The notes: generated by a model not told the origin, from the sequence alone. 64,000 bases of DNA from an uncultured delta proteobacterium (GCA_963842085.1 CAWJET010000001.1:2720001-2784000); one strand, 5' to 3'; shown: positions 1 through 64,000, counted from the stretch's first letter. Numbers and translations: made by a program.

Positions 1-35
1 CGCCGCTATCTCGAAAATTGACGATTGAGCAGATC

Positions 36-593
36 ATGAAAATTTCCGCCGCCGATCTTCCTCATCTTCTCGCGGCTGCCGTTCTCATGGCCGCCGTGGC
101 CGTGCCCGCCGCGACCGCCCGCGCGGCCACGTCAGCTCGCGACGCCGACGCCCTGGCCAAGGCCACTTACATCTATATTGCGACGGTCCGCAAAGACGGC
201 AACCAGAGCAAAGCCGCGCCGGTCTGGTTCATCACGACCGCCGACAACCAGGTCCTGATCGAAACCTCGCCGACCAGTTGGAAAGCCAAACGAATCAAGC
301 GCGGCAGCCCGGCGCTCATCTGGATCGGCTCGAGCACCGGCCCGGCGTTAATCGGCAAAGCGGAAATCGTCCAGGACGAGACGCTGCAGGACGAGGTGAT
401 CGAGCAGTATCCCAAGAAATACCTGCTCGCGCGAATCGGTTTTGCGCGTCCCTCACGCGCCAAGCTGGATTCGGGCCAAATAGTCGTGATCCGAATTTCG
501 CCGGCGCGCGATTTGCCCGACGGATTTCAGTCCACGCCTGGCACTCCTGCGCCCCTCCTTGACGAGAAGCCAAAGCCCGCTACCGCCCAATAG
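36..593 (+). CDS. PPOX/pyridoxamine 5'-phosphate oxidase-like split-barrel protein with signal peptide
   Basis: IATVRKDG...PVWF...SWKAKRI motifs of PPOX-class proteins; hydrophobic N-terminus ending AxA; ATG at 36 preferred to TTG at 18. Confidence 0.7.
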   Translation: MKISAADLPHLLAAAVLMAAVAVPAATARAATSARDADALAKATYIYIATVRKDGNQSKAAPVWFITTADNQVLIETSPTSWKAKRIKRGSPALIWIGSSTGPALIGKAEIVQDETLQDEVIEQYPKKYLLARIGFARPSRAKLDSGQIVVIRISPARDLPDGFQSTPGTPAPLLDEKPKPATAQ

Positions 594-637
594 AGCGCGT
601 CTTGAAATTGGCTTCCTATTAGGCCAGCATCCTGCCT

Positions 638-1575
638 ATGCGTTCAGTTCGACTGGGTATGGCTTTGGTCGTCATCGCGTTGCTAACCAGCACGACCGGC
701 TTTGCGGAGGACTTCGGATCGCTGCGGGTGTCGGAGGCCGATTTGCTTACACCCGCGCAGCATCAATTCGACGTCGAGGTTGGCGACACCTATCAGTTCC
801 TGGTTGGCAACAACACGCTCCGCCGCCGCATCAACTCGTTTCCCGACAGCGCGATCAGTTTGCAGCACGATCAGGGCGTCTCGCAGATGCAGGTGCCCGA
901 AGTGCTGGCCACATTCTGGTTCGACGACGTCAACGCGGCGCAGTTCCAGTTCAGATACTTCGGCATCTACGGCAGCAAATTTGAAACTCAGCCGCTCGCG
1001 TTTGGCGGGACGATTATCTCCCCGAATCAGAAGCTGAATCCCGGCGGCACGCGCTGGTACACGTTCGGTGGATACTACGAGCGCCGCCTGACGCCGCTGT
1101 ATCAGGATCGCGAAGATGGATTGCCGCAGTTTCTGCAGGGATGGGACTCGCGCGCAAAGCTCGGCCTCGAGTTCACCTACAACGATTATCGAATCAACGA
1201 CGGGTCGCCGAACTTCAGCCAATTCTCGCAGTACGAAGCCCGAATCCGTTTCCACGACAAGGGACTGCCGATTCCGGTGATCGGTATCGAGGAGCGGCAT
1301 TGGCTGGGGGCCAACTTCGCGTTCGAGGTGACCGCGCAAGGCTATTGGGCCAACGGAATTCAGGCCGCAGCGAGGGCGGCACGGTCTACGACTCCCAATC
1401 GGGTTTCGAGACTCACTGGCGCGTCATTTACTCAAACCGGGAGTGGCGCGGCTTCGCCCCATTTGCCGGCCTGAATTACTACTACTCGAAGTACACGCAG
1501 ACGTCGTCGGGGGTGGGCAACTTCCTGCGCGTGCAGATGTACGGTCCTGAAGTCGGCTTCAACTGGAGCATCTGA
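638..1575 (+). pseudogene. Probable outer-membrane beta-barrel protein split by a frameshift near 1352-1356
   Basis: Signal peptide and alternating aromatic strands in ORF 638-1474; coding-like continuation NSGRSEGG...GPEVGFNWSI in the frame ending 1575. Confidence 0.6.
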
Positions 1576-1630
1576 TCCCCGCGCGAAATAGTGGCTGGCC
1601 TCATACGCGCCGCGGAGTAAGATCAGGATC

Positions 1631-2029
1631 GTGGCGAATGATTCCGCATACGCGCTGATCAAGTGCGCGCTCAATTGCCGATGTCCGCTCTGCCGTAATG
1701 GCGCGATTTTCCGCTCGCACTTCACAATGAATCGCGAATGCCCGCGATGCCACGCCGTGTTCTGGAAAGATCCGGGAGAGACCTTGGGCGCGATGTATCT
1801 CGACTTCGCCGTGGCCGCCGGCTCGTTCCTGGCGTGCTGGGCGCTCCTCGCCCTCGCCACGCACCTTTCTGACGTCGTCGAAATTTTCATTCTGTGCGCC
1901 ATCGCATGCGGCAGCGTGCTGCTCTGCTACCCGCTCACCCGCAGCGCCTGGACCGTGCTGGTCTATTTATCGGGCGGCATCGAGCGCCCGCCCTTGCGCA
2001 CTATCCAGGGCGGCAAGAAATCGGCCTGA
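1631..2029 (+). CDS. DUF983-like membrane protein with Zn ribbon
   Basis: CRCPLC...ECPRC followed by two TM helices. Confidence 0.75.
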   Translation: MANDSAYALIKCALNCRCPLCRNGAIFRSHFTMNRECPRCHAVFWKDPGETLGAMYLDFAVAAGSFLACWALLALATHLSDVVEIFILCAIACGSVLLCYPLTRSAWTVLVYLSGGIERPPLRTIQGGKKSA

Positions 2030-2040
2030 TCATTCTGTTT

Positions 2041-2074
2041 CCTCTCCCTGCAAGGGAGAGGATGACGGTGAGGG
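2041..2074. repeat. REP-like palindrome CCTCTCCC-TGCAA-GGGAGAGG with GGTGAGGG tail; may act as a terminator
   Basis: Perfect 8-bp inverted repeat between convergent genes; resembles the widespread CCCTCACC..CCTCTCCC..GGGAGAGG intergenic repeat. Confidence 0.55.
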
Positions 2075-2116
2075 TACAGCGCGCATTTTTCCGCACGATT
2101 CAAGCTTCTGCGTATC

Positions 2117-3319
2117 TTACGAATTTTTCCTGCTCTCGAATTTCGAACGCGCTGCCAGTTTCTCCTGCAGATGGCTCAGCCGCTCGGCCGCTGCCGCAAT
2201 CGTCTCGTCGCTTTTCGAAAACGTGAATCGAATCTTCCGATGCCCTAATTCCGCCCGATGGTAAAAGCTTGAACCGGGCACTGCGGCGACTCCCACTTGG
2301 TCGAGCAGGAAGTCTGCTGCCGCAAAATCGTCTTTGAATCCTAGCCCGCCGATCTCCGCCACGATGTAGTACGCGCCGTCGGGCTTGCTGCATTCCAGGC
2401 CCGCCCGCGTGAGCGCCGCGTACAGCGCGCCGCGTTTGCGCTCGTACATCGCGGTCAGCGCCGCGTAAAACGATTCCGGCAGGCGCAGCGCGACGGCGCC
2501 GGCTTCCTGCAGCGGATGCGGCGCGCCGACGGTCAAAAAGTCGTGCACCTTGCGAATCGCCGCTGTGATTCTTTCGCTGGCGATCGCGTACGCCAGCCGC
2601 CATCCCGTGATCGAATAGGTCTTCGACAGCCCGCTGATCGTCACCGTCCGCTCGGCCATTCCCGCAAGGCTCGCGATCGAGATGTGGCGCGCGCCGCCGT
2701 AAATGATGTGCTCGTAAATTTCGTCCGTGATCGCCAGCGTGTCATGGCGTTGGCATAACGCGGCGATCGTTTCGAGCTCGGCGCGGGTGAACACCTTGCC
2801 GCTCGGATTGTGCGGAGTGTTGATCACGATTGCCTTGGTGCGCGGCCCGAACGCCGCTTCGAGCTCGGCGCGATCGATCGAAAAATCCGGGTCGCGCAGC
2901 ACCACGTAGCGCGGCGTCGCACCGGCCAGGATCACGTCGGGGCCGTAGTTCTCGTAGAACGGCTCGAAGATGATCACCTCGTCGCCCGGGTTGATCACCG
3001 CCAGCATCGTCGCGATCATCGCCTCGGTCGCGCCGCAGGTCACCGTGATGTTGCGGTCGGGATCGCACGCGATGCCGTTGTAGCTGCGCACCTTGTCCGC
3101 GATGGCGCGCCGGAAATTCGGCGAGCCGTGCGTGATCGCGTACTGATTGTATTCCTCGTCGATCGCGCGCTTGGCCGCTTCCTTGATTTCGGCCGGCGCC
3201 GCGAAGTCGGGAAATCCCTGCGCCAGGTTCACCGCGCCGCAGTTGAGCGCCCGCCGCGTCATCTCGCGGATTACAGATTCGGTAAACAGCCGGGTCTTGG
3301 CGGAAATGTCAGTCGGCAT
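2117..3319 (-). CDS. PLP-dependent aminotransferase class I/II (YbdL/DapC-like)
   Basis: NLAQGFPDF, NTPHNPSG, DEIYEH, SKTYSITGWRL. Confidence 0.92.
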   Translation of the reverse strand: MPTDISAKTRLFTESVIREMTRRALNCGAVNLAQGFPDFAAPAEIKEAAKRAIDEEYNQYAITHGSPNFRRAIADKVRSYNGIACDPDRNITVTCGATEAMIATMLAVINPGDEVIIFEPFYENYGPDVILAGATPRYVVLRDPDFSIDRAELEAAFGPRTKAIVINTPHNPSGKVFTRAELETIAALCQRHDTLAITDEIYEHIIYGGARHISIASLAGMAERTVTISGLSKTYSITGWRLAYAIASERITAAIRKVHDFLTVGAPHPLQEAGAVALRLPESFYAALTAMYERKRGALYAALTRAGLECSKPDGAYYIVAEIGGLGFKDDFAAADFLLDQVGVAAVPGSSFYHRAELGHRKIRFTFSKSDETIAAAAERLSHLQEKLAARSKFESRKNS

Positions 3320-3440
3320 GAGTCAGTTGTCGCAGTCTAACCGCGCATGCGTGCGCGCGACAACTTGCGCGAGATGAGCTTGAAATCGAAAACTAACTGC
3401 GGACTACGATTCGTGAAAAAATTACGCTCGTGAAAGCCCG

Positions 3441-3644
3441 CTAATCGGCCGCTTCTTCTTCCAGCACGCCGGGCCCCTGCCGAAGCCGCCACTCATCGAT
3501 TACCTCGACGTTGAAGCGCCAGTCGCTTCCGATCTTGAAACCGGGCAACTGGCCCTTCTTTAGCAGACGATAGATTGTCGAGCGATGCACTCGCAGATAT
3601 TCGGCTAGCTCGTTGACTGTTAGGACTTTCGTCGAGGATGGCAT
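3441..3644 (-). CDS. Small excisionase/BldC-like HTH_17 DNA-binding protein
   Basis: LTVNELAEYLRVHRSTIYRL..GQLPGFKIGSDWRF; SD AAGAGG upstream. Confidence 0.88.
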   Translation of the reverse strand: MPSSTKVLTVNELAEYLRVHRSTIYRLLKKGQLPGFKIGSDWRFNVEVIDEWRLRQGPGVLEEEAAD

Positions 3645-3835
3645 CCGTTCATTTCCTCTTTAATGGGCCTATCCGTCCCTAGGCTGGCAAATAGACTATC
3701 ATAAAAGTTGAACTGCGCTATAGACCCTCTTATTGGACTATTTCCTGCATAAAATCAAGCCCCAGGTAGAATTTACAAAGCCCGTTTGCACTATTCGGCA
3801 CAGAATCGCGCGCTTTTTCGTGCTTTGGGAACGAT

Positions 3836-5296
3836 CTAGCCGAACAGTCGGTTGGCGGCTTCCCTCAGCTCCGCGCGATGATCCGGGTGAGCAATCGCGA
3901 TCAGTTCGGCGGCGCGCTCGCGATGGTTCTTGCCGAGCAGCCGCGCGATTCCGAATTCCGTAACCACCGTGTCGGCGAAATAGCGCGGCACTGTTACCAG
4001 CGCGCCGGCTTCGAGTTGCGGCACGACGCGCGAGATCGCGCCGCCGACCGCGGTCGATTGCAGCAGCGTAATGGCGCGGCCGCCGGGGCATAGAAACGCG
4101 CCGATATGAGTTTCCGGCTGTCCTCCCGTCCCGTTCATCATTCGCGCGCCGAGCACGCTCTCCGAATTGATCTGTCCGGTCAGATCGATCGCGAGCGCAT
4201 TGTTGATCGACGTCTGCCGGTAATTCGCGGACAGCGTCGCGATCTTGAGCACGTACTCGGGATCGTAAAGCTCGAACGCCGGGTTGTCGTCGATTATGCG
4301 CAAGTCGTCGGGATCCGAGCCCGACCACGCGACCGCCACCGCCTTGCCGCGATGGCTCGTCTTGCGCCGCCCGTTGATGATTCCCGCGTCAACCAGTCGC
4401 GCGATTCCCGGCGCGACCATTTCGGTGTGAAGCCCCAGGTCGTGCTTGGTGTCGAACGCGCCCAGCCGCGGCATCTGCGAGCTGGGGTCTCCGACTCCGA
4501 TCTGGATCGTCGCGCCGTCTTCGAGGAGTTCGCTCAGGTATCCCGCTATCGCCTTGAACTCCGCGGGCGGTGGCGTAAGGCCGAGCAACACGCGCAAATT
4601 CGCAAGTGGAGTGCGTTGCAGATACTGGACCAGCGGCCAGATCCGTTCGACGCCCACTTCCGCGATTACCGCGCGGATGCCTTCGCGCTTGTCGGCGTCC
4701 ATTGCCGCCAGCGCATTCTCGATCGCATTCAGGTCGGGCGGTGGCGGAGTTCCCTCGACGAAATAATTGAACTCCGAGACATGCATGTAAACGTCGCCGT
4801 AGGTGCGCGTCATGCTCGCGTCAACTTCGGCGATCGCGTGGCGCGCGCGCCGCGCGTACATCCGCTTGTTCCACTGATGCGGCCCGAAGCTGACGAAGCC
4901 CTTGGCATTGGGCGTGGTAACGTTGACGAACGTGAAATCCACCGGCTTGTCTTCGGCGGGCCGCTCGTCGTGCGGCTTGAAACCGGTCGAAAATAAATTG
5001 GGCAGGTAGGTGGCCGCATTTCGGTCGTGCACCGGACGTCCCATATTGCCGATAAACAGCTCGAACTCGATCTTGAAATGCGCCGCGGCTTCTCCGCCGA
5101 GCCATCCCGGATCGATCAGCGGTGACGACATCCTGAGATCAACCACGCCGCCTATTTGCCTGCCCCGCGCCGCCAGCGCGCGCTGCATCACGGTGCCCGC
5201 CGCGAGCGGGAAAACCACTCGCATCCCCGTTTTTACCATCGCGGCCGCTTCCTCGGCCGCAATCGTGCGCGATCGGTAGTACTCCTGCCAGTTCAT
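3836..5296 (-). CDS. Acetyl-CoA hydrolase/transferase family protein
   Basis: TIQIGVG, LGLHTEM, DLTGQ, GTGGQ, VVTEFG, AHPDHR; start taken at MNWQEYY. Confidence 0.88.
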   Translation of the reverse strand: MNWQEYYRSRTIAAEEAAAMVKTGMRVVFPLAAGTVMQRALAARGRQIGGVVDLRMSSPLIDPGWLGGEAAAHFKIEFELFIGNMGRPVHDRNAATYLPNLFSTGFKPHDERPAEDKPVDFTFVNVTTPNAKGFVSFGPHQWNKRMYARRARHAIAEVDASMTRTYGDVYMHVSEFNYFVEGTPPPPDLNAIENALAAMDADKREGIRAVIAEVGVERIWPLVQYLQRTPLANLRVLLGLTPPPAEFKAIAGYLSELLEDGATIQIGVGDPSSQMPRLGAFDTKHDLGLHTEMVAPGIARLVDAGIINGRRKTSHRGKAVAVAWSGSDPDDLRIIDDNPAFELYDPEYVLKIATLSANYRQTSINNALAIDLTGQINSESVLGARMMNGTGGQPETHIGAFLCPGGRAITLLQSTAVGGAISRVVPQLEAGALVTVPRYFADTVVTEFGIARLLGKNHRERAAELIAIAHPDHRAELREAANRLFG

Positions 5297-5405
5297 TTGT
5301 GCATTCCATTTTTTGACGATCAGCGTCTTCGAGCCGACACAATGGCCCAAACCTGCCGACGCTGGCAAACTTGTCCGCCTCCACCCGAGCGGTTAGCTTT
5401 CGAGC

Positions 5406-5999
5406 ATGCTCATTGCCGACGGCGAATTCCGCTACGACATCCGCCGTGCCGGCGAGGTGATAGCCGTTGAAACTGAAACCCTGGCCGCGGGACGGATTCA
5501 CGGCCTTCGGCATCCGGCGAGCGGCTCCAACGTTTACGAAGTCGAAGCCGAGCTCGACGACACCGCGCTTGTCCGCCGCTTGGTCGTTAGCTACAGCCGC
5601 GGCCCCTTCACTCGCAACGCGACCTACGAATCAGCCGACGGTTTTCTGCGCGGCAACGTCAGCGCGGGGGGCAGCCGCAACGACTTGACCACCAAGCTCG
5701 GGCGCTACGGCGAAGTGGACGCTGACCTGGTCATCTTCCGCGCCCTGACCATCGCGCATGTCCGCGAACGGGGGCAGACACGATGGACCGGGCGGGTGGC
5801 GGCGATCGATCCGAATACGCTCGTCGCCGCGACCAGCAAGCAATCGTGCCGGCAGCGTGGCAACGATCCGTACGTGTGGATTTTCGAGCCGCGGATGGGC
5901 GACTCCGAGGAAATTGAGATTGACGACGCGGGACACGTGCTACGACGCCGTGATTCACGCGGCATCGAAACCGTGCTGGTCTCGACGTCTCCCTGCTAG
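5406..5999 (+). CDS. Hypothetical beta-rich protein
   Basis: 197-aa ORF with host-like codon usage filling the gap; no motif recognised. Confidence 0.55.
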   Translation: MLIADGEFRYDIRRAGEVIAVETETLAAGRIHGLRHPASGSNVYEVEAELDDTALVRRLVVSYSRGPFTRNATYESADGFLRGNVSAGGSRNDLTTKLGRYGEVDADLVIFRALTIAHVRERGQTRWTGRVAAIDPNTLVAATSKQSCRQRGNDPYVWIFEPRMGDSEEIEIDDAGHVLRRRDSRGIETVLVSTSPC

Positions 6000-6006
6000 G
6001 CGCCCC

Positions 6007-6348
6007 TCACGCCGCCAGCTTCTTCGTCGGCATCTTGCAATCGCCGTCGAACTGCGCGCCCTCGTTGAGCACCAGGCTCGGCGTGCTGATCGTGCATTGC
6101 ACTCGCGCCGTCGCCATCAACTCTACGCGTTCGCGCGCCGTCACTTCGCCGCTGAAGGCGCCCGCAATCGTCACCTTGCTCGCGGAAATCCGCGCGCTCA
6201 CCACCGCGCCGGCCGCGATTACAACTTCCTCTCCGGTGATCTCGCCTTCCGCTTCGCCTTCGATTTTCACCGGGCCGCGAAAATTGAGTTTGCCCGAAGC
6301 CTTGGTGCCTTTTCCGATTCGTGATTCGAATTCTTCGTTGAGCGCCAT
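6007..6348 (-). CDS. Bactofilin (polymer-forming cytoskeletal protein)
   Basis: IGKGT..SGKLNF.GPVKIEG...GAQFDGDCKM beta-helix repeats. Confidence 0.88.
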   Translation of the reverse strand: MALNEEFESRIGKGTKASGKLNFRGPVKIEGEAEGEITGEEVVIAAGAVVSARISASKVTIAGAFSGEVTARERVELMATARVQCTISTPSLVLNEGAQFDGDCKMPTKKLAA

Positions 6349-6523
6349 ATGCTGATTGCCTTTCCCGGTTGGGGGTTTCACTATTGCGGGAATGAGCAAG
6401 CACACGCAATCCTTCCTGGCCGGATCGCAAATGTGAATGAAACATTAAGTAGTGCGCCGTAAGTCGCTTGCACGCGTCATGTCGCGCAGCGCAATGTTTT
6501 TCAACAAGGAGACTCTGCTTCAA

Positions 6524-8443
6524 ATGAATCGCGAATCCGACCAACGGCGCGAGCATGGACCTGAACGCCGCGGCGGCCAGGGACTCGATCCGCATCAGTA
6601 CGATTCCGGCGACACGACGATCCTTGGGCTGCTCGCTGAGACTCCGGCTGCCGACCACGTCGATCTCGTGATCACGTGGCGCGCCGACGCGTACGAAGTG
6701 TGGTCGCGGCGCGGCATGATTCGATTCAAGCGCTTAGCCGACGAACGCGGTGCGCTGTCATTCAAGGTCGTCGAGCAAATCGGCGAGAACCCGATCGCAA
6801 ATCAGGATCCGTTCATCGTCTCGACGATCGGCGAGGAACTCGACGCCGCCGCCCGCAGCGGCAATCGCACCGACGATCCGAATCACGCGTACTTTGAGCC
6901 GCACGTGATGAGCCACCCTTATGCGTACGAGCGAATCGCGCAGCTCTTCGACAGTCCGCGCGCGCCCGACCTGATCGTCAGCCCCAAAGCCTACGCCTAC
7001 GGAATTCAGCCGGGGCAGCACGGCGCGCTCGACGTGGTGCAATGCCGCGCGCCGCTGGTCTTCAGCGGCCCGGGCGTTCGCCGCGGACTCTTCAAGCTGA
7101 ACGCCCGCCAGGTCGACGTCGCGCCCACGATCGCGCGCATCGCGGGACTCGCGAAAACCGCCGGCCTCGACGCGTCGGGCTCAAGCGCCCAGGTCTATCT
7201 GAAGCGACAGGACGGACGTCCGCTCGACGAAATCATCGATGACAAGGCGGACCGCCCCAAGCGCGTGTACATGATTCTCCTCGACGGCCTGTCGCATTCG
7301 GAACTGCGCCATCAGCTCGACAACAGTCCCGGCGCCATTCCAAACATCGCCGGCCTCGTCGAGCGCGGCGCGATGCTATCGCACGGCTCGATCGTCAACT
7401 TCCCCAGCATCACGTGGCCGAGCCACTCGACGATTCTGACCGGCGCGTGGTGCGGGCATCACGACGTCGTCAATCCCACTTTCCACCTGCGCGAGCATCG
7501 CGAGACCGTGCCGATCCAGGGCAACATCTTCGAGACCGAGCGCTATCTGAGTCACGACGTCGAGACGCTCTACGAGGCCTTCAAGCGCGCCGGCGGCCCC
7601 GGCGCGATCACCGCCTCGATCCATGAGCCGCAGGGGCGCGGCGCCGATCACGCGGTGTTCGAGCGGCGGATCGTCGGCGACAAGGCGCGTCTCAAGACGC
7701 TCACCGCCGAGATGGTTTCCGACGTGAGCCCGCGATGGGCGGCGGACAACATTCCCGCAATGACCCGCGAAGAGATCGTAGACATCCGCGGCATGGCGCA
7801 AGTGATCAATCTCTTCGACCATTGCACCGGCGACGCGCCCGTGTTTGTCGCGCACGAGTTCGTGCTGACCGACGGCGCCGGTCATGACTACGGCCCGCAT
7901 CACGAGGGGCTGCGCGAGGCGCTCTATCGCACCGACAAACGAATCGGCGCGGTGCTCGAGTTGTTCCGCGCGCGCGGCTTGCTCGAATCCACACTGTTCG
8001 TCGTCACTTCCGACCACGGGATGGCGGCGCAGCGCGTCGAGCTGAAGGCGAATCCGGCGCGCGAAGCCGAGCGCGCTGGTATCCAGGGCGTGTTTGCCGA
8101 GCCTATGATCTATCTGCGCGACCTGCGCGTCGAGGTCGAACGTGCGCGCGACCTGCGTAGCATCCGGGTCACCGTGCTCGACAACGATCACCTGCCCGAC
8201 GGCGAGCATCCGCCGGTCGCAGGCGCGCGCGTAACGCTGCACGGCCGCGGCGATGCCGTCATCGGGGAAGCCCGCACGCCGGAGAGCGGCCAAGTCGCGT
8301 TCGCGACCCCAGCCGACGCCTCCGACGCGGAGCTGACGATCGGCGTCGAGCTGAAGGGCTTCAACTCGCGCAAGCTGCGCGCCGACGGCACGTCGCTCGC
8401 CAAAGACATCCGGAAAATTCTCTACGCGAACTTGAGCTCATAA
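6524..8443 (+). CDS. Alkaline phosphatase superfamily nucleotide pyrophosphatase/phosphodiesterase, motif order permuted
   Basis: ILLDG, FPSITWPSH, DGAGH, TSDHG; SD AAGGAG upstream of ATG 6524. Confidence 0.8.
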   Translation: MNRESDQRREHGPERRGGQGLDPHQYDSGDTTILGLLAETPAADHVDLVITWRADAYEVWSRRGMIRFKRLADERGALSFKVVEQIGENPIANQDPFIVSTIGEELDAAARSGNRTDDPNHAYFEPHVMSHPYAYERIAQLFDSPRAPDLIVSPKAYAYGIQPGQHGALDVVQCRAPLVFSGPGVRRGLFKLNARQVDVAPTIARIAGLAKTAGLDASGSSAQVYLKRQDGRPLDEIIDDKADRPKRVYMILLDGLSHSELRHQLDNSPGAIPNIAGLVERGAMLSHGSIVNFPSITWPSHSTILTGAWCGHHDVVNPTFHLREHRETVPIQGNIFETERYLSHDVETLYEAFKRAGGPGAITASIHEPQGRGADHAVFERRIVGDKARLKTLTAEMVSDVSPRWAADNIPAMTREEIVDIRGMAQVINLFDHCTGDAPVFVAHEFVLTDGAGHDYGPHHEGLREALYRTDKRIGAVLELFRARGLLESTLFVVTSDHGMAAQRVELKANPAREAERAGIQGVFAEPMIYLRDLRVEVERARDLRSIRVTVLDNDHLPDGEHPPVAGARVTLHGRGDAVIGEARTPESGQVAFATPADASDAELTIGVELKGFNSRKLRADGTSLAKDIRKILYANLSS

Positions 8444-8447
8444 CCTC

Positions 8448-9227
8448 ATGGGCGACCTCGACGGAAAAATCGCACTGGTGACCGGCGGCACGCGCGGGCT
8501 CGGCCGCGCGATCGCGCTCCGAATGGCGCGGATGGGCGCGACGGTCGCGATGAACTATCGGCGCGACGAAGCAAGCGCGGCGAAAACGTTCGTCGAGGTC
8601 CGCGCGATCGCACCGCGCTCGATCCTCGTCAAGGCCGACCTCGAAGACGAAGCCCAAGTCCGCGCGATGGTCACGCGCGTCGCCTCTGAGCTGGGTGGCC
8701 TCGACATTTTGATCGCGAACGCGGCTGCAACCGCATTCAAGCCGCTGCTGGAGGCCAAGTCGCACAACCTCGTGCGGACCTTTGCGCTATCGGTCAATGG
8801 ATTCGTCGCTATGGTGCAGGAGGCAAATAAGGTGATGCGCGCCGGCGGGCGCGTGTTGATGATCTCCGGGATCGACTCGATTCGCAATCTCCCCGGCCAC
8901 GGCGTGCTTGGCGCCGCGAAGGCCGCGCTCGAGAGCATGGTGCGCGACTTCGCCTTCGAGCTCGGCCCGCGCGGCATCACGGTCAACGGTCTCAATGTCG
9001 GTTACATCGACACCGACTCGGCGCGCTTCTACGCGAATTATCTCGGCGACAATTACGAAGATTTTCAGCGCCGATGCGCCGAGCGCTCCGCGCTCAAGCG
9101 GCTGCCAACCCTCGACGAGATTGCAGCGGTCGCGTGCCTGATCTGCTCGCCCGCCGCCAGCTACCTGACCGCGCAAACAATCATGGTCGACGGCGGCTTC
9201 ACGCTGAGCTTCCCCGGCGCGATGTAA
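8448..9227 (+). CDS. SDR oxidoreductase (FabL-like enoyl-ACP reductase)
   Basis: TGGTRGLG, NAA, AKAALES, VDGG. Confidence 0.88.
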   Translation: MGDLDGKIALVTGGTRGLGRAIALRMARMGATVAMNYRRDEASAAKTFVEVRAIAPRSILVKADLEDEAQVRAMVTRVASELGGLDILIANAAATAFKPLLEAKSHNLVRTFALSVNGFVAMVQEANKVMRAGGRVLMISGIDSIRNLPGHGVLGAAKAALESMVRDFAFELGPRGITVNGLNVGYIDTDSARFYANYLGDNYEDFQRRCAERSALKRLPTLDEIAAVACLICSPAASYLTAQTIMVDGGFTLSFPGAM

Positions 9228-9843
9228 TTTCGTCCCACTGAATTGTTTCTCTCGCGGGAAGCGAGAAGAGTCGTGCTGACGAGCGGACCGCGAGGGATAC
9301 GACGAACACTCCCGACATCACGTAGTAGATGGGCGCGGGGTGGGTGGGGCCCTTCAGGCGGCCGAGATAGGTGAGCAGAAAAATCAGCCAGATGTAGTAG
9401 ATGCCGAACGAGTGCAGGTGCTTCCAGTTTCGGCCGAGCGTACGCACTGCCCGATCGTTCGACGTAATCGCCATGAGCGCGATCAGCAGGTAGCCAACGC
9501 CACCGAGGATTGGGACAAAGATCGGCGGCTTTATGCCGCCCTTTGCGAAGTAGGTAAGGATCGCCGCCAAATGAACGGTGTGTGCGCCGGTAAACCCGAG
9601 ACCGATACCGCGCCGCTCACGCAGCACAGCAACTGCGGTTGCGGACGGCAGTATTCGCGCCAACGGTCGAGCGAGAAACGCGCTCAAAAATAGGCAGGCA
9701 GAAAAACGCGCCGTCAACTGCGTGGCACGATGCCAGCCTTCAACTCCCGTTCCTTTGGCGAGGATGCTCGCGGCAAGGAGCAGGGCATTCGCCCAGGTCC
9801 CCGTCGCCAGGAGCAAGCCGCTGTGGCGGTGGGCAGATGCCAT
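9199..9843 (-). CDS. Ferric reductase-like (MsrQ/YedZ-type) transmembrane protein
   Basis: RRGIGL..AHTVH, AITSND, WKHLH; TAATG coupling to the upstream VOC gene. Confidence 0.75.
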   Translation of the reverse strand: MASAHRHSGLLLATGTWANALLLAASILAKGTGVEGWHRATQLTARFSACLFLSAFLARPLARILPSATAVAVLRERRGIGLGFTGAHTVHLAAILTYFAKGGIKPPIFVPILGGVGYLLIALMAITSNDRAVRTLGRNWKHLHSFGIYYIWLIFLLTYLGRLKGPTHPAPIYYVMSGVFVVSLAVRSSARLFSLPARETIQWDEITSRRGSSA

Positions 9844-10304
9844 TACCCTTTGAAAGATTGGTCGTAGCGGCGCTGCATCTCTTTCGGGCTCACCGACTCC
9901 CTGCGCGTAGCCAGAAACCATTGGTGGCCGAAGGGGTCGGCGATCATGCCGGAGCGGTCGCCGTAGAACTGATCCGCAGCGGGGCGCAGCACGGTTGCGC
10001 CCGCCGCTGCGGCCTTCTTGATGACCGCATCGACGTCGGCCACGTAAAGGTGCAGCCGCGTGGGTGAGCCGCCGATGGTCGGCGGCGCCAGCGCGCCAAA
10101 CTCGGGCGATTCGTCGTTGAGATAGATTTCGCCGTCGCCGATCTTGAGTTCCGCGTGGCCGACGTGTCCGGTGGGAGCGGTCAGGCGGAACACCTCGACC
10201 GCGTCGAAGACCCTTTTGTAGAAGGCGATCGCGCTGGCGGCGCCCTTCACCGTGATGTGCGGGGTCAGGCTCATTGGACCTTTGCGCGGCTGATTTGTCT
10301 TCAT
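9843..10304 (-). CDS. VOC/glyoxalase (PhnB-like) protein
   Basis: AIAFYKRVF, HAELKIGD, DQFYGDRSG..DPFGHQW. Confidence 0.92.
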   Translation of the reverse strand: MKTNQPRKGPMSLTPHITVKGAASAIAFYKRVFDAVEVFRLTAPTGHVGHAELKIGDGEIYLNDESPEFGALAPPTIGGSPTRLHLYVADVDAVIKKAAAAGATVLRPAADQFYGDRSGMIADPFGHQWFLATRRESVSPKEMQRRYDQSFKG

Positions 10305-10331
10305 GGCAATTGCCTTTTCCGGTTGAATTGA

Positions 10332-10352
10332 TACGATACGTACCGTAACGTA
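10332..10352. promoter_or_regulatory. Probable TetR operator TACGATACG-TAC-CGTAACGTA
   Basis: 9-bp inverted repeat with 1 mismatch between the divergent VOC and TetR genes. Confidence 0.6.
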
Positions 10353-10367
10353 ATTAATGTGTCAAGC

Positions 10368-10973
10368 ATGTCTGCCGAAACCAAATCCCACCCGCGGCGC
10401 GGACGGCCGCGCGATCCGAAAGCGCGAAAAAAGATTCTCGCGGCCGCGTCCGCGTTGCTAAACGAGGGCGGTATCGGTGCGGTGACGATGGAGGCGATTG
10501 CCGAACGCGCCGGCGTCGGCAAACCGACCATCTATCGCGAATGGCCGAACGCGCCGGCGGTCGCGATGGCCGCCTTTCTGGAATCGACCAGGCCGCTGGC
10601 TCCAGCCGCGCGCAAGGGCAGCGTACTCGACGCGCTGCGCGTTCATCTGCGGAAGGTGGCCGAAACGTTCGCGACGCGGGCGGGCCGCAACACCGCCCTG
10701 ATGATCGCGGCGGCGCAGAACGACAGCGAGCTTGCGAAGGTCTTCCGAAATCATTTCATCATGAAGAGCCGCGAAGACGGCCGGGCGCTGCTCGAACGGG
10801 CGATTGCGAGCCGGCAGTTGCGGAGCGATCTCGATATCGAAGCGGCGTTAGACCTGCTTTACGCGCCGCTCTATTTTCGTTTGCTGATCGGACACGGCCT
10901 GCTCGACGCGAACTTCACCGACGCGATCGTCGACGCCGCCCTCAACGGCCTCAAGCGCCGCCGCCGAACCTAG
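10368..10973 (+). CDS. TetR/AcrR family regulator
   Basis: RGRPR, TMEAIAERAGVGKPTIYREW. Confidence 0.92.
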   Translation: MSAETKSHPRRGRPRDPKARKKILAAASALLNEGGIGAVTMEAIAERAGVGKPTIYREWPNAPAVAMAAFLESTRPLAPAARKGSVLDALRVHLRKVAETFATRAGRNTALMIAAAQNDSELAKVFRNHFIMKSREDGRALLERAIASRQLRSDLDIEAALDLLYAPLYFRLLIGHGLLDANFTDAIVDAALNGLKRRRRT

Positions 10974-10981
10974 CTGCAGAC

Positions 10982-11018
10982 CGACGGGGCTTTACGCGGA
11001 CATTCCCCGACGCGAAGT
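10982..11018 (+). repeat. Degenerate orphan copy of the SDR 3' end (9188-9225)
   Basis: 31 of 38 aligned positions identical, one gap. Confidence 0.75.
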
Positions 11019-11065
11019 GCTTTGCGGCTATTCGTATTCCTTTCTCAGTTTCCTGAGCGCTTTGC

Positions 11066-11824
11066 CTAGCGTGCGGTCGTCGCAATCCGGATGTTGCCCC
11101 ATTTGCCGACCGCGCCCTGGCCGTGGCATGAGATGCTGCCCTTGCCCGGCACGATGTCTTTTTCGCTCATCAGGCCGAGCGCGAGCGTGCACGGTCCGAG
11201 TTTGAACGGGACGTTGGAATACTGGCGCACCTGCGTGCCGTCAACCGAGAAAGTCACGCGGTCGGCGGCGGAGTCGTAGGCGATTTCAAAATGATGGAGC
11301 TGGCCGGGCGCGGTCGCGTCGCGAATCTCCTCGAACAGGCAGAAATGGCGCGGGCCGTGCGCGGGCTCGACGAGCGGCACGCCGGGAAATGGCAGTTTGC
11401 CGTATACCGTCGCGATCGTCTTGTTGCCGACGAAGAAGTCGAGCGCGGCGCCGGTCGAGAAATCGAGCACGTTGAACGACACGAAGCCGTCGTAGAGGTC
11501 GCCGGGCGCGCCGGCGATAATCGTGGCGGCGAGGTCGATCGCAAACGTAATCGTGCCGCCGTCCGGGCATGCGAAGGTGCGCGTGCTGAAGTACATGTGC
11601 TTGGCGTTGTCGAGGAATTGGATGGTGTCGTGGCCGCGCGTGTAGGGGACGGCGGCGACGCGCAGAAACCCGTCCTGCACGATGACGACGGCGTCGGGTT
11701 CGCGATACTGCCAGAAACCGCCGTCGGGCAGCGGGAAGCCGGCAGGCATCCAGTCGCCCTCTCCGGTGACGACCGAGGCGAAGTTCGAGTATTCGGTAAT
11801 CTGCGGTACTGCGGGCTTGCTCAT
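11066..11824 (-). CDS. DUF6081-like protein
   Basis: W.YREPDA, QFLDNAKHMYFST, HGQG..GKW. Confidence 0.7.
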   Translation of the reverse strand: MSKPAVPQITEYSNFASVVTGEGDWMPAGFPLPDGGFWQYREPDAVVIVQDGFLRVAAVPYTRGHDTIQFLDNAKHMYFSTRTFACPDGGTITFAIDLAATIIAGAPGDLYDGFVSFNVLDFSTGAALDFFVGNKTIATVYGKLPFPGVPLVEPAHGPRHFCLFEEIRDATAPGQLHHFEIAYDSAADRVTFSVDGTQVRQYSNVPFKLGPCTLALGLMSEKDIVPGKGSISCHGQGAVGKWGNIRIATTAR

Positions 11825-11875
11825 GTGGGGAGAAGATACTGGATACCGAATGATGAATCACCTTCGCGGTGGGCG

Positions 11876-11894
11876 GCAAGGGGTGACCCCTTGC
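11876..11894. promoter_or_regulatory. Perfect palindrome GCAAGGGGT-G-ACCCCTTGC in a divergent intergenic region
   Basis: 9-bp inverted repeat; function unknown. Confidence 0.35.
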
Positions 11895-12068
11895 AACCCG
11901 GTGACTTTGCGAAGGATGCGGTGCTGGGCGCCTGTTAGCGCTTTTCGTTGTGGTCATTGGGTGCAGGGCTCAGCCCGCCGCCCCACCGCGCAGGTGATTG
12001 CGCGGATTTCCCGGCGGCGAAAGAATGGTTTATTGGGTCTGGGTCAAGGACAGTCGCGGAGGTTCGCA

Positions 12069-12503
12069 ATGGCGCCACAGACTAAAGATTCGGATCGCGC
12101 GCGGCAGGCCGATCAGGAAAAGCATCAGGCAAGGCATCCGCATCACGAAAATTTTCTGGCCCAAGGCGGATTGATCGCGGTCGATGTCGGCGCAGAGATT
12201 GCGCGGCTCAAGCGCGAGCCCGCGTGGGCAGGCAACGATCGGCATGGCAGCTCGCTCGTCAAAGGAGACGGGATCAACGTGGCGCTGATGATGCTGAAGA
12301 AGGGCGCCAGGCTGCAGGAGCATCACACGCGGGCGCCGATCACCGTGCAGGTAATCGAGGGGCGGATCAATTTTGTCACGAAGGGCAGGACGCAGCTGCT
12401 GACGCCGGGAATGATTGCCGCGCTGGATCGCGCAATCGAACATTCGGTCGAGGCGCTCGAGGAAAGCGCGATCGTGCTGACCGTTGGCGGCGAGCAGATG
12501 TAG
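12069..12503 (+). CDS. Cupin domain protein
   Basis: LQEHHT.APITVQVIEG...EHSVEALEES; SD GGAGG. Confidence 0.85.
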   Translation: MAPQTKDSDRARQADQEKHQARHPHHENFLAQGGLIAVDVGAEIARLKREPAWAGNDRHGSSLVKGDGINVALMMLKKGARLQEHHTRAPITVQVIEGRINFVTKGRTQLLTPGMIAALDRAIEHSVEALEESAIVLTVGGEQM

Positions 12504-12508
12504 CCGCA

Positions 12509-13285
12509 ATGGCTTTGTACGACCGGATTGGAGTGGGATACGACACCACGCGGCGGGCCGATCCGTACCTGCTGTCGCGGCTGCTCCATCATCTGCGTCC
12601 GCGCACGAGCGGCCGTTACATCGACATCGGATCGGGAACGGGGAATTACACGATCGCGATGCATCAGGCGGGCGTGCCGATACGCGGGCTCGAGCTTTCG
12701 GCGACGATGCTTGAGCGGGCGAAGGAGAAAGCCCCGGCGATCGCGTGGCACAACGGCCGTGCCGAGGCGCTCCCGTTTGGGTCGAGCAGTTTCGACGGCG
12801 CGACCTGCACCTTCGTGCATCATCACATGGCGGACCCGGTCGCGGCGTTCAAGGAGGTTCATCGCGTGCTGAAGCCGGGCGCGCGGTTCGTGATTCTCAA
12901 CGGCACGGCCGAGCAGATGCGGCATTACTGGCTGAACGAATATTTCCCTCGCATGATGGAAAAGGCGACGGCGCCGTACCGGCGATTCGTCACGATCGAC
13001 CTGCTCGAGTCGGCCGGTTTCCGAATCGAGTGCGAGGAAAAATACGACGTCACTCCCGACCTGAAGGATCTTTTTCTCTGTTGCGGGAAGCATCAGCCTG
13101 AGCGGTATCTCGACCCGCGCATCAGGAGCGGCATCTCGAGTTTCGCCGACGCTCCCGACCAGGACGAAATTGCGCGCGGAGTGCAGCGCATCGCCGATGA
13201 CATCGAGTCAGGGCGCATCAACAACGTGATCCGCAGGTTCGCCTACGACGGCGGCGATTACATGCTCACCGTCGCGGAACGCTAG
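12509..13285 (+). CDS. Class I SAM-dependent methyltransferase
   Basis: IDIGSGTGNY, AEALPF, RVLKPG. Confidence 0.9.
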   Translation: MALYDRIGVGYDTTRRADPYLLSRLLHHLRPRTSGRYIDIGSGTGNYTIAMHQAGVPIRGLELSATMLERAKEKAPAIAWHNGRAEALPFGSSSFDGATCTFVHHHMADPVAAFKEVHRVLKPGARFVILNGTAEQMRHYWLNEYFPRMMEKATAPYRRFVTIDLLESAGFRIECEEKYDVTPDLKDLFLCCGKHQPERYLDPRIRSGISSFADAPDQDEIARGVQRIADDIESGRINNVIRRFAYDGGDYMLTVAER

Positions 13286-13294
13286 CGCGAATCT

Positions 13295-14080
13295 TCACAC
13301 GCGGGCGCGCAGGGCGCCGTCGACTGCGATCGATTCGCCTGTCACGAAGCCTGCCGCGGGCGACACCAGGTAGAGCAGGGCACCGCCGAGTTCCTCGGGC
13401 TTAATGAGGCGATTGTCGGGCAGGTACTTGAGCAGGTTCTTGCTGAACTCATCGTCCTTGTTGGCCGGACTCGATTCGTCGTCGAGCCATCCGGCCTGGA
13501 TCGCGTTGACGCGGATCCCCTTGCGCGCCCATTCGAGCGCGAGCGCACGCGTCAGGTTCAACACCGCAGCCTTGGCCGCGCAGTAGAGCGCGGCGTTGGG
13601 GACGCCGCGCTCGGCGAGGATAGAAGTGACGTTGACGATGACGCCGCCGCCTTGCCGGAGCATCACGCGCGCGCCCTCCTGGCACGACATCCAGACCGTC
13701 TTGAGATTGTTCTCCATGATTCTGTCGAAGGCGGTGTCGTCGCCGGCTTCGGCCGGTCCGAAGGCGGGGGCGTCGAGCGCGTTGACGAGAATGTGCAAGC
13801 CTCCGAGCTGCTTGGCGGCCAGGTCGGCGGTGGCGGACAGATCCGCGCGCAAGGCCGCGCTCTGCACGCGAACGACGGGCTTGATGCCGGCGGCGGTCAC
13901 CAGCCTGGCGACATCCTTGAGTTGCTTGTCGGTGCCGGGCTCCTGCGACGCGAGCAGAATTTTTGCGCCGGCTTCGGCGAGCGTGACGGCCGCGGCGCGG
14001 CCGATGGCATGCTCGGCGCCGACGATCAGCGCGCTTTTGCCTTCGAGCGAGAAGTCATTCGACGGGTTGGAGGAGGCCAT
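13295..14080 (-). CDS. SDR oxidoreductase
   Basis: YCAAK catalytic motif, GIRVNAI, VDG. Confidence 0.88.
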   Translation of the reverse strand: MASSNPSNDFSLEGKSALIVGAEHAIGRAAAVTLAEAGAKILLASQEPGTDKQLKDVARLVTAAGIKPVVRVQSAALRADLSATADLAAKQLGGLHILVNALDAPAFGPAEAGDDTAFDRIMENNLKTVWMSCQEGARVMLRQGGGVIVNVTSILAERGVPNAALYCAAKAAVLNLTRALALEWARKGIRVNAIQAGWLDDESSPANKDDEFSKNLLKYLPDNRLIKPEELGGALLYLVSPAAGFVTGESIAVDGALRARV

Positions 14081-14113
14081 GTTAGCTCCGCTGTTGTCAG
14101 TTTTGACCGGCGC

Positions 14114-14908
14114 CTAGCTGGAACTCTGAGGCGATACTCCGGTCGGCGCGATGCCGCCGGCCAAGCCGCCGCCGTCGATCGCGATCAGTTCGCCGTTGAC
14201 GTGATTGGACGCGTCGGAGGCGAGGAACACGGCGAGCGGACCGAGTTCGCTGTCGTCGCCGACGCGCCCGATCGGAATAAACTTGCCGCCCTTGAAAAAC
14301 TGCATCATCTCTTCGTTGTGCGGGAAGATGCCGGGAACGATGCAGTTGGTCTGGATGTTGAACTGCGCGTAGGTCAGCGCCATCGAGCGCGTCAACTGGA
14401 TGGTGCCGCCCTTGGCGCAGGCGTACATGAAATTGTGCTTGCCGCCGCGAAGGCCGTAGCCCGACGCGACGTTGATAATCTTGCCGCGCTGTTGCTTGAC
14501 CATCTGCGGGATCACCGCGCGGCATCCGTAGAACTGGCTGCTCAAGTTGGTGTCGATGCCGCGGCGCCACTCGTCGTCGGTGATTTCCGGGAGCTGCTTG
14601 CCTCGGCTGCCGTCGCCGCCGCCGGCGTTGTTAACCAGGATGTCGATTTTGCCGAACTCCTTGAGGGTCGCCTGGGCCAGCGCGTTGACTTGCACCGAAA
14701 CGGTGACGTCGGTCGGCACGATCAGGCATTTGCGTCCGGTTTTTTTGACCGCGTCGGCGGTCTCGTCGAGCTGCGACTGGGTGCGTGCGGCGGCGACGAC
14801 ATCGGCGCCCACTTCGGCAAACTTCACTGCCATCGCGCGGCCGAGACCGCGGCCGGCGCCGGTGATGATGGCAACTTTGCCGTCGAGCTTGAGCGAATCG
14901 AGAATCAT
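14114..14908 (-). CDS. SDR oxidoreductase
   Basis: TGAGRGLG, NNAG, YACAK. Confidence 0.9.
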   Translation of the reverse strand: MILDSLKLDGKVAIITGAGRGLGRAMAVKFAEVGADVVAAARTQSQLDETADAVKKTGRKCLIVPTDVTVSVQVNALAQATLKEFGKIDILVNNAGGGDGSRGKQLPEITDDEWRRGIDTNLSSQFYGCRAVIPQMVKQQRGKIINVASGYGLRGGKHNFMYACAKGGTIQLTRSMALTYAQFNIQTNCIVPGIFPHNEEMMQFFKGGKFIPIGRVGDDSELGPLAVFLASDASNHVNGELIAIDGGGLAGGIAPTGVSPQSSS

Positions 14909-15061
14909 GGGCGTCACCTCAATCGAAATCGCGCGCGGTGGCTCTGCCAGCTAATTAACATAGCTGCGGCGTTGCGGAAAATGACCGATAGCCACGGCGT
15001 GCACAGGCCTTTTGACCGCGCTCCAGAGCGAGTCCTATATTCAACGGAAGAGGATGGTTAC

Positions 15062-15679
15062 ATGGCGCTGAAGATCGTGATGTTCTCGGACTACATCTGT
15101 CCGTTCTGCTACGTTGGCTTCGAAACGATACGAAAGCTGAAGCCGGAGTTCGATTTCCAGCTCCAATGGCGCGGCTTTCAGATTCATCCCGACTGGCCGG
15201 TCGAAGGAATCCCGACCGACAAGTTACTCGAGGCGGGTGACGGCGCGTCGCGTCAGGCGCTCTGGAAGCGGATCAGCGCGATGGCCGAGGCGGTTGGATT
15301 TTCGATGAAGCCGCCCGCCGTGCTGACCAACTCGCGCGCCGCGCTGGCGGCTACCGAGTTTGCGCGCGAGTCGGGCGGCGACGAAGCGCTCGAAGAGCGA
15401 ATCTACCGGGCGTACTTCAACGACGGCGAGAATATCGGCGACGCGGAAGTCGTCGTGCGGCTGGCGGGAGAAGCGGGGCTGGACGCGGGCGCGGTTGCGG
15501 ACGCGATAAAATCGCCCAAGTACGAGATGCGGCTGAAGAACAATTCGCTGGCGGCGCATCAGCGCGGCGTCACCGGCGTGCCGACGTTTTTCATCGGCGA
15601 ATTTCCGCTGGTGGGGGCGCAGAGCCTGGATGCGATGCGCGCGATTCTCAAGCGCGCGACCGAGCGGTTCGCGAGCTGA
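15062..15679 (+). CDS. DsbA family (FrnE-like) oxidoreductase
   Basis: SDYICPFC, GVTGVPTF, GAQ. Confidence 0.9.
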   Translation: MALKIVMFSDYICPFCYVGFETIRKLKPEFDFQLQWRGFQIHPDWPVEGIPTDKLLEAGDGASRQALWKRISAMAEAVGFSMKPPAVLTNSRAALAATEFARESGGDEALEERIYRAYFNDGENIGDAEVVVRLAGEAGLDAGAVADAIKSPKYEMRLKNNSLAAHQRGVTGVPTFFIGEFPLVGAQSLDAMRAILKRATERFAS

Positions 15680-15700
15680 CACGGCCGGACTTGTTCGTTC

Positions 15701-15729
15701 AACGTGAAACCCACCGTAGGTTTCACGTT
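15701..15729. terminator. Hairpin AACGTGAAACC-N7-GGTTTCACGTT between convergent genes
   Basis: Perfect 11-bp stem. Confidence 0.55.
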
Positions 15730-15738
15730 TCCTCGGGG

Positions 15739-16437
15739 TCACCCTTGCCGTGCGATATAAAGGCCACGGCCCATCAGGCCCTCGGTGTCGTAACGCACTT
15801 CCATATTCGCCGACTCGAACGCACGCGTCATCTCGTCGCGCGTGAACAGTCCGAGCTCGAGGCGCTCGCTGTAGTGCTCGATGCCGTCGGGCCTACCCCT
15901 TAGATAGTGCAGCGACAAGACGGACAGGTTGCCTTCCTGGCCGCTGTGGCTCATGCGGCAGACTTTGTCGGCGCCGATTTCACCCGCATGAATGAAGGTT
16001 GCGCCGGGCTTCCAGTCATCCGGAGTGAGCCAGGGCTCGACGATGAGCACGCCGCCGGGCTTTACGTGACGCGCCATGCATGCGACGGCGCGATTCATGC
16101 GGTCGACGGTGCGGACGTAGCCGATTGCGCTGAACAGGCACGTCACCGCGTCGTAGGTCGTCGCCAAATCGAAGTCGGTCATGTCGGCGCGTATGTAGCG
16201 GCCGGCGGGATTCTTCACGCGCGCGGCGTGCAGATAATTTTCGTTGAGATCTATGCCGTCGACCGCGTAGCGCTCCTTCAGAAACTTATCGTGTTCTCCC
16301 GTGCCGCACGCGACGTCGAGAATCGTGCGCGCGCCAGGCGTGGCTACCGCGATCACGGCGCGCAAAACCTCGCACTCGCGCGCGTAGTTCTTGAAGTGAT
16401 AGATGGCGTCGTAAAGCTCGGAACTTTCGAGGAACAT
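15739..16437 (-). CDS. Class I SAM-dependent methyltransferase (sugar N-methyltransferase-like)
   Basis: LDVACGTGEH, DAVTCLFSAIGY, VEPW, GRGLY. Confidence 0.85.
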   Translation of the reverse strand: MFLESSELYDAIYHFKNYARECEVLRAVIAVATPGARTILDVACGTGEHDKFLKERYAVDGIDLNENYLHAARVKNPAGRYIRADMTDFDLATTYDAVTCLFSAIGYVRTVDRMNRAVACMARHVKPGGVLIVEPWLTPDDWKPGATFIHAGEIGADKVCRMSHSGQEGNLSVLSLHYLRGRPDGIEHYSERLELGLFTRDEMTRAFESANMEVRYDTEGLMGRGLYIARQG

Positions 16438-16503
16438 CGGCCAAGCTTATCGATTCCGCGCGGCGGATTCACGGGCGCGCGATATGGTAAGAATCATGCA
16501 GGC

Positions 16504-16743
16504 ATGGAAGCGCGCGGCAAAGCTTCGGTTGTTCGCCTCGATCTGCGAGGCGTCAAGTGTCCGCTCAACTGGGCGCGCGCGAAGGTGCGGCTCGAGCAGA
16601 TGGCGCGTGGCGAGGTCCTGGAACTGACGCTCGACGATCCGCGCGGTGCTCGCGACATCCCGGATGCGGCAGAGGCGGAGGGCTACGTGATGCTCGAATC
16701 CAGCGTGCGCGGCGGCATCTTCCACTTACGCATCGAGCGCTAG
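16504..16743 (+). CDS. TusA/SirA family sulfur carrier
   Basis: LDLRGVKCPL...DDP...DIP. Confidence 0.85.
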   Translation: MEARGKASVVRLDLRGVKCPLNWARAKVRLEQMARGEVLELTLDDPRGARDIPDAAEAEGYVMLESSVRGGIFHLRIER

Positions 16744-16793
16744 CGGCAAGCTCGTTTGCACAGCGCGGTCCGTTCGCGTTAGAAATCACGCCG

Positions 16794-17636
16794 ATGCGCG
16801 TAAACATTGGCGATGTGCGGTTGTTCTTCGACGTTGAGGGCGCGAAGCTGCGGCCCGACGGCGCGAAGATGCGCGAGGTGCCGACGCTCGTCCTGCTGCA
16901 CGGCGGCCCCGGCTTCGATCATTCGAGCTTCAAGCCCGACTTCTCGCGCCTGGCGGAGATCGCACAGGTTGTATATCTCGACCATCGCGGCAATGGGCGC
17001 AGCGATCGCGGCGATCCGGCGAAATGGAATCTCCCGCAATGGGGTGACGACGTGCGCGCGTTTTGCGAAGCGCTGGAAATCGAGCGCCCGATTGTGATGG
17101 GCTTATCGTTCGGCGGCATGCTTGCGATGTCGTACGCAACGCGCCATCCCGAGCATCCTGGCAAGCTGGTGCTGAGCAGCACGGCGGCGCTGACGCGGCA
17201 GGATCGATCGCTGGCAATGTTCGAGCGGCTGGGCGGGGCGGAAGTGCGTGAAGTGGCGCGGCGATTCTTCGAGAATCCCGGGCCGGAAGCAATGGCCGAC
17301 TATCAGAAAAAGTGTCTTCCCCTTTACAACCGGACGCCATCGGGGCCCGAGCTCATCCAGCGCTCGGTGATGAATCCCAAGTTGATGGCGGATTTTTTCC
17401 TGCACGAAGCGCACACCTTCAACTTCATCCCGGATCTTGTGCGGATAAAATGCCCGACGTTGATTGCCGCGGGCGAACTCGATCCGATCCTGCCGGTTGC
17501 CGACTCGAAGGACATCGCCGCGGCGATGGCGCCGGGCGTGGCGCGGCTCGAAGTATTCGAGAATGCCGGCCACGGGGCGCATCGCGACCAACCGGAGCGC
17601 TTCTTCAAAGTTCTGAACGAATTTATCCTGGCCTGA
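16794..17636 (+). CDS. Alpha/beta hydrolase (proline iminopeptidase-like)
   Basis: LHGGPG, DHRGNGRS, GLSFGG, GH. Confidence 0.88.
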   Translation: MRVNIGDVRLFFDVEGAKLRPDGAKMREVPTLVLLHGGPGFDHSSFKPDFSRLAEIAQVVYLDHRGNGRSDRGDPAKWNLPQWGDDVRAFCEALEIERPIVMGLSFGGMLAMSYATRHPEHPGKLVLSSTAALTRQDRSLAMFERLGGAEVREVARRFFENPGPEAMADYQKKCLPLYNRTPSGPELIQRSVMNPKLMADFFLHEAHTFNFIPDLVRIKCPTLIAAGELDPILPVADSKDIAAAMAPGVARLEVFENAGHGAHRDQPERFFKVLNEFILA

Positions 17637-17646
17637 AGCGCAAGCG

Positions 17647-18333
17647 ATGGCACGACGCTACTTCAGTCCGCGATTTTTCGAATTTTTCGAGGAGCTGAGC
17701 CGCAACAACAATCGCGATTGGTTCCAGCAGAACAAGCCGCGCTACGAGCACGACGTGCGCGAGCCGATGCTCGCGTTCATCGCGGACTTCGCGCCGCGGC
17801 TCAAAAAGATCAGCGCGCACTACGAGGCGGATCCGCGCCCGACCGGCGGCTCGATGATGCGCATCTATCGCAATCTGCGCTTCTCGCGCGACAAGACGCC
17901 GTATCATACCAACGCGTCCGCCGCGTTCGGTCATCGCGACGGGGCACACTTCAACTCGCCGTCGTTCTATCTGTCGCTGTCGCCGGCCGAGGCTTTCGCC
18001 GGCGTTGGCGTGTGGCATCCGCAGGGCGACACCGTCGCAAAGATTCGCGATGCGATCGTCGCGCGGCCCGCGAAATGGAAGAGCGCGGTCAACGATCGAA
18101 AATTCAGGGCGCGATTCGAAATGATGGGCGACATGCTGTCGCGTCCGCCTAAGGGCTACAGTCCCACTCATCCGTTGATCGAAGATCTTAAGCGCAAGGA
18201 CTTTATCGGTGGCACGGAGTTCACGCGCAAGGAAGTCTGCTCGGCGGAGTTCCTGGATTTGTTTTCCCGCGTGTGCGCCGCGTCCGCGCCCTTCATGAAG
18301 TTTCTCACCGAGGCGATGGGCCTCAAGTGGTGA
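17647..18333 (+). CDS. DUF2461 (TIGR02453) family protein
   Basis: NNNRDWF, RIYRNLRFSRDKTPY, PKGY...LKRK. Confidence 0.9.
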   Translation: MARRYFSPRFFEFFEELSRNNNRDWFQQNKPRYEHDVREPMLAFIADFAPRLKKISAHYEADPRPTGGSMMRIYRNLRFSRDKTPYHTNASAAFGHRDGAHFNSPSFYLSLSPAEAFAGVGVWHPQGDTVAKIRDAIVARPAKWKSAVNDRKFRARFEMMGDMLSRPPKGYSPTHPLIEDLKRKDFIGGTEFTRKEVCSAEFLDLFSRVCAASAPFMKFLTEAMGLKW

Positions 18334-18406
18334 GCGCGGAAACGGTCTCTTAGCTCCTCTTCCTGCGGTTAGGCCAAAGGGGGCCGTCGAGATAAAATCA
18401 AGCGCG

Positions 18407-21400
18407 ATGCGATGCTCGAGTTGCGGCACGGAAAATCCGGCTGGGATGAAGTTCTGCGGCAATTGCGCGGCGGCGCTTCGCAACAAATGTCCGCGCTGCG
18501 GATTGGAAAATCCTCTCGGCTTCAAATTTTGCGGCGAATGCGGCGCGGCGCTGACGCCGGTTCCAGGAGCCAGCGCGAACGCCAGACCTTCTGTGTCGGT
18601 CGCGGAACCATCGGTACGGGTGCGATTAGACGAGGCCGCCGCGAACGAGCCAGGCGGCGAGCGCAAGACCGTGACCGCGCTGTTCGCCGACATCAAGGGC
18701 TCGATGGACCTGATGGAAGGACTCGATCCCGAAGAGGCGCGCGCAATTGTCGATCCGGCGCTGAAGCTGATGATCGACGCCGTGCATCGCTACGACGGTT
18801 ACATCGTGCAATCGACCGGCGATGGAGTCTTCGCGTTGTTCGGCGCTCCGGTCGCGCACGAAGACCATGCCCAGCGCGGACTCTATGCGGCGCTGCGCGT
18901 GCAGGAGGAGATGAAAAAGTATTCGGCCGGCCTGCGCGCGGCGGGAAATCCGCCGGTCGAAGTCCGGGTCGGACTCAACACCGGCGAGGTGGTGGTGCGC
19001 TCGATTCGAACCGGCGACGCGCATACCGAGTACACGCCGATCGGGCACTCGATGAGTCTGGCGGCGCGAATGCAGATGCTTGCACCGACCGGGTCGATCG
19101 TCATCACGGAGCAGACCCAAAAACTCACGGCCGGCTACTTCGACTTGAAACCGCTCGGCCCGGCGCGAATCAAGGGCGTCAGCGAACCGGTCAACGTGTA
19201 CGAGGTGATTGGGATCGGCCCGCTCAGGACACGGCTTCAGATGTCGGCGTCGCGCGGGCTGTCAAAGTTCGTGGGCCGGCGCGCGGAGCTTGAGCAGCTC
19301 GACAAGGCGCTCGAGCTGGCGCGCGCCGGACACGGTCAGATCGTCGCGGCGATGGCCGAAGCTGGAGTCGGCAAGTCGCGCCTGTCTTACGAATTCAAGA
19401 TGCGCAAGCAGAGCGAGGCGCTCGTGCTCGAAGCGTTCTCGTTCTCGCACGGCAAAGCGTCGGCATATCTACCGGTGGTCGATTTGCTCAAAACCTATTT
19501 CCGAATTGCCGATCGCGACGACGAGCGGACCCGACGCGAAAAGGTCACCGGCAAGGTGCTGGCGTTGGACCGCGCGCTGGAAGATACGCTGCCGCATCTG
19601 TTCGCGCTGCTCGGGATTCCGGTTGGCGACGCCCGGCTCGACGAGATGGATCCTTCGATTCGACGCCGCCGCACGCGCGAGGCGGTCAAGAGTCTCATCG
19701 TGCGCGAGAGCCTCAATCAGCCGTTGATTGTCATCTTCGAGGACCTTCACTGGATCGACGCCGAGTCCGAAGCGCTGCTGAACCTGATTGCCGACTCGCT
19801 CGGCACCGCGCGAATCCTAATGATGGTCAACTACCGGCCCGAGTACCGGCACAACTGGGGCAGCAAGACCTGCTACACGCAGATACGGCTCGATCCGCTG
19901 GGCGCCGAGAATACCGCCGAACTGCTGTCGGCGATGTTGGGCGACGAACGCGCGCTCGCTCCGCTGAAGGCGACGATCATCGAGCGCACTCAGGGCAATC
20001 CATTTTTTATCGAGGAGATGGTGCAAGTGCTCTTTGACCAGGGCGTGCTGGTGCGCGACGGCCCGGTGTCGCTGGCCAAGCCGCTTACGTCGATCGAGAT
20101 ACCCTCGACCGTCAAGGGCATCCTGGCCGCGCGAATCGACAAGCTCGCGCCGGCCGACAAGGATTTGCTGCAGTCGCTCGCCGTGATCGGCAAGGAATTT
20201 CCGATTGGCCTGATACGGCGCGTGGTCGGCAGGTCAGATGACGAACTCGCTCCCATGCTATCGAACTTGCAGGCCGCCGAGTTCATCTACGAACAACCGG
20301 CGTTTCCCGAAAACGAGTACACCTTCAAGCACGCGCTGACGCAGGAAGTCGCTTACGGCTCCGTGCTGATGGAGCGGCGCAGAATTCTTCATGAGCGCAC
20401 GGCGGCGGCGCTCGAAGCGATGTTCGCGGCGACGCTGGACGATCACCTGGCGGAGCTTGCGCATCATTATGGCCGCAGCGCCAACGTGCCCAAGGCGATC
20501 GAATACCTGCGCCGCGCGGCGGAGCAGGCGGGCGCGCGTTCGGCATATAACGACGCCATCGGGTACGGGCGCGAGGCGTTGCGCTTGATCGGGATGATGC
20601 CGGAATCGCTCGAGCGCGATCAACGCGAGCTGAAGATCCAGATGATGCTGGGTCCTCTGCTCGTCGCGGTCCAGGGATTTTCGTCGCCGGAGACCGCAGG
20701 CAATGTCGTGCGCACGCAGGAACTTTGCCGCCGCGCGGGTGAGACGCCCGAGGTCTTCGGCATGCTGTTTCAGCTGTGGAGCTTCGATCATGCCAGCGGG
20801 AAATTGCGCGAGAGCCGGGTGATAGCGGAGCAGTTGCTCGGTATGGCTGGACGCATGAACAGCGACATCGCGACGGCGGCCGCGCACAACGCGATGGGAT
20901 CGACGCAGCTTGAGATGGGCGAATTTTCAGCGGCGCGCGAGCACCAGGAGATAGTCGCCGAAATCTACAACCGCGACATTCCGCGCTATCTGCCGTCGAT
21001 GCAGGCGCCGGTGATACCGTCGCGGTGCCATCTCGCGTGGGCGCTGCATATAGGCGGGGATCCGGAGCAGGCGAGACAGCGGATGCGCGAGGCAAACGCG
21101 CTTGCGGCGCAGCTCCGCCGTCCCTTCAGCCTTGCGTTTGTTCACCTGTACGCGATCGTGCTGAGTCATTTCCGGCACGAGTACGCGGAAGTGCGTGCCC
21201 GGTCGGAAACACTAATCGAAATTTCGACCGAATATGGATTTCCGTATTGGCTGGCGGCGGGGAAAATGTGTCTCGCGCGCACGATCGCCGGCGAAGGCTA
21301 CGCCCGGGGCGACGAAAGCGCTCTGATGACCGGACTCACGATGATGAAAGAGGCCGCCGAGCACCTGGCCGTCAGCAACGCCGACCTGATCTATTCGTTC

Positions 21401-21796
21401 TCATTTGTCCTGCTCGCGGAACTGTACCTTATGATGAAGCGTCCCGATGAATGTCTTCGAGAGCTCGAGCAGGCGACTCAGCGGGCCGAGCAAATGGACC
21501 ATCGATTACTCGAAGCAGAAGTTCACCGGCTCCGCGGCGAGACGATGCTCACCATTCCGAACGGCGACGACGAAGCCGAGCGATGCTTTCGGCATGCGAT
21601 CGAGATCGCACGGCGGCAACACGCGCGCTCGTGGGAGTTGCGCGCCGCGGCGAGCCTGGCGCGGCTGTTGGAGCGCACCGGTAGACGCGACGAGGCTCGC
21701 GCAACCCTGGCGCCGGTATTCGCGCAATTCACCGAAGGGTTCGATACGATCGATCTGCGCGACGCGAAGGCACTGCTCGAGCAATTGGACGCGTAA
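18407..21796 (+). CDS. Double Zn-ribbon + class III nucleotide cyclase + AAA ATPase + TPR protein
   Basis: CxxC repeats; FADIKGS, TGDG; EAGVGKS, FEDLHWID, GNPFF; FTEGFDT.DL C-terminus. Confidence 0.92.
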   Translation: MRCSSCGTENPAGMKFCGNCAAALRNKCPRCGLENPLGFKFCGECGAALTPVPGASANARPSVSVAEPSVRVRLDEAAANEPGGERKTVTALFADIKGSMDLMEGLDPEEARAIVDPALKLMIDAVHRYDGYIVQSTGDGVFALFGAPVAHEDHAQRGLYAALRVQEEMKKYSAGLRAAGNPPVEVRVGLNTGEVVVRSIRTGDAHTEYTPIGHSMSLAARMQMLAPTGSIVITEQTQKLTAGYFDLKPLGPARIKGVSEPVNVYEVIGIGPLRTRLQMSASRGLSKFVGRRAELEQLDKALELARAGHGQIVAAMAEAGVGKSRLSYEFKMRKQSEALVLEAFSFSHGKASAYLPVVDLLKTYFRIADRDDERTRREKVTGKVLALDRALEDTLPHLFALLGIPVGDARLDEMDPSIRRRRTREAVKSLIVRESLNQPLIVIFEDLHWIDAESEALLNLIADSLGTARILMMVNYRPEYRHNWGSKTCYTQIRLDPLGAENTAELLSAMLGDERALAPLKATIIERTQGNPFFIEEMVQVLFDQGVLVRDGPVSLAKPLTSIEIPSTVKGILAARIDKLAPADKDLLQSLAVIGKEFPIGLIRRVVGRSDDELAPMLSNLQAAEFIYEQPAFPENEYTFKHALTQEVAYGSVLMERRRILHERTAAALEAMFAATLDDHLAELAHHYGRSANVPKAIEYLRRAAEQAGARSAYNDAIGYGREALRLIGMMPESLERDQRELKIQMMLGPLLVAVQGFSSPETAGNVVRTQELCRRAGETPEVFGMLFQLWSFDHASGKLRESRVIAEQLLGMAGRMNSDIATAAAHNAMGSTQLEMGEFSAAREHQEIVAEIYNRDIPRYLPSMQAPVIPSRCHLAWALHIGGDPEQARQRMREANALAAQLRRPFSLAFVHLYAIVLSHFRHEYAEVRARSETLIEISTEYGFPYWLAAGKMCLARTIAGEGYARGDESALMTGLTMMKEAAEHLAVSNADLIYSFSFVLLAELYLMMKRPDECLRELEQATQRAEQMDHRLLEAEVHRLRGETMLTIPNGDDEAERCFRHAIEIARRQHARSWELRAAASLARLLERTGRRDEARATLAPVFAQFTEGFDTIDLRDAKALLEQLDA

Positions 21797-21806
21797 GGCG
21801 CGGCGC

Positions 21807-23042
21807 CTAGAGCATGCGGCCGATCTTCTGACGCAGGCGGCCGAAGAATCCCGCGCGAGTAACGCCCGCTTTGCTGACTATCGGAATGGTTGCTTGTGGC
21901 TTGCCGTCGAGTAGAACCGCCAGATCGCCGACCTGATCTCCCGGGTGGACCGGCGCTTCCAGATATCTCACTGCGGGCTCGAATTGGACCGTCACCTTGC
22001 TCTCTTCGCCCCGCCCGAGCGTGAACACTGCATCGCCGTTGGGTCCGATGGCGACGGTCTCGGCGACGCCGTCGTGCACGGGTATCGCCGCGGGCATCGC
22101 TTTCTTCAAATCGGGCCGGTAGCTGACAAAAGTCCGAAACGCCCACTCGATTAATTTTTCGGTTTCAGTGCGGCGCCGCTCCGCGCTCGGCGCACCCATC
22201 ACGGCCGACAGCAGATTCATCCCGTTCGACGATGCCGACGCGACCAGATGATAGCCCGCTTCCTCGACATGCCCGGTCTTTATCCCGTTCACGCGCTTGT
22301 CGTAGAACAGCAGCGTATTGAAGTTGGGTTGCTTGATCTTGTCGAAAGCGAATTCCTTGTCCGAAGTGTACGTGAGCGCCTCCGGATGATGGTTCACGAG
22401 CGAGCGCGCAAGCGCGACCATATCCGCCGCGGTTGTGAATTCGCCTTCCTCGGGCAGTCCATCGGGGTTGTCGAAGTGAGTCTCCTTGAGCCCGATTTCT
22501 TTGGCCTTGTCGTTCATCATCTGCGTGAACGCGTCGGTGCTGCCGCCGAGGTATTCGGCGAGCGCCACGGCGGCGTCGTTGCCCGACGATACCATCAGGC
22601 CATACAAGAGATCGTTCACGGCGACCTTTTGTCCGACGCCGAGAAACATCCGCGAGACGGTGTCGTCCATGGACAGCCGCCAGGCCTTTTCGCTGATCGT
22701 GACGTCGGTAGAAGAAGCGATCTTGCCCGCCTTCAGCGCGTCGAGAGCCAGGTAGAACGTCATGATCTTGGCGAGGCTGGCGGGCGGCATCTTCTCATGC
22801 TCGTTGTACGCGTACAGCACCGCGCCGGTATCGGCGTCGATCATCATGGCGGCCTTTGCGTCGAGGGCAAACGGCGCCGGCCTGTCTCCGAGCACATGGA
22901 TGGCGGTCAGCGGGACCGCCGGAGCTTCTTCCTGCGCGGCGTGCTTCGATTCGACCGGATGGCGGTGAATCACCCGCGCAAATAACGGAGTGGAACTAGC
23001 TGCCAGAAGACAGATCGCTGCAAGCGCAATAGTTTTCGACAT
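21807..23042 (-). CDS. dacA: D-alanyl-D-alanine carboxypeptidase (PBP5/6)
   Basis: SLAK (SxxK), SGN, KTG; signal peptide. Confidence 0.88.
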   Translation of the reverse strand: MSKTIALAAICLLAASSTPLFARVIHRHPVESKHAAQEEAPAVPLTAIHVLGDRPAPFALDAKAAMMIDADTGAVLYAYNEHEKMPPASLAKIMTFYLALDALKAGKIASSTDVTISEKAWRLSMDDTVSRMFLGVGQKVAVNDLLYGLMVSSGNDAAVALAEYLGGSTDAFTQMMNDKAKEIGLKETHFDNPDGLPEEGEFTTAADMVALARSLVNHHPEALTYTSDKEFAFDKIKQPNFNTLLFYDKRVNGIKTGHVEEAGYHLVASASSNGMNLLSAVMGAPSAERRRTETEKLIEWAFRTFVSYRPDLKKAMPAAIPVHDGVAETVAIGPNGDAVFTLGRGEESKVTVQFEPAVRYLEAPVHPGDQVGDLAVLLDGKPQATIPIVSKAGVTRAGFFGRLRQKIGRML

Positions 23043-23170
23043 TAATTTCTTCCGCACGCCCGTTTCCCCATCCCCCTCATGATGTTACACCGCAAGCGCC
23101 CCGGGCGCGACGTTCCCAATTCGGCATATTCCCTTTTCTCTCGTTCGAGCATAAAGGAAACTGAGCCCGC

Positions 23171-24481
23171 ATGGACGTGTCCGTAATTCTACCGGTCGTG
23201 AACGAGGCCGAAAACCTGAGGATCCTGATCCCCAGGCTCATCGCGCTGTTTGACCGCGAGCGGCTGAGTTACGAGATCGTCGTGGTCGATGGCGGGTCAA
23301 CCGACGGCACTCGCGAAACGGCGGCGGCGCTCGGCGCGCGAGTCGTCGGGGAACGCCGGCGCGGATTCGCGGGCGCGATGGAGACGGGCATCGCTGAGGC
23401 GCGCGGCGACTACGTGCTTACGCTCGACGCCGACCAGTCGCACGATCCCGATTTCATCGTCAAGATGTGGCGGGCCCGAACGCGCGCTGACATCGTGGTC
23501 GCGTCCCGCTACGCGCTCGGCGGCGTCGCTTACTCAGATTTCATCCGCCGCTCGACGAGTTGGCTGCTGAACCTGGTGCTGCGGCGGATTCTCTCGATGC
23601 CGGTGCGCGACGTGTCCAGCGGATATCGCCTGTACCGGCGTGAGGCGTTGGCGAACCTCGAACTCACATCGTCGAATTTCGAGGTGCAGGAGGAAATCCT
23701 GGTCAAAGCCTACGCCAGCGGGTTCAGCGTCGTCGAAGTTCCGTTCACTTATTTCCCGCGCGGGGCGGGCCGCTCGCACGCCAAGCTGATCAGCTTCGGC
23801 TGGAAGATATTCCGTTCTTCTCTGTCGCTGTGGAAAATCCGCAACTCGCTCGCGTCCGCCGACTACGACGAACGCGCCTTCTACAGCCTGATTCCGCCGC
23901 AGCGCTACTGGCAACGCCGCCGCCATCGCATCACGGTGTTATGGGCGCGCGGCGCGGAACGCGTGCTGGATGCAGGATGCGGTTCCAGCCTGATCGTGCA
24001 GAGCCTCAACAACGTCATCGGCATGGATTTCAACTACGCCAAGCTCCGCTTCCTGCGCCGCTACGAAATCCCGCTGGTCAACGGCTCCGCCTTCGCACTG
24101 CCATTCAAGGATGGTTCGTTCGACTGCGTGATCAGTTCGCAGGTCATCGAACATATTCGATACGACGAGTCGCTCTTCAGTGAGATGCGCCGGGTGCTCC
24201 GGACCGGCGGCACACTGATCCTCGGAACGCCCGACTACTCGACGATCGGCTGGCGCGTTATCGAACCGATTTACGGTTTCCTGATGCCCGGCGGATACAA
24301 GGACGAGCACATCACGCATTACACGCTGGACCAGCTTCGGGAGATACTTGCCCGCTACGGAATTACGATCGAGGATGTTGCCTACATCGCGCGCAGCGAG
24401 CTTATCCTTCGATGTCGCAAGGATGAACTCGAGGTTCGCGCCGGCGTCAAGGTCGACGCGGTCGCCTCGACGGCGGTCTGA
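23171..24481 (+). CDS. GT2 (polyprenol-P mannosyltransferase-like) fused to a class I methyltransferase
   Basis: VVDGGSTDGT, LDADQSH; VLDAGCGS, VIEH. Confidence 0.85.
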   Translation: MDVSVILPVVNEAENLRILIPRLIALFDRERLSYEIVVVDGGSTDGTRETAAALGARVVGERRRGFAGAMETGIAEARGDYVLTLDADQSHDPDFIVKMWRARTRADIVVASRYALGGVAYSDFIRRSTSWLLNLVLRRILSMPVRDVSSGYRLYRREALANLELTSSNFEVQEEILVKAYASGFSVVEVPFTYFPRGAGRSHAKLISFGWKIFRSSLSLWKIRNSLASADYDERAFYSLIPPQRYWQRRRHRITVLWARGAERVLDAGCGSSLIVQSLNNVIGMDFNYAKLRFLRRYEIPLVNGSAFALPFKDGSFDCVISSQVIEHIRYDESLFSEMRRVLRTGGTLILGTPDYSTIGWRVIEPIYGFLMPGGYKDEHITHYTLDQLREILARYGITIEDVAYIARSELILRCRKDELEVRAGVKVDAVASTAV

Positions 24482-24497
24482 ATCCGCACGAGTCCTG

Positions 24498-24932
24498 ATG
24501 ATGGCAGCACCCTGCATACCGAGATTTGCCGGGACCGCGGCGCTGGCCATCCTGGTGGCGATCGCGACTTGCACCGCGTCGTGCTCGAGCAACAAGCCGC
24601 CATCGGGAACGGACTTGGCAAACATGCAAATAGCGCCCGCGACAACCGAATCCTGCGAGATCGATGCGGTGAAGATGTGCCAGGCCACTGGAGGGCCGGC
24701 GCTGGCACAGTCGTCGCAGTCCGCGACGACACCGATGCCTGGTTCATACGCGCCGCCGAGCGCTCCCGAGTCCGTCGAATTCCAGATCCCTGCGGGGCAA
24801 GCCATCAAGCTGATGTGCTATTACAATCCGCAGCACAGCTCGGTCTACCGGGCCGACGCTACGGCAGAGTCCCCGCTGACCGGGAACTCCGTCGAGTACA
24901 TGAAGAAGCAGGGATTCTGCACTAACAAATAG
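24498..24932 (+). CDS. Hypothetical lipoprotein
   Basis: Hydrophobic stretch then TASC lipobox-like motif; four further Cys. Confidence 0.55.
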   Translation: MMAAPCIPRFAGTAALAILVAIATCTASCSSNKPPSGTDLANMQIAPATTESCEIDAVKMCQATGGPALAQSSQSATTPMPGSYAPPSAPESVEFQIPAGQAIKLMCYYNPQHSSVYRADATAESPLTGNSVEYMKKQGFCTNK

Positions 24933-24971
24933 AGTGGACGGCCGTCGGCGCAGCCCGCAGAGGAAATCGAA

Positions 24972-25787
24972 ATGCCAAAGATTCAAGTCGGCGAAGTGAA
25001 CCTCAACTACGACGTTGCCGGGAAGGGCGAGCCGCTCCTGATGATCATGGGTCTGGGTGCCAGCTCGGCGGCATGGGATCCCGAGCTGATAGTCGAACTC
25101 GCACGCACGTTTCGCGTGATCACTTTCGACAATCGCGGCACTGGGCAGAGCGACAAGCCTGACGCTCCATATTCGATCGAGATGTTTGCCGATGACACGG
25201 CGGGGCTGCTCGGGAAGCTCGACGTTTCGCGGGCGCACATCTTTGGCGTCTCGATGGGCGGAATGATCGCGCAGGAGTTCGCGCTGCGGCATCCAGCTCG
25301 AACGGCGACGCTCACGCTGGGATGCACCACCGCGGGTGGCACGCACTCCGTGCCGCCGCCGCCCGAATCGCTGAAAATTCTGACCGCGCCGCGTGTAGGT
25401 GTTTCGCCGGAGGACGTGATTCGCCGCGGATGGCCGCTTGCGTACACGCCAAAATACATCGCCGAGAATCGTGCGGTGCTCGAAGCCGGGATCCCGCGCC
25501 TGCTGAAGTATCCAACGCCGCCGTTTGCGTTCCAGCGCCAACTCGAAGGGACCTACACGCTGAAGACTTTCGACCGCCTGCCGCAAATCAAGGCGCCGAC
25601 GTTGGTCATCACGGGTGCCGAGGACGTGCTGCTCCCGGCGAGGAACTCCGAGATAATCGCGGCTCAGATACCCGGCGCGAAATTGCACATCATCCCCGGC
25701 GTCGGACACGCGTTCATGGCCGAAGGCCGCGATGCATTCCTGAAAGTATTTCTGCCGTTCGTAAAATCGCATCCAATGGGCGCGTAG
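24972..25787 (+). CDS. Alpha/beta hydrolase
   Basis: DNRGTG.S, GVSMGG, GH. Confidence 0.9.
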   Translation: MPKIQVGEVNLNYDVAGKGEPLLMIMGLGASSAAWDPELIVELARTFRVITFDNRGTGQSDKPDAPYSIEMFADDTAGLLGKLDVSRAHIFGVSMGGMIAQEFALRHPARTATLTLGCTTAGGTHSVPPPPESLKILTAPRVGVSPEDVIRRGWPLAYTPKYIAENRAVLEAGIPRLLKYPTPPFAFQRQLEGTYTLKTFDRLPQIKAPTLVITGAEDVLLPARNSEIIAAQIPGAKLHIIPGVGHAFMAEGRDAFLKVFLPFVKSHPMGA

Positions 25788-25914
25788 GCGCCGATCCGCG
25801 CGGCGCTTGCCATGCAGGCATATTTTCGCTATATCTTCGCCTATGAGCGAGGGCGACATTCGAGTGATCAAGACGCCTTCTGCCACTCATTCTTATCTTA
25901 TATTCTCTTAGTTC

Positions 25915-27435
25915 GTGCCAAAGGCAAAAAAGAAGCGGCGGCGGCAGCGGCGGATTGACGGGCGCCTTCGACCCGAAATTATCTTCGGATTGGTCGCCGC
26001 AATCGGCACCCCGATCGATCTCTTCACGGAAACATTATCAGAAGCGCTATCCGTGAGGGGTTACAGGAGCGAAACGGTACCCCTGAGCTACTTCGCAAGG
26101 GGCATCCGAATGGAAACTGCACCGCCGCCGGAAGGAGCCGCAGAATATGAGCGCTTGGACAGTCTGATAAAACTGAACAACGAGCTGCGAGAGAAAACCG
26201 GCCGAGGCGATATTCTTGCCCGCTTCGCTGCCGCGAGCATAGGCGCAAAGAGATCCGGGCCGACAGCAGCGATCAGGGATACCGCGTTCATTCTTCGTCA
26301 ACTCAAACATCCGCACGAAGTCCAACTTTTGCGCGAGATATACGGTGAAAGATTTTACCTCATCGGTCTGTATTGCGGCCGCGACGAGCGAGAGAACACT
26401 CTCCACGTTCACGGTAAAATGAAACTGGAACAGGCTCAAGAATTGATAGAGCGAGATCAGTATGAGCCACCGAAATTCGGGCAGAAGTTCCGGGACACAT
26501 TTCATCGCGCGGACGTGTTTGTTCCGTTTTCTCAATCCTCCGATGTGCAGGAAAGGCAGCGAAAGCAAGTCGAACGATTTCTAGCGCTAGTTTTCGACGA
26601 GGATCTGCTGACGCCCACGAGAGATGAATACGGGATGTTTATGGCATTTGCTGCGTCGCTCCGCTCGGCGCAGCGGTCTCGTCAGGTAGGAGCGTCGATA
26701 TTATCTGATAGGGGTGAGGTCTTAAGCGTTGGCACCAATGAAGTCCCGAAGTTTGGGGGCGGCGAATACTGGGAAGGAGACGATCCAGATCAACGCGACC
26801 ATAAACGCGGAGAAGACTCTTCCGAGAAAATGAGAAACAGTATTCTTAATGAAGTTTTCCAGGTTCTCCGTCCCGAATGGAACTCGCTAAGCGAATCTGA
26901 TCGCTCAAAAATCGTCGCTGATACTCGCGAGAAATTAGAGTCCGCCGATGCCCGGATCATGAAACTCACCGAATTTGGTCGCGCTGTACATGCCGAAATG
27001 GCGGCCATTGTGGGGGCTGCGCGCGTGGGGATGTCTGTCTCCGGCGCTACGCTTTATACCACCACCTTCCCATGTCATGTTTGTGCGAAACACATCATAG
27101 ATGCGGGCCTGAAGAGGGTTGTGTACATCGAACCATACCCTAAGAGTTTGGCCGGAGAGCTTCATGAAGACTCTTTGTCGATCGACGAATTCGCTGGTGC
27201 AGGCAAGATTGCCTGCGAACCTTTCTTGGGAATAGCCCCAAGACGTTACGTGGATTTCTATTCAATGACGACGAGAGAGGGGCTGTTGAAAATAAGCGGC
27301 GAGCGCTCTGGAAGTGCGCAAGAAGGCCAGCTAGCCTCCGAAGTCGCGGCGGCAGAATTATCATACGTTCAAAGGGAACGCCTTGCAGCTAAGTTACTGC
27401 AATCGATCTTGCCGAGCGGAACGGGAGGAGGATGA
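25915..27435 (+). CDS. Kinase-like + deoxycytidylate deaminase fusion (anti-phage dCTP deaminase / AvcD-like)
   Basis: N-terminal IFGLVAAIGT, QLKHP.EV..LREIY, FHRADVF; C-terminal RQVGA, NEVPKFGGG, VHAEM, FPCHVCAKH, YIEPYPKS; visibly lower GC than flanks. Confidence 0.88.
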   Translation: MPKAKKKRRRQRRIDGRLRPEIIFGLVAAIGTPIDLFTETLSEALSVRGYRSETVPLSYFARGIRMETAPPPEGAAEYERLDSLIKLNNELREKTGRGDILARFAAASIGAKRSGPTAAIRDTAFILRQLKHPHEVQLLREIYGERFYLIGLYCGRDERENTLHVHGKMKLEQAQELIERDQYEPPKFGQKFRDTFHRADVFVPFSQSSDVQERQRKQVERFLALVFDEDLLTPTRDEYGMFMAFAASLRSAQRSRQVGASILSDRGEVLSVGTNEVPKFGGGEYWEGDDPDQRDHKRGEDSSEKMRNSILNEVFQVLRPEWNSLSESDRSKIVADTREKLESADARIMKLTEFGRAVHAEMAAIVGAARVGMSVSGATLYTTTFPCHVCAKHIIDAGLKRVVYIEPYPKSLAGELHEDSLSIDEFAGAGKIACEPFLGIAPRRYVDFYSMTTREGLLKISGERSGSAQEGQLASEVAAAELSYVQRERLAAKLLQSILPSGTGGG

Positions 27436-27620
27436 TGGTAGACCTAGTTCGTGAAGATTCGACGAAAGAAGGTCGTAGGATCTGGAAACTAGTCGAGAAG
27501 GTTGCGGCAGGAGCTCCAAAGGATGCGGCGCTGCAGAGCGATCAATTGGAGATAGGCGAGTTCGCTCGCACCCCTTCCGCAAAGGAACAAAGATCTGTCA
27601 AGCGCCGGCGCGGTCGCTGA
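27432..27620 (+). CDS. Small hypothetical protein coupled to the deaminase
   Basis: ATGA overlap with the deaminase stop; SD GGAGG. Confidence 0.45.
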   Translation: MMVDLVREDSTKEGRRIWKLVEKVAAGAPKDAALQSDQLEIGEFARTPSAKEQRSVKRRRGR

Positions 27621-27759
27621 TTATGCGCTAAATCCCTTTCAGCTCGTAGATCAAAGGCCCTCTGCTCTACCTAGAAGCATAGGCCCTCGGTCCCAATCGG
27701 GGGGAGGCGCTAGCTTGCGGCGCTTGCGCGAGGCGTCGCGGGCGGCATTAATCTCGTAC

Positions 27760-29457
27760 GTGCCCTCGTTTTACGACTTCGCAATCGTCTGCCAGTCGCT
27801 CAGCCAGACCCAGAGCCGGATTCAGATGGCCGAGACGGTGGGCTCGTTCCTCGCCTCGCTCGATGTCGATGAAGCGGAGATCGCGGCGCGATTCATAGTC
27901 GGCCGCGCGGTCGAGCAGGGCGAGGAGAAGCGCCTCCAGATAAGCGGCCGCGCGATCTGGAAAATCGTTGCGGAGATGACGGACAGCGCCGATCAGGGCG
28001 AGGACATCTTCATCGCCGCCGAAGACTTCGGCGAGGCGGTCGAGATGACGCTCAAGCTTCGCGCCGCCGACCCCGAACCGACGCTCACGATTCGCGAGCT
28101 CAACGAAAAATTCGCCGCGATTGCCGCGATCGAGGGGCGCCACGCACGCAAGCGCAAGCTCGACGCGCTGCGCGAGCTGTTCACGCGCGCGTCGGCATTC
28201 GAGGCCAGGTACATCGCGAAAATTCTGATTGGCGAGATGCGCCATGGGGTGAGCGAGGGCTTGATGCTCGAGGCGATTGCCCGGATGGGCGGGCGGCCGG
28301 TCAGCGAAGTTCGCCGGATTCACATGCTGGAGGCCGACCTCGGCCGCGTGGTGCGAATCATGCGCTCGCCGGGCGCGGAAAAGTCTGTCGCGGAGAAACC
28401 TCTGGCGGACGGGGTCGCCCCTCGCACGCGCGCGGTCAAGCCGCTCAAGCCGATGCTTGCGTTTCCGATCGCGGACGTTGCGGAAGCGTTCGCTACGCTC
28501 GGCCCGGAACTATCATTCGAGCACAAGTTCGACGGCGCGCGCGTGCAGATACATCACGCGGGCGACGGCGGCGTGCGAATTTTCTCGCGCAGGCTGAACG
28601 AGATTACCGAGAGCATTCCCGACGTGGTCGAGGTTGTGAATCGAATCGGCGCGCGCCACGCGATTCTCGACGGTGAAGTGATCGGCGTCGACGCGTCGGG
28701 GCGGCCGGCCGCATTTCAGGATCTGATGCGGCGCTTTGGACGCACGCGCGGCGTCGAGCAGGCACGCGCCGAGCAGGCGCTTAAACTCTACGTGTTCGAC
28801 CTGCTCGCGCTCGACGGCGCGTTGACGATCGATCGCCCGTGGACGGAGAGAATTTCCATGCTCGAGGAACTGCGGTCGTCAGCCGGACTGGAGATTGTCG
28901 AGCGCATCATCAAGCCGAATCTCGCCGATGCCGAAAAATTCTACGCCGACGCAGTCGCCGCCGGATACGAAGGCGTGATGGCGAAGTCGCTCGCGAGCGC
29001 GTACACGCCGGGCGCGCGCGGCCGCGGATGGCTCAAGATAAAGCACACGCACACGCTGGATCTGGTGATCGTCGCGGCCGAGTGGGGCTACGGCCGCCGC
29101 CACGGCTGGCTTTCCAACTACCATCTGGCGGCGCGCGACAAGAGGGGAGGGTTCGCGATGCTCGGCAAGACTTTCAAGGGGCTCAGCGACGAGCAATTCC
29201 GCGCGATGACCGAACGGCTGCTCGCGCTCAAGACCGCCGAGTCGCAAGGCGTCGTGACGGTTCGTCCCGAGGTCGTCGTCGAGGTTGCGTACAATGATAT
29301 CCAGCGCAGTCCGAACTACGATGCCGGAATGGCGTTGCGATTTGCGCGCATCGTGCGCATCCGCGACGACAAATCACCCGAGCAGGCGGATTCAATCGAT
29401 ACTGTGACTGCGAACTACCAGCGGCAGGCAATAAGGCCGCAAGCGGACAAAGCCTGA
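27760..29457 (+). CDS. ATP-dependent DNA ligase
   Basis: EHKFDG, ILDGE, YVFD, EGVMAK, WLKIK, ALRFAR..RDDK. Confidence 0.93.
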   Translation: MPSFYDFAIVCQSLSQTQSRIQMAETVGSFLASLDVDEAEIAARFIVGRAVEQGEEKRLQISGRAIWKIVAEMTDSADQGEDIFIAAEDFGEAVEMTLKLRAADPEPTLTIRELNEKFAAIAAIEGRHARKRKLDALRELFTRASAFEARYIAKILIGEMRHGVSEGLMLEAIARMGGRPVSEVRRIHMLEADLGRVVRIMRSPGAEKSVAEKPLADGVAPRTRAVKPLKPMLAFPIADVAEAFATLGPELSFEHKFDGARVQIHHAGDGGVRIFSRRLNEITESIPDVVEVVNRIGARHAILDGEVIGVDASGRPAAFQDLMRRFGRTRGVEQARAEQALKLYVFDLLALDGALTIDRPWTERISMLEELRSSAGLEIVERIIKPNLADAEKFYADAVAAGYEGVMAKSLASAYTPGARGRGWLKIKHTHTLDLVIVAAEWGYGRRHGWLSNYHLAARDKRGGFAMLGKTFKGLSDEQFRAMTERLLALKTAESQGVVTVRPEVVVEVAYNDIQRSPNYDAGMALRFARIVRIRDDKSPEQADSIDTVTANYQRQAIRPQADKA

Positions 29458-29475
29458 AGTTCGGCGCGCCGCGAA

Positions 29476-29703
29476 TCAGTGGTGATGATGCTGGACGTGG
29501 TTGGGCTCGTGCGCGTCGCTCAGCGCCATCCCGATAGCTTCGATCTCCGATTGGCCGAAATCCTCGAGCACGAACGCCTCGATGCCGGCGTCGGTTTCGA
29601 CTCGCTCGTAAAGGTCGCAACACCACCAGTCGGGACTCAATTGGCGCGTCCGAAGGACGAAAACGTTACCACCAACCACTTCAACCCGTTCCATAAAAGC
29701 CAC
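29476..29703 (-). CDS. Small hypothetical protein with WWCC motif and His-rich tail
   Basis: Strong SD GAGGAG before GTG; ends HEPNHVQHHHH. Confidence 0.6.
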   Translation of the reverse strand: MAFMERVEVVGGNVFVLRTRQLSPDWWCCDLYERVETDAGIEAFVLEDFGQSEIEAIGMALSDAHEPNHVQHHHH

Positions 29704-29844
29704 CTCCTCGGTCTTGGAATGGCTGCAGGTGCCGGGGTACCAGGATAAATAAATTAGCAGAATTTCATCTATATTGCTAATGCCCGAAGTGTGAAAAGTT
29801 AGCTTGATCGGCGAAGTTTTCAGGTAAATTCGAGGCGCAGATCC

Positions 29845-30405
29845 TTAGCGCTCGGAACGAGTCGAGGCGACCCAGGCAGTCAAGGCATCCGTCGTTGTCG
29901 GGAAGGCGAGGTCGTGCCATGGGATGTCGTCGGGCGCGAAGTAGCGGATCTCGGTTGCCTCGTCGGAGAGCGCTGGTGCGTCGAGCCCTGGTTCGGCGAG
30001 ATAGACGACGACGGTCAGCGATGGGTTCATCGAGTCAGTAAACACTCCCAGCAGCGCCCCGAGCGCGACGCGCATTCCGACTTCTTCACGCGTCTCGCGA
30101 ACGGCGGCGTCGGCGGAGTTCTCGCCGAAATCGACGTAGCCGCCCGGGAACGTCCACTTGCCCACGGCAGGCTCGATGCCGCGGCGGAGCAACAGCACGC
30201 GCCCGGTGTCGATGATGAAGCATCCGGCGACCAGCTTGGGTCCGGGGAAGAGCACGAAGCCGCATCGCGTACAGGCCTTGCGCTCCACGTTCTCGGGCAT
30301 CAGCATTCGAGGCGCCATCGCGTCGCCGCACAGCGGACAGAATTTCACCTTGGCGGGATAGTCGCGCTGCACGCGATGGTTGGCGTGAACCGGGCCGCGT
30401 TTCAT
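29845..30405 (-). CDS. NUDIX hydrolase with N-terminal Zn ribbon
   Basis: FCPLCG..CTRCG; GGYVDFGE...AVRETREEVG Nudix box. Confidence 0.9.
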   Translation of the reverse strand: MKRGPVHANHRVQRDYPAKVKFCPLCGDAMAPRMLMPENVERKACTRCGFVLFPGPKLVAGCFIIDTGRVLLLRRGIEPAVGKWTFPGGYVDFGENSADAAVRETREEVGMRVALGALLGVFTDSMNPSLTVVVYLAEPGLDAPALSDEATEIRYFAPDDIPWHDLAFPTTTDALTAWVASTRSER

Positions 30406-30409
30406 CGCA

Positions 30410-32986
30410 CTACGCAGTGAGGCGCCGGACCAGCGCTTCGCCAATAAGCAATATCATCGCGGCGACGAGCAGGTACGGATTCATCGAGACACGGCGCTCG
30501 AGCGTGGCGCGCTCGGTCGAGACCTCGGCCGTCGATGGATTGAGACGCCCGCCGGTCGCGGACGCGAGCTTTTCGAGCAGTCCGTAGTTCGGCTCCGGGC
30601 GCGGCAGTTCAGCGTTGACGGACGGGCTGACCGTGAACGCGAGCGGCGGGAACTTCTTGTCCTTGCCGGCCGGCGAACGCACTTCGAAGTAGTAATTGCC
30701 GGGCGCGGGCGCGTCGATCGACCCCGACAGCTCGCCCACGACTTCTTCGGTGAGCGCGGTCTCGGTCGTGGTCCCGTCGGGCCGCGTCACCAGCACCGTC
30801 ACGAGGCGGGCCGCATTGCCGGGCTCGGCGCTGTAATCGGTGAGCTTGATGTTGATGCGCCCGGCGTTGTAGCCGAGTGCGACGTCAATCTTCGGCTCCG
30901 CGGGCATCTCCGGCGTCATCCACGCGAGCAGGCGATCCCAGAGCGGCTGAAAGACATTCGCGGTGACCCACGTTCCGGACCATCGACCGCTCGCGTCCGT
31001 CGTCACCGCCATCACCTTGCCCGCGCCGTACCTCCAGCTCGCGATGACGGGTTCGCGCGTGCCGCCACGCTCGACGTACATGTCCATCGTGGCGCGCGGC
31101 TTGATCTCGGTGGAGACGTAGCCCCTGAGCGGCGGCATCTGCCGCGCCGCGAGATCTTTCAGAATCGCGTCGGGGCTTTCGGAGCGCGGTGTGAATTCCT
31201 TTTCGACCATCGTGATCTCGCCGCCGTGCGCGCGAAAATCCTCGACGAAAAGCTGCGGCAGATTGGTCGGGCTGTCGGTCTGATAGTAGGAACCGCCGCC
31301 GTACTTCGCGATCGCCTGGAGCAGGTCCACGTTGGCGTCCCGGCCGACCGCGATCGTCGAGATCGTCGTGTCTCCATCATGATGCATCCGCGAGACGAGG
31401 TCGTAGTACATCTCGGCGGTGCCGCCGGTCTCGCCGTCGGTGAGGATTACGACGTGCTTGACCTGTGTGCCGCTGTTGCCGAGCGTGCGTTCGGCCTCGC
31501 GCAGCGCGGGAATCAGGAAGGTCTGGCCGTGAGCTGAGAGCCGGTTGATCATCTGATCGAAATACGGCCGGCTCTGCGCAACCGACTGCAGCGGGATGAC
31601 GACAAACGGTTGCGAGTCGAACCCGATGACGCCGATCAAGTCGTTGTCCTTGAGCGTTTTGGTGACGGTCTCGGCGGCGGCCTTGGCATAAGTGAGTTTG
31701 TCGTTGCGGCCCATCGAGCCCGACTTGTCGATGATCAAAACCAGCGCGCGTTTCTTTTCCTTGTGCTGCGGAGGCTTCATCGTAACCGGCATGACGGCGG
31801 CAAGTGGACTGTCCGAATAGCCGCCAAGGCCGAAACTCGAATCGCCGCCGACCATCGCGAGCGAACCGCCGCGACTCACGTACGCCGCCATCGCGTTCTG
31901 CGCGGCCGGCGCGATCCGTTCGCTCGGCACGTTGTTGATCAATACCGCGTCGTAACCCGCGACGGAGCCGTTCCACGTCCCGCCGGTGACGGGCACGACG
32001 GTCGGCTCGAGTCCCATCCGGTTGACGACGGTCCCGAGATAGCTCGCGTCGCGGGCGCTGTCGGTCAGAATCAGAACTTTGCGCCGCGCGCCCACTCCCA
32101 CCCATCCTTTGAGCGAGTCGTCCTCGGGGTACGCGTCGAAAGCCGGATTGTCGGGCTTGTAGGTGGCGGAGTAGGAAGCCAGGCCGACGGTTTCGGTGTG
32201 GACCGGGAAGTCGAGGCGCTGCGAGCCGCGCGCCAGCGTCACTTTGCGCTCATCGATTTGTGCGCCGTCGCGCTCGATTGTGATGGTGCCGGCCACCGGC
32301 GCGTCGTTGAGATTTTCCAGCGTGACGCCGAGCGCGAACGGCGCGGCTTTCTCGAGCGCGGGCGGCAGCGCGAGCGCCGTCATCGCGACGTTGGGAATCG
32401 AGCGCGCGCCGGGGGGCGTGAAGATGTCGAGGCGAATCTCGGCGTTGACAATCGCGCTGATCGCGCGCTCGGCGTCGCCGCGATTCTGCCAGCCGTCGGT
32501 CACCATTACGGCCGGCCCGCCGTGCGCGTCGGGGTCGGCGGCGATACGGTAGAGCGCGCTCTCGAGGTTGGTCGCACCGGGCCCGCATTCGGCGCATCCG
32601 GCGCCGTTGGCGAAGGCCGTTTCGACGGCGCCGATCGATTGCGGAGCGACGTCCGCCGCGAACATGTAGGCTGGATCTCCAGCGCGCAGCCCCAGGTCGT
32701 CGCGCAATAGCTTGAGCGTCCAGGCGCGCATGGCAGGCGTGATACTGGCGCTCGCATCGACGATTGCGGGCCGCGCCGCGCCCTCGGAATGCATCACCTG
32801 CTGCGGATTTGCGAGCGCGACGACGAACAGCGCGAGCACTATCGCGCGCATCAGCGGCGCAAACGCGCGGCGAAGTTCGCGCGCGTTGACCAGACCCCAG
32901 AGCAGAACGAGCGCGGGGATCGCGAGCAGGTACAGCAACTCGCGATGCGCGAAGGTCAAGTCGTGAGGCAGGCCTGCGGGAATCAT
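30410..32986 (-). CDS. Membrane vWA-domain protein with glutamine-amidotransferase-like domain
   Basis: DASAS/TDG and DKSGSM/LTDG MIDAS motifs; W.YGAGK. Confidence 0.85.
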   Translation of the reverse strand: MIPAGLPHDLTFAHRELLYLLAIPALVLLWGLVNARELRRAFAPLMRAIVLALFVVALANPQQVMHSEGAARPAIVDASASITPAMRAWTLKLLRDDLGLRAGDPAYMFAADVAPQSIGAVETAFANGAGCAECGPGATNLESALYRIAADPDAHGGPAVMVTDGWQNRGDAERAISAIVNAEIRLDIFTPPGARSIPNVAMTALALPPALEKAAPFALGVTLENLNDAPVAGTITIERDGAQIDERKVTLARGSQRLDFPVHTETVGLASYSATYKPDNPAFDAYPEDDSLKGWVGVGARRKVLILTDSARDASYLGTVVNRMGLEPTVVPVTGGTWNGSVAGYDAVLINNVPSERIAPAAQNAMAAYVSRGGSLAMVGGDSSFGLGGYSDSPLAAVMPVTMKPPQHKEKKRALVLIIDKSGSMGRNDKLTYAKAAAETVTKTLKDNDLIGVIGFDSQPFVVIPLQSVAQSRPYFDQMINRLSAHGQTFLIPALREAERTLGNSGTQVKHVVILTDGETGGTAEMYYDLVSRMHHDGDTTISTIAVGRDANVDLLQAIAKYGGGSYYQTDSPTNLPQLFVEDFRAHGGEITMVEKEFTPRSESPDAILKDLAARQMPPLRGYVSTEIKPRATMDMYVERGGTREPVIASWRYGAGKVMAVTTDASGRWSGTWVTANVFQPLWDRLLAWMTPEMPAEPKIDVALGYNAGRINIKLTDYSAEPGNAARLVTVLVTRPDGTTTETALTEEVVGELSGSIDAPAPGNYYFEVRSPAGKDKKFPPLAFTVSPSVNAELPRPEPNYGLLEKLASATGGRLNPSTAEVSTERATLERRVSMNPYLLVAAMILLIGEALVRRLTA

Positions 32987-34791
32987 GGCGCGGCCTCGAA
33001 GATGCGCCGGCGCCGATAGACGATGAGAGCTTCCAGAGCGGTCAGCGCGATAATCGCGAAAAGCAGGTAGTCGCTCAGCGAGGATTTTTCCATCACCGGC
33101 TCGGCGGCGGAACCCGATTTTGCGGCTTCGACTTTAAGCAGCGGCGAGCTGGAGAGATCCGACTCGCTCAGGTCGGCCAGGTTCACGGCGCGCGGCGTCT
33201 TCGCGCCGCCGGGACCGACCAGCTCGTACACTCCCTGCTCTGAAACGTCGGTAAAAAGCGTGCCCGGATGGGCAGCGACTTTTCTTCCTGACGGCAGTAT
33301 CACGTGCTCGACCCCGGCGGGCACCAGCCACGGCTGTCCGGTCCGGTAGCCGCCGCTGCTCGCGCCAAGTCCGGCGAGATAACTGATCGCGTTGAGCGTC
33401 AGCACCGACATCGGAAGGTTGCGGCGCCCCAGATACGGGAAGGGATTGAAGCCGGTCGCGACGAAACGATGACCCCCGCGGTCGCCCTTTAGCAGCAGCG
33501 CGCCGCCGTCGCCACCGACCACCTGGCTCATCCACGGATGACTGCCGAAGTACTCGCCGCCGCGAAGACTGAGCAGGCGGAAATTCACCGAGTCGGTGAG
33601 GGTGTCGGTCGTGCGCCATCCGGCAATCTGGACTCTCGCGGTCGGCGTCACCGTCAATCCGAAGACGGGATCGCCCGGCGGCGGCATCACGAGCATTGTG
33701 TTCACGCCGGGGATTTCCTTGGGCGTGGCGTATTCAAAGATGGCGAGATCGAAGTTGCCGAGATCGTCGGGCGCGTAGGAGTCGGGGGTGCGCGCGGTGA
33801 CCTGGACGCCGGGAATCGAATTCAGTCCCTCGGCGTCGGCGGGAGTCGGGCTGATGAAGAGAATCGACACGTTCTTGACGGAGCCGGCGGTTGCGTAAGC
33901 GACGTTGTCGAGTGCGAGCGCGTCGTCGGGCGCGAGGTTTGCCTGGTAGCTTCGCGCGGGCGGGATCGCGGGGAACTCCAGCGTGGCGGTCTCGCGCGCG
34001 CCGAGAGCTTCTTTGGCGCGGGCCACCTCCTTGCCGTCGCCCGTCACGACGAGTTCGAGCGTGCGGGTTTCCGGGCTGAAGTTGGCGATCGTGAGACTTG
34101 CGTGAAGGGCTTCCGCGCCAAGGACTTCGCGCCGCAGCGTGAACGAGCCAATCGCGGCGTTGGCGACCGCGTCGCTCACCGCGATCGGATGAATTCGCGC
34201 CGGCACCGGCGCAGCCAGCGCGTTGGCGCCCGCGAAAATCACCTTGGCGACGCGCGCTTCCGAGGCGAGGTTGGAGAGGAAGTTCTCCAGCGTCGTTTGA
34301 TCGTTGGGCGCATCGGTTGGCTTGATTCGCCCGAGCGCCAGGCGCGCCGCAGTCAGCGTGTTGAACGGCGGCGCGACGCGGCGCGGCTGCGGCGCGGTGA
34401 CGTAAACCGAAATTTCGCCGCCGCCATCTTCGGCGGACAATTCGGCGTCCAGCTTTTCGCGCGCGACGTCGAAACGGCTCTTGCCCGATGGCGTCAGCGC
34501 CTGCATCGCGGCGGAATTGTCGATCACGACGGCGAGCGGAGCGGTTCGTTTCCAGATGAACGGACCCGCCAGCGCGAGCACCACCAGGCTCAGGATCAAA
34601 ACCTCGGCGAAGAACATCCAATCCAGCCGCGGCCATCCACCGAAACGCTCGCGCCGAAAACCGCGTAGCGCGCGAAACGCCAGCACGCTCGAGACCGTCA
34701 CGCGCGACGGCCGCTCCTTGGCGAGGTACGCCAGCACCAGCACCGGGATGAGGGCGAAAAATGCGAGTGCGCCGGGATAGAGGAGTCCCAT
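32983..34791 (-). CDS. BatA-type N-terminal / vWA domain membrane protein
   Basis: N-terminal double TM, IDNSAAM, C-terminal TM. Confidence 0.8.
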   Translation of the reverse strand: MGLLYPGALAFFALIPVLVLAYLAKERPSRVTVSSVLAFRALRGFRRERFGGWPRLDWMFFAEVLILSLVVLALAGPFIWKRTAPLAVVIDNSAAMQALTPSGKSRFDVAREKLDAELSAEDGGGEISVYVTAPQPRRVAPPFNTLTAARLALGRIKPTDAPNDQTTLENFLSNLASEARVAKVIFAGANALAAPVPARIHPIAVSDAVANAAIGSFTLRREVLGAEALHASLTIANFSPETRTLELVVTGDGKEVARAKEALGARETATLEFPAIPPARSYQANLAPDDALALDNVAYATAGSVKNVSILFISPTPADAEGLNSIPGVQVTARTPDSYAPDDLGNFDLAIFEYATPKEIPGVNTMLVMPPPGDPVFGLTVTPTARVQIAGWRTTDTLTDSVNFRLLSLRGGEYFGSHPWMSQVVGGDGGALLLKGDRGGHRFVATGFNPFPYLGRRNLPMSVLTLNAISYLAGLGASSGGYRTGQPWLVPAGVEHVILPSGRKVAAHPGTLFTDVSEQGVYELVGPGGAKTPRAVNLADLSESDLSSSPLLKVEAAKSGSAAEPVMEKSSLSDYLLFAIIALTALEALIVYRRRRIFEAAP

Positions 34792-34802
34792 CGGATAACT
34801 CT

Positions 34803-35702
34803 TCAGTGCGCCAGGCCGAGGTCGCGCACCGCGCGGACGAAGAATTGCTGGAAGTCCTGGTCGGTCGTGTAGAGCGCGTAATGCAGCCCGCGCTTGAAGC
34901 AGAACGATTTTATTTCGCGCGTGAGACGCACCATCGTCTCGCGATACTGCGTGCGTTCGCGCTCGCCGATCGAGACCCGCAGCCGCTCGCCCGACTCGGA
35001 ATCGACGACCTCGACGTCGCCATCGAGACCCTGGCCGTTGAGTTCGCGACCGCCAAGAATCTGCACCGCCGTCAGGTCCATCGAGGCCGCCGTGAACATC
35101 CCAAGTCCGCGCGTGACCGAGTTGAGCAGCATCAGGAAGTCGGAAACGATAAACACCTTGCCGGCGCGCCGAATCGCAAGCAGCTCGGTCGCCAGCGAGG
35201 TCGCGAAATCGAACTGCCCGCCCGGCCTCAGATCGTGCAGGCGTCGCGCAAGCTCGACGATTCGATGACGGCCGTTGACGAACGACGGATCGACCTTCGC
35301 GCCCTTGCCGCCCAGCACGCGCAGCATCACCCGATCGCCGCTGGCGAGCGCGACGTAGGCGAGCGCGAGCGCGGTCAGCATCGCGGATTCGAACTTGCGA
35401 TCGCCTGCTGGATATCCCATCGACGCGCTCGCATCGACGAAGATATACGTGAGCAGGTCTTCCTCTTCCTGGAAAAGCTTGATGTAGAGTTTGTCGCTGC
35501 GGCCGTACAGTCCCCAGTCGATGTAGCGGAAGTCGTCGCCGGGCGAGTAATGGCGGTAGTCGTTGAACTCGAGCGACGAGCCGCGCTTGGGCGACAAGTG
35601 CATGCCCCGGCCCACCCCGGCGTAGCGCTGGCGGGTCCTGATCCTGAGCTTTTCGAGCCGGGCAAGAAAACCCGGCGTGAATTCGTCCGGCAGTCCGAAC
35701 AT
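34803..35702 (-). CDS. DUF58 protein
   Basis: GSSLEF.DYR.Y.PGDDFRYIDW, DASASM, SDF. Confidence 0.92.
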   Translation of the reverse strand: MFGLPDEFTPGFLARLEKLRIRTRQRYAGVGRGMHLSPKRGSSLEFNDYRHYSPGDDFRYIDWGLYGRSDKLYIKLFQEEEDLLTYIFVDASASMGYPAGDRKFESAMLTALALAYVALASGDRVMLRVLGGKGAKVDPSFVNGRHRIVELARRLHDLRPGGQFDFATSLATELLAIRRAGKVFIVSDFLMLLNSVTRGLGMFTAASMDLTAVQILGGRELNGQGLDGDVEVVDSESGERLRVSIGERERTQYRETMVRLTREIKSFCFKRGLHYALYTTDQDFQQFFVRAVRDLGLAH

Positions 35703-35704
35703 CG

Positions 35705-36724
35705 CTACGTGCGCGGCTTCTTGAGCCGCTTTATCACCTGCTCGAGGATCGATTCCGAGGAAACACTCTCGGCCTCCGCCTGGAAGTTGAGCAGCAAGCG
35801 ATGGCGCAGGCACGGGATGACGGCGTCGTCGATATCGTCGTAACTCACGCTCACGCGGCCCGCCAGCAATGCGTTAACCTTCGCGCACAGAATCAGCGCC
35901 TGCGCGCCGCGCGGGCTCGGCCCAAAGCGCAGATATTGCGAGACCTCGGGGATGGCGCCGGGACCGCCGGGCGTGCATCCGCCGATCACACTGATGATGT
36001 AACGCTCGAGCGGCTCGGCCACCATCACCTCGCGCACCAGCGCCTTGAGCTCCTCGATCGCCCGCGGCGCGCGCGCCGGTTCGAACAGCGGCTGAATCTT
36101 GTTGTGCGCCGTGCCGGTGGTGCGGTCGAGGATTTCGCGCAACTCGTCGGGCTTGGGCGAGCCCATCACGACTTTGAAGATGAACCGATCCATCTGCGCT
36201 TCGGGCAGCGGATAGGTTCCTTCGAGCTCGATTGGATTTTGCGTGGCGAGAACTATGTACGGCGGATCGAGAACGTAGGTAGTGCCGAAGACGGTCACCT
36301 GATGCTCTTCCATCGCCTCGAGCACGGCCGACTGCGTCTTGGGCGTGGCGCGATTGATCTCGTCGCCCAGCACCATGTGCGCGAAGATCGGGCCGGGCTT
36401 GAACTGGAACTCGCGATGGCCGTCGGACTCAGTCAGCACCTGCGTGCCGATGATGTCCGAGGGCATCAGGTCGGGCGTGAACTGGATTCGTTTGAAGCTG
36501 AGTCCGAGCGTCTCGCTGGCCGCCTTGACCATCAGCGTTTTGCCCAGCCCGGGCACGCCTTCGATCAAAATATGGCCGCCGCAAAACAGCGCGGTCAGCA
36601 TCTTTCGTACGACCTCTCGATGGCCGACGATCACGCGCGCAACTTCGCTCTCGGCACGCGAGAAAATCTTGCGAAAATCCGCGACCCGCTGGTCGGGTGA
36701 AACCTGTTGAGGAGCCGCTCCCAT
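35705..36724 (-). CDS. MoxR family AAA+ ATPase
   Basis: GVPGLGKT, RIQFTPDLMPSD, DEINR, TQNPIE.EGTYPLPEAQ.DRF. Confidence 0.95.
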   Translation of the reverse strand: MGAAPQQVSPDQRVADFRKIFSRAESEVARVIVGHREVVRKMLTALFCGGHILIEGVPGLGKTLMVKAASETLGLSFKRIQFTPDLMPSDIIGTQVLTESDGHREFQFKPGPIFAHMVLGDEINRATPKTQSAVLEAMEEHQVTVFGTTYVLDPPYIVLATQNPIELEGTYPLPEAQMDRFIFKVVMGSPKPDELREILDRTTGTAHNKIQPLFEPARAPRAIEELKALVREVMVAEPLERYIISVIGGCTPGGPGAIPEVSQYLRFGPSPRGAQALILCAKVNALLAGRVSVSYDDIDDAVIPCLRHRLLLNFQAEAESVSSESILEQVIKRLKKPRT

Positions 36725-36748
36725 CCGTTGTCCTTCCTTGTCCTGAAG

Positions 36749-38323
36749 CTAATGAATCATGTCGCGATAGCGCGGCGGCACCAGTTGTCGTTCGTCGGGC
36801 GGCGCGTCGTCGCTGGTCGGCGCCAATGGGGCATTGACGTAAGCCGTCGTCGCCTTCGGCCGATCGGTGTCAAGTACCGTTTTCCCGCCGCTACCGGAAG
36901 AGGGCGCGCCCGGCAGCCGGAACATAACGTAACGCGCGTCCTTGATGTCGAGCGCGGCGCCCTTCTCGCCGGGCTTCAGGAAGCGCTGCGCGTTGGTTGA
37001 GGTCGGCATCTCGCCGAGATGCGTATCGCCGAGGTTCGAGCCCATGTCCTTATTGTTTTTCGGATTGCCGCCGGCGCTGGGGACATTACGATCGCCGTTG
37101 GCGCCCGGCTTGGGAATCTCGCCCGGGTGATTGAGATCGGGCTGGCTGCCGCTCTTATTCTGATCGATCTTGTCGCCGGGCTTGTTGGCGCCGCCTTGAT
37201 TCTTGTCGTTGCCGGGCTGGTTGTCGGGGCCGGGATTTCTCGCGTTGGCGGTCTCAACCTGCGCTTCGGCTTTGGCGAGTTCGTTGCGGAGTTCGATGTT
37301 CGATTGGTCGCCCTTGTTCTGATCGTTCTTTGCCGACCCCTTTCCGCCTTCGTTCTTGCCCGAATTATTGGCGTTGCCACCTTTGCCCGAGCCCGCGTTG
37401 TTGCCGCCGAGGTTCTGGCCGGCGCCGGTGCCGCTCTGGCCCTCGCCGCTGCCCGCTCCCGCGGAATTGCCCTGGCCCTGGCTCTTGCCGTTGCCATTGC
37501 CGTTTCCGTTTTGTGCGTTCGACTTGCCGGTGCCCTGATTCTTTCCCGACTGGCTGTTGTTGCGCTTTTGAGCGGCCTTGTCGGCTTGCCGCATCGCATC
37601 CTCGATACGCGTCTTTTTTACTTCGGGCGGCAGCTTGGAATTTTCCAGCGCGTCGGCGGCGGCGCGAATCTTGTCGGCCAGGGCGGTATCGTCGGAACTG
37701 GTCGCCGTTTCGGCGATTTCCTCGGCGATCGCGCGCAGCTTGGCGGCTTCTCTATTCTCCGGCGTCGGCGCGCGCACCAATCCCAACGTCGCAAGCACCA
37801 TCGCGAGCGCGACCGCGCCCGCAAAAATCGACGAACGCTTGAGCGGCTCGCCGACTTCGAGCCTGAATTCCCGGCGCACGTCGAGGCCACCGAACAATGC
37901 GATCGCGCGCCGCCACAGAATCGGGAACAGCGGTGTGCGTCGCGCACGGCTGCTCTCCGGCGTCGACGGATTGGCCAGTGTGGCGAATGTCACGATCTCC
38001 TGGTTGCCCTCCAGCAGGTCGTCGAGCTCGGCGGCGGCTGCAACAAAGTCGTTGGCGCGGCGATACGCGCGAAATGCCGTGACCAATCCGGCGGCCAGCA
38101 CCACGAGGCCCGCGCCAATCAACCCGAGGCTGAGCACGGTGGCGCGGTCGGGCGCCATCGAGTAGCCCAGTCGCCTCCAGGTCAGGTCGCCGATCGGCTC
38201 GAGCAACACTCCCAGCGCGATCGCGGTGAGCGCCGGCGCCACCGCCGATAGCATCACGCGGATTGCGGCCAGCCGCGCGATTCGCGCGCTGGCGGTGCCG
38301 ATGGTCTCGACCGGATTGTCCAC
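36749..38323 (-). CDS. Membrane protein with coiled coil and long G/N/K/Q low-complexity region (MoxR-cluster partner)
   Basis: TM helices, low-complexity tract, C-terminal VPPRYRDMI. Confidence 0.7.
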   Translation of the reverse strand: MDNPVETIGTASARIARLAAIRVMLSAVAPALTAIALGVLLEPIGDLTWRRLGYSMAPDRATVLSLGLIGAGLVVLAAGLVTAFRAYRRANDFVAAAAELDDLLEGNQEIVTFATLANPSTPESSRARRTPLFPILWRRAIALFGGLDVRREFRLEVGEPLKRSSIFAGAVALAMVLATLGLVRAPTPENREAAKLRAIAEEIAETATSSDDTALADKIRAAADALENSKLPPEVKKTRIEDAMRQADKAAQKRNNSQSGKNQGTGKSNAQNGNGNGNGKSQGQGNSAGAGSGEGQSGTGAGQNLGGNNAGSGKGGNANNSGKNEGGKGSAKNDQNKGDQSNIELRNELAKAEAQVETANARNPGPDNQPGNDKNQGGANKPGDKIDQNKSGSQPDLNHPGEIPKPGANGDRNVPSAGGNPKNNKDMGSNLGDTHLGEMPTSTNAQRFLKPGEKGAALDIKDARYVMFRLPGAPSSGSGGKTVLDTDRPKATTAYVNAPLAPTSDDAPPDERQLVPPRYRDMIH

Positions 38324-38384
38324 AGGATGAAATTACAGACTACTTGAGACAGATGCGACCGTCCAATCGGCGGCCCGAACTGCC

Positions 38385-39401
38385 TTATCTTGCCGGCTTT
38401 ACGGCCGGTTTGCCCGCCTCCGCTTTCCGCTCGAGTGCGATCGCGCGCCGATGCTCGTCGAACGTTCTGGAAAAGACGTGAGTGCCGCCTTCGCGCGCGA
38501 CAAAATAGAGAAAATCGGTCTGCGTCGGGTATAGCGCTGCTTCGATTGATTTGAGCCCCGGATTAGCGATCGGCCCCGGCGGCAGGCCGGTAAAGTCGTA
38601 GGTGTTGAAAGCCGACGCCGTGTGGACCGCGCTCGCGGCCGGTTCCTTGCTGCCGTCGAGCTCGTACTCGGCCGTCGGATCGGATTGCAGGGGCATTCCG
38701 AGCCGCAGCCGATTGTAGAAAACACCTGCGATTAGAGGGCGCTCGCCGGCCGCTTTCGCCTCCTTCTCGACGATCGAGGCCATCGTGACCAGCCGGCGCG
38801 CGTCGAGGCCGACCGCGAACATCCGCTCTTCAACCTGCGGCGTCAGGACCTGGTAGAACCGCGCGAGCATGGCGGCGAGCACGTCGTTGGTCTTCGCGTG
38901 CGGCGAGAACCTGTAGGTCGCGGGGAACAGGTAGCCTTCCGCGCCGAGCGGCATCAGGCCAAGCGCGCGGACTATCGCGCCGTGGCGCGCGGCATCTTCG
39001 AACTGGTCCTCGCAGACCAGGCCCGTCTCGGCCAGCTTTTCTGCGATCTGATGGACGGTCAAGCCTTCGGGAATGGTGACCGTCACGACGATAAAATCAC
39101 CCCTGACCAAATGGCCCATCACGTCGGGAATCCGCTCGCCGCCGTGGAAAGCATAGTCGCCCGGCTTGATTTCGCGCGCGGTCTGGCTCATCTGGCCGTA
39201 CAATCGGAGCGCGAGTTCGCTTCGAACGACGCCGGCGTCGGCCAGCGCCCGCGCGATTTGGCGAAAGGACTCGCCCTTTTCAATCGTGAGCTCGCGCGGC
39301 GGTGAGAATCTTTCGGTAGGACTGAGCCAGAAGTACGAAAGCGCGGCGTACGAAGCGCCCAAGACGATCGCGATAACGAGAACTGTCGCCGCAAGCTTCA
39401 T
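38385..39401 (-). CDS. mltG: Endolytic transglycosylase MltG
   Basis: TIPEG, EGYLFPATY, ASIVEKE, LQSDPT, GLPPGPIANPG. Confidence 0.95.
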   Translation of the reverse strand: MKLAATVLVIAIVLGASYAALSYFWLSPTERFSPPRELTIEKGESFRQIARALADAGVVRSELALRLYGQMSQTAREIKPGDYAFHGGERIPDVMGHLVRGDFIVVTVTIPEGLTVHQIAEKLAETGLVCEDQFEDAARHGAIVRALGLMPLGAEGYLFPATYRFSPHAKTNDVLAAMLARFYQVLTPQVEERMFAVGLDARRLVTMASIVEKEAKAAGERPLIAGVFYNRLRLGMPLQSDPTAEYELDGSKEPAASAVHTASAFNTYDFTGLPPGPIANPGLKSIEAALYPTQTDFLYFVAREGGTHVFSRTFDEHRRAIALERKAEAGKPAVKPAR

Positions 39402-39437
39402 CCAATTCGAGGATATATTTCGCGCCGTAATTTTTCA

Positions 39438-39493
39438 TTAGCAGCGGTCGCCGCGCGGAATTTTGTCCGGATCCGCCTGCATCCAGCCTTCGA
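39438..39493 (-). pseudogene. Orphan 3' fragment of ruvX (EGWMQADPDKIPRGDRC*)
   Basis: 39462-39493 matches 42179-42210 at 28 of 32 nt. Confidence 0.85.
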
Positions 39494-39527
39494 CCCCCAA
39501 GCCGTGATCGAACGGGCTATTTTCCTT

Positions 39528-39548
39528 TTATGGCATCTAATGCCATAA
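39528..39548. promoter_or_regulatory. TA operator TTATGGCAT-CTA-ATGCCATAA
   Basis: Perfect 9-bp inverted repeat just upstream of the toxin gene. Confidence 0.7.
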
Positions 39549-39554
39549 TACCTT

Positions 39555-39846
39555 ATGCGCCGCTGATTCTTGAGACGCGAGATGTAATTGGAGGCGGGCG
39601 TTTTCTGCAGGAAGTTGGAATTTCGAGTTTCGCGCCCACTCGCGAGCTGCACGAAGGAATCCGGTACTCTCTTTGTCTCGTGGAGCTTGAGAGCGGCAAC
39701 GTGGTTTTGCTCTACGATGTTCATCGGGGTAAGTCGCATCACCGACACTTGCGCGGCAAAGAGACCGTTACAAGTTCGTCAACGAGGACACGTTGCTCGA
39801 CGATTTCTTGCGTGACGTGAATCTGCTCCTGGAGGGTAAGTTATGA
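39555..39846 (+). pseudogene. Frameshifted TumE/DUF6516-type toxin
   Basis: GIRYSL...YDVHRGKSHHRHLRG motif; tail YKFVNEDTLLDDFLRDV..GKL* in another frame, stop overlapping the antitoxin ATG; likely second shift just after ATG 39555. Confidence 0.75.
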
Positions 39847-40244
39847 GCGCACGGCGGCTTTACATCGGTATCCGCGCGAGTGCTGAGCGATCCAAAGCGC
39901 TTCGCGAAGCGATTCGGCGAGTCGCGCGCGGTGACCGCGCCTCGCAGGGGGCGGGGCTATATTTCGAAACCGTCGAGGAGCTTCGGCAGATTCTGACCGA
40001 GAAGCGGCTGGAACTGTTGCTCGCGATCACGCGCTACCGGCCGGCGTCGGTCCACGAACTCGCCGGGCTGCTCGAGCGTGACTACAAGAACGTGAGCACT
40101 GACATCACGCTGCTCGAACGGCTGGGACTGGTAAAGCTGGGCGCTAAGGGCGGCAAGGGAAGAGCGCAGACGCCGACTGTCCCGTATGACGAGATTCAGG
40201 TAACCATCGATCTGCGACAACCGCGCGCGGCACATGCCGCTTGA
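39843..40244 (+). CDS. HVO_A0114-like winged-HTH antitoxin
   Basis: LT.KRLELL..I....PASVHELAGLLERDYKNV..D...L. Confidence 0.85.
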   Translation: MSARRLYIGIRASAERSKALREAIRRVARGDRASQGAGLYFETVEELRQILTEKRLELLLAITRYRPASVHELAGLLERDYKNVSTDITLLERLGLVKLGAKGGKGRAQTPTVPYDEIQVTIDLRQPRAAHAA

Positions 40245-40251
40245 CAGCGCT

Positions 40252-40342
40252 GCATCCCGGCGATCGCCTTGAGGTCTGTTTTGAGCGCGTGCCGCTCGAC
40301 GATTGCCGTGGATGCGCTCCCCATCGAGGCCGCGTCGGTGAC
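40252..40342 (-). pseudogene. Orphan internal 5'-proximal fragment of ruvX
   Basis: About 80% identical to 42454-42544, including an exact 23-mer CCCATCGAGGCCGCGTCGGTGAC. Confidence 0.85.
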
Positions 40343-40586
40343 TCGATCGGCGACACCCTGTTACCTTCGGAACCACCCTGATCTCGTAGGCACGCGCGGC
40401 ACGCATCGCGGCGTGGGCTGAAGATCCAATCACTACCGATTCATTTTTCTTTTGATTTCTTTAGCGGCCGGCGATGCGCTTGGCGTGGCTCTTGCGTCTT
40501 TGAATTCGCAAGAAAAAGAGTTGAATCGAGCGCTCGCGGACCGATCACGAGCGGGCGGCGCAATGCTCGCCGCCAAGAAGGCAGTC

Positions 40587-42110
40587 ATGGCGCCATCCAA
40601 AGAATCTTTCCGGCTGAGCACCCAAGACGCGTCGTTCCTCTATGGTGAGGCGGCTAATGGACCGTTGAATATGGCGATGCTTGGCACGTTCCGCAGCCAT
40701 ATCGACTTCAAGAGCCTGCGCGCGTACGTGGATGCGCGGATGCATCTGCTGCCCCGCTATCGTCAGCGGCTCGTGTTCGCGCCGCTCAACCTTGCCCATC
40801 CGAGCCTCGAAGACGACCCCGGCTTCGACCTCGCCAATCACATGTTCTGCCATGAGCTGCCGCTCGATTCGTCGGAAGCGGTGCTGATGAAGGCGGTGAT
40901 GCAGGTCTACGAAAAGCCGCTCGATCGCGGCAAGCCGTTGTGGGAACTCCACTTGTTCACCGGCCTGAGGGGTGGACACAGCGCGATCCTTACCAAGATT
41001 CATCATTGCCTTGCCGATGGGATTTCAGGAATGGAACTGCTCGCCGCGACGACGAGCACCCGCCCGGACGCTCCCGCGCCGACGCCTCCAGATGAGCCCT
41101 GGAGGGCGGCGCCGACTCCGGGGCGCGTGGAACGGGTTGCGTCTGCGCTCACCGACCTCGCGCGCTCGCGAATCGAGTTGGCGCGCCGCGCAGCCGACGC
41201 GATCACGAATTTGCGCGATTTGGACGAGCAGGCGTCCGCGCCGGCGGCGGTCGTGCAGACAATCCGGCGAATGGGTCAGCCGATCGTAGCGGCCCCGTGG
41301 AACGCCGCGACGGTGACGGCTGCGCGCACAGTGGCGTGGCTGCGATGCCCGCTTCACGACGTCGCCCGCATACGCACCACCTTCGGCGGGACCATCAACG
41401 ACGTGGTGCTGGCCATCCTGAGCGAAGGGGCCGCGCGCTACCTGGCGTTTCACGGCTGCCCCACCGAGGGGCGTCCTATCCGAATCGGATGTCCGGTGAA
41501 CGTCCGCGCGAAAGACGAATATGGGAAGCTCGGCAACCGCGTCTCGATGATGTTCCCCGAGTTCGACGCCCGGACGATGAACACCGTCGATCGACTGAAG
41601 GCGGTCATCGAGGAGACCTCGCGGATCAAGGCCGCCAAAGAGGCGCTCGCGTTCGAGAACCTGATGTCTGCGCTCGACTACGTCCCGCCGGCAGCACTCG
41701 GGCTGGCGTCGCGGCTGCTGACCTCGGCGATCGAAGTGGGAGGACGGCTCGCCGGCGCGGCGCCACGGCTGGCGCGGCGTGCGCCGATGCTCGGCACGGG
41801 CATCAGCTTCATCGCGACCAACATCCCGGGCTCGCCGGTGCCGGTCTATCTCGCGGGCCATCAGTTGGTCGATACGGTTGGCATGGTTCCGCTCACCGCG
41901 ACGCTCGGCTATGGCGTTACGATCCTGAGCTACAACCGCAACCTCTATTTGGCGCTGACGGCGGAGCCGAACCTGATGCCGGACGTGGGCTTCATGAAGT
42001 CGCGAATCAAGGAGACGCTGCGCGAGTTGATTGCGCGGGTACCGAAGGAGATCGTGCCGGCCGCGCCGTCTGCTGTGCCGGCCTCTGCCGCGATTCGCGA
42101 GGTCGCCTGA
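40587..42110 (+). CDS. Wax ester/triacylglycerol synthase (WS/DGAT) O-acyltransferase
   Basis: LS.QDASFL, PLDRGKPLWE, KIHHCLADG, TINDVVL, GNRVS, TNIPG. Confidence 0.92.
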   Translation: MAPSKESFRLSTQDASFLYGEAANGPLNMAMLGTFRSHIDFKSLRAYVDARMHLLPRYRQRLVFAPLNLAHPSLEDDPGFDLANHMFCHELPLDSSEAVLMKAVMQVYEKPLDRGKPLWELHLFTGLRGGHSAILTKIHHCLADGISGMELLAATTSTRPDAPAPTPPDEPWRAAPTPGRVERVASALTDLARSRIELARRAADAITNLRDLDEQASAPAAVVQTIRRMGQPIVAAPWNAATVTAARTVAWLRCPLHDVARIRTTFGGTINDVVLAILSEGAARYLAFHGCPTEGRPIRIGCPVNVRAKDEYGKLGNRVSMMFPEFDARTMNTVDRLKAVIEETSRIKAAKEALAFENLMSALDYVPPAALGLASRLLTSAIEVGGRLAGAAPRLARRAPMLGTGISFIATNIPGSPVPVYLAGHQLVDTVGMVPLTATLGYGVTILSYNRNLYLALTAEPNLMPDVGFMKSRIKETLRELIARVPKEIVPAAPSAVPASAAIREVA

Positions 42111-42146
42111 GCCGCGAGCGCTTGCTCCGGTTGCGCGTCCGCGACG

Positions 42147-42181
42147 AAAGTCCCCCGCTAACTGCGAGCGTGGGGGACTTT
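42147..42181. terminator. Hairpin AAAGTCCCCC...GGGGGACTTT overlapping the ruvX stop
   Basis: 10-bp perfect stem between convergent genes. Confidence 0.55.
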
Positions 42182-42592
42182 GTCCGGATGCGCTTGCATC
42201 CATCCTTCCAGGATGACGACTGCCGCAAGGGCGTCGACGCCGCTCTTGCGCGTGCCCTTCCTCGCCGGCATATCCGCCAGACGATCGCGGGCTTCGAAGC
42301 TTGTCAGCCGCTCGTCGAATAACTCGACGGTGACGCGCAGCTCGAGCGCGAGGTGCGCGGCGAACTTGCGCGCGGAGCGGGCCGCAGGGCCTTCGCTGCC
42401 ATCCATGTTGAGCGGCAGGCCGACGACGATCATGCTCACGCGGCGGTCACCAAGCATCTCGGCGATTGCGTCGAGGTCGCGCTTGAGTGCGCGCCGTTCG
42501 ACGATTCCCAGCGGATACGCACCCATCGAGGCCGCGTCGGTGACAGCAACCCCGATTCGACGGCTGCCGAGATCAAGCGCTGCTATTGGCAT
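42158..42592 (-). CDS. ruvX: RuvX/YqgF pre-16S rRNA nuclease
   Basis: ALDLGSRRIGVA, VGLPLNMDGSEG, DERLTS, VDALAA..IL. Confidence 0.95.
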   Translation of the reverse strand: MPIAALDLGSRRIGVAVTDAASMGAYPLGIVERRALKRDLDAIAEMLGDRRVSMIVVGLPLNMDGSEGPAARSARKFAAHLALELRVTVELFDERLTSFEARDRLADMPARKGTRKSGVDALAAVVILEGWMQAHPDKVPHARS

Positions 42593-42706
42593 CCGCGTCC
42601 CTCTCCAATCGCGTCGGGTGCGCTTGATACTCACGATTCATAGATGATCTCCCTCGTCTGGCGGGACAGTAACAATTTTTATGGCCGCTGATACTATAGG
42701 TGCCGC

Positions 42707-43819
42707 ATGCGTTCCCCGGCGCTTTGTTTTGCGAATGTCGTATTGGCGGTGCTGCTCTGCCCTGCATCGGCGTGGGCCTGGGGAAATGACGGGCACGAAA
42801 TCGTTGCAGTCATCGCGGCTGATAATCTCACGCCGGCGGCGGCGAGCCACGTGGCAAACATCCTGGACGTGCCCGCGAATAAAAGAGCAATTGCAACCGC
42901 GATGGAGGCGTCTTCGATCCGTCCGGATACCGAATTCCGCGATGAAGATAAATCGACCGCCTCGTGGCATTTTATCGACATTTGTCTGCAGGACCGGCGA
43001 ACCGACGTTCCGGCGCGATGCCCCGGCGGCAACTGCATAACCCGGAAAATTGACGAATACTCCAAGCGCTTGAAAGAGGGGAAGTACGACCGATGGGGTG
43101 CGGCCGATGATTTGGCGTTCCTGATTCATTTTGTCGGTGACATCCACCAACCGTTGCACGCCGCGAATGACGAAGACCGCGGCGGCAATTGCGTGACCGT
43201 CGATTCGCGTTATCGAGAAACGAATCTTCACGCCATTTGGGACACCACTGTCGTGCGCCGCCTCGAATACGATATCGATTCCGGAAGGCCCGAGACTACA
43301 GCCCACAAGTTGGAACGAACATATGCGGATGAGAAAGAGGCCGATTCGTGGATTCCTGCAGACGATATCGCATGGGGATCGAATCAAATTGCGCGTTCCG
43401 ACATCTACGCCGCGCTGCAAATCCGGATCGAACCCTGCCAACCCACAGCCGATGTATGCCGCAATCCCTTAGGCCATCCCGTTGAGCTCAACGCTGCTTA
43501 CCTGGACCACGCTGACGCGGTCGCGGGTCATCAGCTTGCGAAAGCGGGATTCAGGCTGGCGAGCCTCTTGAATGAGATCTGGACACAGCCCGTTCGTCCG
43601 AACGATGCGACGGGTGCCGCGAAAGCCAATTCGGCCCCGGCGGAAGTTCCTCCGTCGGATACCGCATTGGGCCAAATCGTCGGTAATCGACGAAGCAAGA
43701 TTTACGCGTGGCCGGGGTGCGGAAGCTACGACAAGATGGCGCCTGGGAATCGAGTCGTGTTTCCCAGTCGTGGAGCGGCGGAACAGGCGGGGTTTCGGGC
43801 GGCTCGGAATTGTCCTTAA
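42707..43819 (+). CDS. Secreted S1/P1 nuclease with C-terminal Ada-metal-binding-like domain
   Basis: AWGNDGH, WHFID, HFVGDIHQPLH, NLHAIWD; GNRRSKIY..PGC...AEQAGFR. Confidence 0.88.
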   Translation: MRSPALCFANVVLAVLLCPASAWAWGNDGHEIVAVIAADNLTPAAASHVANILDVPANKRAIATAMEASSIRPDTEFRDEDKSTASWHFIDICLQDRRTDVPARCPGGNCITRKIDEYSKRLKEGKYDRWGAADDLAFLIHFVGDIHQPLHAANDEDRGGNCVTVDSRYRETNLHAIWDTTVVRRLEYDIDSGRPETTAHKLERTYADEKEADSWIPADDIAWGSNQIARSDIYAALQIRIEPCQPTADVCRNPLGHPVELNAAYLDHADAVAGHQLAKAGFRLASLLNEIWTQPVRPNDATGAAKANSAPAEVPPSDTALGQIVGNRRSKIYAWPGCGSYDKMAPGNRVVFPSRGAAEQAGFRAARNCP

Positions 43820-43934
43820 CGGTGCCAATCTAACGACGGATGCGTGAATTGGTGTCGCTGCCGTAACCGGAACATCAAATATCTGACATGTTGGGGTTGC
43901 GTTGAGTCGCCAAATCACTTACGTTCGCTAAACG

Positions 43935-45413
43935 ATGGCGGCTCGGGGGAGAAGCTTCGCGGGATATCCACGCGCGTTGGTGGGGTTGGTCGTTGCCCTG
44001 GTCGCGACCACCACCGCTCTGTTTCTTTTTTTTCAAACAAATCCGCAGGTTTTTTCCTCGCCGCTCGACACGCTCAGCTCCGAAATGGACGCCGGCAAGG
44101 AGATTCCTGACGTAGTCGAACAATCCGAATCCGCCCAGCCCGCTCCTCCATCGATCACAATCAGCACGACGCTCGATCGTACCGCGCCCATCGAGAGCTA
44201 CCTGCGCGAAGCCGGGATGGAGCCGGCCGACGCGCACCAGTGGGCGTCGTACCTCCAGCGCATCCTCGCGAACCGGTATTTTCACAGCGGGCATCCGCTG
44301 ACGCTATACAAGGATCCCGAGACCGGCGAGATGCGCGGGCTCAAATACGATCTTGACGAAAAGACCGCGGTGACCGCGGCGAGCCTCGGCGCAGGCGTGC
44401 TGAAGGCCGGGCTGCGGCCCATCGAATATTTCATTCGGCCGATCAAGATGACGTTCGGGGTCAAGGACAGCTTTCAGCATGCGGCCGCTGAGAACGGGAT
44501 ACCCAAGCCAATTGTTGAATCGCTGCAGGACGCCTTCTCGGACCGCCACGATCTCAACCGGCTGGCGCCCGGGTCGGCGGTCAAGTTGATTTACGACGAA
44601 AAGGTGAGCCGCGACGGCTCGTACACGCTGGTCGGCGGCGTGCAGGCGGCGCAAATCCGGTTTGGCAGCCGCACGTTGACGGCGATCTCGTTTGCGGACG
44701 AGCAGGGCCGCCCGCATTTGTATGACGAACAAGGACATGCGCTCGGTCCGCAGTCGCTGAAGTTTCCGCTCAATTTTGAGTACATATCTTCCGGCTTCAC
44801 GTTCCATCGCTATCATCCGATTCTGCACGAGTTCCGCCCGCATTTCGGTGTCGACCTGGTGGCGAAATACGGCGAGCCGGTCAAAGCCGTTGCCGATGGC
44901 CAGGTTATAAGCGCCGGATGGCAGGGCGAGCTCGGCAATTGCATCCGCCTCCAGCATCAGCATGAGATGGTCAGCCTTTACGGTCATCTGTCGAAGATTA
45001 GTCCCGAGGTGAGGCCGGGCGCCTACGTCCATGTCGGGCAGGTGATTGGCAATGTCGGTTCGACCGGCCTGTCGACCGGGCCGCATCTCCACTTCGGGAT
45101 GGAAAAAGCGGGAATGTGGGTCAATCCCCTGACCGAGAAACTCGGCGAGAATCACCAGGTGTCGCCGCGGATGAAGGCGCTGTTCGACGACATCAAGGAC
45201 CAATACCAATCCGCGCTGGCCGAACTTCCCGACCTCGGCAGCCACTTCATCGCGTCCGGAGAGCGCAAGCCCGCAATCTCGAAGTTCGCCGACATGTACC
45301 ACGTGACGCTCGGCCGCAGCTTGGGCAGGAGCAGGCATCTGCGGGGACAGAGAATTTCGAGCCTCCGCAGCGGCCGGGCGCTCGGAGCCGCACAGTCCGA
45401 CGGCGCTCTTTGA
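43935..45413 (+). CDS. M23 family peptidoglycan DD-endopeptidase (MepM-like)
   Basis: HFGVD, YGHLS, STGPHLHF; N-terminal TM. Confidence 0.9.
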   Translation: MAARGRSFAGYPRALVGLVVALVATTTALFLFFQTNPQVFSSPLDTLSSEMDAGKEIPDVVEQSESAQPAPPSITISTTLDRTAPIESYLREAGMEPADAHQWASYLQRILANRYFHSGHPLTLYKDPETGEMRGLKYDLDEKTAVTAASLGAGVLKAGLRPIEYFIRPIKMTFGVKDSFQHAAAENGIPKPIVESLQDAFSDRHDLNRLAPGSAVKLIYDEKVSRDGSYTLVGGVQAAQIRFGSRTLTAISFADEQGRPHLYDEQGHALGPQSLKFPLNFEYISSGFTFHRYHPILHEFRPHFGVDLVAKYGEPVKAVADGQVISAGWQGELGNCIRLQHQHEMVSLYGHLSKISPEVRPGAYVHVGQVIGNVGSTGLSTGPHLHFGMEKAGMWVNPLTEKLGENHQVSPRMKALFDDIKDQYQSALAELPDLGSHFIASGERKPAISKFADMYHVTLGRSLGRSRHLRGQRISSLRSGRALGAAQSDGAL

Positions 45414-45510
45414 TCTGAACGTCCCTACGTTTTCGCTCCAATCTTCCGCCGCCGTTGCCAGTTCGCGGTTTCCCGGCTACTGCTGAGAGCGCGACGCGTC
45501 GCATCTGAAA

Positions 45511-46323
45511 ATGCGCGAGCATCCGAATACCGACTTCTTCACGCCCGCGGCGCCGCGCGTTTTTGGGCATCGCGGTTCCGCCGGCACGCATCCCGAGAAT
45601 ACGCTCGAATCGTTTGGGGCCGCCGCCGCGAGCGGCGCCGAGTATCTCGAATTCGACATCCACATGACGCGCGACGGCGAAGTCGTTGTCAGTCACGACG
45701 ACCATCTGGAGCGCACCTGCGGACGCACCGGCGTCATCCGCGAGATGACATACGCCGAGCTCGCGGCGGCGGACGCGGGCCGGACGTTCACGCTCGACAG
45801 CGCAACATTTCCATTCAGGGACAAGGGCATCCGCGTGCCGCGCCTGGCCGAGGTCCTGGCGGCTTTTCCAAAAATGCGGATGATAGTGGAGGTCAAGCAG
45901 ATAGCACCAAGCGTGGTCGCCCCGATGCTCGACGTGATCGATCGCGCCGGGATGCGCCGCAACGTGCTCGTCGCCAGCGAGCATCAGCAGCCGCTCGACG
46001 AGGTCCGGATGCTGGCGCCGGAAATTCCGACAAACTTTTCGTATCTCGAAGCGGGCGGATTCTTTCAGGCGATGGTGAGCCGCGACAACTATCGGCCGCC
46101 CGGCGACGCACTTCAAATCTCGCACTTTTACGAGAACTGGGAACTGGTCACTCGCCAGAGTGTCGAATTCGCGCACAGCGTTGGAATCGAAATGCACGTC
46201 TGGACGGTGAACGAGGAAGCCGAGATGCGGCAACTGCTCGACATGGGCGTCGACGGCCTGATCAGCGACTATCCACGCCGCGCGCTCGATGTGATTCGCC
46301 GGCGCGCATCTGCACAGCGCTGA
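45511..46323 (+). CDS. Glycerophosphodiester phosphodiesterase
   Basis: GHRG, PENT, EFD, HD, WTVN, SDYP. Confidence 0.93.
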   Translation: MREHPNTDFFTPAAPRVFGHRGSAGTHPENTLESFGAAAASGAEYLEFDIHMTRDGEVVVSHDDHLERTCGRTGVIREMTYAELAAADAGRTFTLDSATFPFRDKGIRVPRLAEVLAAFPKMRMIVEVKQIAPSVVAPMLDVIDRAGMRRNVLVASEHQQPLDEVRMLAPEIPTNFSYLEAGGFFQAMVSRDNYRPPGDALQISHFYENWELVTRQSVEFAHSVGIEMHVWTVNEEAEMRQLLDMGVDGLISDYPRRALDVIRRRASAQR

Positions 46324-46416
46324 GCGCGCTTTTCTATCTGCCGCCGGCTTTGCCAGTTTGGCGCGGGCTTTGTTACGATTTCGCCCGCTCATCGAAGATT
46401 TACGCGGGAGAAAATT

Positions 46417-47436
46417 ATGAAACTCGATACCGGTCTCTCGACGCGCAATTTGCGCGATGTTCCGGCCGCCGCGCGCGCGGCAGAAGCGGCTGGATTCGAT
46501 GCGATCTGGATCCCCGAGGCCGGCAACGACGGTTTCCTCCCCGCCGCGCTGATCGCGGAGCATACCAGGCGAATCAAAATGGGGACGTCGGTTGCGATTG
46601 CGTTTCCGCGCAGCCCGATGATTACCGCGGCGACTGCGTGGGATCTCGCCGGACTTTCGGAGGGCCGGTTCATCCTCGGGCTCGGCACCCAGGTGAAGGG
46701 CCATATCGAGCGGCGCTACAGCACCAAGTGGGAAGCGCCGGTGCCGCGCCTGCGCGAGTACCTGCTGTCGCTTCGTGCGATTTTCAAATGCTGGTCGGAG
46801 GGCGGCGCGAAGCTTTCGTTCCAGGGCAAGTACTACAACTTCTCGCTGATGACGCCGTTCTTCACTCCCGCCAGGCACAACTTTCCCAACGTGCCGATTC
46901 ACATCGCGGGCGTCAACGAACATGTCATCCGGCTCGCCGGCGAACTGTGCGAGGGCCTGCATGCGCATCCGTTCAACTCGCCCAAGTACCTGCGCGAATT
47001 CGTACTGCCGAACGTCGAGAAGGGGCTAAAAAAGGCGGGGCGTGCGCGCAAGGACTTCGAAATCCAATCGACGGCGTTCGTGATCACCGGGCGCAACCAG
47101 GACGAAATAAAAAAAGCGCGCGAAGCGGTCCGGCAGCAGATCTCGTTCTACGCCTCAACGCGCACCTACAAGGTCGTGCTCGACATGCATGGATGGGGCG
47201 ACGTCGCGCAGCGGCTGAACGAAAAGGCGGCCAAGGGCGAGTGGGTCGCGATGGCCAAAGAGATCACGGACGAGATGCTCGACGTGTACACGGTCGCGGG
47301 CACCTACGACGAAATCGCGGACAAGGTGATGCAGCGTTACGGCGGGCTGCTCGACCGGGTCGCGTTTTACCTCCCGTATCGCGCGGGAACCGACGACGCC
47401 GAGTGGGCAAAGCTTGCGAAGCGATTCAATGGCTGA
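46417..47436 (+). CDS. LLM-class F420-dependent oxidoreductase (TIGR03617-like)
   Basis: AIAFPRSPM, GLGTQVKGHIERR, LMTPFF, FYASTRTY. Confidence 0.88.
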   Translation: MKLDTGLSTRNLRDVPAAARAAEAAGFDAIWIPEAGNDGFLPAALIAEHTRRIKMGTSVAIAFPRSPMITAATAWDLAGLSEGRFILGLGTQVKGHIERRYSTKWEAPVPRLREYLLSLRAIFKCWSEGGAKLSFQGKYYNFSLMTPFFTPARHNFPNVPIHIAGVNEHVIRLAGELCEGLHAHPFNSPKYLREFVLPNVEKGLKKAGRARKDFEIQSTAFVITGRNQDEIKKAREAVRQQISFYASTRTYKVVLDMHGWGDVAQRLNEKAAKGEWVAMAKEITDEMLDVYTVAGTYDEIADKVMQRYGGLLDRVAFYLPYRAGTDDAEWAKLAKRFNG

Positions 47437-47493
47437 GTCTCACCATCGTCGTGACAGATTTTCTTGAATCGGCTTAACAAGGAGAGAACTTCG

Positions 47494-47925
47494 ATGAGCA
47501 AGGCAAGGTTGAAAACGATGGCCGCGATTGCGGCCGTGGCGGCGTTGATGCTCCCGAGCGTTAGCCGAATCGCAATGGCGCAGGGCGCAGCTCCCTCAGC
47601 CGCCGCGGCGCCCGCGATGGAAGAACCCGGCACGAGGAGCTTCAAGCTCGTCTCAGTCGAGGTGGATGGCGCGAAAATCTGGCTGCCCAGCGTGATCGCG
47701 GTCGAGCAGGGCGACAAGGTAAAGCTCACGCTCGAGAACCTGGTGCCGGGCGCGTCGAATCAGCACGGCTTTACGATTCCGGCATACAACATCACGGAAG
47801 TCGTGACCCGCGGCGAACCCAAGACGGTCACGTTCGTCGCCGACAAGCCGGGCGTATACCAGTACTTCTGTCAGTTGCATCCCGCGCACATCGGCGGTTC
47901 GCTAATCGTCGAACCCGGGAAGTAG
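47494..47925 (+). CDS. Exported cupredoxin-domain protein
   Basis: Signal peptide; HGFTI...ADKPGVY.YFCQLHPAH. Confidence 0.85.
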   Translation: MSKARLKTMAAIAAVAALMLPSVSRIAMAQGAAPSAAAAPAMEEPGTRSFKLVSVEVDGAKIWLPSVIAVEQGDKVKLTLENLVPGASNQHGFTIPAYNITEVVTRGEPKTVTFVADKPGVYQYFCQLHPAHIGGSLIVEPGK

Positions 47926-48005
47926 CAGGCGCGGGAGCTTGGGTTGCGTCTCGCCGGCGCGTCCCCGATGCCATCGGCGCGCGAAAGGGCTAGGCTTGAT
48001 CGCAC

Positions 48006-48830
48006 ATGCGCACGGTAGTCCTCTATGCGCGCTCGCCGGATTGGCGCGCAGTGGTCGAGCGCGCCGACCAGTTGATGGCGTCGCCGGATTTTCGCGTGCT
48101 CAAGACTGAAGGACGGACGCGCGCGGGATTTCTCGACGTTCCCGGCGCGGGGACCGCGTTTATAAAGCGCGTCGAGGTTCCGTCATGGAGCCGCGGCGTG
48201 TACGCGCGACTTCGGGGATCTCGCGCCAGGCGATCGCTCGCGGGCGCGTTGATGCTCGAGGCGCACGGGATCGCGCATCCGCAGCCGCTGGCGGCGATGG
48301 ATTTGTATCAAGCGGGTGCGATTCGAGCCTCGTATGTCGTCAGCCGCGCGCTCGTCAACGCCGACTCTCTGAGCCGCTTCATGCTCGGGCCGGGAGAAAT
48401 CAAGGGGCGCAACGTGCATCGGCGTAAACAAATCTCCGACGCGGTGGCCGCGCAAATTCGGCGCCTCCACGAGTCCGGGCTTTACACGCGCGATCTGCAA
48501 GAGACCAACATCATGGTCGAGGAAAACGAGGCTGGCGGCTTCAACGTGTACTTCATCGACCTCGAGGATTTCCGCCGCGCCGCCAACGTCTCGTGGGACC
48601 GCAGAGTTACGAACCTGGTGCATCTCGATCGCAGCATCGGGCGATTTCTCTGCCGCGCGGCGCGCCTCGATTTTCTGTACTCCTACCTGGGGCATCGGCC
48701 CGACCGCGCGGCCGCGCGCAGGATGGTTGCCGAAGTCAAGGCGACGCGCGAGTCGATCGATCGCCGCAAGCGCCGCGGCGCGCCGGCTGCCGAGCGGGTC
48801 GTGGCGCCGCTTGCTGGAGGAACAAAGTAG
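48006..48830 (+). CDS. Lipopolysaccharide kinase (Kdo/WaaP/InaA family)
   Basis: LH..G..RDLQETNI, FIDLE. Confidence 0.8.
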   Translation: MRTVVLYARSPDWRAVVERADQLMASPDFRVLKTEGRTRAGFLDVPGAGTAFIKRVEVPSWSRGVYARLRGSRARRSLAGALMLEAHGIAHPQPLAAMDLYQAGAIRASYVVSRALVNADSLSRFMLGPGEIKGRNVHRRKQISDAVAAQIRRLHESGLYTRDLQETNIMVEENEAGGFNVYFIDLEDFRRAANVSWDRRVTNLVHLDRSIGRFLCRAARLDFLYSYLGHRPDRAAARRMVAEVKATRESIDRRKRRGAPAAERVVAPLAGGTK

Positions 48831-49552
48831 TGGCTTTTTCGATCCTCAGCCGCGAGTACGACCATCACACCGAGCAGGTCCACGCCGCCGGCGGAAGCTG
48901 GGTGCGCGACTTGATGCTGGGGCTGAACGACGGATTGGTCGCGTCGTTCGCGGTCACCTCCGGCGTGGCGGGCGCATTCGTGACCGGCAACGCGGCGATG
49001 ATGGCGGGGCTGTCGGAGATGCTCGGCGGCGCGGTCGCGATGGGGCTCGCGGCATTCATCTCGGCGCGCTCGCAGATCGAATTCTACAAGAGCGAGATAG
49101 AACGCGAGCACGACGAAATCCGCCGATGGCCCGAACGCGAGCGCGAAGAGATCAGCACCATCTATCGAAAAAAAGGATTCGCGGGGCCGCTGCTGGATCA
49201 GATTGTCGCGCACATCACTTCAGATCCCCAGCGCTGGAGCAACGTCATGATGCGCGAGGAGCTGGGCTTCAACGAAGAATCGTTCGACAACCCGATCCGC
49301 TCCGCGTTTGCCGTCGGCTTGTCATATCTCACCGGCGCGGCAGTGCCGGTGTGGGCGTATATTTTCTTTGAGCCGGGCCAGGCGCTGAAAGTGTCGGCCA
49401 TCTCGACGGTCGCGGTGCTGTTCGCGGTCGGCGCGCTCAAGACGATCATCACCAGCCGTTCATGGTGGCGCAGCGGACTTGAAAGCATGTTGGTCGGAGT
49501 AGCAGCGGCGGGTGCGACTTACGCCGCGGGCCGCATGTTTGCCGCGCGCTGA
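48830..49552 (+). CDS. VIT1/CCC1 Fe/Mn transporter
   Basis: GLNDGLV, GAVAMG, MMREELG; GTG start overlapping the previous stop. Confidence 0.9.
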   Translation: MAFSILSREYDHHTEQVHAAGGSWVRDLMLGLNDGLVASFAVTSGVAGAFVTGNAAMMAGLSEMLGGAVAMGLAAFISARSQIEFYKSEIEREHDEIRRWPEREREEISTIYRKKGFAGPLLDQIVAHITSDPQRWSNVMMREELGFNEESFDNPIRSAFAVGLSYLTGAAVPVWAYIFFEPGQALKVSAISTVAVLFAVGALKTIITSRSWWRSGLESMLVGVAAAGATYAAGRMFAAR

Positions 49553-49572
49553 GTCTCCGCGCGGTGCGCGCG

Positions 49573-49878
49573 TTACGCTTCGACGAGAATGTCGTCGCCG
49601 TCGGCCTTCACCGCGTAACATCCGAGCTTGACGCTCGGGTCGTCGAGGTTCGCGCCAGTCGTGACGTCGTACTCCCATCCGTGCCACGGGCAGGTGACGG
49701 TGGTGCCGTCGAGCTCGCCCTCGGCGAGCGGGCCGCCGCGATGCTTGCAGGTGTTGTCGATCGCGTAGAATTTCCCGCCCGCGTTGAACAGCGCGATCTG
49801 TTTGCCCGCGGCTTCGACAAGTTTGGCGCTGCCCTCGGGCAGGTCAGCCACCTTTGCAACTTTGATGAAGCTTGCCAT
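49573..49878 (-). CDS. Rieske [2Fe-2S] ferredoxin
   Basis: CKH...CPWHGW. Confidence 0.92.
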   Translation of the reverse strand: MASFIKVAKVADLPEGSAKLVEAAGKQIALFNAGGKFYAIDNTCKHRGGPLAEGELDGTTVTCPWHGWEYDVTTGANLDDPSVKLGCYAVKADGDDILVEA

Positions 49879-49894
49879 CCGGATTTGCCTCCGC

Positions 49895-51091
49895 TCAGGT
49901 CGTATATTCCGCGTTGATTCGCACGTAATCGTAGCTCAGGTCGCAAGTCAGAATAGTGGCGGTTGATTTCCCCAACCGCAGATCGAGGCGCACCGCGAAT
50001 TCGCGCGCCTTCATCGCGGCCCCCGCGCCGGGCAGCGCCTCGGTCAGCAGCCGGCCGTGCGCGGCGACCTTCACTCCGCCGATCGACAGTACCAGCTTGT
50101 CGGACTCGACGTAGGCGCCCGACGAGCCCGCGGCCATCAGTATTCGGCCGACATTCGGATCGCATCCGAAGAACGCCGTCTTGACCAGCGGCGAGTTGGC
50201 GATTTGCCGGGCCGCCCGCTCAGCGTCGGCGGGAGTGCGAGCGCCGCGCACCTCGACGGTGACGAGCTTGGTAGCGCCCTCGCCGTCGCGCACGAGTTCG
50301 CGCGCGAGCGCCGCCGAGATTTCCGCGACCGCGCTATCGAACGCAGCCTGATCGCGCGCGCCGAACGCGCGATTTTCCGCGGCGCCGCTCGCCATGATTA
50401 TCACGGTGTCATTGGTCGACATGTCGCCGTCCACGGTGATCGCGTTGAAGCTCTTGGGCAGCGCGGCCTTGAGCGATTTTTTCAGGAAAGAGGGAGCGAT
50501 CATCGCGTCTGTGACCAGATACCCGAGCATCGTCGCCATCTTCGGCGAGATCATGCCGACGCCCTTCACTGCGCCGGCGAGCGTGATGGTCGAGCCTCCG
50601 GCCGTGAAAGTTGTCGAGGCGGTCTTGGCGCGCGTGTCGGTCGTCATGATCGCGTGCGCGAAGTCGGCGAGCCCGTCTTCGCGCAGCGCTCGTACGGCAT
50701 CGGCGGCGCCGCTTTTGAATTTCGCGAGGTCGTAGAGATGGCCGATCACGCCGGTCGAGGATGGCGCGACGAGTTGCGGCGCGCATCCGAGCAGTCGCGC
50801 TACGTGCGCGCATGAATCGCGCGCGAGCCGCGTTCCCGCTTCGCCGGTGAAACTGTTGGCGCATCCCGAGTTCGCGACCACCGCCTGCAAGCGGCCCGCC
50901 TTGACGCGCTCCGCCGTCACATAGACCGGTGCGGCTTTCACGCGATTGGCGCTGAACACCGCGGCTGCGGCGGCCGGGCGATCGGCTGCGATGATGCCCA
51001 GGTCCAGCGCGCCGGCCGTGGTCTTGAGGCCCGCGCTGACGCCGGCGAATCGAAATCCGCGCACGGCGGCGGGCTCGAGTGCGACTTTCAT
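49895..51091 (-). CDS. argJ: Bifunctional ornithine acetyltransferase / N-acetylglutamate synthase
   Basis: NSGCAN, IMTTD, KGVGMISPKMATML, DGEGATK, INAEYTT. Confidence 0.96.
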   Translation of the reverse strand: MKVALEPAAVRGFRFAGVSAGLKTTAGALDLGIIAADRPAAAAAVFSANRVKAAPVYVTAERVKAGRLQAVVANSGCANSFTGEAGTRLARDSCAHVARLLGCAPQLVAPSSTGVIGHLYDLAKFKSGAADAVRALREDGLADFAHAIMTTDTRAKTASTTFTAGGSTITLAGAVKGVGMISPKMATMLGYLVTDAMIAPSFLKKSLKAALPKSFNAITVDGDMSTNDTVIIMASGAAENRAFGARDQAAFDSAVAEISAALARELVRDGEGATKLVTVEVRGARTPADAERAARQIANSPLVKTAFFGCDPNVGRILMAAGSSGAYVESDKLVLSIGGVKVAAHGRLLTEALPGAGAAMKAREFAVRLDLRLGKSTATILTCDLSYDYVRINAEYTT

Positions 51092-51173
51092 CCGGCAGGA
51101 ATCCTCCGTGCGCCGAACTATACGCGGACCGAGGGTGGGTGCAAATGGAAGACTGCCGGGACCCTTCTCGGCG

Positions 51174-53855
<2,682 letters not shown>

Positions 53856-53976
53856 CTTATCTGAGCGATTTATCCGGCAAGTTTGAAGGTTGTGAGCGCG
53901 CCAAATCGATGCGGCGTACAAAGTTTAGCTGGAAATCATCTTATCGTGAAATCGGAAGATTGGAGAGAGGGGCTTG

Positions 53977-54064
53977 CTAACGTTCGATGCGGACGGCGGA
54001 TTCGACTTGCGGGCCGAGAAATCTGCGGCCGACGCGGACGAAGCGGTCCGGCGTCTCGGTGACG
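53977..54064 (-). repeat. Orphan copy of the murI 3' end (direct repeat of 54698-54785)
   Basis: 82 of 88 nt identical; 69-nt exact block 53996-54064 = 54717-54785; encodes the same last 28 aa and stop. Confidence 0.95.
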
Positions 54065-54071
54065 CGAAATA

Positions 54072-54329
54072 TCACGCGCGTTTCCGCTGCACCGCGTCTT
54101 CCAGCGCCTGCCGGATGAAGCGCTGATAGGGAACTCCTGCCCTGGCCGCGGAGGCTCTCACTGCGTCGAGCAGCAGCCGTGGCAGGCGCATGTTCACCCG
54201 CTCGCTCTTGGGCTGAAACTCGAAACGGATTGGCCGCATGCCGGACAGATCGTATTCAGTCAGGTCGGCCTTCTCGACAAACTCCTCGGCGCTTTTATCG
54301 CTTTTGAAGCGTGGCAGTTTCTTTTTCAT
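54072..54329 (-). CDS. BrnA/CopG-type antitoxin
   Basis: KLPRFKSD..AEEF...DL, VNMRLP...GVPYQRFIR. Confidence 0.88.
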   Translation of the reverse strand: MKKKLPRFKSDKSAEEFVEKADLTEYDLSGMRPIRFEFQPKSERVNMRLPRLLLDAVRASAARAGVPYQRFIRQALEDAVQRKRA

Positions 54330-54603
54330 AGTGCTCTACCTCCTTATTGTGCATGAAGCGCGCGCTGATTGGTCGCACGAGTCGCTTGCCCCGTCGCGTC
54401 CGCAGAGCGAACACGAGGAAGATCCAGCGATCGTCGTTGCTCTTGCCAATTGCCTTGAACCGTTCCTCGGACTTCGAGTGGAGAGGGTCGGGCAGCACGG
54501 CGATTGAGCCGCGGAAGACGGACTCGATCGCGGCCTGAGAGACGCCGTGCTTTTGGCACTTGGACCGGTTGCCATCGTCCCAATCAAAGCCGGCTATCTC
54601 CAT
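54295..54603 (-). CDS. BrnT family ribonuclease toxin
   Basis: GFDWDDGN..K..KHGVS, HSKSEERF.AIG, RPISAR.M. Confidence 0.92.
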   Translation of the reverse strand: MEIAGFDWDDGNRSKCQKHGVSQAAIESVFRGSIAVLPDPLHSKSEERFKAIGKSNDDRWIFLVFALRTRRGKRLVRPISARFMHNKEVEHYEKETATLQKR

Positions 54604-54697
54604 CGGAGCGCTAACCAAAAGGCGTAATTAAGTATGGACCGTTGTACAGCCATTCGTCAACCGTGAACCGTGCGTACGATTCGTCGACGATCGCTAT

Positions 54698-55564
54698 CTA
54701 GCGCTCGATCCTCACCGCGGATTCGACTTGCGGGCCGAGAAATCTGCGGCCGACGCGGACGAAGCGGTCCGGCGTCTCGGTGACGAAGAAACTCTGGCTG
54801 CCATCGCCGCCGCGCCGAGCGAGCTTGAGCGTCCGCAGCCGTTCGCGCACTTCGGCTGCGGTCGCCGTCGCCGAGTCCACGATCTTCACGCGGGGCCCAA
54901 GGATTAGCGCGAACATATCGCGCAGCAGCGGGTAGTGCGTGCATCCCAATAGTAACGTGTCGATGCCGCTCTGCTTGAGACTCTCCAGGTAGTGGGCGAC
55001 GGTCAGTTCCGCGACCGCATTGTCGGTCCATCCTTCTTCGGCCAGCGGCACCAGCAGCGGGCATGCGCGCGTGTAGATTTCGGCGCGTGCGCTGAGCCGC
55101 TGGATCGCGCGGGTGTAGGCGCCTGACGCGATCGTCGCCTCGGTGCCGATCACGCCGATCTTGCCGATGCGCGAGGCCCGGGCCGCCGCGCGTGCGCCCG
55201 GCTCGATCACACCGATAACCGGGACCATCGTGTCAGAGGCGATCGCGTCGAGCGCGACTGCGCTGGAGGTGTTGCAGGCGACCACCAGCATTTTGATTCC
55301 CTTGGCGAGCAGGAATCCGGTGTTCTCTTTCGAGTAACGGACGATGACCTCGTTGGATTTCGTGCCGTACGGCAGGCGCGCCGTGTCGCCGAGGTAGATG
55401 AAGTCTTCGTTGGGCAGGGCCGCGGTCAGCGCTTTCAGGACCGTGAGTCCGCCGATGCCCGAATCGAACACGCCGATCGGCCGGTCGATTGCCGCGCGTG
55501 CGCCGCGCAGAAGTCCGTTCGAAGCGGCGATCGAATTTGATCGAGTTTTTCTGCGCGTAGGCAT
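54698..55564 (-). CDS. murI: Glutamate racemase
   Basis: GVFDSGIGGLTV, PYG.K, VACNT, LGCTHYP. Confidence 0.97.
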   Translation of the reverse strand: MPTRRKTRSNSIAASNGLLRGARAAIDRPIGVFDSGIGGLTVLKALTAALPNEDFIYLGDTARLPYGTKSNEVIVRYSKENTGFLLAKGIKMLVVACNTSSAVALDAIASDTMVPVIGVIEPGARAAARASRIGKIGVIGTEATIASGAYTRAIQRLSARAEIYTRACPLLVPLAEEGWTDNAVAELTVAHYLESLKQSGIDTLLLGCTHYPLLRDMFALILGPRVKIVDSATATAAEVRERLRTLKLARRGGDGSQSFFVTETPDRFVRVGRRFLGPQVESAVRIER

Positions 55565-55576
55565 CTTATCCGCGCG

Positions 55577-56665
55577 CTAGCGCTGGCCGATTGTAGCCGC
55601 TCGCGCTGGCTCTGCGCCAAAGACGTGTTGGTGGACGCTGGCCGGTTCCATGCACAGGTAGGCGGGAATTTCCGCGCCGGCTTTTTTGAAACGATCCGCA
55701 AGCGTGCGGTAAAGACTTAAGCGCAGCGGAGTAAAGGCCCGAAAACGGCCGTCGGCGGCGAGTACGTCCTCGCCGCATAGCATCGGATCGTCGGGGAAAC
55801 GGCCGCGCGCGATGCCGCGCAATCGCGGCGTCATCCGGAGCCCGCCCATGCTGATGAACGAGATCTGTTTCGCCGGAATAATGTCGAGCAGCTCGTCGAT
55901 CAAGCGCAAATAGTCGCGCTCCGCCCCGGGATAGGCGATCAGCGGATCAAAATGGAACGCGACGCGGTAGCCGGCGTCGAGCACGGCGCGCGCCGCCGCG
56001 ATTCGCGCAGAGGGCGCGGCGGTAAGATGCTCCGAGCTGCGGTATACGGCGTCGGGCGACAAGGTCCACGAGACAAGCACGCGGCCGCGCGGGTCCATGC
56101 TGAGAAGATTTTCGATTTCGTCGGTCTTGGTCTTGAGCTCGAGCGTGAGATTTTCGCGGGCGGCAAAGAAATCGATCAGATCCCGGCTGACCGAGGTAAT
56201 CGAGTCGAACGCGAGCGAATCCGCCAGCTCGCCGGTGCCGACGCGGAAGCTGCGCCCACGCGCGTTGTGGCAGAGCCGGTCGAGCTCGTCGAACGAGTCG
56301 GCGAAATTCGCATAAACCTGGAAGGCGGGATTGTCCGCGAGATATTCCTGCAGAAAGCAGTACGTGCAATCCATCGGGCAGTTAGACGCCAGCGTGAGCA
56401 CCAGGTATCCGCAGCAGGCGAATTTCGAGGAACCCGCCGGACACGGCATCAGGAACGGGGTCTTGCGGCGCGCGATCACGAGGCGGCGCTTGCCTGCCCC
56501 GAACGGATCGGGCACGCCGGATGCGGGCCGGGCGGCCTCTCGCGTGTCGTTGTCGGCGAGATGCGTCACGGGCACCTCGCGCGGAAGCGCGCGCAGGATG
56601 CGAGTCGCCAGCGTGGAGTTGGCGCATCCGTGTTCGACGAAAACGGCGTCGAGATCGAATTTCAT
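55577..56665 (-). CDS. Spore photoproduct lyase-like radical SAM protein
   Basis: NCPMDCTYCFLQ, GTGELADSL, ELKTK, HFDP, YLCME. Confidence 0.85.
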   Translation of the reverse strand: MKFDLDAVFVEHGCANSTLATRILRALPREVPVTHLADNDTREAARPASGVPDPFGAGKRRLVIARRKTPFLMPCPAGSSKFACCGYLVLTLASNCPMDCTYCFLQEYLADNPAFQVYANFADSFDELDRLCHNARGRSFRVGTGELADSLAFDSITSVSRDLIDFFAARENLTLELKTKTDEIENLLSMDPRGRVLVSWTLSPDAVYRSSEHLTAAPSARIAAARAVLDAGYRVAFHFDPLIAYPGAERDYLRLIDELLDIIPAKQISFISMGGLRMTPRLRGIARGRFPDDPMLCGEDVLAADGRFRAFTPLRLSLYRTLADRFKKAGAEIPAYLCMEPASVHQHVFGAEPARAATIGQR

Positions 56666-56692
56666 TTTTTCACTCTTTTATTCTTTCACGCT

Positions 56693-57229
56693 TCACTTCT
56701 TACCGCCCAGCATTCCAATAATCCGCGTCAATCCCGGGCGCGAGCGATCGAGTGCGTCGAGCAGATGCGCCAGTTCGGCGCTGCTTCGCACCCGAAGCGA
56801 AACCGTGAGCTCATCAGAGCCAAGCTCTTTGGGCAAGTCCAGCGAAATCCCGCGCGGTAGCTTCAGCGCGGAAATCTCAGAGCGCAACTGCTCCTGCATT
56901 TTTTTTAAGAGAGGGTAGCGAAGCGTTCGCAGCGCCTCCAGGAGTGCGCTGGCACGCGACGGGGCGGAACCGGGGCCGCCAGCAATACGCCGGATTTCGG
57001 GGCGGTCGAGAACGGCGGCTACTGTGACATGCTCGCGCACGGCGATTTCCTCGAGTGTGTCGAGGGCCGTTACCAATTGACCGGTGCGCAGACGCAGTAC
57101 GCGCGCGATATGGAGCAGCGCGCCGCGCGATGAGATATCCATCGCGAGCCATCGCGCAAGATGGCTCGGCGGCAGCCGCCGCCCGGCAGCGAGCATCCGA
57201 ATCTGTGCGTCGACCTCGTCAGCATTCAT
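56693..57229 (-). CDS. Hypothetical helical protein
   Basis: In operon between GT2 and the SPL-like gene; LR.LRYP motif. Confidence 0.65.
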   Translation of the reverse strand: MNADEVDAQIRMLAAGRRLPPSHLARWLAMDISSRGALLHIARVLRLRTGQLVTALDTLEEIAVREHVTVAAVLDRPEIRRIAGGPGSAPSRASALLEALRTLRYPLLKKMQEQLRSEISALKLPRGISLDLPKELGSDELTVSLRVRSSAELAHLLDALDRSRPGLTRIIGMLGGKK

Positions 57230-58127
57230 GTGAAATTTCGCGAAGCATGGAGCGCATCGACTCGATCGCGCATCCGATTTCAGGAACAGCGCCAGTGTCC
57301 CAGCCGCGCGCACGATCGGCGACCCATTCGTACCGCCGAGCTTCTTTGATTCTGCCTCGTCGCACGAGGCCGCCCGCGTAGATGCGGCACTTCTCGGCGA
57401 GCACTTCGACGACCGCAGTTCGGCGCGCCGGCGAAAGCCGATCGTCCGCGAGCAATTTCGTTAGCGCGAGGATGCGGAAGCGATCGAGCGCGGGAGTCGT
57501 CGCCGAGGTTTGATCGTGATGCCCGCCGCGGCGCGTCACCAGCGGCTCGTCGAGCAGGTAGGCTTCGTGGTCGATTAGAATTCGCAGCCACAAGTCGTAG
57601 TCCTCGGCGGCGGTCATGATCTCGTCGAAGCCGCCGAGCGAGCGGAACAGCTCGGTGCGCATCATCACCGACGACATGCTGATCAGGCAGGTGCGGAGCG
57701 AGTCGATGAAAATATCGCCGGCGCGCTTGCGATGGCGCAATCCGGGATTCACGCGGCGTCCGTTGCGGATCCAGATTTCGTTGGTTTGCGAGATCGCGCA
57801 GCCGGGATTCGCGCGCATGAACGCGAACTGGCGTTCGAGCTTGGTCGGCGACCAGAGATCGTCGGAATCGAGGAACGCAATCAGCGGCCCGCGCGCAATT
57901 GCGACGCCACGGTTTCGCGCCGCCGCAGGACCGCGATGCTCGATGCGCTCGATCCGGATCGTTTTGTCGAAGCGCGTCAGTTGCTCGGCCGTTCCATCGG
58001 TCGAGCCGTCGTCGACGACGATCAACTCGAACGCGCGGGACGTCTGCGCGAGCACGGAGTCGATCGCCTCGCGCAGCATCGCGCATCGATTATACGTCGG
58101 GATGATTACTGAGACTTCGGGAGTCAT
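57219..58127 (-). CDS. Glycosyltransferase family 2
   Basis: VSVIIPTYNR, VVDDGSTD, FLDSDD, EDYDLWLR. Confidence 0.92.
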   Translation of the reverse strand: MTPEVSVIIPTYNRCAMLREAIDSVLAQTSRAFELIVVDDGSTDGTAEQLTRFDKTIRIERIEHRGPAAARNRGVAIARGPLIAFLDSDDLWSPTKLERQFAFMRANPGCAISQTNEIWIRNGRRVNPGLRHRKRAGDIFIDSLRTCLISMSSVMMRTELFRSLGGFDEIMTAAEDYDLWLRILIDHEAYLLDEPLVTRRGGHHDQTSATTPALDRFRILALTKLLADDRLSPARRTAVVEVLAEKCRIYAGGLVRRGRIKEARRYEWVADRARGWDTGAVPEIGCAIESMRSMLREISHEC

Positions 58128-58723
58128 CGCGCCTCCGCGCGTTTGACGTGGTCGGCGTGATCGACAGCAAGGATTCGCCGGCGCAGCTCGTCGATTCCCT
58201 CGCCGGAAGTTGCCGAGGATAAAATCGGCGCCACGCGCATCGCGTCGAAGCGTTTGAGCGCGGCAGCGCGCTCCGAGCGGCGCAACTTGTCGCACTTGGT
58301 CGCGACCGGAATCACTTCGATGTCGCGCTCCATAGCCATCGCCGCCAGCTCTAGTTCGTCGTGGTGAGGCCCGCGGCGGCAATCGATCAGAATCGCGATA
58401 GCGGCAAGATTGACGCGCTCGTGGATGTATTCGTGCATCATCGACGCGATTTTCGCGGCGTCCTCGTGACTCATTTTCGCGTAGCCGAAACCCGGGAGAT
58501 CGCACAGCGCGAGCGTGTCGCCGACCGCGAAGAAGTTGAGGCATCGCGTGCGGCCCGGAGTTTTGCTCGTGCGCGCGAGACCCTTAACTCCGGCGAGCGC
58601 GTTGAGCAACGAGCTCTTGCCGACGTTGGAGCGGCCAGCGAGCGCGACCTCCGCCCGTTTCCATCGCGGGCATCCGTCGAGCGCGAATGCGGACGTTACG
58701 AACTCTGCCGTGAAGCGAATCAT
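58124..58723 (-). CDS. engB: Ribosome biogenesis GTPase YihA/YsxC
   Basis: GRSNVGKSS, SKTPGRT, DLPGFGYA, TKCD. Confidence 0.95.
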   Translation of the reverse strand: MIRFTAEFVTSAFALDGCPRWKRAEVALAGRSNVGKSSLLNALAGVKGLARTSKTPGRTRCLNFFAVGDTLALCDLPGFGYAKMSHEDAAKIASMMHEYIHERVNLAAIAILIDCRRGPHHDELELAAMAMERDIEVIPVATKCDKLRRSERAAALKRFDAMRVAPILSSATSGEGIDELRRRILAVDHADHVKRAEAR

Positions 58724-58736
58724 GTCGAGCGGCGGT

Positions 58737-59093
58737 TCAGCCGGCGAGCTCGATACGCGGCGAGACGACCGTGGTCGCCTGAGAATCGAGACGCGCCAGT
58801 TCTGCCGTGAGTGCGCTGCGAAACTCGCGCAACTTGATGCCGCGATGGCGGTCGGGATAGCGCGCGAGGAATTTCAGCGCGGCGCGCAGATGCAATCGAG
58901 CGCTGGACAGTTCGCCGTCGCGAAGCTTGTGATTGGCGACCGACGCGCGCAACAGGCCGAGGCAGAAATCCCAATCGCCGGTATCATCATTGAGCAGGTT
59001 CATCGCATCTTCCATCGCTTCATGCGCTTCGAAAAACTCGCCGCGATTGAACAGCTCGACGCCGAGGGCGAGCTGCGCGTCAATTTCGTTCAT
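58737..59093 (-). CDS. DUF309 family protein
   Basis: LFNRGEFFEAHE..E...GL. Confidence 0.85.
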   Translation of the reverse strand: MNEIDAQLALGVELFNRGEFFEAHEAMEDAMNLLNDDTGDWDFCLGLLRASVANHKLRDGELSSARLHLRAALKFLARYPDRHRGIKLREFRSALTAELARLDSQATTVVSPRIELAG

Positions 59094-59125
59094 GCTGATG
59101 CTCGCGCCGCAACTGCCGCCGCCGC

Positions 59126-59722
59126 TCAAGGCTCGTCGTCGCTGTCGGCCTGGTCGGCGGTCTTGATGTTGAGCGCGCTCTTCAAGCTTTCGAGCTGTGC
59201 GACAAAAATGCTGCGAATGACCTGCTTGATGATGCCGTCGGGGACGGGAATCGACTGCAGCATATGGGTGGTCTGGTGGTAGTCGATAAACGTGCTCGCG
59301 CCTTCATCGCTGAGCTGGTACGCGGCCTGAGTATCGAGCATCGGATTGTTGACCGTGTGATAGACGATCTTCTTGTCGTCGGGCAGGTACTCGAACGCGA
59401 GCTCGGTGGTGATCGTTTGTCCGCCTGGTCCCGCGATATCCATGTCGACGGTCTTTTCATTTCCGCTCTGGGACACGACGCGCACCGACTTGACCTGGGC
59501 GTTGTGCGTGTTTTCGACATTGCGAATCGTGTCGAACACAGTTTGCTCCGGCGCCGGAATGCGCGCGGTGAAATCGGCCTTCCACACATCGCCGTCGTGC
59601 GTGATGTTCTCCGTCAGCAGGCCGGCCTGCCGCGCACGACGCAACTGATAGTAGTGCCATCCGACGATCGCAACGACCGCGATGACGATCACTCCAGCCA
59701 GGATTCTGACAACCGTCTTCAT
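59126..59722 (-). CDS. Membrane-anchored SRPBCC/START-like protein
   Basis: N-terminal TM; IPAPEQTVFD.I..VE helix-grip pattern. Confidence 0.6.
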   Translation of the reverse strand: MKTVVRILAGVIVIAVVAIVGWHYYQLRRARQAGLLTENITHDGDVWKADFTARIPAPEQTVFDTIRNVENTHNAQVKSVRVVSQSGNEKTVDMDIAGPGGQTITTELAFEYLPDDKKIVYHTVNNPMLDTQAAYQLSDEGASTFIDYHQTTHMLQSIPVPDGIIKQVIRSIFVAQLESLKSALNIKTADQADSDDEP

Positions 59723-59740
59723 CGATGAACCGTTTTCACC

Positions 59741-60271
59741 TTATCGTTGGAACGTGCCGACCAATTCCGCGGTGGCGATCACGTGACCCTTCATCGCGGA
59801 CCGCACGGCGTCAGCGTCGGCATTGTCACCGGGAGTCAGCATCGAGTCGAGCGCGTAGAGATGAAAATGATAGTGATGCGTCTTCCCCGGCGGCGGACAC
59901 GGTCCATTGTAGCCGATATGATCGAAGGCGTTGATTCCGTTTTTTCCGCCACCTGCGATTTCCTCGGTTTGTGGCAAGCCTGAGGGCAGCGAAGTTACCT
60001 GAGGCGGAATATTGTACGCTACCCAATGAATAAATGTTCCACCGGGTGCGTCGGGATCATCAACGACGAGAGCAAACGATTTCGTCGATTGCGGCGGGTT
60101 GCTCCATTGGAGCGCGGGAGAACGATCGGCGCCGGTGCAAGTGAAATCATCGGCAATTGTGGCTCCGGGAGCGAACGACGGACTGGTCAGGGTTAATTGG
60201 GCTTGGGCCGGACGGGCATAAAGGACTAAAATACAGCTTAGCGCAATTGAAATTCGGTGGAGATTTGGCAT
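59741..60271 (-). CDS. YbhB/YbcL (PEBP) family protein, exported
   Basis: SPALQW, DDPDAP..FIHW, GY.GPCPP, HHYHF. Confidence 0.92.
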   Translation of the reverse strand: MPNLHRISIALSCILVLYARPAQAQLTLTSPSFAPGATIADDFTCTGADRSPALQWSNPPQSTKSFALVVDDPDAPGGTFIHWVAYNIPPQVTSLPSGLPQTEEIAGGGKNGINAFDHIGYNGPCPPPGKTHHYHFHLYALDSMLTPGDNADADAVRSAMKGHVIATAELVGTFQR

Positions 60272-60561
60272 ACTTATGATCATTTCAAGGCTCACAGGCG
60301 CTGTTTAGAGCTTTGACGTGCATTTTGTATCGAAATCTCTGCTAAATTGAGTGACTTCGGACATAATCAAATCGTAAAAAATGGCGGAAAGTATCAGGAA
60401 TCCTCTTAGGTTGCTCTTGACCTTCGGCGACGATTTTGAGACCTTCAAAGAGACTCATGGTGGGCGTAAGGGGCGGATGTACCATCATTTGAACGATGCG
60501 AAAAAAGGCATCAAATCCAGGGAGTAGGCGGCAGACGGGACTTACGTTACCGGGAGATATC

Positions 60562-60783
60562 ATGGCTAGTGAAACAAAGTATAGCTTGCCGCGCGTGATG
60601 ACGGTCAAGGAATTGTCCGAATACCTGCGCGTGCATCCATCGACAATCTACAAGCTGCTCCGTCGTGGAGAGCTGCCGGGCTTCAGGATCGGCACCGACT
60701 GGCGTTTCAACGCCGAGGTGATCGACCGTTGGTGTCTGGAGCGAAACATGAAAGCTCCCGACGGCTCGTCCAGCCAGAACTGA
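60562..60783 (+). CDS. Small excisionase/BldC-like HTH_17 DNA-binding protein
   Basis: MTVKELSEYLRVHPSTIYKL..GELPGFRIGTDWRF; SD GGGAG. Confidence 0.88.
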   Translation: MASETKYSLPRVMTVKELSEYLRVHPSTIYKLLRRGELPGFRIGTDWRFNAEVIDRWCLERNMKAPDGSSSQN

Positions 60784-60952
60784 CACACGCGAACATAAAG
60801 TCGCCTGCGCTTCGGAGGCGGCCCGGCACGAATGCGGAGCAGTCTCCGCTGCCTGACACACGCGCTTCAATCGACGCGCGCAACAATCGGCTCGCGCTTC
60901 ATCTCGCCCTTGACCTGGGCACCCGCGGTGCCTCACCATACCGATCGTTCAG

Positions 60953-61600
60953 ATGATATCACCAGTTCGCAAGAACGCGACGCCGGCACCGCAGCAGACG
61001 CGCCGGCGCGGCTCGCTCGACCAGGTGTTGATCGACGCGGCGATGGATCTGTTCGCATCGTACGGATACCGCGGCACCTCGCTGGCGCGAATTGCGCGCG
61101 CGGCGGGCGTCACCAAGGGTGCGCTGTATTGGCATTTCACCGACAAGGAAGAATTTTTCATCGCGGTCGTGGCCAAGGTGCTCGGCGAATGGGAGCTGAT
61201 ATTCGAGAAATCGGCGCATGCCTCCAACGCGGTCGAGTTCCGCGCGGAGTTCGGTCGGATGTTCGACACGATGGCTGCGCTCAACGAGAAAAATCCTTGG
61301 GTCAGCCGGCTGCTGCTGATCATCGCGCTCGAGTCGCACAAGATCGGGCCGCGGGTGCTGCGCTCGATGCGCAAGGCGAACCTGCATGGAATCGCGAGCT
61401 TTCGCGAGCTGGTCGAGCACGGGCAGCGGTTGGGGATTTTTGACGCGGAGCTCGATCCGGGCTGGGCGGCGACCCAGATTTTCTCGAGCTACCTGGGACT
61501 CGCGATGCTCTGGTATCTGCACGGGCCGCGCTTCGATTTGCGCCGCTCGCTGCGCCGCCAGGCGCGCGAGTTCATGCGCCAATGGAGCATCGCCAAATGA
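60953..61600 (+). CDS. TetR/AcrR family regulator
   Basis: GY.GTSLARIARAAGVTKGALYWHF.DKE. Confidence 0.92.
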   Translation: MISPVRKNATPAPQQTRRRGSLDQVLIDAAMDLFASYGYRGTSLARIARAAGVTKGALYWHFTDKEEFFIAVVAKVLGEWELIFEKSAHASNAVEFRAEFGRMFDTMAALNEKNPWVSRLLLIIALESHKIGPRVLRSMRKANLHGIASFRELVEHGQRLGIFDAELDPGWAATQIFSSYLGLAMLWYLHGPRFDLRRSLRRQAREFMRQWSIAK

Positions 61601-62745
61601 AGGCGGGACTCATCTACGAAATCGAGTCGGTCAAGCCGCATGCCGCCGATCACGAATATCGCGTGTTCTGGGACACGATGGAGCAGATCGAGCTAGCCGA
61701 TCGGCTCGGCTTCGACTCGGTGTGGACCGTCGAGCATCATTTCCTGAACGAATTTTCGTACTGCTCGGCGCCGGAGGTTTTTCTCGCCTGCGTTACGCAG
61801 CGCACCAGGCAGATTCGCGTCGGCCACGGCGTCGTGGTGCTGCCGTTCAACCATCCAATCCACGTCGCGGAACGGATCGCTGTGCTCGACATCATGTCGA
61901 ACGGACGCGTCGAATTCGGCACCGGGCGCGCGACCACGATGGACGAGCTGCTCGGCTTCGGTGTGCGTCCCGAAGAGACGCGGCCGCGATGGGCCGAGGC
62001 GGTCGAGGCGATCCCGCGGATGTGGCGCGAGGATCCGTTCACGATGCGCGGCAAGTACTGGACCGTCGATCCGCCGGTCTCCGTGATTCCCAAGCCCATT
62101 CAGCAACCGCATCCTCCCATGTGGGTGGCCGCGACTAATCCGACCACGTTCGGGCTGGCCGCGGAGCGCGGTCTTGGCGTGCTTTGCTTCACGCTCGGCG
62201 TCGAGCTGGCGCAGGTGGCGGAGCGAATCAATATCTATCGCGAGGGAATCAAAAGCGCTCGGCCGGTCGGGCAGACGGTAAACAACCAGGTCTCGATGAA
62301 CATCATGGGGCTGGTCGGCGACGACCCCTACGAGGCCGAGCATATCGCGCGCGAAGCCGTGTTGTGGTACGTGCGCAGGGGCTTCGAGCTGGTTTCCAGT
62401 ATCGCGGCGGCGAGCCAGAGCGACGATTCGTACAAATATCTGAAGACCGCGTCCAAGTTCGATCCCGCCAAGTTCACGCTCGACTACTACGACTTTTTGA
62501 AGGACGGCGACCTGATCGCGGTCGGCGCGCCGGACGAGGCCGTGCGCGTCGCGCGCCGCTATCGCGAGCTCGGCGCAGACCAGGTGTTATTTTTTCTGCA
62601 GTACGGCGGCATTGCGCACGATCGCATCATGAAGTCGATCGAGCTTATTGGCCGTCATGCACTTGGCGAAATTCATTCGTGGAAAACGCCGGGCGGAATA
62701 ACTGCCGCACAACCCGCCGCGCGCCCGGACGCGACGCATGCCTGA
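61597..62745 (+). CDS. LLM-class flavin-dependent oxidoreductase
   Basis: W.VEHHF, AVLDIMSNGRVEFG.GR, PKPIQ.PHPP. Confidence 0.92.
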   Translation: MKAGLIYEIESVKPHAADHEYRVFWDTMEQIELADRLGFDSVWTVEHHFLNEFSYCSAPEVFLACVTQRTRQIRVGHGVVVLPFNHPIHVAERIAVLDIMSNGRVEFGTGRATTMDELLGFGVRPEETRPRWAEAVEAIPRMWREDPFTMRGKYWTVDPPVSVIPKPIQQPHPPMWVAATNPTTFGLAAERGLGVLCFTLGVELAQVAERINIYREGIKSARPVGQTVNNQVSMNIMGLVGDDPYEAEHIAREAVLWYVRRGFELVSSIAAASQSDDSYKYLKTASKFDPAKFTLDYYDFLKDGDLIAVGAPDEAVRVARRYRELGADQVLFFLQYGGIAHDRIMKSIELIGRHALGEIHSWKTPGGITAAQPAARPDATHA

Positions 62746-62768
62746 CAAACCGACGGAGGACTGAGTTG

Positions 62769-63905
62769 ATGGAATTTGCGCTGCAATACGAGATCCAGCG
62801 GAGCCGGCCGCATTACCCCGGCTTCATGTACGACATCTACCATCAGGCGACCGAGCAGGTGAAACTTGCGGACCGGCTCGGCTACCACTCGGTCTGGACG
62901 GTCGAGCATCACTTCTTGAGCGAATGGTCGTACTCGTCTGCGCCCGAGGTCTGGTACGGCGCGCTCAGCCAGGTGACGAGCCGGATTCGGCTCGGCCACG
63001 GCATCGTGTTGCTGCCGATTCCGTTCAACCATCCCGCGCGCGTGGCCGAGCGAATCGCGGTGCTCGACATCATGTCGAACGGGCGCGTGGAATTCGGCTC
63101 GGGCCGCTCGATCACCGAGCAGGAACTGGGCGGCTTCCAGGTCAACCCGGAGGACTCGCGTGCGATGTGGGAAGAGGCGGTCGCCGCGATTCCGAAGATG
63201 TGGATGAATGAGACGTTCAGCCACGACGGCAGGTTTTTCAAGATGCCGGAGCGCGAGGTGATTCCGAAACCGATCCAGAAACCGCATCCGCCGATGTGGG
63301 TGGCGGCGACGCAGCCTGCGACGTGGGAAATCGCGGGTCAGAAAGGAATCGGCGCGCTCGGCTTCGGAATCTCCGAGCCGGGAATGCTCGACAAGCTGAT
63401 CGCGATTTACAAGAAAGCGATCAGCACCTGCGAGCCGGTCGGAGCATTCGTGAACGATCGCACGGCCGCGGCGACGATATGCGTATGCGCGCCCGCGCGC
63501 GAGGAAGCCAAGCTGATCGCGAAGGACGCGATCGATTTTACCACGCGCAAAGCCGCCGAGCTGTTCACGCCCTTCGCCAAGCAGGAAGTGAAGGGCTACG
63601 AGTACTACAAGAAGATGGCGGAGCAGGCGGTCGCAATCGGCGACTACCGCCTCTCGATGGCGGACCTGGACAAACGAATCGAAGCAGGTGCCGTGATGGT
63701 CGGCGATCCCGAGGACTGCCTGAAGGTCGCGAAAATTTACGAGTCGGCGGGAGTCGATTTGATCCTGATGCTGGTGCAGGTCGGCGCGGTCCCGCACGAG
63801 AAGGTGATGCAGACGATCGACCTGATCGGCAAGCACGTGATGCCGAAGTTGAGCGCGAGCTCGAAGGCGTTCCAGGCGGAATCCGCAGCAGCCGGCGCCC
63901 GCTGA
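62769..63905 (+). CDS. LLM-class flavin-dependent oxidoreductase
   Basis: Same motifs as the upstream paralog; SD GGAGG. Confidence 0.92.
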   Translation: MEFALQYEIQRSRPHYPGFMYDIYHQATEQVKLADRLGYHSVWTVEHHFLSEWSYSSAPEVWYGALSQVTSRIRLGHGIVLLPIPFNHPARVAERIAVLDIMSNGRVEFGSGRSITEQELGGFQVNPEDSRAMWEEAVAAIPKMWMNETFSHDGRFFKMPEREVIPKPIQKPHPPMWVAATQPATWEIAGQKGIGALGFGISEPGMLDKLIAIYKKAISTCEPVGAFVNDRTAAATICVCAPAREEAKLIAKDAIDFTTRKAAELFTPFAKQEVKGYEYYKKMAEQAVAIGDYRLSMADLDKRIEAGAVMVGDPEDCLKVAKIYESAGVDLILMLVQVGAVPHEKVMQTIDLIGKHVMPKLSASSKAFQAESAAAGAR

Positions 63906-64000
63906 TCCAGATCTCTGAAGCTGGGCCTACAGAGCGGCGCGGTCCGAGCATTTACCTCGCTCGCTCCTCCCTCATTCTGAGCGGTCGGAATACTTACCTT

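Follow-up and report, generated by a model that had tools for sequence, protein, structure and literature searches.

Orphan gene tails behind small inserts in a Candidatus Binatus genome as possible scars of 3′-end displacement

In the 64-kb stretch of DNA analysed here (the window), three genes, murI, ruvX and a gene for a short-chain dehydrogenase (SDR), are each followed by cargo and then by an orphan copy of their own tail. This raises the question of how DNA can be joined into the end of a gene that nevertheless stays whole. The layout of intact gene, cargo and orphan tail was confirmed at all three loci, and, as in integrative elements, the repeat copy on the gene side closes the reading frame, and the native gene end is the far copy.

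Three gene ends in the window

Intact murI, encoding glutamate racemase (positions 54698-55564, minus strand; Pfam Asp_Glu_race), carries at its end the repeat copy that matches the orphan (54698-54785, minus strand). The orphan tail, with its stop codon, lies at 53977-54064 (minus strand), and the two copies agree at 82 of 88 nt. Between them lie genes for a BrnT toxin (54295-54618, minus strand; Pfam BrnT_toxin, 1.4e-16) and a CopG-type BrnA antitoxin (54072-54329, minus strand; Pfam CopG_antitoxin, 1.2e-26), and secA (51174-53921, minus strand) comes after the orphan tail and a native spacer. The first 61 nt of the two copies are identical; the 6 differences (G/C, G/C, A/C, G/C, G/A and C/T) all fall in the last 27 nt, where they are spread over 5 codons and are all synonymous, and gene and orphan alike end in ESAVRIER followed by the stop codon. 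Empty sites were found, since 9 of the 19 relatives' loci are collinear with the orphan tail and the sequence downstream of it. A rare GTGAG-type murI end is common to this genome (G000) and to G020, which has a murI insertion with an identical joint between cargo and orphan. Genome G005 has a murI orphan of its own, 50 nt around a 163-nt repeat-like insert, and in G002 the BrnT/BrnA pair is found inside the tail of leuS, with a 128-nt duplication. No joint skipping the 721 nt at murI, such as excision as a circle would leave, was seen, among assembled contigs only, which proves nothing.

At ruvX (YqgF; 42158-42634, minus strand; Pfam RuvX, E = 1.3e-38) the gene is again intact, and the adjoining cargo encodes a WS/DGAT wax-ester synthase (40452-42110, plus strand; Pfam WS_DGAT_cat, E = 1.3e-48). 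The predicted orphan tail is present with its own stop codon (39441-39491, minus strand; about nt 427-477 of ruvX), matching the gene at 27 of 30 nt at 39462-39491 and at 33 of 40 nt over 39452-39491. It is not merely a tail, however: a remnant of ruvX nt 91-181 (40252-40342, minus strand; 81.5% identity over 92 nt to 42454-42544) is the 5′ part of the displaced copy, so that the orphan is what remains of a once nearly whole second ruvX. Within this old copy lies a toxin-antitoxin-like pair (39530-40244, plus strand), which consists of a 96-aa ORF with no Pfam match and a 133-aa HVO_A0114 wHTH protein; an HVO_A0114-type pair, 84-87% identical, is found upstream of ruvX in relatives. The native downstream neighbour, mltG/YceG (38385-39401, minus strand; Pfam YceG, E = 7e-84), directly follows ruvX in many relatives, and 5 of the 11 relatives' loci read (G001, G053, G043, G020 and G048) have the order ruvX-WS/DGAT-mltG without an orphan.

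The third target, the intact SDR gene (8448-9227, plus strand; Pfam adh_short_C2, E = 1.9e-56), has its copied part at 9188-9222 (plus strand; local blastn). The cargo as a whole (9199-10973) encodes a 240-aa membrane protein with only sub-threshold Ferric_reduct and HisKA_7TM matches (9199-9921, minus strand), a glyoxalase/VOC protein (9843-10304, minus strand) and a TetR regulator (10359-10973, plus strand). The decayed orphan tail (10982-11015, plus strand) is directly followed by a convergent DUF6081 gene (11066-11824, minus strand). Its match to the gene tail, 29 of 35 positions with one gap (E = 6.6e-4 in a 6.7-kb search), is weak taken alone. However, the SDR tails of relatives are matched better by the orphan (45 nt, 80% to G012) than by its own gene, the orphan has the relatives' GCGAAGTG ending, and in G048 the site carries a clear SDR orphan of 85 nt. 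Various subsets of the cargo, or other cargo, occupy this site in relatives, where the spacers behind SDR range from 45 to about 2000 nt.

Distribution in the genome and in relatives

The whole 4.9-Mb genome of this uncultured soil bacterium was compared with itself, and direct or inverted pairs of 25-200 nt with partners no more than 10 kb apart were counted. Among direct pairs, copies of gene tails were found 23 times downstream and 5 times upstream (binomial p = 4.6e-4), compared with 4 downstream and 7 upstream among inverted pairs. This excess bears out the original prediction that the layout recurs. A broader listing gave 27 tail-downstream and 11 tail-upstream pairs, with 7 pairs that are tandem paralogs counted on both sides. 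We judge about 17 of the 23 downstream pairs to be true orphans, 3 in the window and about 14 elsewhere. The genes hit (murI, ruvX, glmS, clpA, uvrB, glgA and others) have housekeeping or ordinary metabolic roles, the cargo measures 0.6-4.2 kb and the repeats 25-176 nt. The cargo is varied and the junctions have no common motif, which does not fit the idea of cassettes as one kind of element. Arrays of orphans are also present, with three copies for leuS in G002 (the gene, the 128-nt orphan and a third copy of 70 nt), two remnants for ruvX, and for an APH gene a second partial copy 2.7 kb downstream.

In relatives, as had been anticipated, empty sites were found at murI, clpA, glgA and ruvX, and other cargo at the same sites behind clpA and SDR. 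At clpA, 9 genomes show the empty site as matches overlapping by about 130 nt, the spacers behind the gene range from 96 to 2642 nt across relatives, and G050 carries the insertion and the orphan too. In G010, HicAB lies downstream of clpA without a match to the orphan stretch. For glgA, a match to the tail plus the downstream sequence is present in 38 of 40 relatives, and where coordinates were checked the two parts share about 50 nt. The glgA cargo opens with the 3′ half of a foreign tRNA-Met and has no visible homology to glgA, and its epimerase gene adjoins an integrase in G013.

The lack of an integrase, transposase or terminal inverted repeat noted earlier held both for the window and for the cargo. 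A profile search of the 64 kb gave no match to Phage_integrase, Resolvase, rve, DDE_Tnp_1 or IS110, and no pair of terminal inverted repeats was found at the cargo ends of the three window loci. No recombinase or transposase accompanies the cargo. From the 19 loci, the nearest tyrosine or serine recombinase (PF00589, PF00239) is 6.6-284 kb away, and at 15 of them the distance exceeds 45 kb. Across the whole genome there are 14 matches to tyrosine and 9 to serine recombinases, and one classical island of 99 kb bounded by a 42-nt tRNA-Met repeat. Within 100 kb, none of these 23 recombinase genes is flanked by a direct repeat that is single-copy and lies at the tail of a protein gene. Two gene-tail pairs do lie near recombinases, one being a multi-copy repeat element and the other a repeat within the end of the recombinase-bearing ORF itself. 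At the mapped clpA, SDR and ruvX sites of 5 relatives (G013, G021, G049, G048 and G001), Phage_integrase was likewise not found. ComEC, DprA and Ku are encoded in the genome. A transposon or IS was rejected on the lack of a transposase and of terminal inverted repeats and on the repeat length, which is not fixed; a diversity-generating retroelement was rejected because the cargo proteins scanned include no reverse transcriptase and the murI differences are not confined to adenines.

Junctions and divergence of the two copies

The orphan starts vary within one gene: -88 here and -50 in G005 for murI, -128 and -70 for leuS, -130 and about -118 for clpA, and -85 and about -40 for SDR. Later trimming through deletion could mimic such differences. 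A look for a shared motif at the orphan edge had been suggested; across 17 loci no common junction motif was found, with an information content of at most 0.6 bit per position. With starts that differ within one gene, nothing points to the trans-acting recombinase that had been put forward. Similarity breaks off within 2 nt of the stop codon in 8 of the 17 loci, and in none does it reach further than 16 nt beyond. In the youngest two pairs, glgA (47/47) and APH (86/87), the match ends at the stop codon. Where similarity is lost before the stop codon, the last residues differ and each copy continues to a stop codon, which is at the same place in both copies for FAA hydrolase, UvrB and clpA and about one codon off for TPR and CYTH.

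Most differences between copies, 47, fall at third codon positions, compared with 16 at first and 13 at second positions (p = 3e-7 for a departure from one third). With the TPR pair set aside, the five ungapped pairs that score highest (clpA, APH, murI, Rrf2 and glmS) have 19 of 19 changed codons synonymous, compared with a random expectation of 25%. Over all 16 ungapped pairs, synonymous changes account for 34 of 66 changed codons, and for 26 of 40 once 4 pairs judged paralogous or IS-related are dropped, a share close to which (about 60%) a constrained gene copy and a freely decaying orphan would give as well. From their sequences, the two copies may be diverged functional alleles. At clpA, both copies have states specific to this genome over the first 72 nt, and the two copies in G050 likewise have states of their own. 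The degree of identity had been read as the age of each event; it gives no clean age clock, because the copies seem to swap sequence with each other.

Displacement of gene ends and competing readings

We tentatively favour the reading, with a probability of roughly 45%, that these loci are scars of 3′-end displacement by recombination with other Binatus lineages, and not a mobile element; a homology-driven, integrase-free route, which the original prediction had also offered, fits best. The incoming DNA would consist of an orthologous gene end together with the donor's sequence behind it, be it a toxin-antitoxin pair, a metabolic gene or a repeat element. The donor gene end would pair by homology with the resident gene and become its new in-frame end, and the far end of the import, having no pairing partner, would be joined illegitimately upstream of the pairing point, either through homology-facilitated illegitimate recombination or through a template switch during replication that comes back behind the position it left. 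With the far end rejoined there, the resident gene end would not be lost; it would be pushed downstream as an orphan, still attached to its native neighbour. Selection would pass only products in which the gene and its close neighbour are intact, which may be the reason that copied heads are so much rarer than copied tails. Later, the whole block could move between genomes by ordinary homologous recombination, gene conversion could partly homogenise the two copies, and deletions could shorten or remove the orphan. Where the cargo is a toxin-antitoxin pair, its resistance to loss may help it to persist.

The homologous joint of such a displacement would be invisible in the sequence, and an illegitimate joint is compatible with the lack of a junction motif. 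Donor-like arrangements do exist, as shown by ruvX-WS/DGAT-mltG without an orphan and by HicAB behind clpA in G010, and the ComEC, DprA and Ku genes also speak for this reading. The near-identical glgA and APH pairs ending at the stop codon would need a conspecific donor or later conversion, and gene conversion has to be added as an assumption since lineage-specific states are common to the 5′ parts of both copies, here and again in G050. Alternatively, the imported 3′ tract could be the orphan with its downstream flank, replaced later by ordinary recombination. Also against displacement, a head duplication in the seryl-tRNA synthetase gene (SerS) has arbitrary edges, as in plain target duplication, and the glgA cargo has no visible homology to glgA. 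Furthermore, homology-facilitated illegitimate recombination in the laboratory usually deletes rather than duplicates recipient DNA, which also counts against this reading.

Plain Campbell integration, which had been put forward earlier, would have a relative's gene tail and cargo circularised, for example by a Ku-dependent route, and inserted by a single RecA crossover in the tail, so that the exact homologous stretch is duplicated and gene conversion later homogenises parts of it. Cargo bracketed by direct repeats, repeats that stop at the stop codon (the point at which homology between lineages should give out) and the Ku encoded in the genome agree with this, as does the HtrA pair, which differs at its edges and is identical in its centre; repeats of 25-176 nt are also the size expected to survive, because longer ones would pop out. 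However, it predicts evenly spread differences and a donor-type 5′ part of the orphan, and fits murI, clpA and glmS poorly because their 5′ parts are identical, with lineage-specific states in common, and only the 3′ parts differ, as in the 61 identical nt of murI followed by 6 differences in 27 and in the first 72 nt of clpA here and in G050. Since it needs conversion as much as displacement does, plus a circularisation step, we regard it as unlikely. Site-specific integration, in which an attP carries a replacement gene end and a tyrosine or serine recombinase acts in trans or has since been deleted, would cover small elements as well as remnants of larger islands. As at e14 in icd, the loci have this layout, differences that are mostly synonymous and a repeat that runs up to the stop codon; the genome has its 23 recombinases and a tRNA-Met island, and the glgA cargo, with its tRNA-Met half and its integrase-adjoining epimerase gene, points the same way. 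Yet each of about 17 targets would need its own specificity, the crossover point is not fixed within one gene, no junction motif is seen, and recombinases are missing in or next to all 19 loci, just as flanking single-copy repeats at protein-gene tails are missing within 100 kb of all 23 recombinase genes and Phage_integrase from the three sites mapped in 5 relatives; this makes the reading quite unlikely.

A long target-site duplication, with foreign DNA captured at a staggered break or by a microhomology-primed template switch, would copy 25-176 nt of resident sequence to both sides, giving native copies identical at birth that later differ because either the gene or the orphan with its downstream flank undergoes allelic recombination. 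The identical glgA (47/47) and SerS (54/54) copies, cargo without homology to the target, 5′ parts sharing lineage-specific states, and Ku all suit this, and import of the 3′ part of an orphan with its flank would also yield synonymous differences clustered at the 3′ end. We nevertheless consider it improbable: if duplication were random, its end could lie at any distance past the stop codon, whereas in 8 of 17 loci, the two youngest included, it is no more than 2 nt from it; 6 pairs lose similarity before the stop and yet, behind residues that differ, have stop codons at or near orthologous positions, which is not expected of copies identical at birth; and the 19 of 19 synonymous codons speak against it as well. 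Finally, an assembly could have stitched cargo-bearing and empty haplotypes of a strain-mixed metagenome into false duplicates, given that the genome is metagenome-assembled, judging by its relatives, and that contigs aligned over the murI junctions show many strain variants. Short-read contigs from two studies contradict this for murI by bridging both copies. From the orphan through the cargo into the murI tail, X2 record 12 (53996-54746) shows 0 differences and X6 record 29 (54013-54746) shows 1. Since the murI joint recurs in G020, a genome of another species, the clpA insertion and orphan in G050, and analogous orphans in G002, G005 and G048, an artefact is extremely improbable.

Displacement of gene ends has precedents. 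In Rhs/CDI/T6SS effector-immunity loci, displaced 3′ ends lie behind a new module, sometimes in arrays (PMC5361080), and the route proposed there is an upstream homologous anchor with illegitimate downstream joining (PMC5361080, citing Jackson 2009 and Poole 2011). The order of intact gene, newly arrived module and displaced older 3′ end or ends, all in one orientation, is the same here, whereas our targets are housekeeping or metabolic genes whose new end encodes the same protein end rather than a toxin domain, with cargo unrelated to the gene and about 17 loci across one genome. As with e14 or phage 21 in icd, an imported end keeps the gene intact and the native end becomes a downstream orphan; the e14 duplicate in E. 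coli icd is described as 163 bp running to the gene end (PMC6379469). Unlike the loci here, e14 is large, has its own integrase and uses a single fixed site, compared with cargo of 0.6-4.2 kb without a recombinase, varying boundaries and many different genes. Homology-facilitated illegitimate recombination combines one homologous anchor with one illegitimate joint without an element-encoded enzyme (PMC3240628, PMC5361080), as proposed here, and is rare (PMC5361080). It is known from laboratory crosses (Acinetobacter, Pseudomonas stutzeri and Streptococcus pneumoniae), where recipient DNA is usually deleted, whereas the loci described here retain 25-176 nt or more of it in duplicate. In the transformation-triggered merodiploidy described for S. 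pneumoniae, one donor fragment pairs at two places or chromatids and a duplication arises by unequal crossing-over (PMC3784515); duplication by recombination with a donor fragment would be common to both, at gene ends here, and the scale there is 100-900 kb between IS-derived repeats, compared with tens to hundreds of bases.

Taken together, small foreign inserts, often toxin-antitoxin pairs, have repeatedly been joined into gene ends while the gene stays whole, apparently without a dedicated enzyme. The pattern resembles the C-terminal displacement of Rhs/CDI/T6SS loci and the e14/icd arrangement, yet it occurs on housekeeping genes and without an integrase.

Tail duplicates in the window and across the genome

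The genome under study (G000) consists of two contigs (C1 and C2; 4.93 Mb, 61% G+C), and the window corresponds to C1:2720001-2784000. The original prediction named three loci in the window, murI, ruvX and an SDR gene, and all three were confirmed as an intact gene followed by cargo and then by a copy of the gene's tail (the orphan). For murI (54698-55564, minus strand), the final 88 nt are repeated at 53977-54064 with 82/88 positions identical, and BrnT and a CopG-type antitoxin are encoded between the two tail copies. On the minus strand, ruvX (42158-42634) is followed by a WS/DGAT gene, a ruvX remnant of 92 nt (from ruvX nt 91-181, 81.5% identity), an HVO_A0114-type pair, a ruvX-end copy of 30-40 nt with its own stop codon, and mltG. 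The SDR gene (8448-9227) is followed by genes for a membrane protein, a glyoxalase and a TetR regulator and then by a weak end copy, which at 29/35 with a gap is insufficient alone. This weak copy is closer to the SDR tails of relatives in the genus Candidatus Binatus than G000's own SDR tail is, and one relative (G048) has a clear SDR orphan of 85 nt at the corresponding site. Adjacent homologous genes at 61582-63905 in the window (repeat families D1, D2 and D6; 72-83% identity, spacing of approximately 1175 nt) are an ordinary tandem paralog pair and were rejected as an orphan.

G000 was compared with itself in 24-kb pieces, genes were called by a codon-usage model, and the short repeats were then classified. 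A tail pair was defined as one copy ending no more than 20 nt from the gene's stop codon with the other copy downstream. We found 27 such pairs compared to 11 in the mirror case, in which the other copy lies upstream of the gene; seven tandem-paralog pairs are in both lists, and, with gene calls covering 81% of G000, some pairs labelled intergenic may fall in uncalled genes. The predicted genome-wide excess of downstream tail duplicates over the upstream control was present among direct pairs of 25-200 nt (23 downstream versus 5 upstream, p = 4.6e-4), while inverted pairs of this length numbered 4 and 7. After exclusions, approximately 14 further loci had the layout of the window loci, which with the three window loci makes 17, a tally that under-counts decayed orphans such as that of the SDR gene, the comparison being made at the nucleotide level. 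The further targets encode an ABC permease, an HtrA-like protease, ClpA, an APH-family kinase, an Rrf2 regulator, a TPR protein, an FAA hydrolase, GlmS, GlgA, a second SDR, a GHMP kinase, an alkylsulfatase-like protein, UvrB, a CYTH protein and an MFS transporter. The alkylsulfatase-like gene and uvrB are convergent (G000:C2:768777-770765), each with its own short tail duplicate and cargo, and the two cargos, encoding a chalcone-isomerase-like and an NmrA-like protein, lie back to back in one intergenic space.

Duplicates of gene heads are rarer than those of tails, with three or four orphan-like cases in G000. The clearest (54/54) takes in the stop codon of a 136-aa gene together with the initial 38 nt of the gene for seryl-tRNA synthetase (SerS); its two copies enclose a 476-nt insert, apparently more A+T-rich and without a clear gene (G000:C1:91836-92419). 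Genome compactness as the cause of the preference for tails found a weak trend only, as 12 of the 17 orphans lie no more than 60 nt from the next called gene versus 49% of all genes.

Among the pairs dropped, two are a multi-copy palindrome beginning GCAGGGGTGACCCC, one of 19 nt is a chance match, those at C1:813815, C1:1065677 and C1:666512 are tandem paralogs, and a second TPR pair (C2:1545218) has a core that is present four times. The pair at C2:1653-1654 kb belongs to a small-lipoprotein paralog array (C2:1653357-1654637), in which three small tandem paralogs have a lipoprotein-like signal at the start and CIATDDPRLKEK at the end, and one is broken. The C1:3238288/3242447 pair was dropped as an IS110-family element with palindromic flanks; here, two palindrome-like direct repeats of 51 nt enclose the gene for the transposase (match at 3241143-3241559; G000:C1:3238288-3242497). 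A multi-copy palindromic element with the core GCAGGGGTGACCCCTGC was seen just behind stop codons at many G000 sites, such as C2:1109786, C1:1973064 and behind glmS at C1:2655216. In relatives, a different palindrome (CCCTCCTCC ... GGAGGAGGG TTAGGGTGGAGG) immediately follows the clpA stop codon, and a CATTCTGAGCGCAGCGAAGAATC-containing repeat lies behind murI. Two more direct repeats (C1:2124675-2126895 and C2:1244396-1250042) extend past the stop codon by 59 and 21 nt and were left out of the tally by the 20-nt filter; one is 122 nt long at 98% identity, and the other, 157 nt long at 91%, is present a third time at C2:1245638.

An artefact of metagenome assembly is a very improbable source of the duplicates. 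At murI, public short-read contigs from two studies bridge the orphan, the cargo and the gene tail with no difference or one, and the cargo-orphan joint is also found in the genome of another species (G020). The murI duplicate is not an assembly artefact, an answer that applies at least to this locus.

Cargo content and repeat anatomy

The cargo ranges from 0.6 to 4.2 kb and is varied in content. Toxin-antitoxin (TA) type pairs make up 5 of approximately 17 cargos: four have Pfam matches on both partners (BrnT/BrnA, TumE with an HVO_A0114 protein, HicA/HicB, and Gp49 with an HTH protein), and the fifth, at ruvX, combines an HVO_A0114 protein with a 96-aa ORF without a match. Other cargo proteins include an AurF-like oxygenase, a GFA-family protein, DUF4410 and PEGA lipoproteins, an epimerase, an NmrA-like protein, an amidohydrolase, a chalcone-isomerase-like protein, an HTH_36 protein and the products of several family-less ORFs.

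No recombinase, transposase or reverse transcriptase was found among the cargo proteins examined. The whole genome has 14 Phage_integrase and 9 Resolvase matches and active insertion sequences, none of them inside the window, and the nearest recombinase to the 19 examined loci lies 6.6-284 kb away (more than 45 kb in 15/19). Inverted repeats were also lacking at the ends of the window cargos, in agreement with the original prediction of 64 kb without integrase, transposase or terminal inverted repeat. A shared motif at the orphan edges, which it had also raised, was not found across 17 aligned junctions. A transposon or MITE was rejected for the window loci, which have no transposase, no terminal inverted repeats and a variable repeat length; a diversity-generating retroelement was rejected since no reverse transcriptase is encoded in the cargo and the mismatches show no specificity for adenine. 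When the flanks of recombinases in G000 were scanned, no single-copy repeat at the tail of a protein gene was found, and one tRNA-Met island was recovered. Outside the window, at G000:C1:1209938-1309356, 99 kb lie between perfect 42-nt direct repeats, of which the left one is the 3′ part of a gene for tRNA-Met (1209906-1209982). With two tyrosine recombinase matches (1257081, 1308617) and two for serine recombinases (1259284, 1261785), this stretch looks like a classical integrative island targeting tRNA-Met.

Similarity between the copies ends close to the stop codon, at -21, -17, -12, -7, -6, -6, -2, -2, 0, 0, 0, 0, +1, +2, +4, +8 and +16 nt in the 17 loci, and thus no more than 2 nt from it in 8/17. 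Where similarity ends early, the last residues differ, and the stop codons of both copies coincide (FAA hydrolase, UvrB and clpA) or lie approximately one codon apart (TPR and CYTH). The two youngest pairs, glgA (47/47) and APH (86/87), both end at the stop codon. Differences between the two copies of ungapped pairs fall on third (47), first (16) and second (13) codon positions; in the two gapped pairs, each with a one-base indel in the orphan, the counts are 9, 4 and 1. The changed codons are synonymous in 19/19 cases in the five ungapped pairs with the highest scores, leaving aside the TPR pair, and in 34/66 over all 16 ungapped pairs versus the 25% expected for random changes. The differences are also clustered: in murI, all six fall within the last 27 of 88 nt; in clpA and glmS, they are in the second half of the repeat; and in HtrA, they lie at both edges of an identical centre of approximately 75 nt. 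The first 72 nt of both G000 clpA copies carry states absent from every relative compared, and the two clpA copies of G050 are likewise alike in that genome's own states. The starting point of the orphan varies between events at one gene.

Empty and occupied sites in relatives

Empty sites, in which the gene tail runs straight into the native flank, were seen in relatives at murI, clpA, glgA and ruvX, and different cargo at the same site was seen at murI and clpA, as the original prediction had anticipated. At murI, 9/19 relatives' loci are empty, with the tail leading directly into the spacer before secA, and the G000 orphan with its downstream flank is collinear with these nine sites (one of the nine genomes, the unpublished G023, is used besides only among the 38 glgA relatives and in one clpA alignment row). 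G020 has the antitoxin and the cargo-orphan joint in common with G000, and its orphan is mostly gone. G003 has a truncated toxin gene from 2 nt after the murI stop codon and no orphan, and G005 has a 163-nt repeat-like insert between 50-nt duplicates of the murI tail. In G002, the leuS tail harbours the BrnT/BrnA pair seen at murI, together with a duplicate of 128 nt and a third copy of 70 nt, and the pair is found at other places without a duplicate in G007, G008, G017 and G010. No joint that skips the cargo, as expected after excision, was seen among the public contigs aligned to murI, and contigs cannot show its absence.

The clpA site is empty in nine genomes, and the spacers in others are 96-2642 nt long. 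The clpA stop codon is 1 nt from that of its convergent neighbour, and several unrelated inserts in relatives begin within approximately 4-7 nt of the clpA stop codon. G050 carries HicB and an orphan as in G000, with the orphan starting approximately 12 nt later; a contiguous clpA-HicB match in G018, also unpublished, was not used for any conclusion. For glgA, a tail-plus-downstream match was found in 38/40 relatives, with the tail match and the downstream match overlapping wherever coordinates were checked. Since the site is empty in relatives, the glgA event appears to be unique to G000.

At ruvX, the relatives have the orders U-ruvX-mltG, U-TA-ruvX-mltG or U-TA-ruvX-WS/DGAT-mltG (U, upstream flank), and the G000 order is U-ruvX-WS/DGAT-ruvX(91-181)-TA-ruvX(427-477)-mltG. 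No one-step path from the relatives' orders to that of G000 was found. The G000 orphan represents the remains of an almost complete second ruvX.

Proposed displacement of gene ends and its alternatives

Our preferred explanation, at a probability of roughly 45%, is displacement of the 3′ end by DNA from a different Binatus lineage whose orthologous gene already had the cargo directly behind it. It is the simplest reading because the orphans are allele-like complete gene ends, the repeat stops with coding conservation, the boundaries vary and the cargo is not accompanied by an enzyme. Donor-like orders were found: ruvX-WS/DGAT-mltG without an orphan in 5/11 relatives' loci read, and HicAB behind clpA in G010. 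In genomes as compact as these, a simple insertion would be tolerated only within a few bases after a stop codon. Where DNA arriving at an empty site pairs through its gene end alone, this end would be exchanged by homology, and the far end would then have to be joined illegitimately. Joints downstream would harm the neighbour and those upstream would merely duplicate part of the gene, and we therefore infer that the survivors carry an orphan. Gene conversion between the copies would be needed for the identical 5′ parts and the edge-clustered differences, and orphans that are trimmed or absent in G020, G003 and G050 show that deletion follows. ComEC, DprA and Ku are present in G000, with which DNA uptake and end joining are possible, though not proven. 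The share of TA pairs in the cargo would fit their resistance to loss via recombination between flanking repeats. The bias in codon position is real, but an imported tail would produce it and so would a gene copy under constraint next to an orphan in decay, which alone would give approximately 60% third-position differences; the statistic is therefore weaker than it first seemed and was rejected as a sole test. More weight is given to the tract-like clustering and to orphan stops at orthologous positions. The import could be the 3′ tract of either copy, and a later ordinary exchange that took in both the orphan end and the downstream flank would look similar.

The same map would result from a Campbell-type single crossover of a circularised fragment, which we regard as unlikely since it predicts that differences would be spread evenly and that the 5′ part of the orphan would be donor-type. 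Somewhat less likely again is site-specific integration of the e14/icd kind, which gives the same map and the same synonymous differences (PMC6379469); the loci have no enzyme, approximately 17 specificities would be required, fixed boundaries are predicted, and the only classical repeat-flanked island found in G000 targets tRNA-Met. The glgA and SerS events count against displacement: in both, the copies are identical and the inserts have no homology to the target, so that they more closely resemble insertion with a long target duplication, or the debris of an integrative element. The glgA cargo starts directly after the stop codon with a foreign tRNA-Met 3′ half with a CCA end (G000:C1:3113493-3113546; single copy in G000), and in relatives its epimerase gene occupies many different loci, with a tyrosine integrase as its neighbour in G013. 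These two inserts, together with the glgA and APH repeats ending at the stop codon and the eight loci ending within 2 nt of it, would also suit a dedicated, hitherto undescribed pathway that inserts small cassettes exactly at stop codons and copies tens to more than 100 bases of the gene end as a target signature. Such a pathway could be driven by an enzyme, either host-encoded or acting in trans, or by a switch in replication that is linked to the end of translation; we hold it to be the boldest and least probable of these routes.

How TA pairs and accessory modules of one to three genes move without a transposase or integrase is an old open question. One-sided-anchor recombination has so far been known mainly from laboratory crosses and polymorphic-toxin loci. 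The displacement proposed here resembles in process the C-terminal displacement at Rhs, CDI and T6SS effector loci, for which the same recombination route has been proposed (PMC5361080), and in product e14 in icd (PMC6379469). Unlike those systems, the G000 cases involve many sites of one genome without an integrase, their targets are housekeeping genes, and the imported DNA encodes the same protein end. Full-text literature searches, mostly judged by abstracts, yielded no description of tail duplicates behind housekeeping genes on a genome-wide scale, nor of this pattern in Binatota. A pathway acting at stop codons, if true, would be a general vehicle for the mobility of TA and accessory genes without an element-encoded recombinase. 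For annotation, short orphan ORFs or "pseudogene fragments" that follow intact genes may be scars of displacement. As natural footprints, orphan gene ends mark the entry of foreign DNA and keep part of the pre-insertion sequence, and they allow a simple, scalable scan of each gene's tail against the downstream 10 kb in any set of genomes. The pattern recurs at approximately 17 sites in G000 and also across this genus of uncultured soil bacteria; if the displacement reading is true, one-sided-anchor recombination would add measurably to natural gene gain, also at essential genes.
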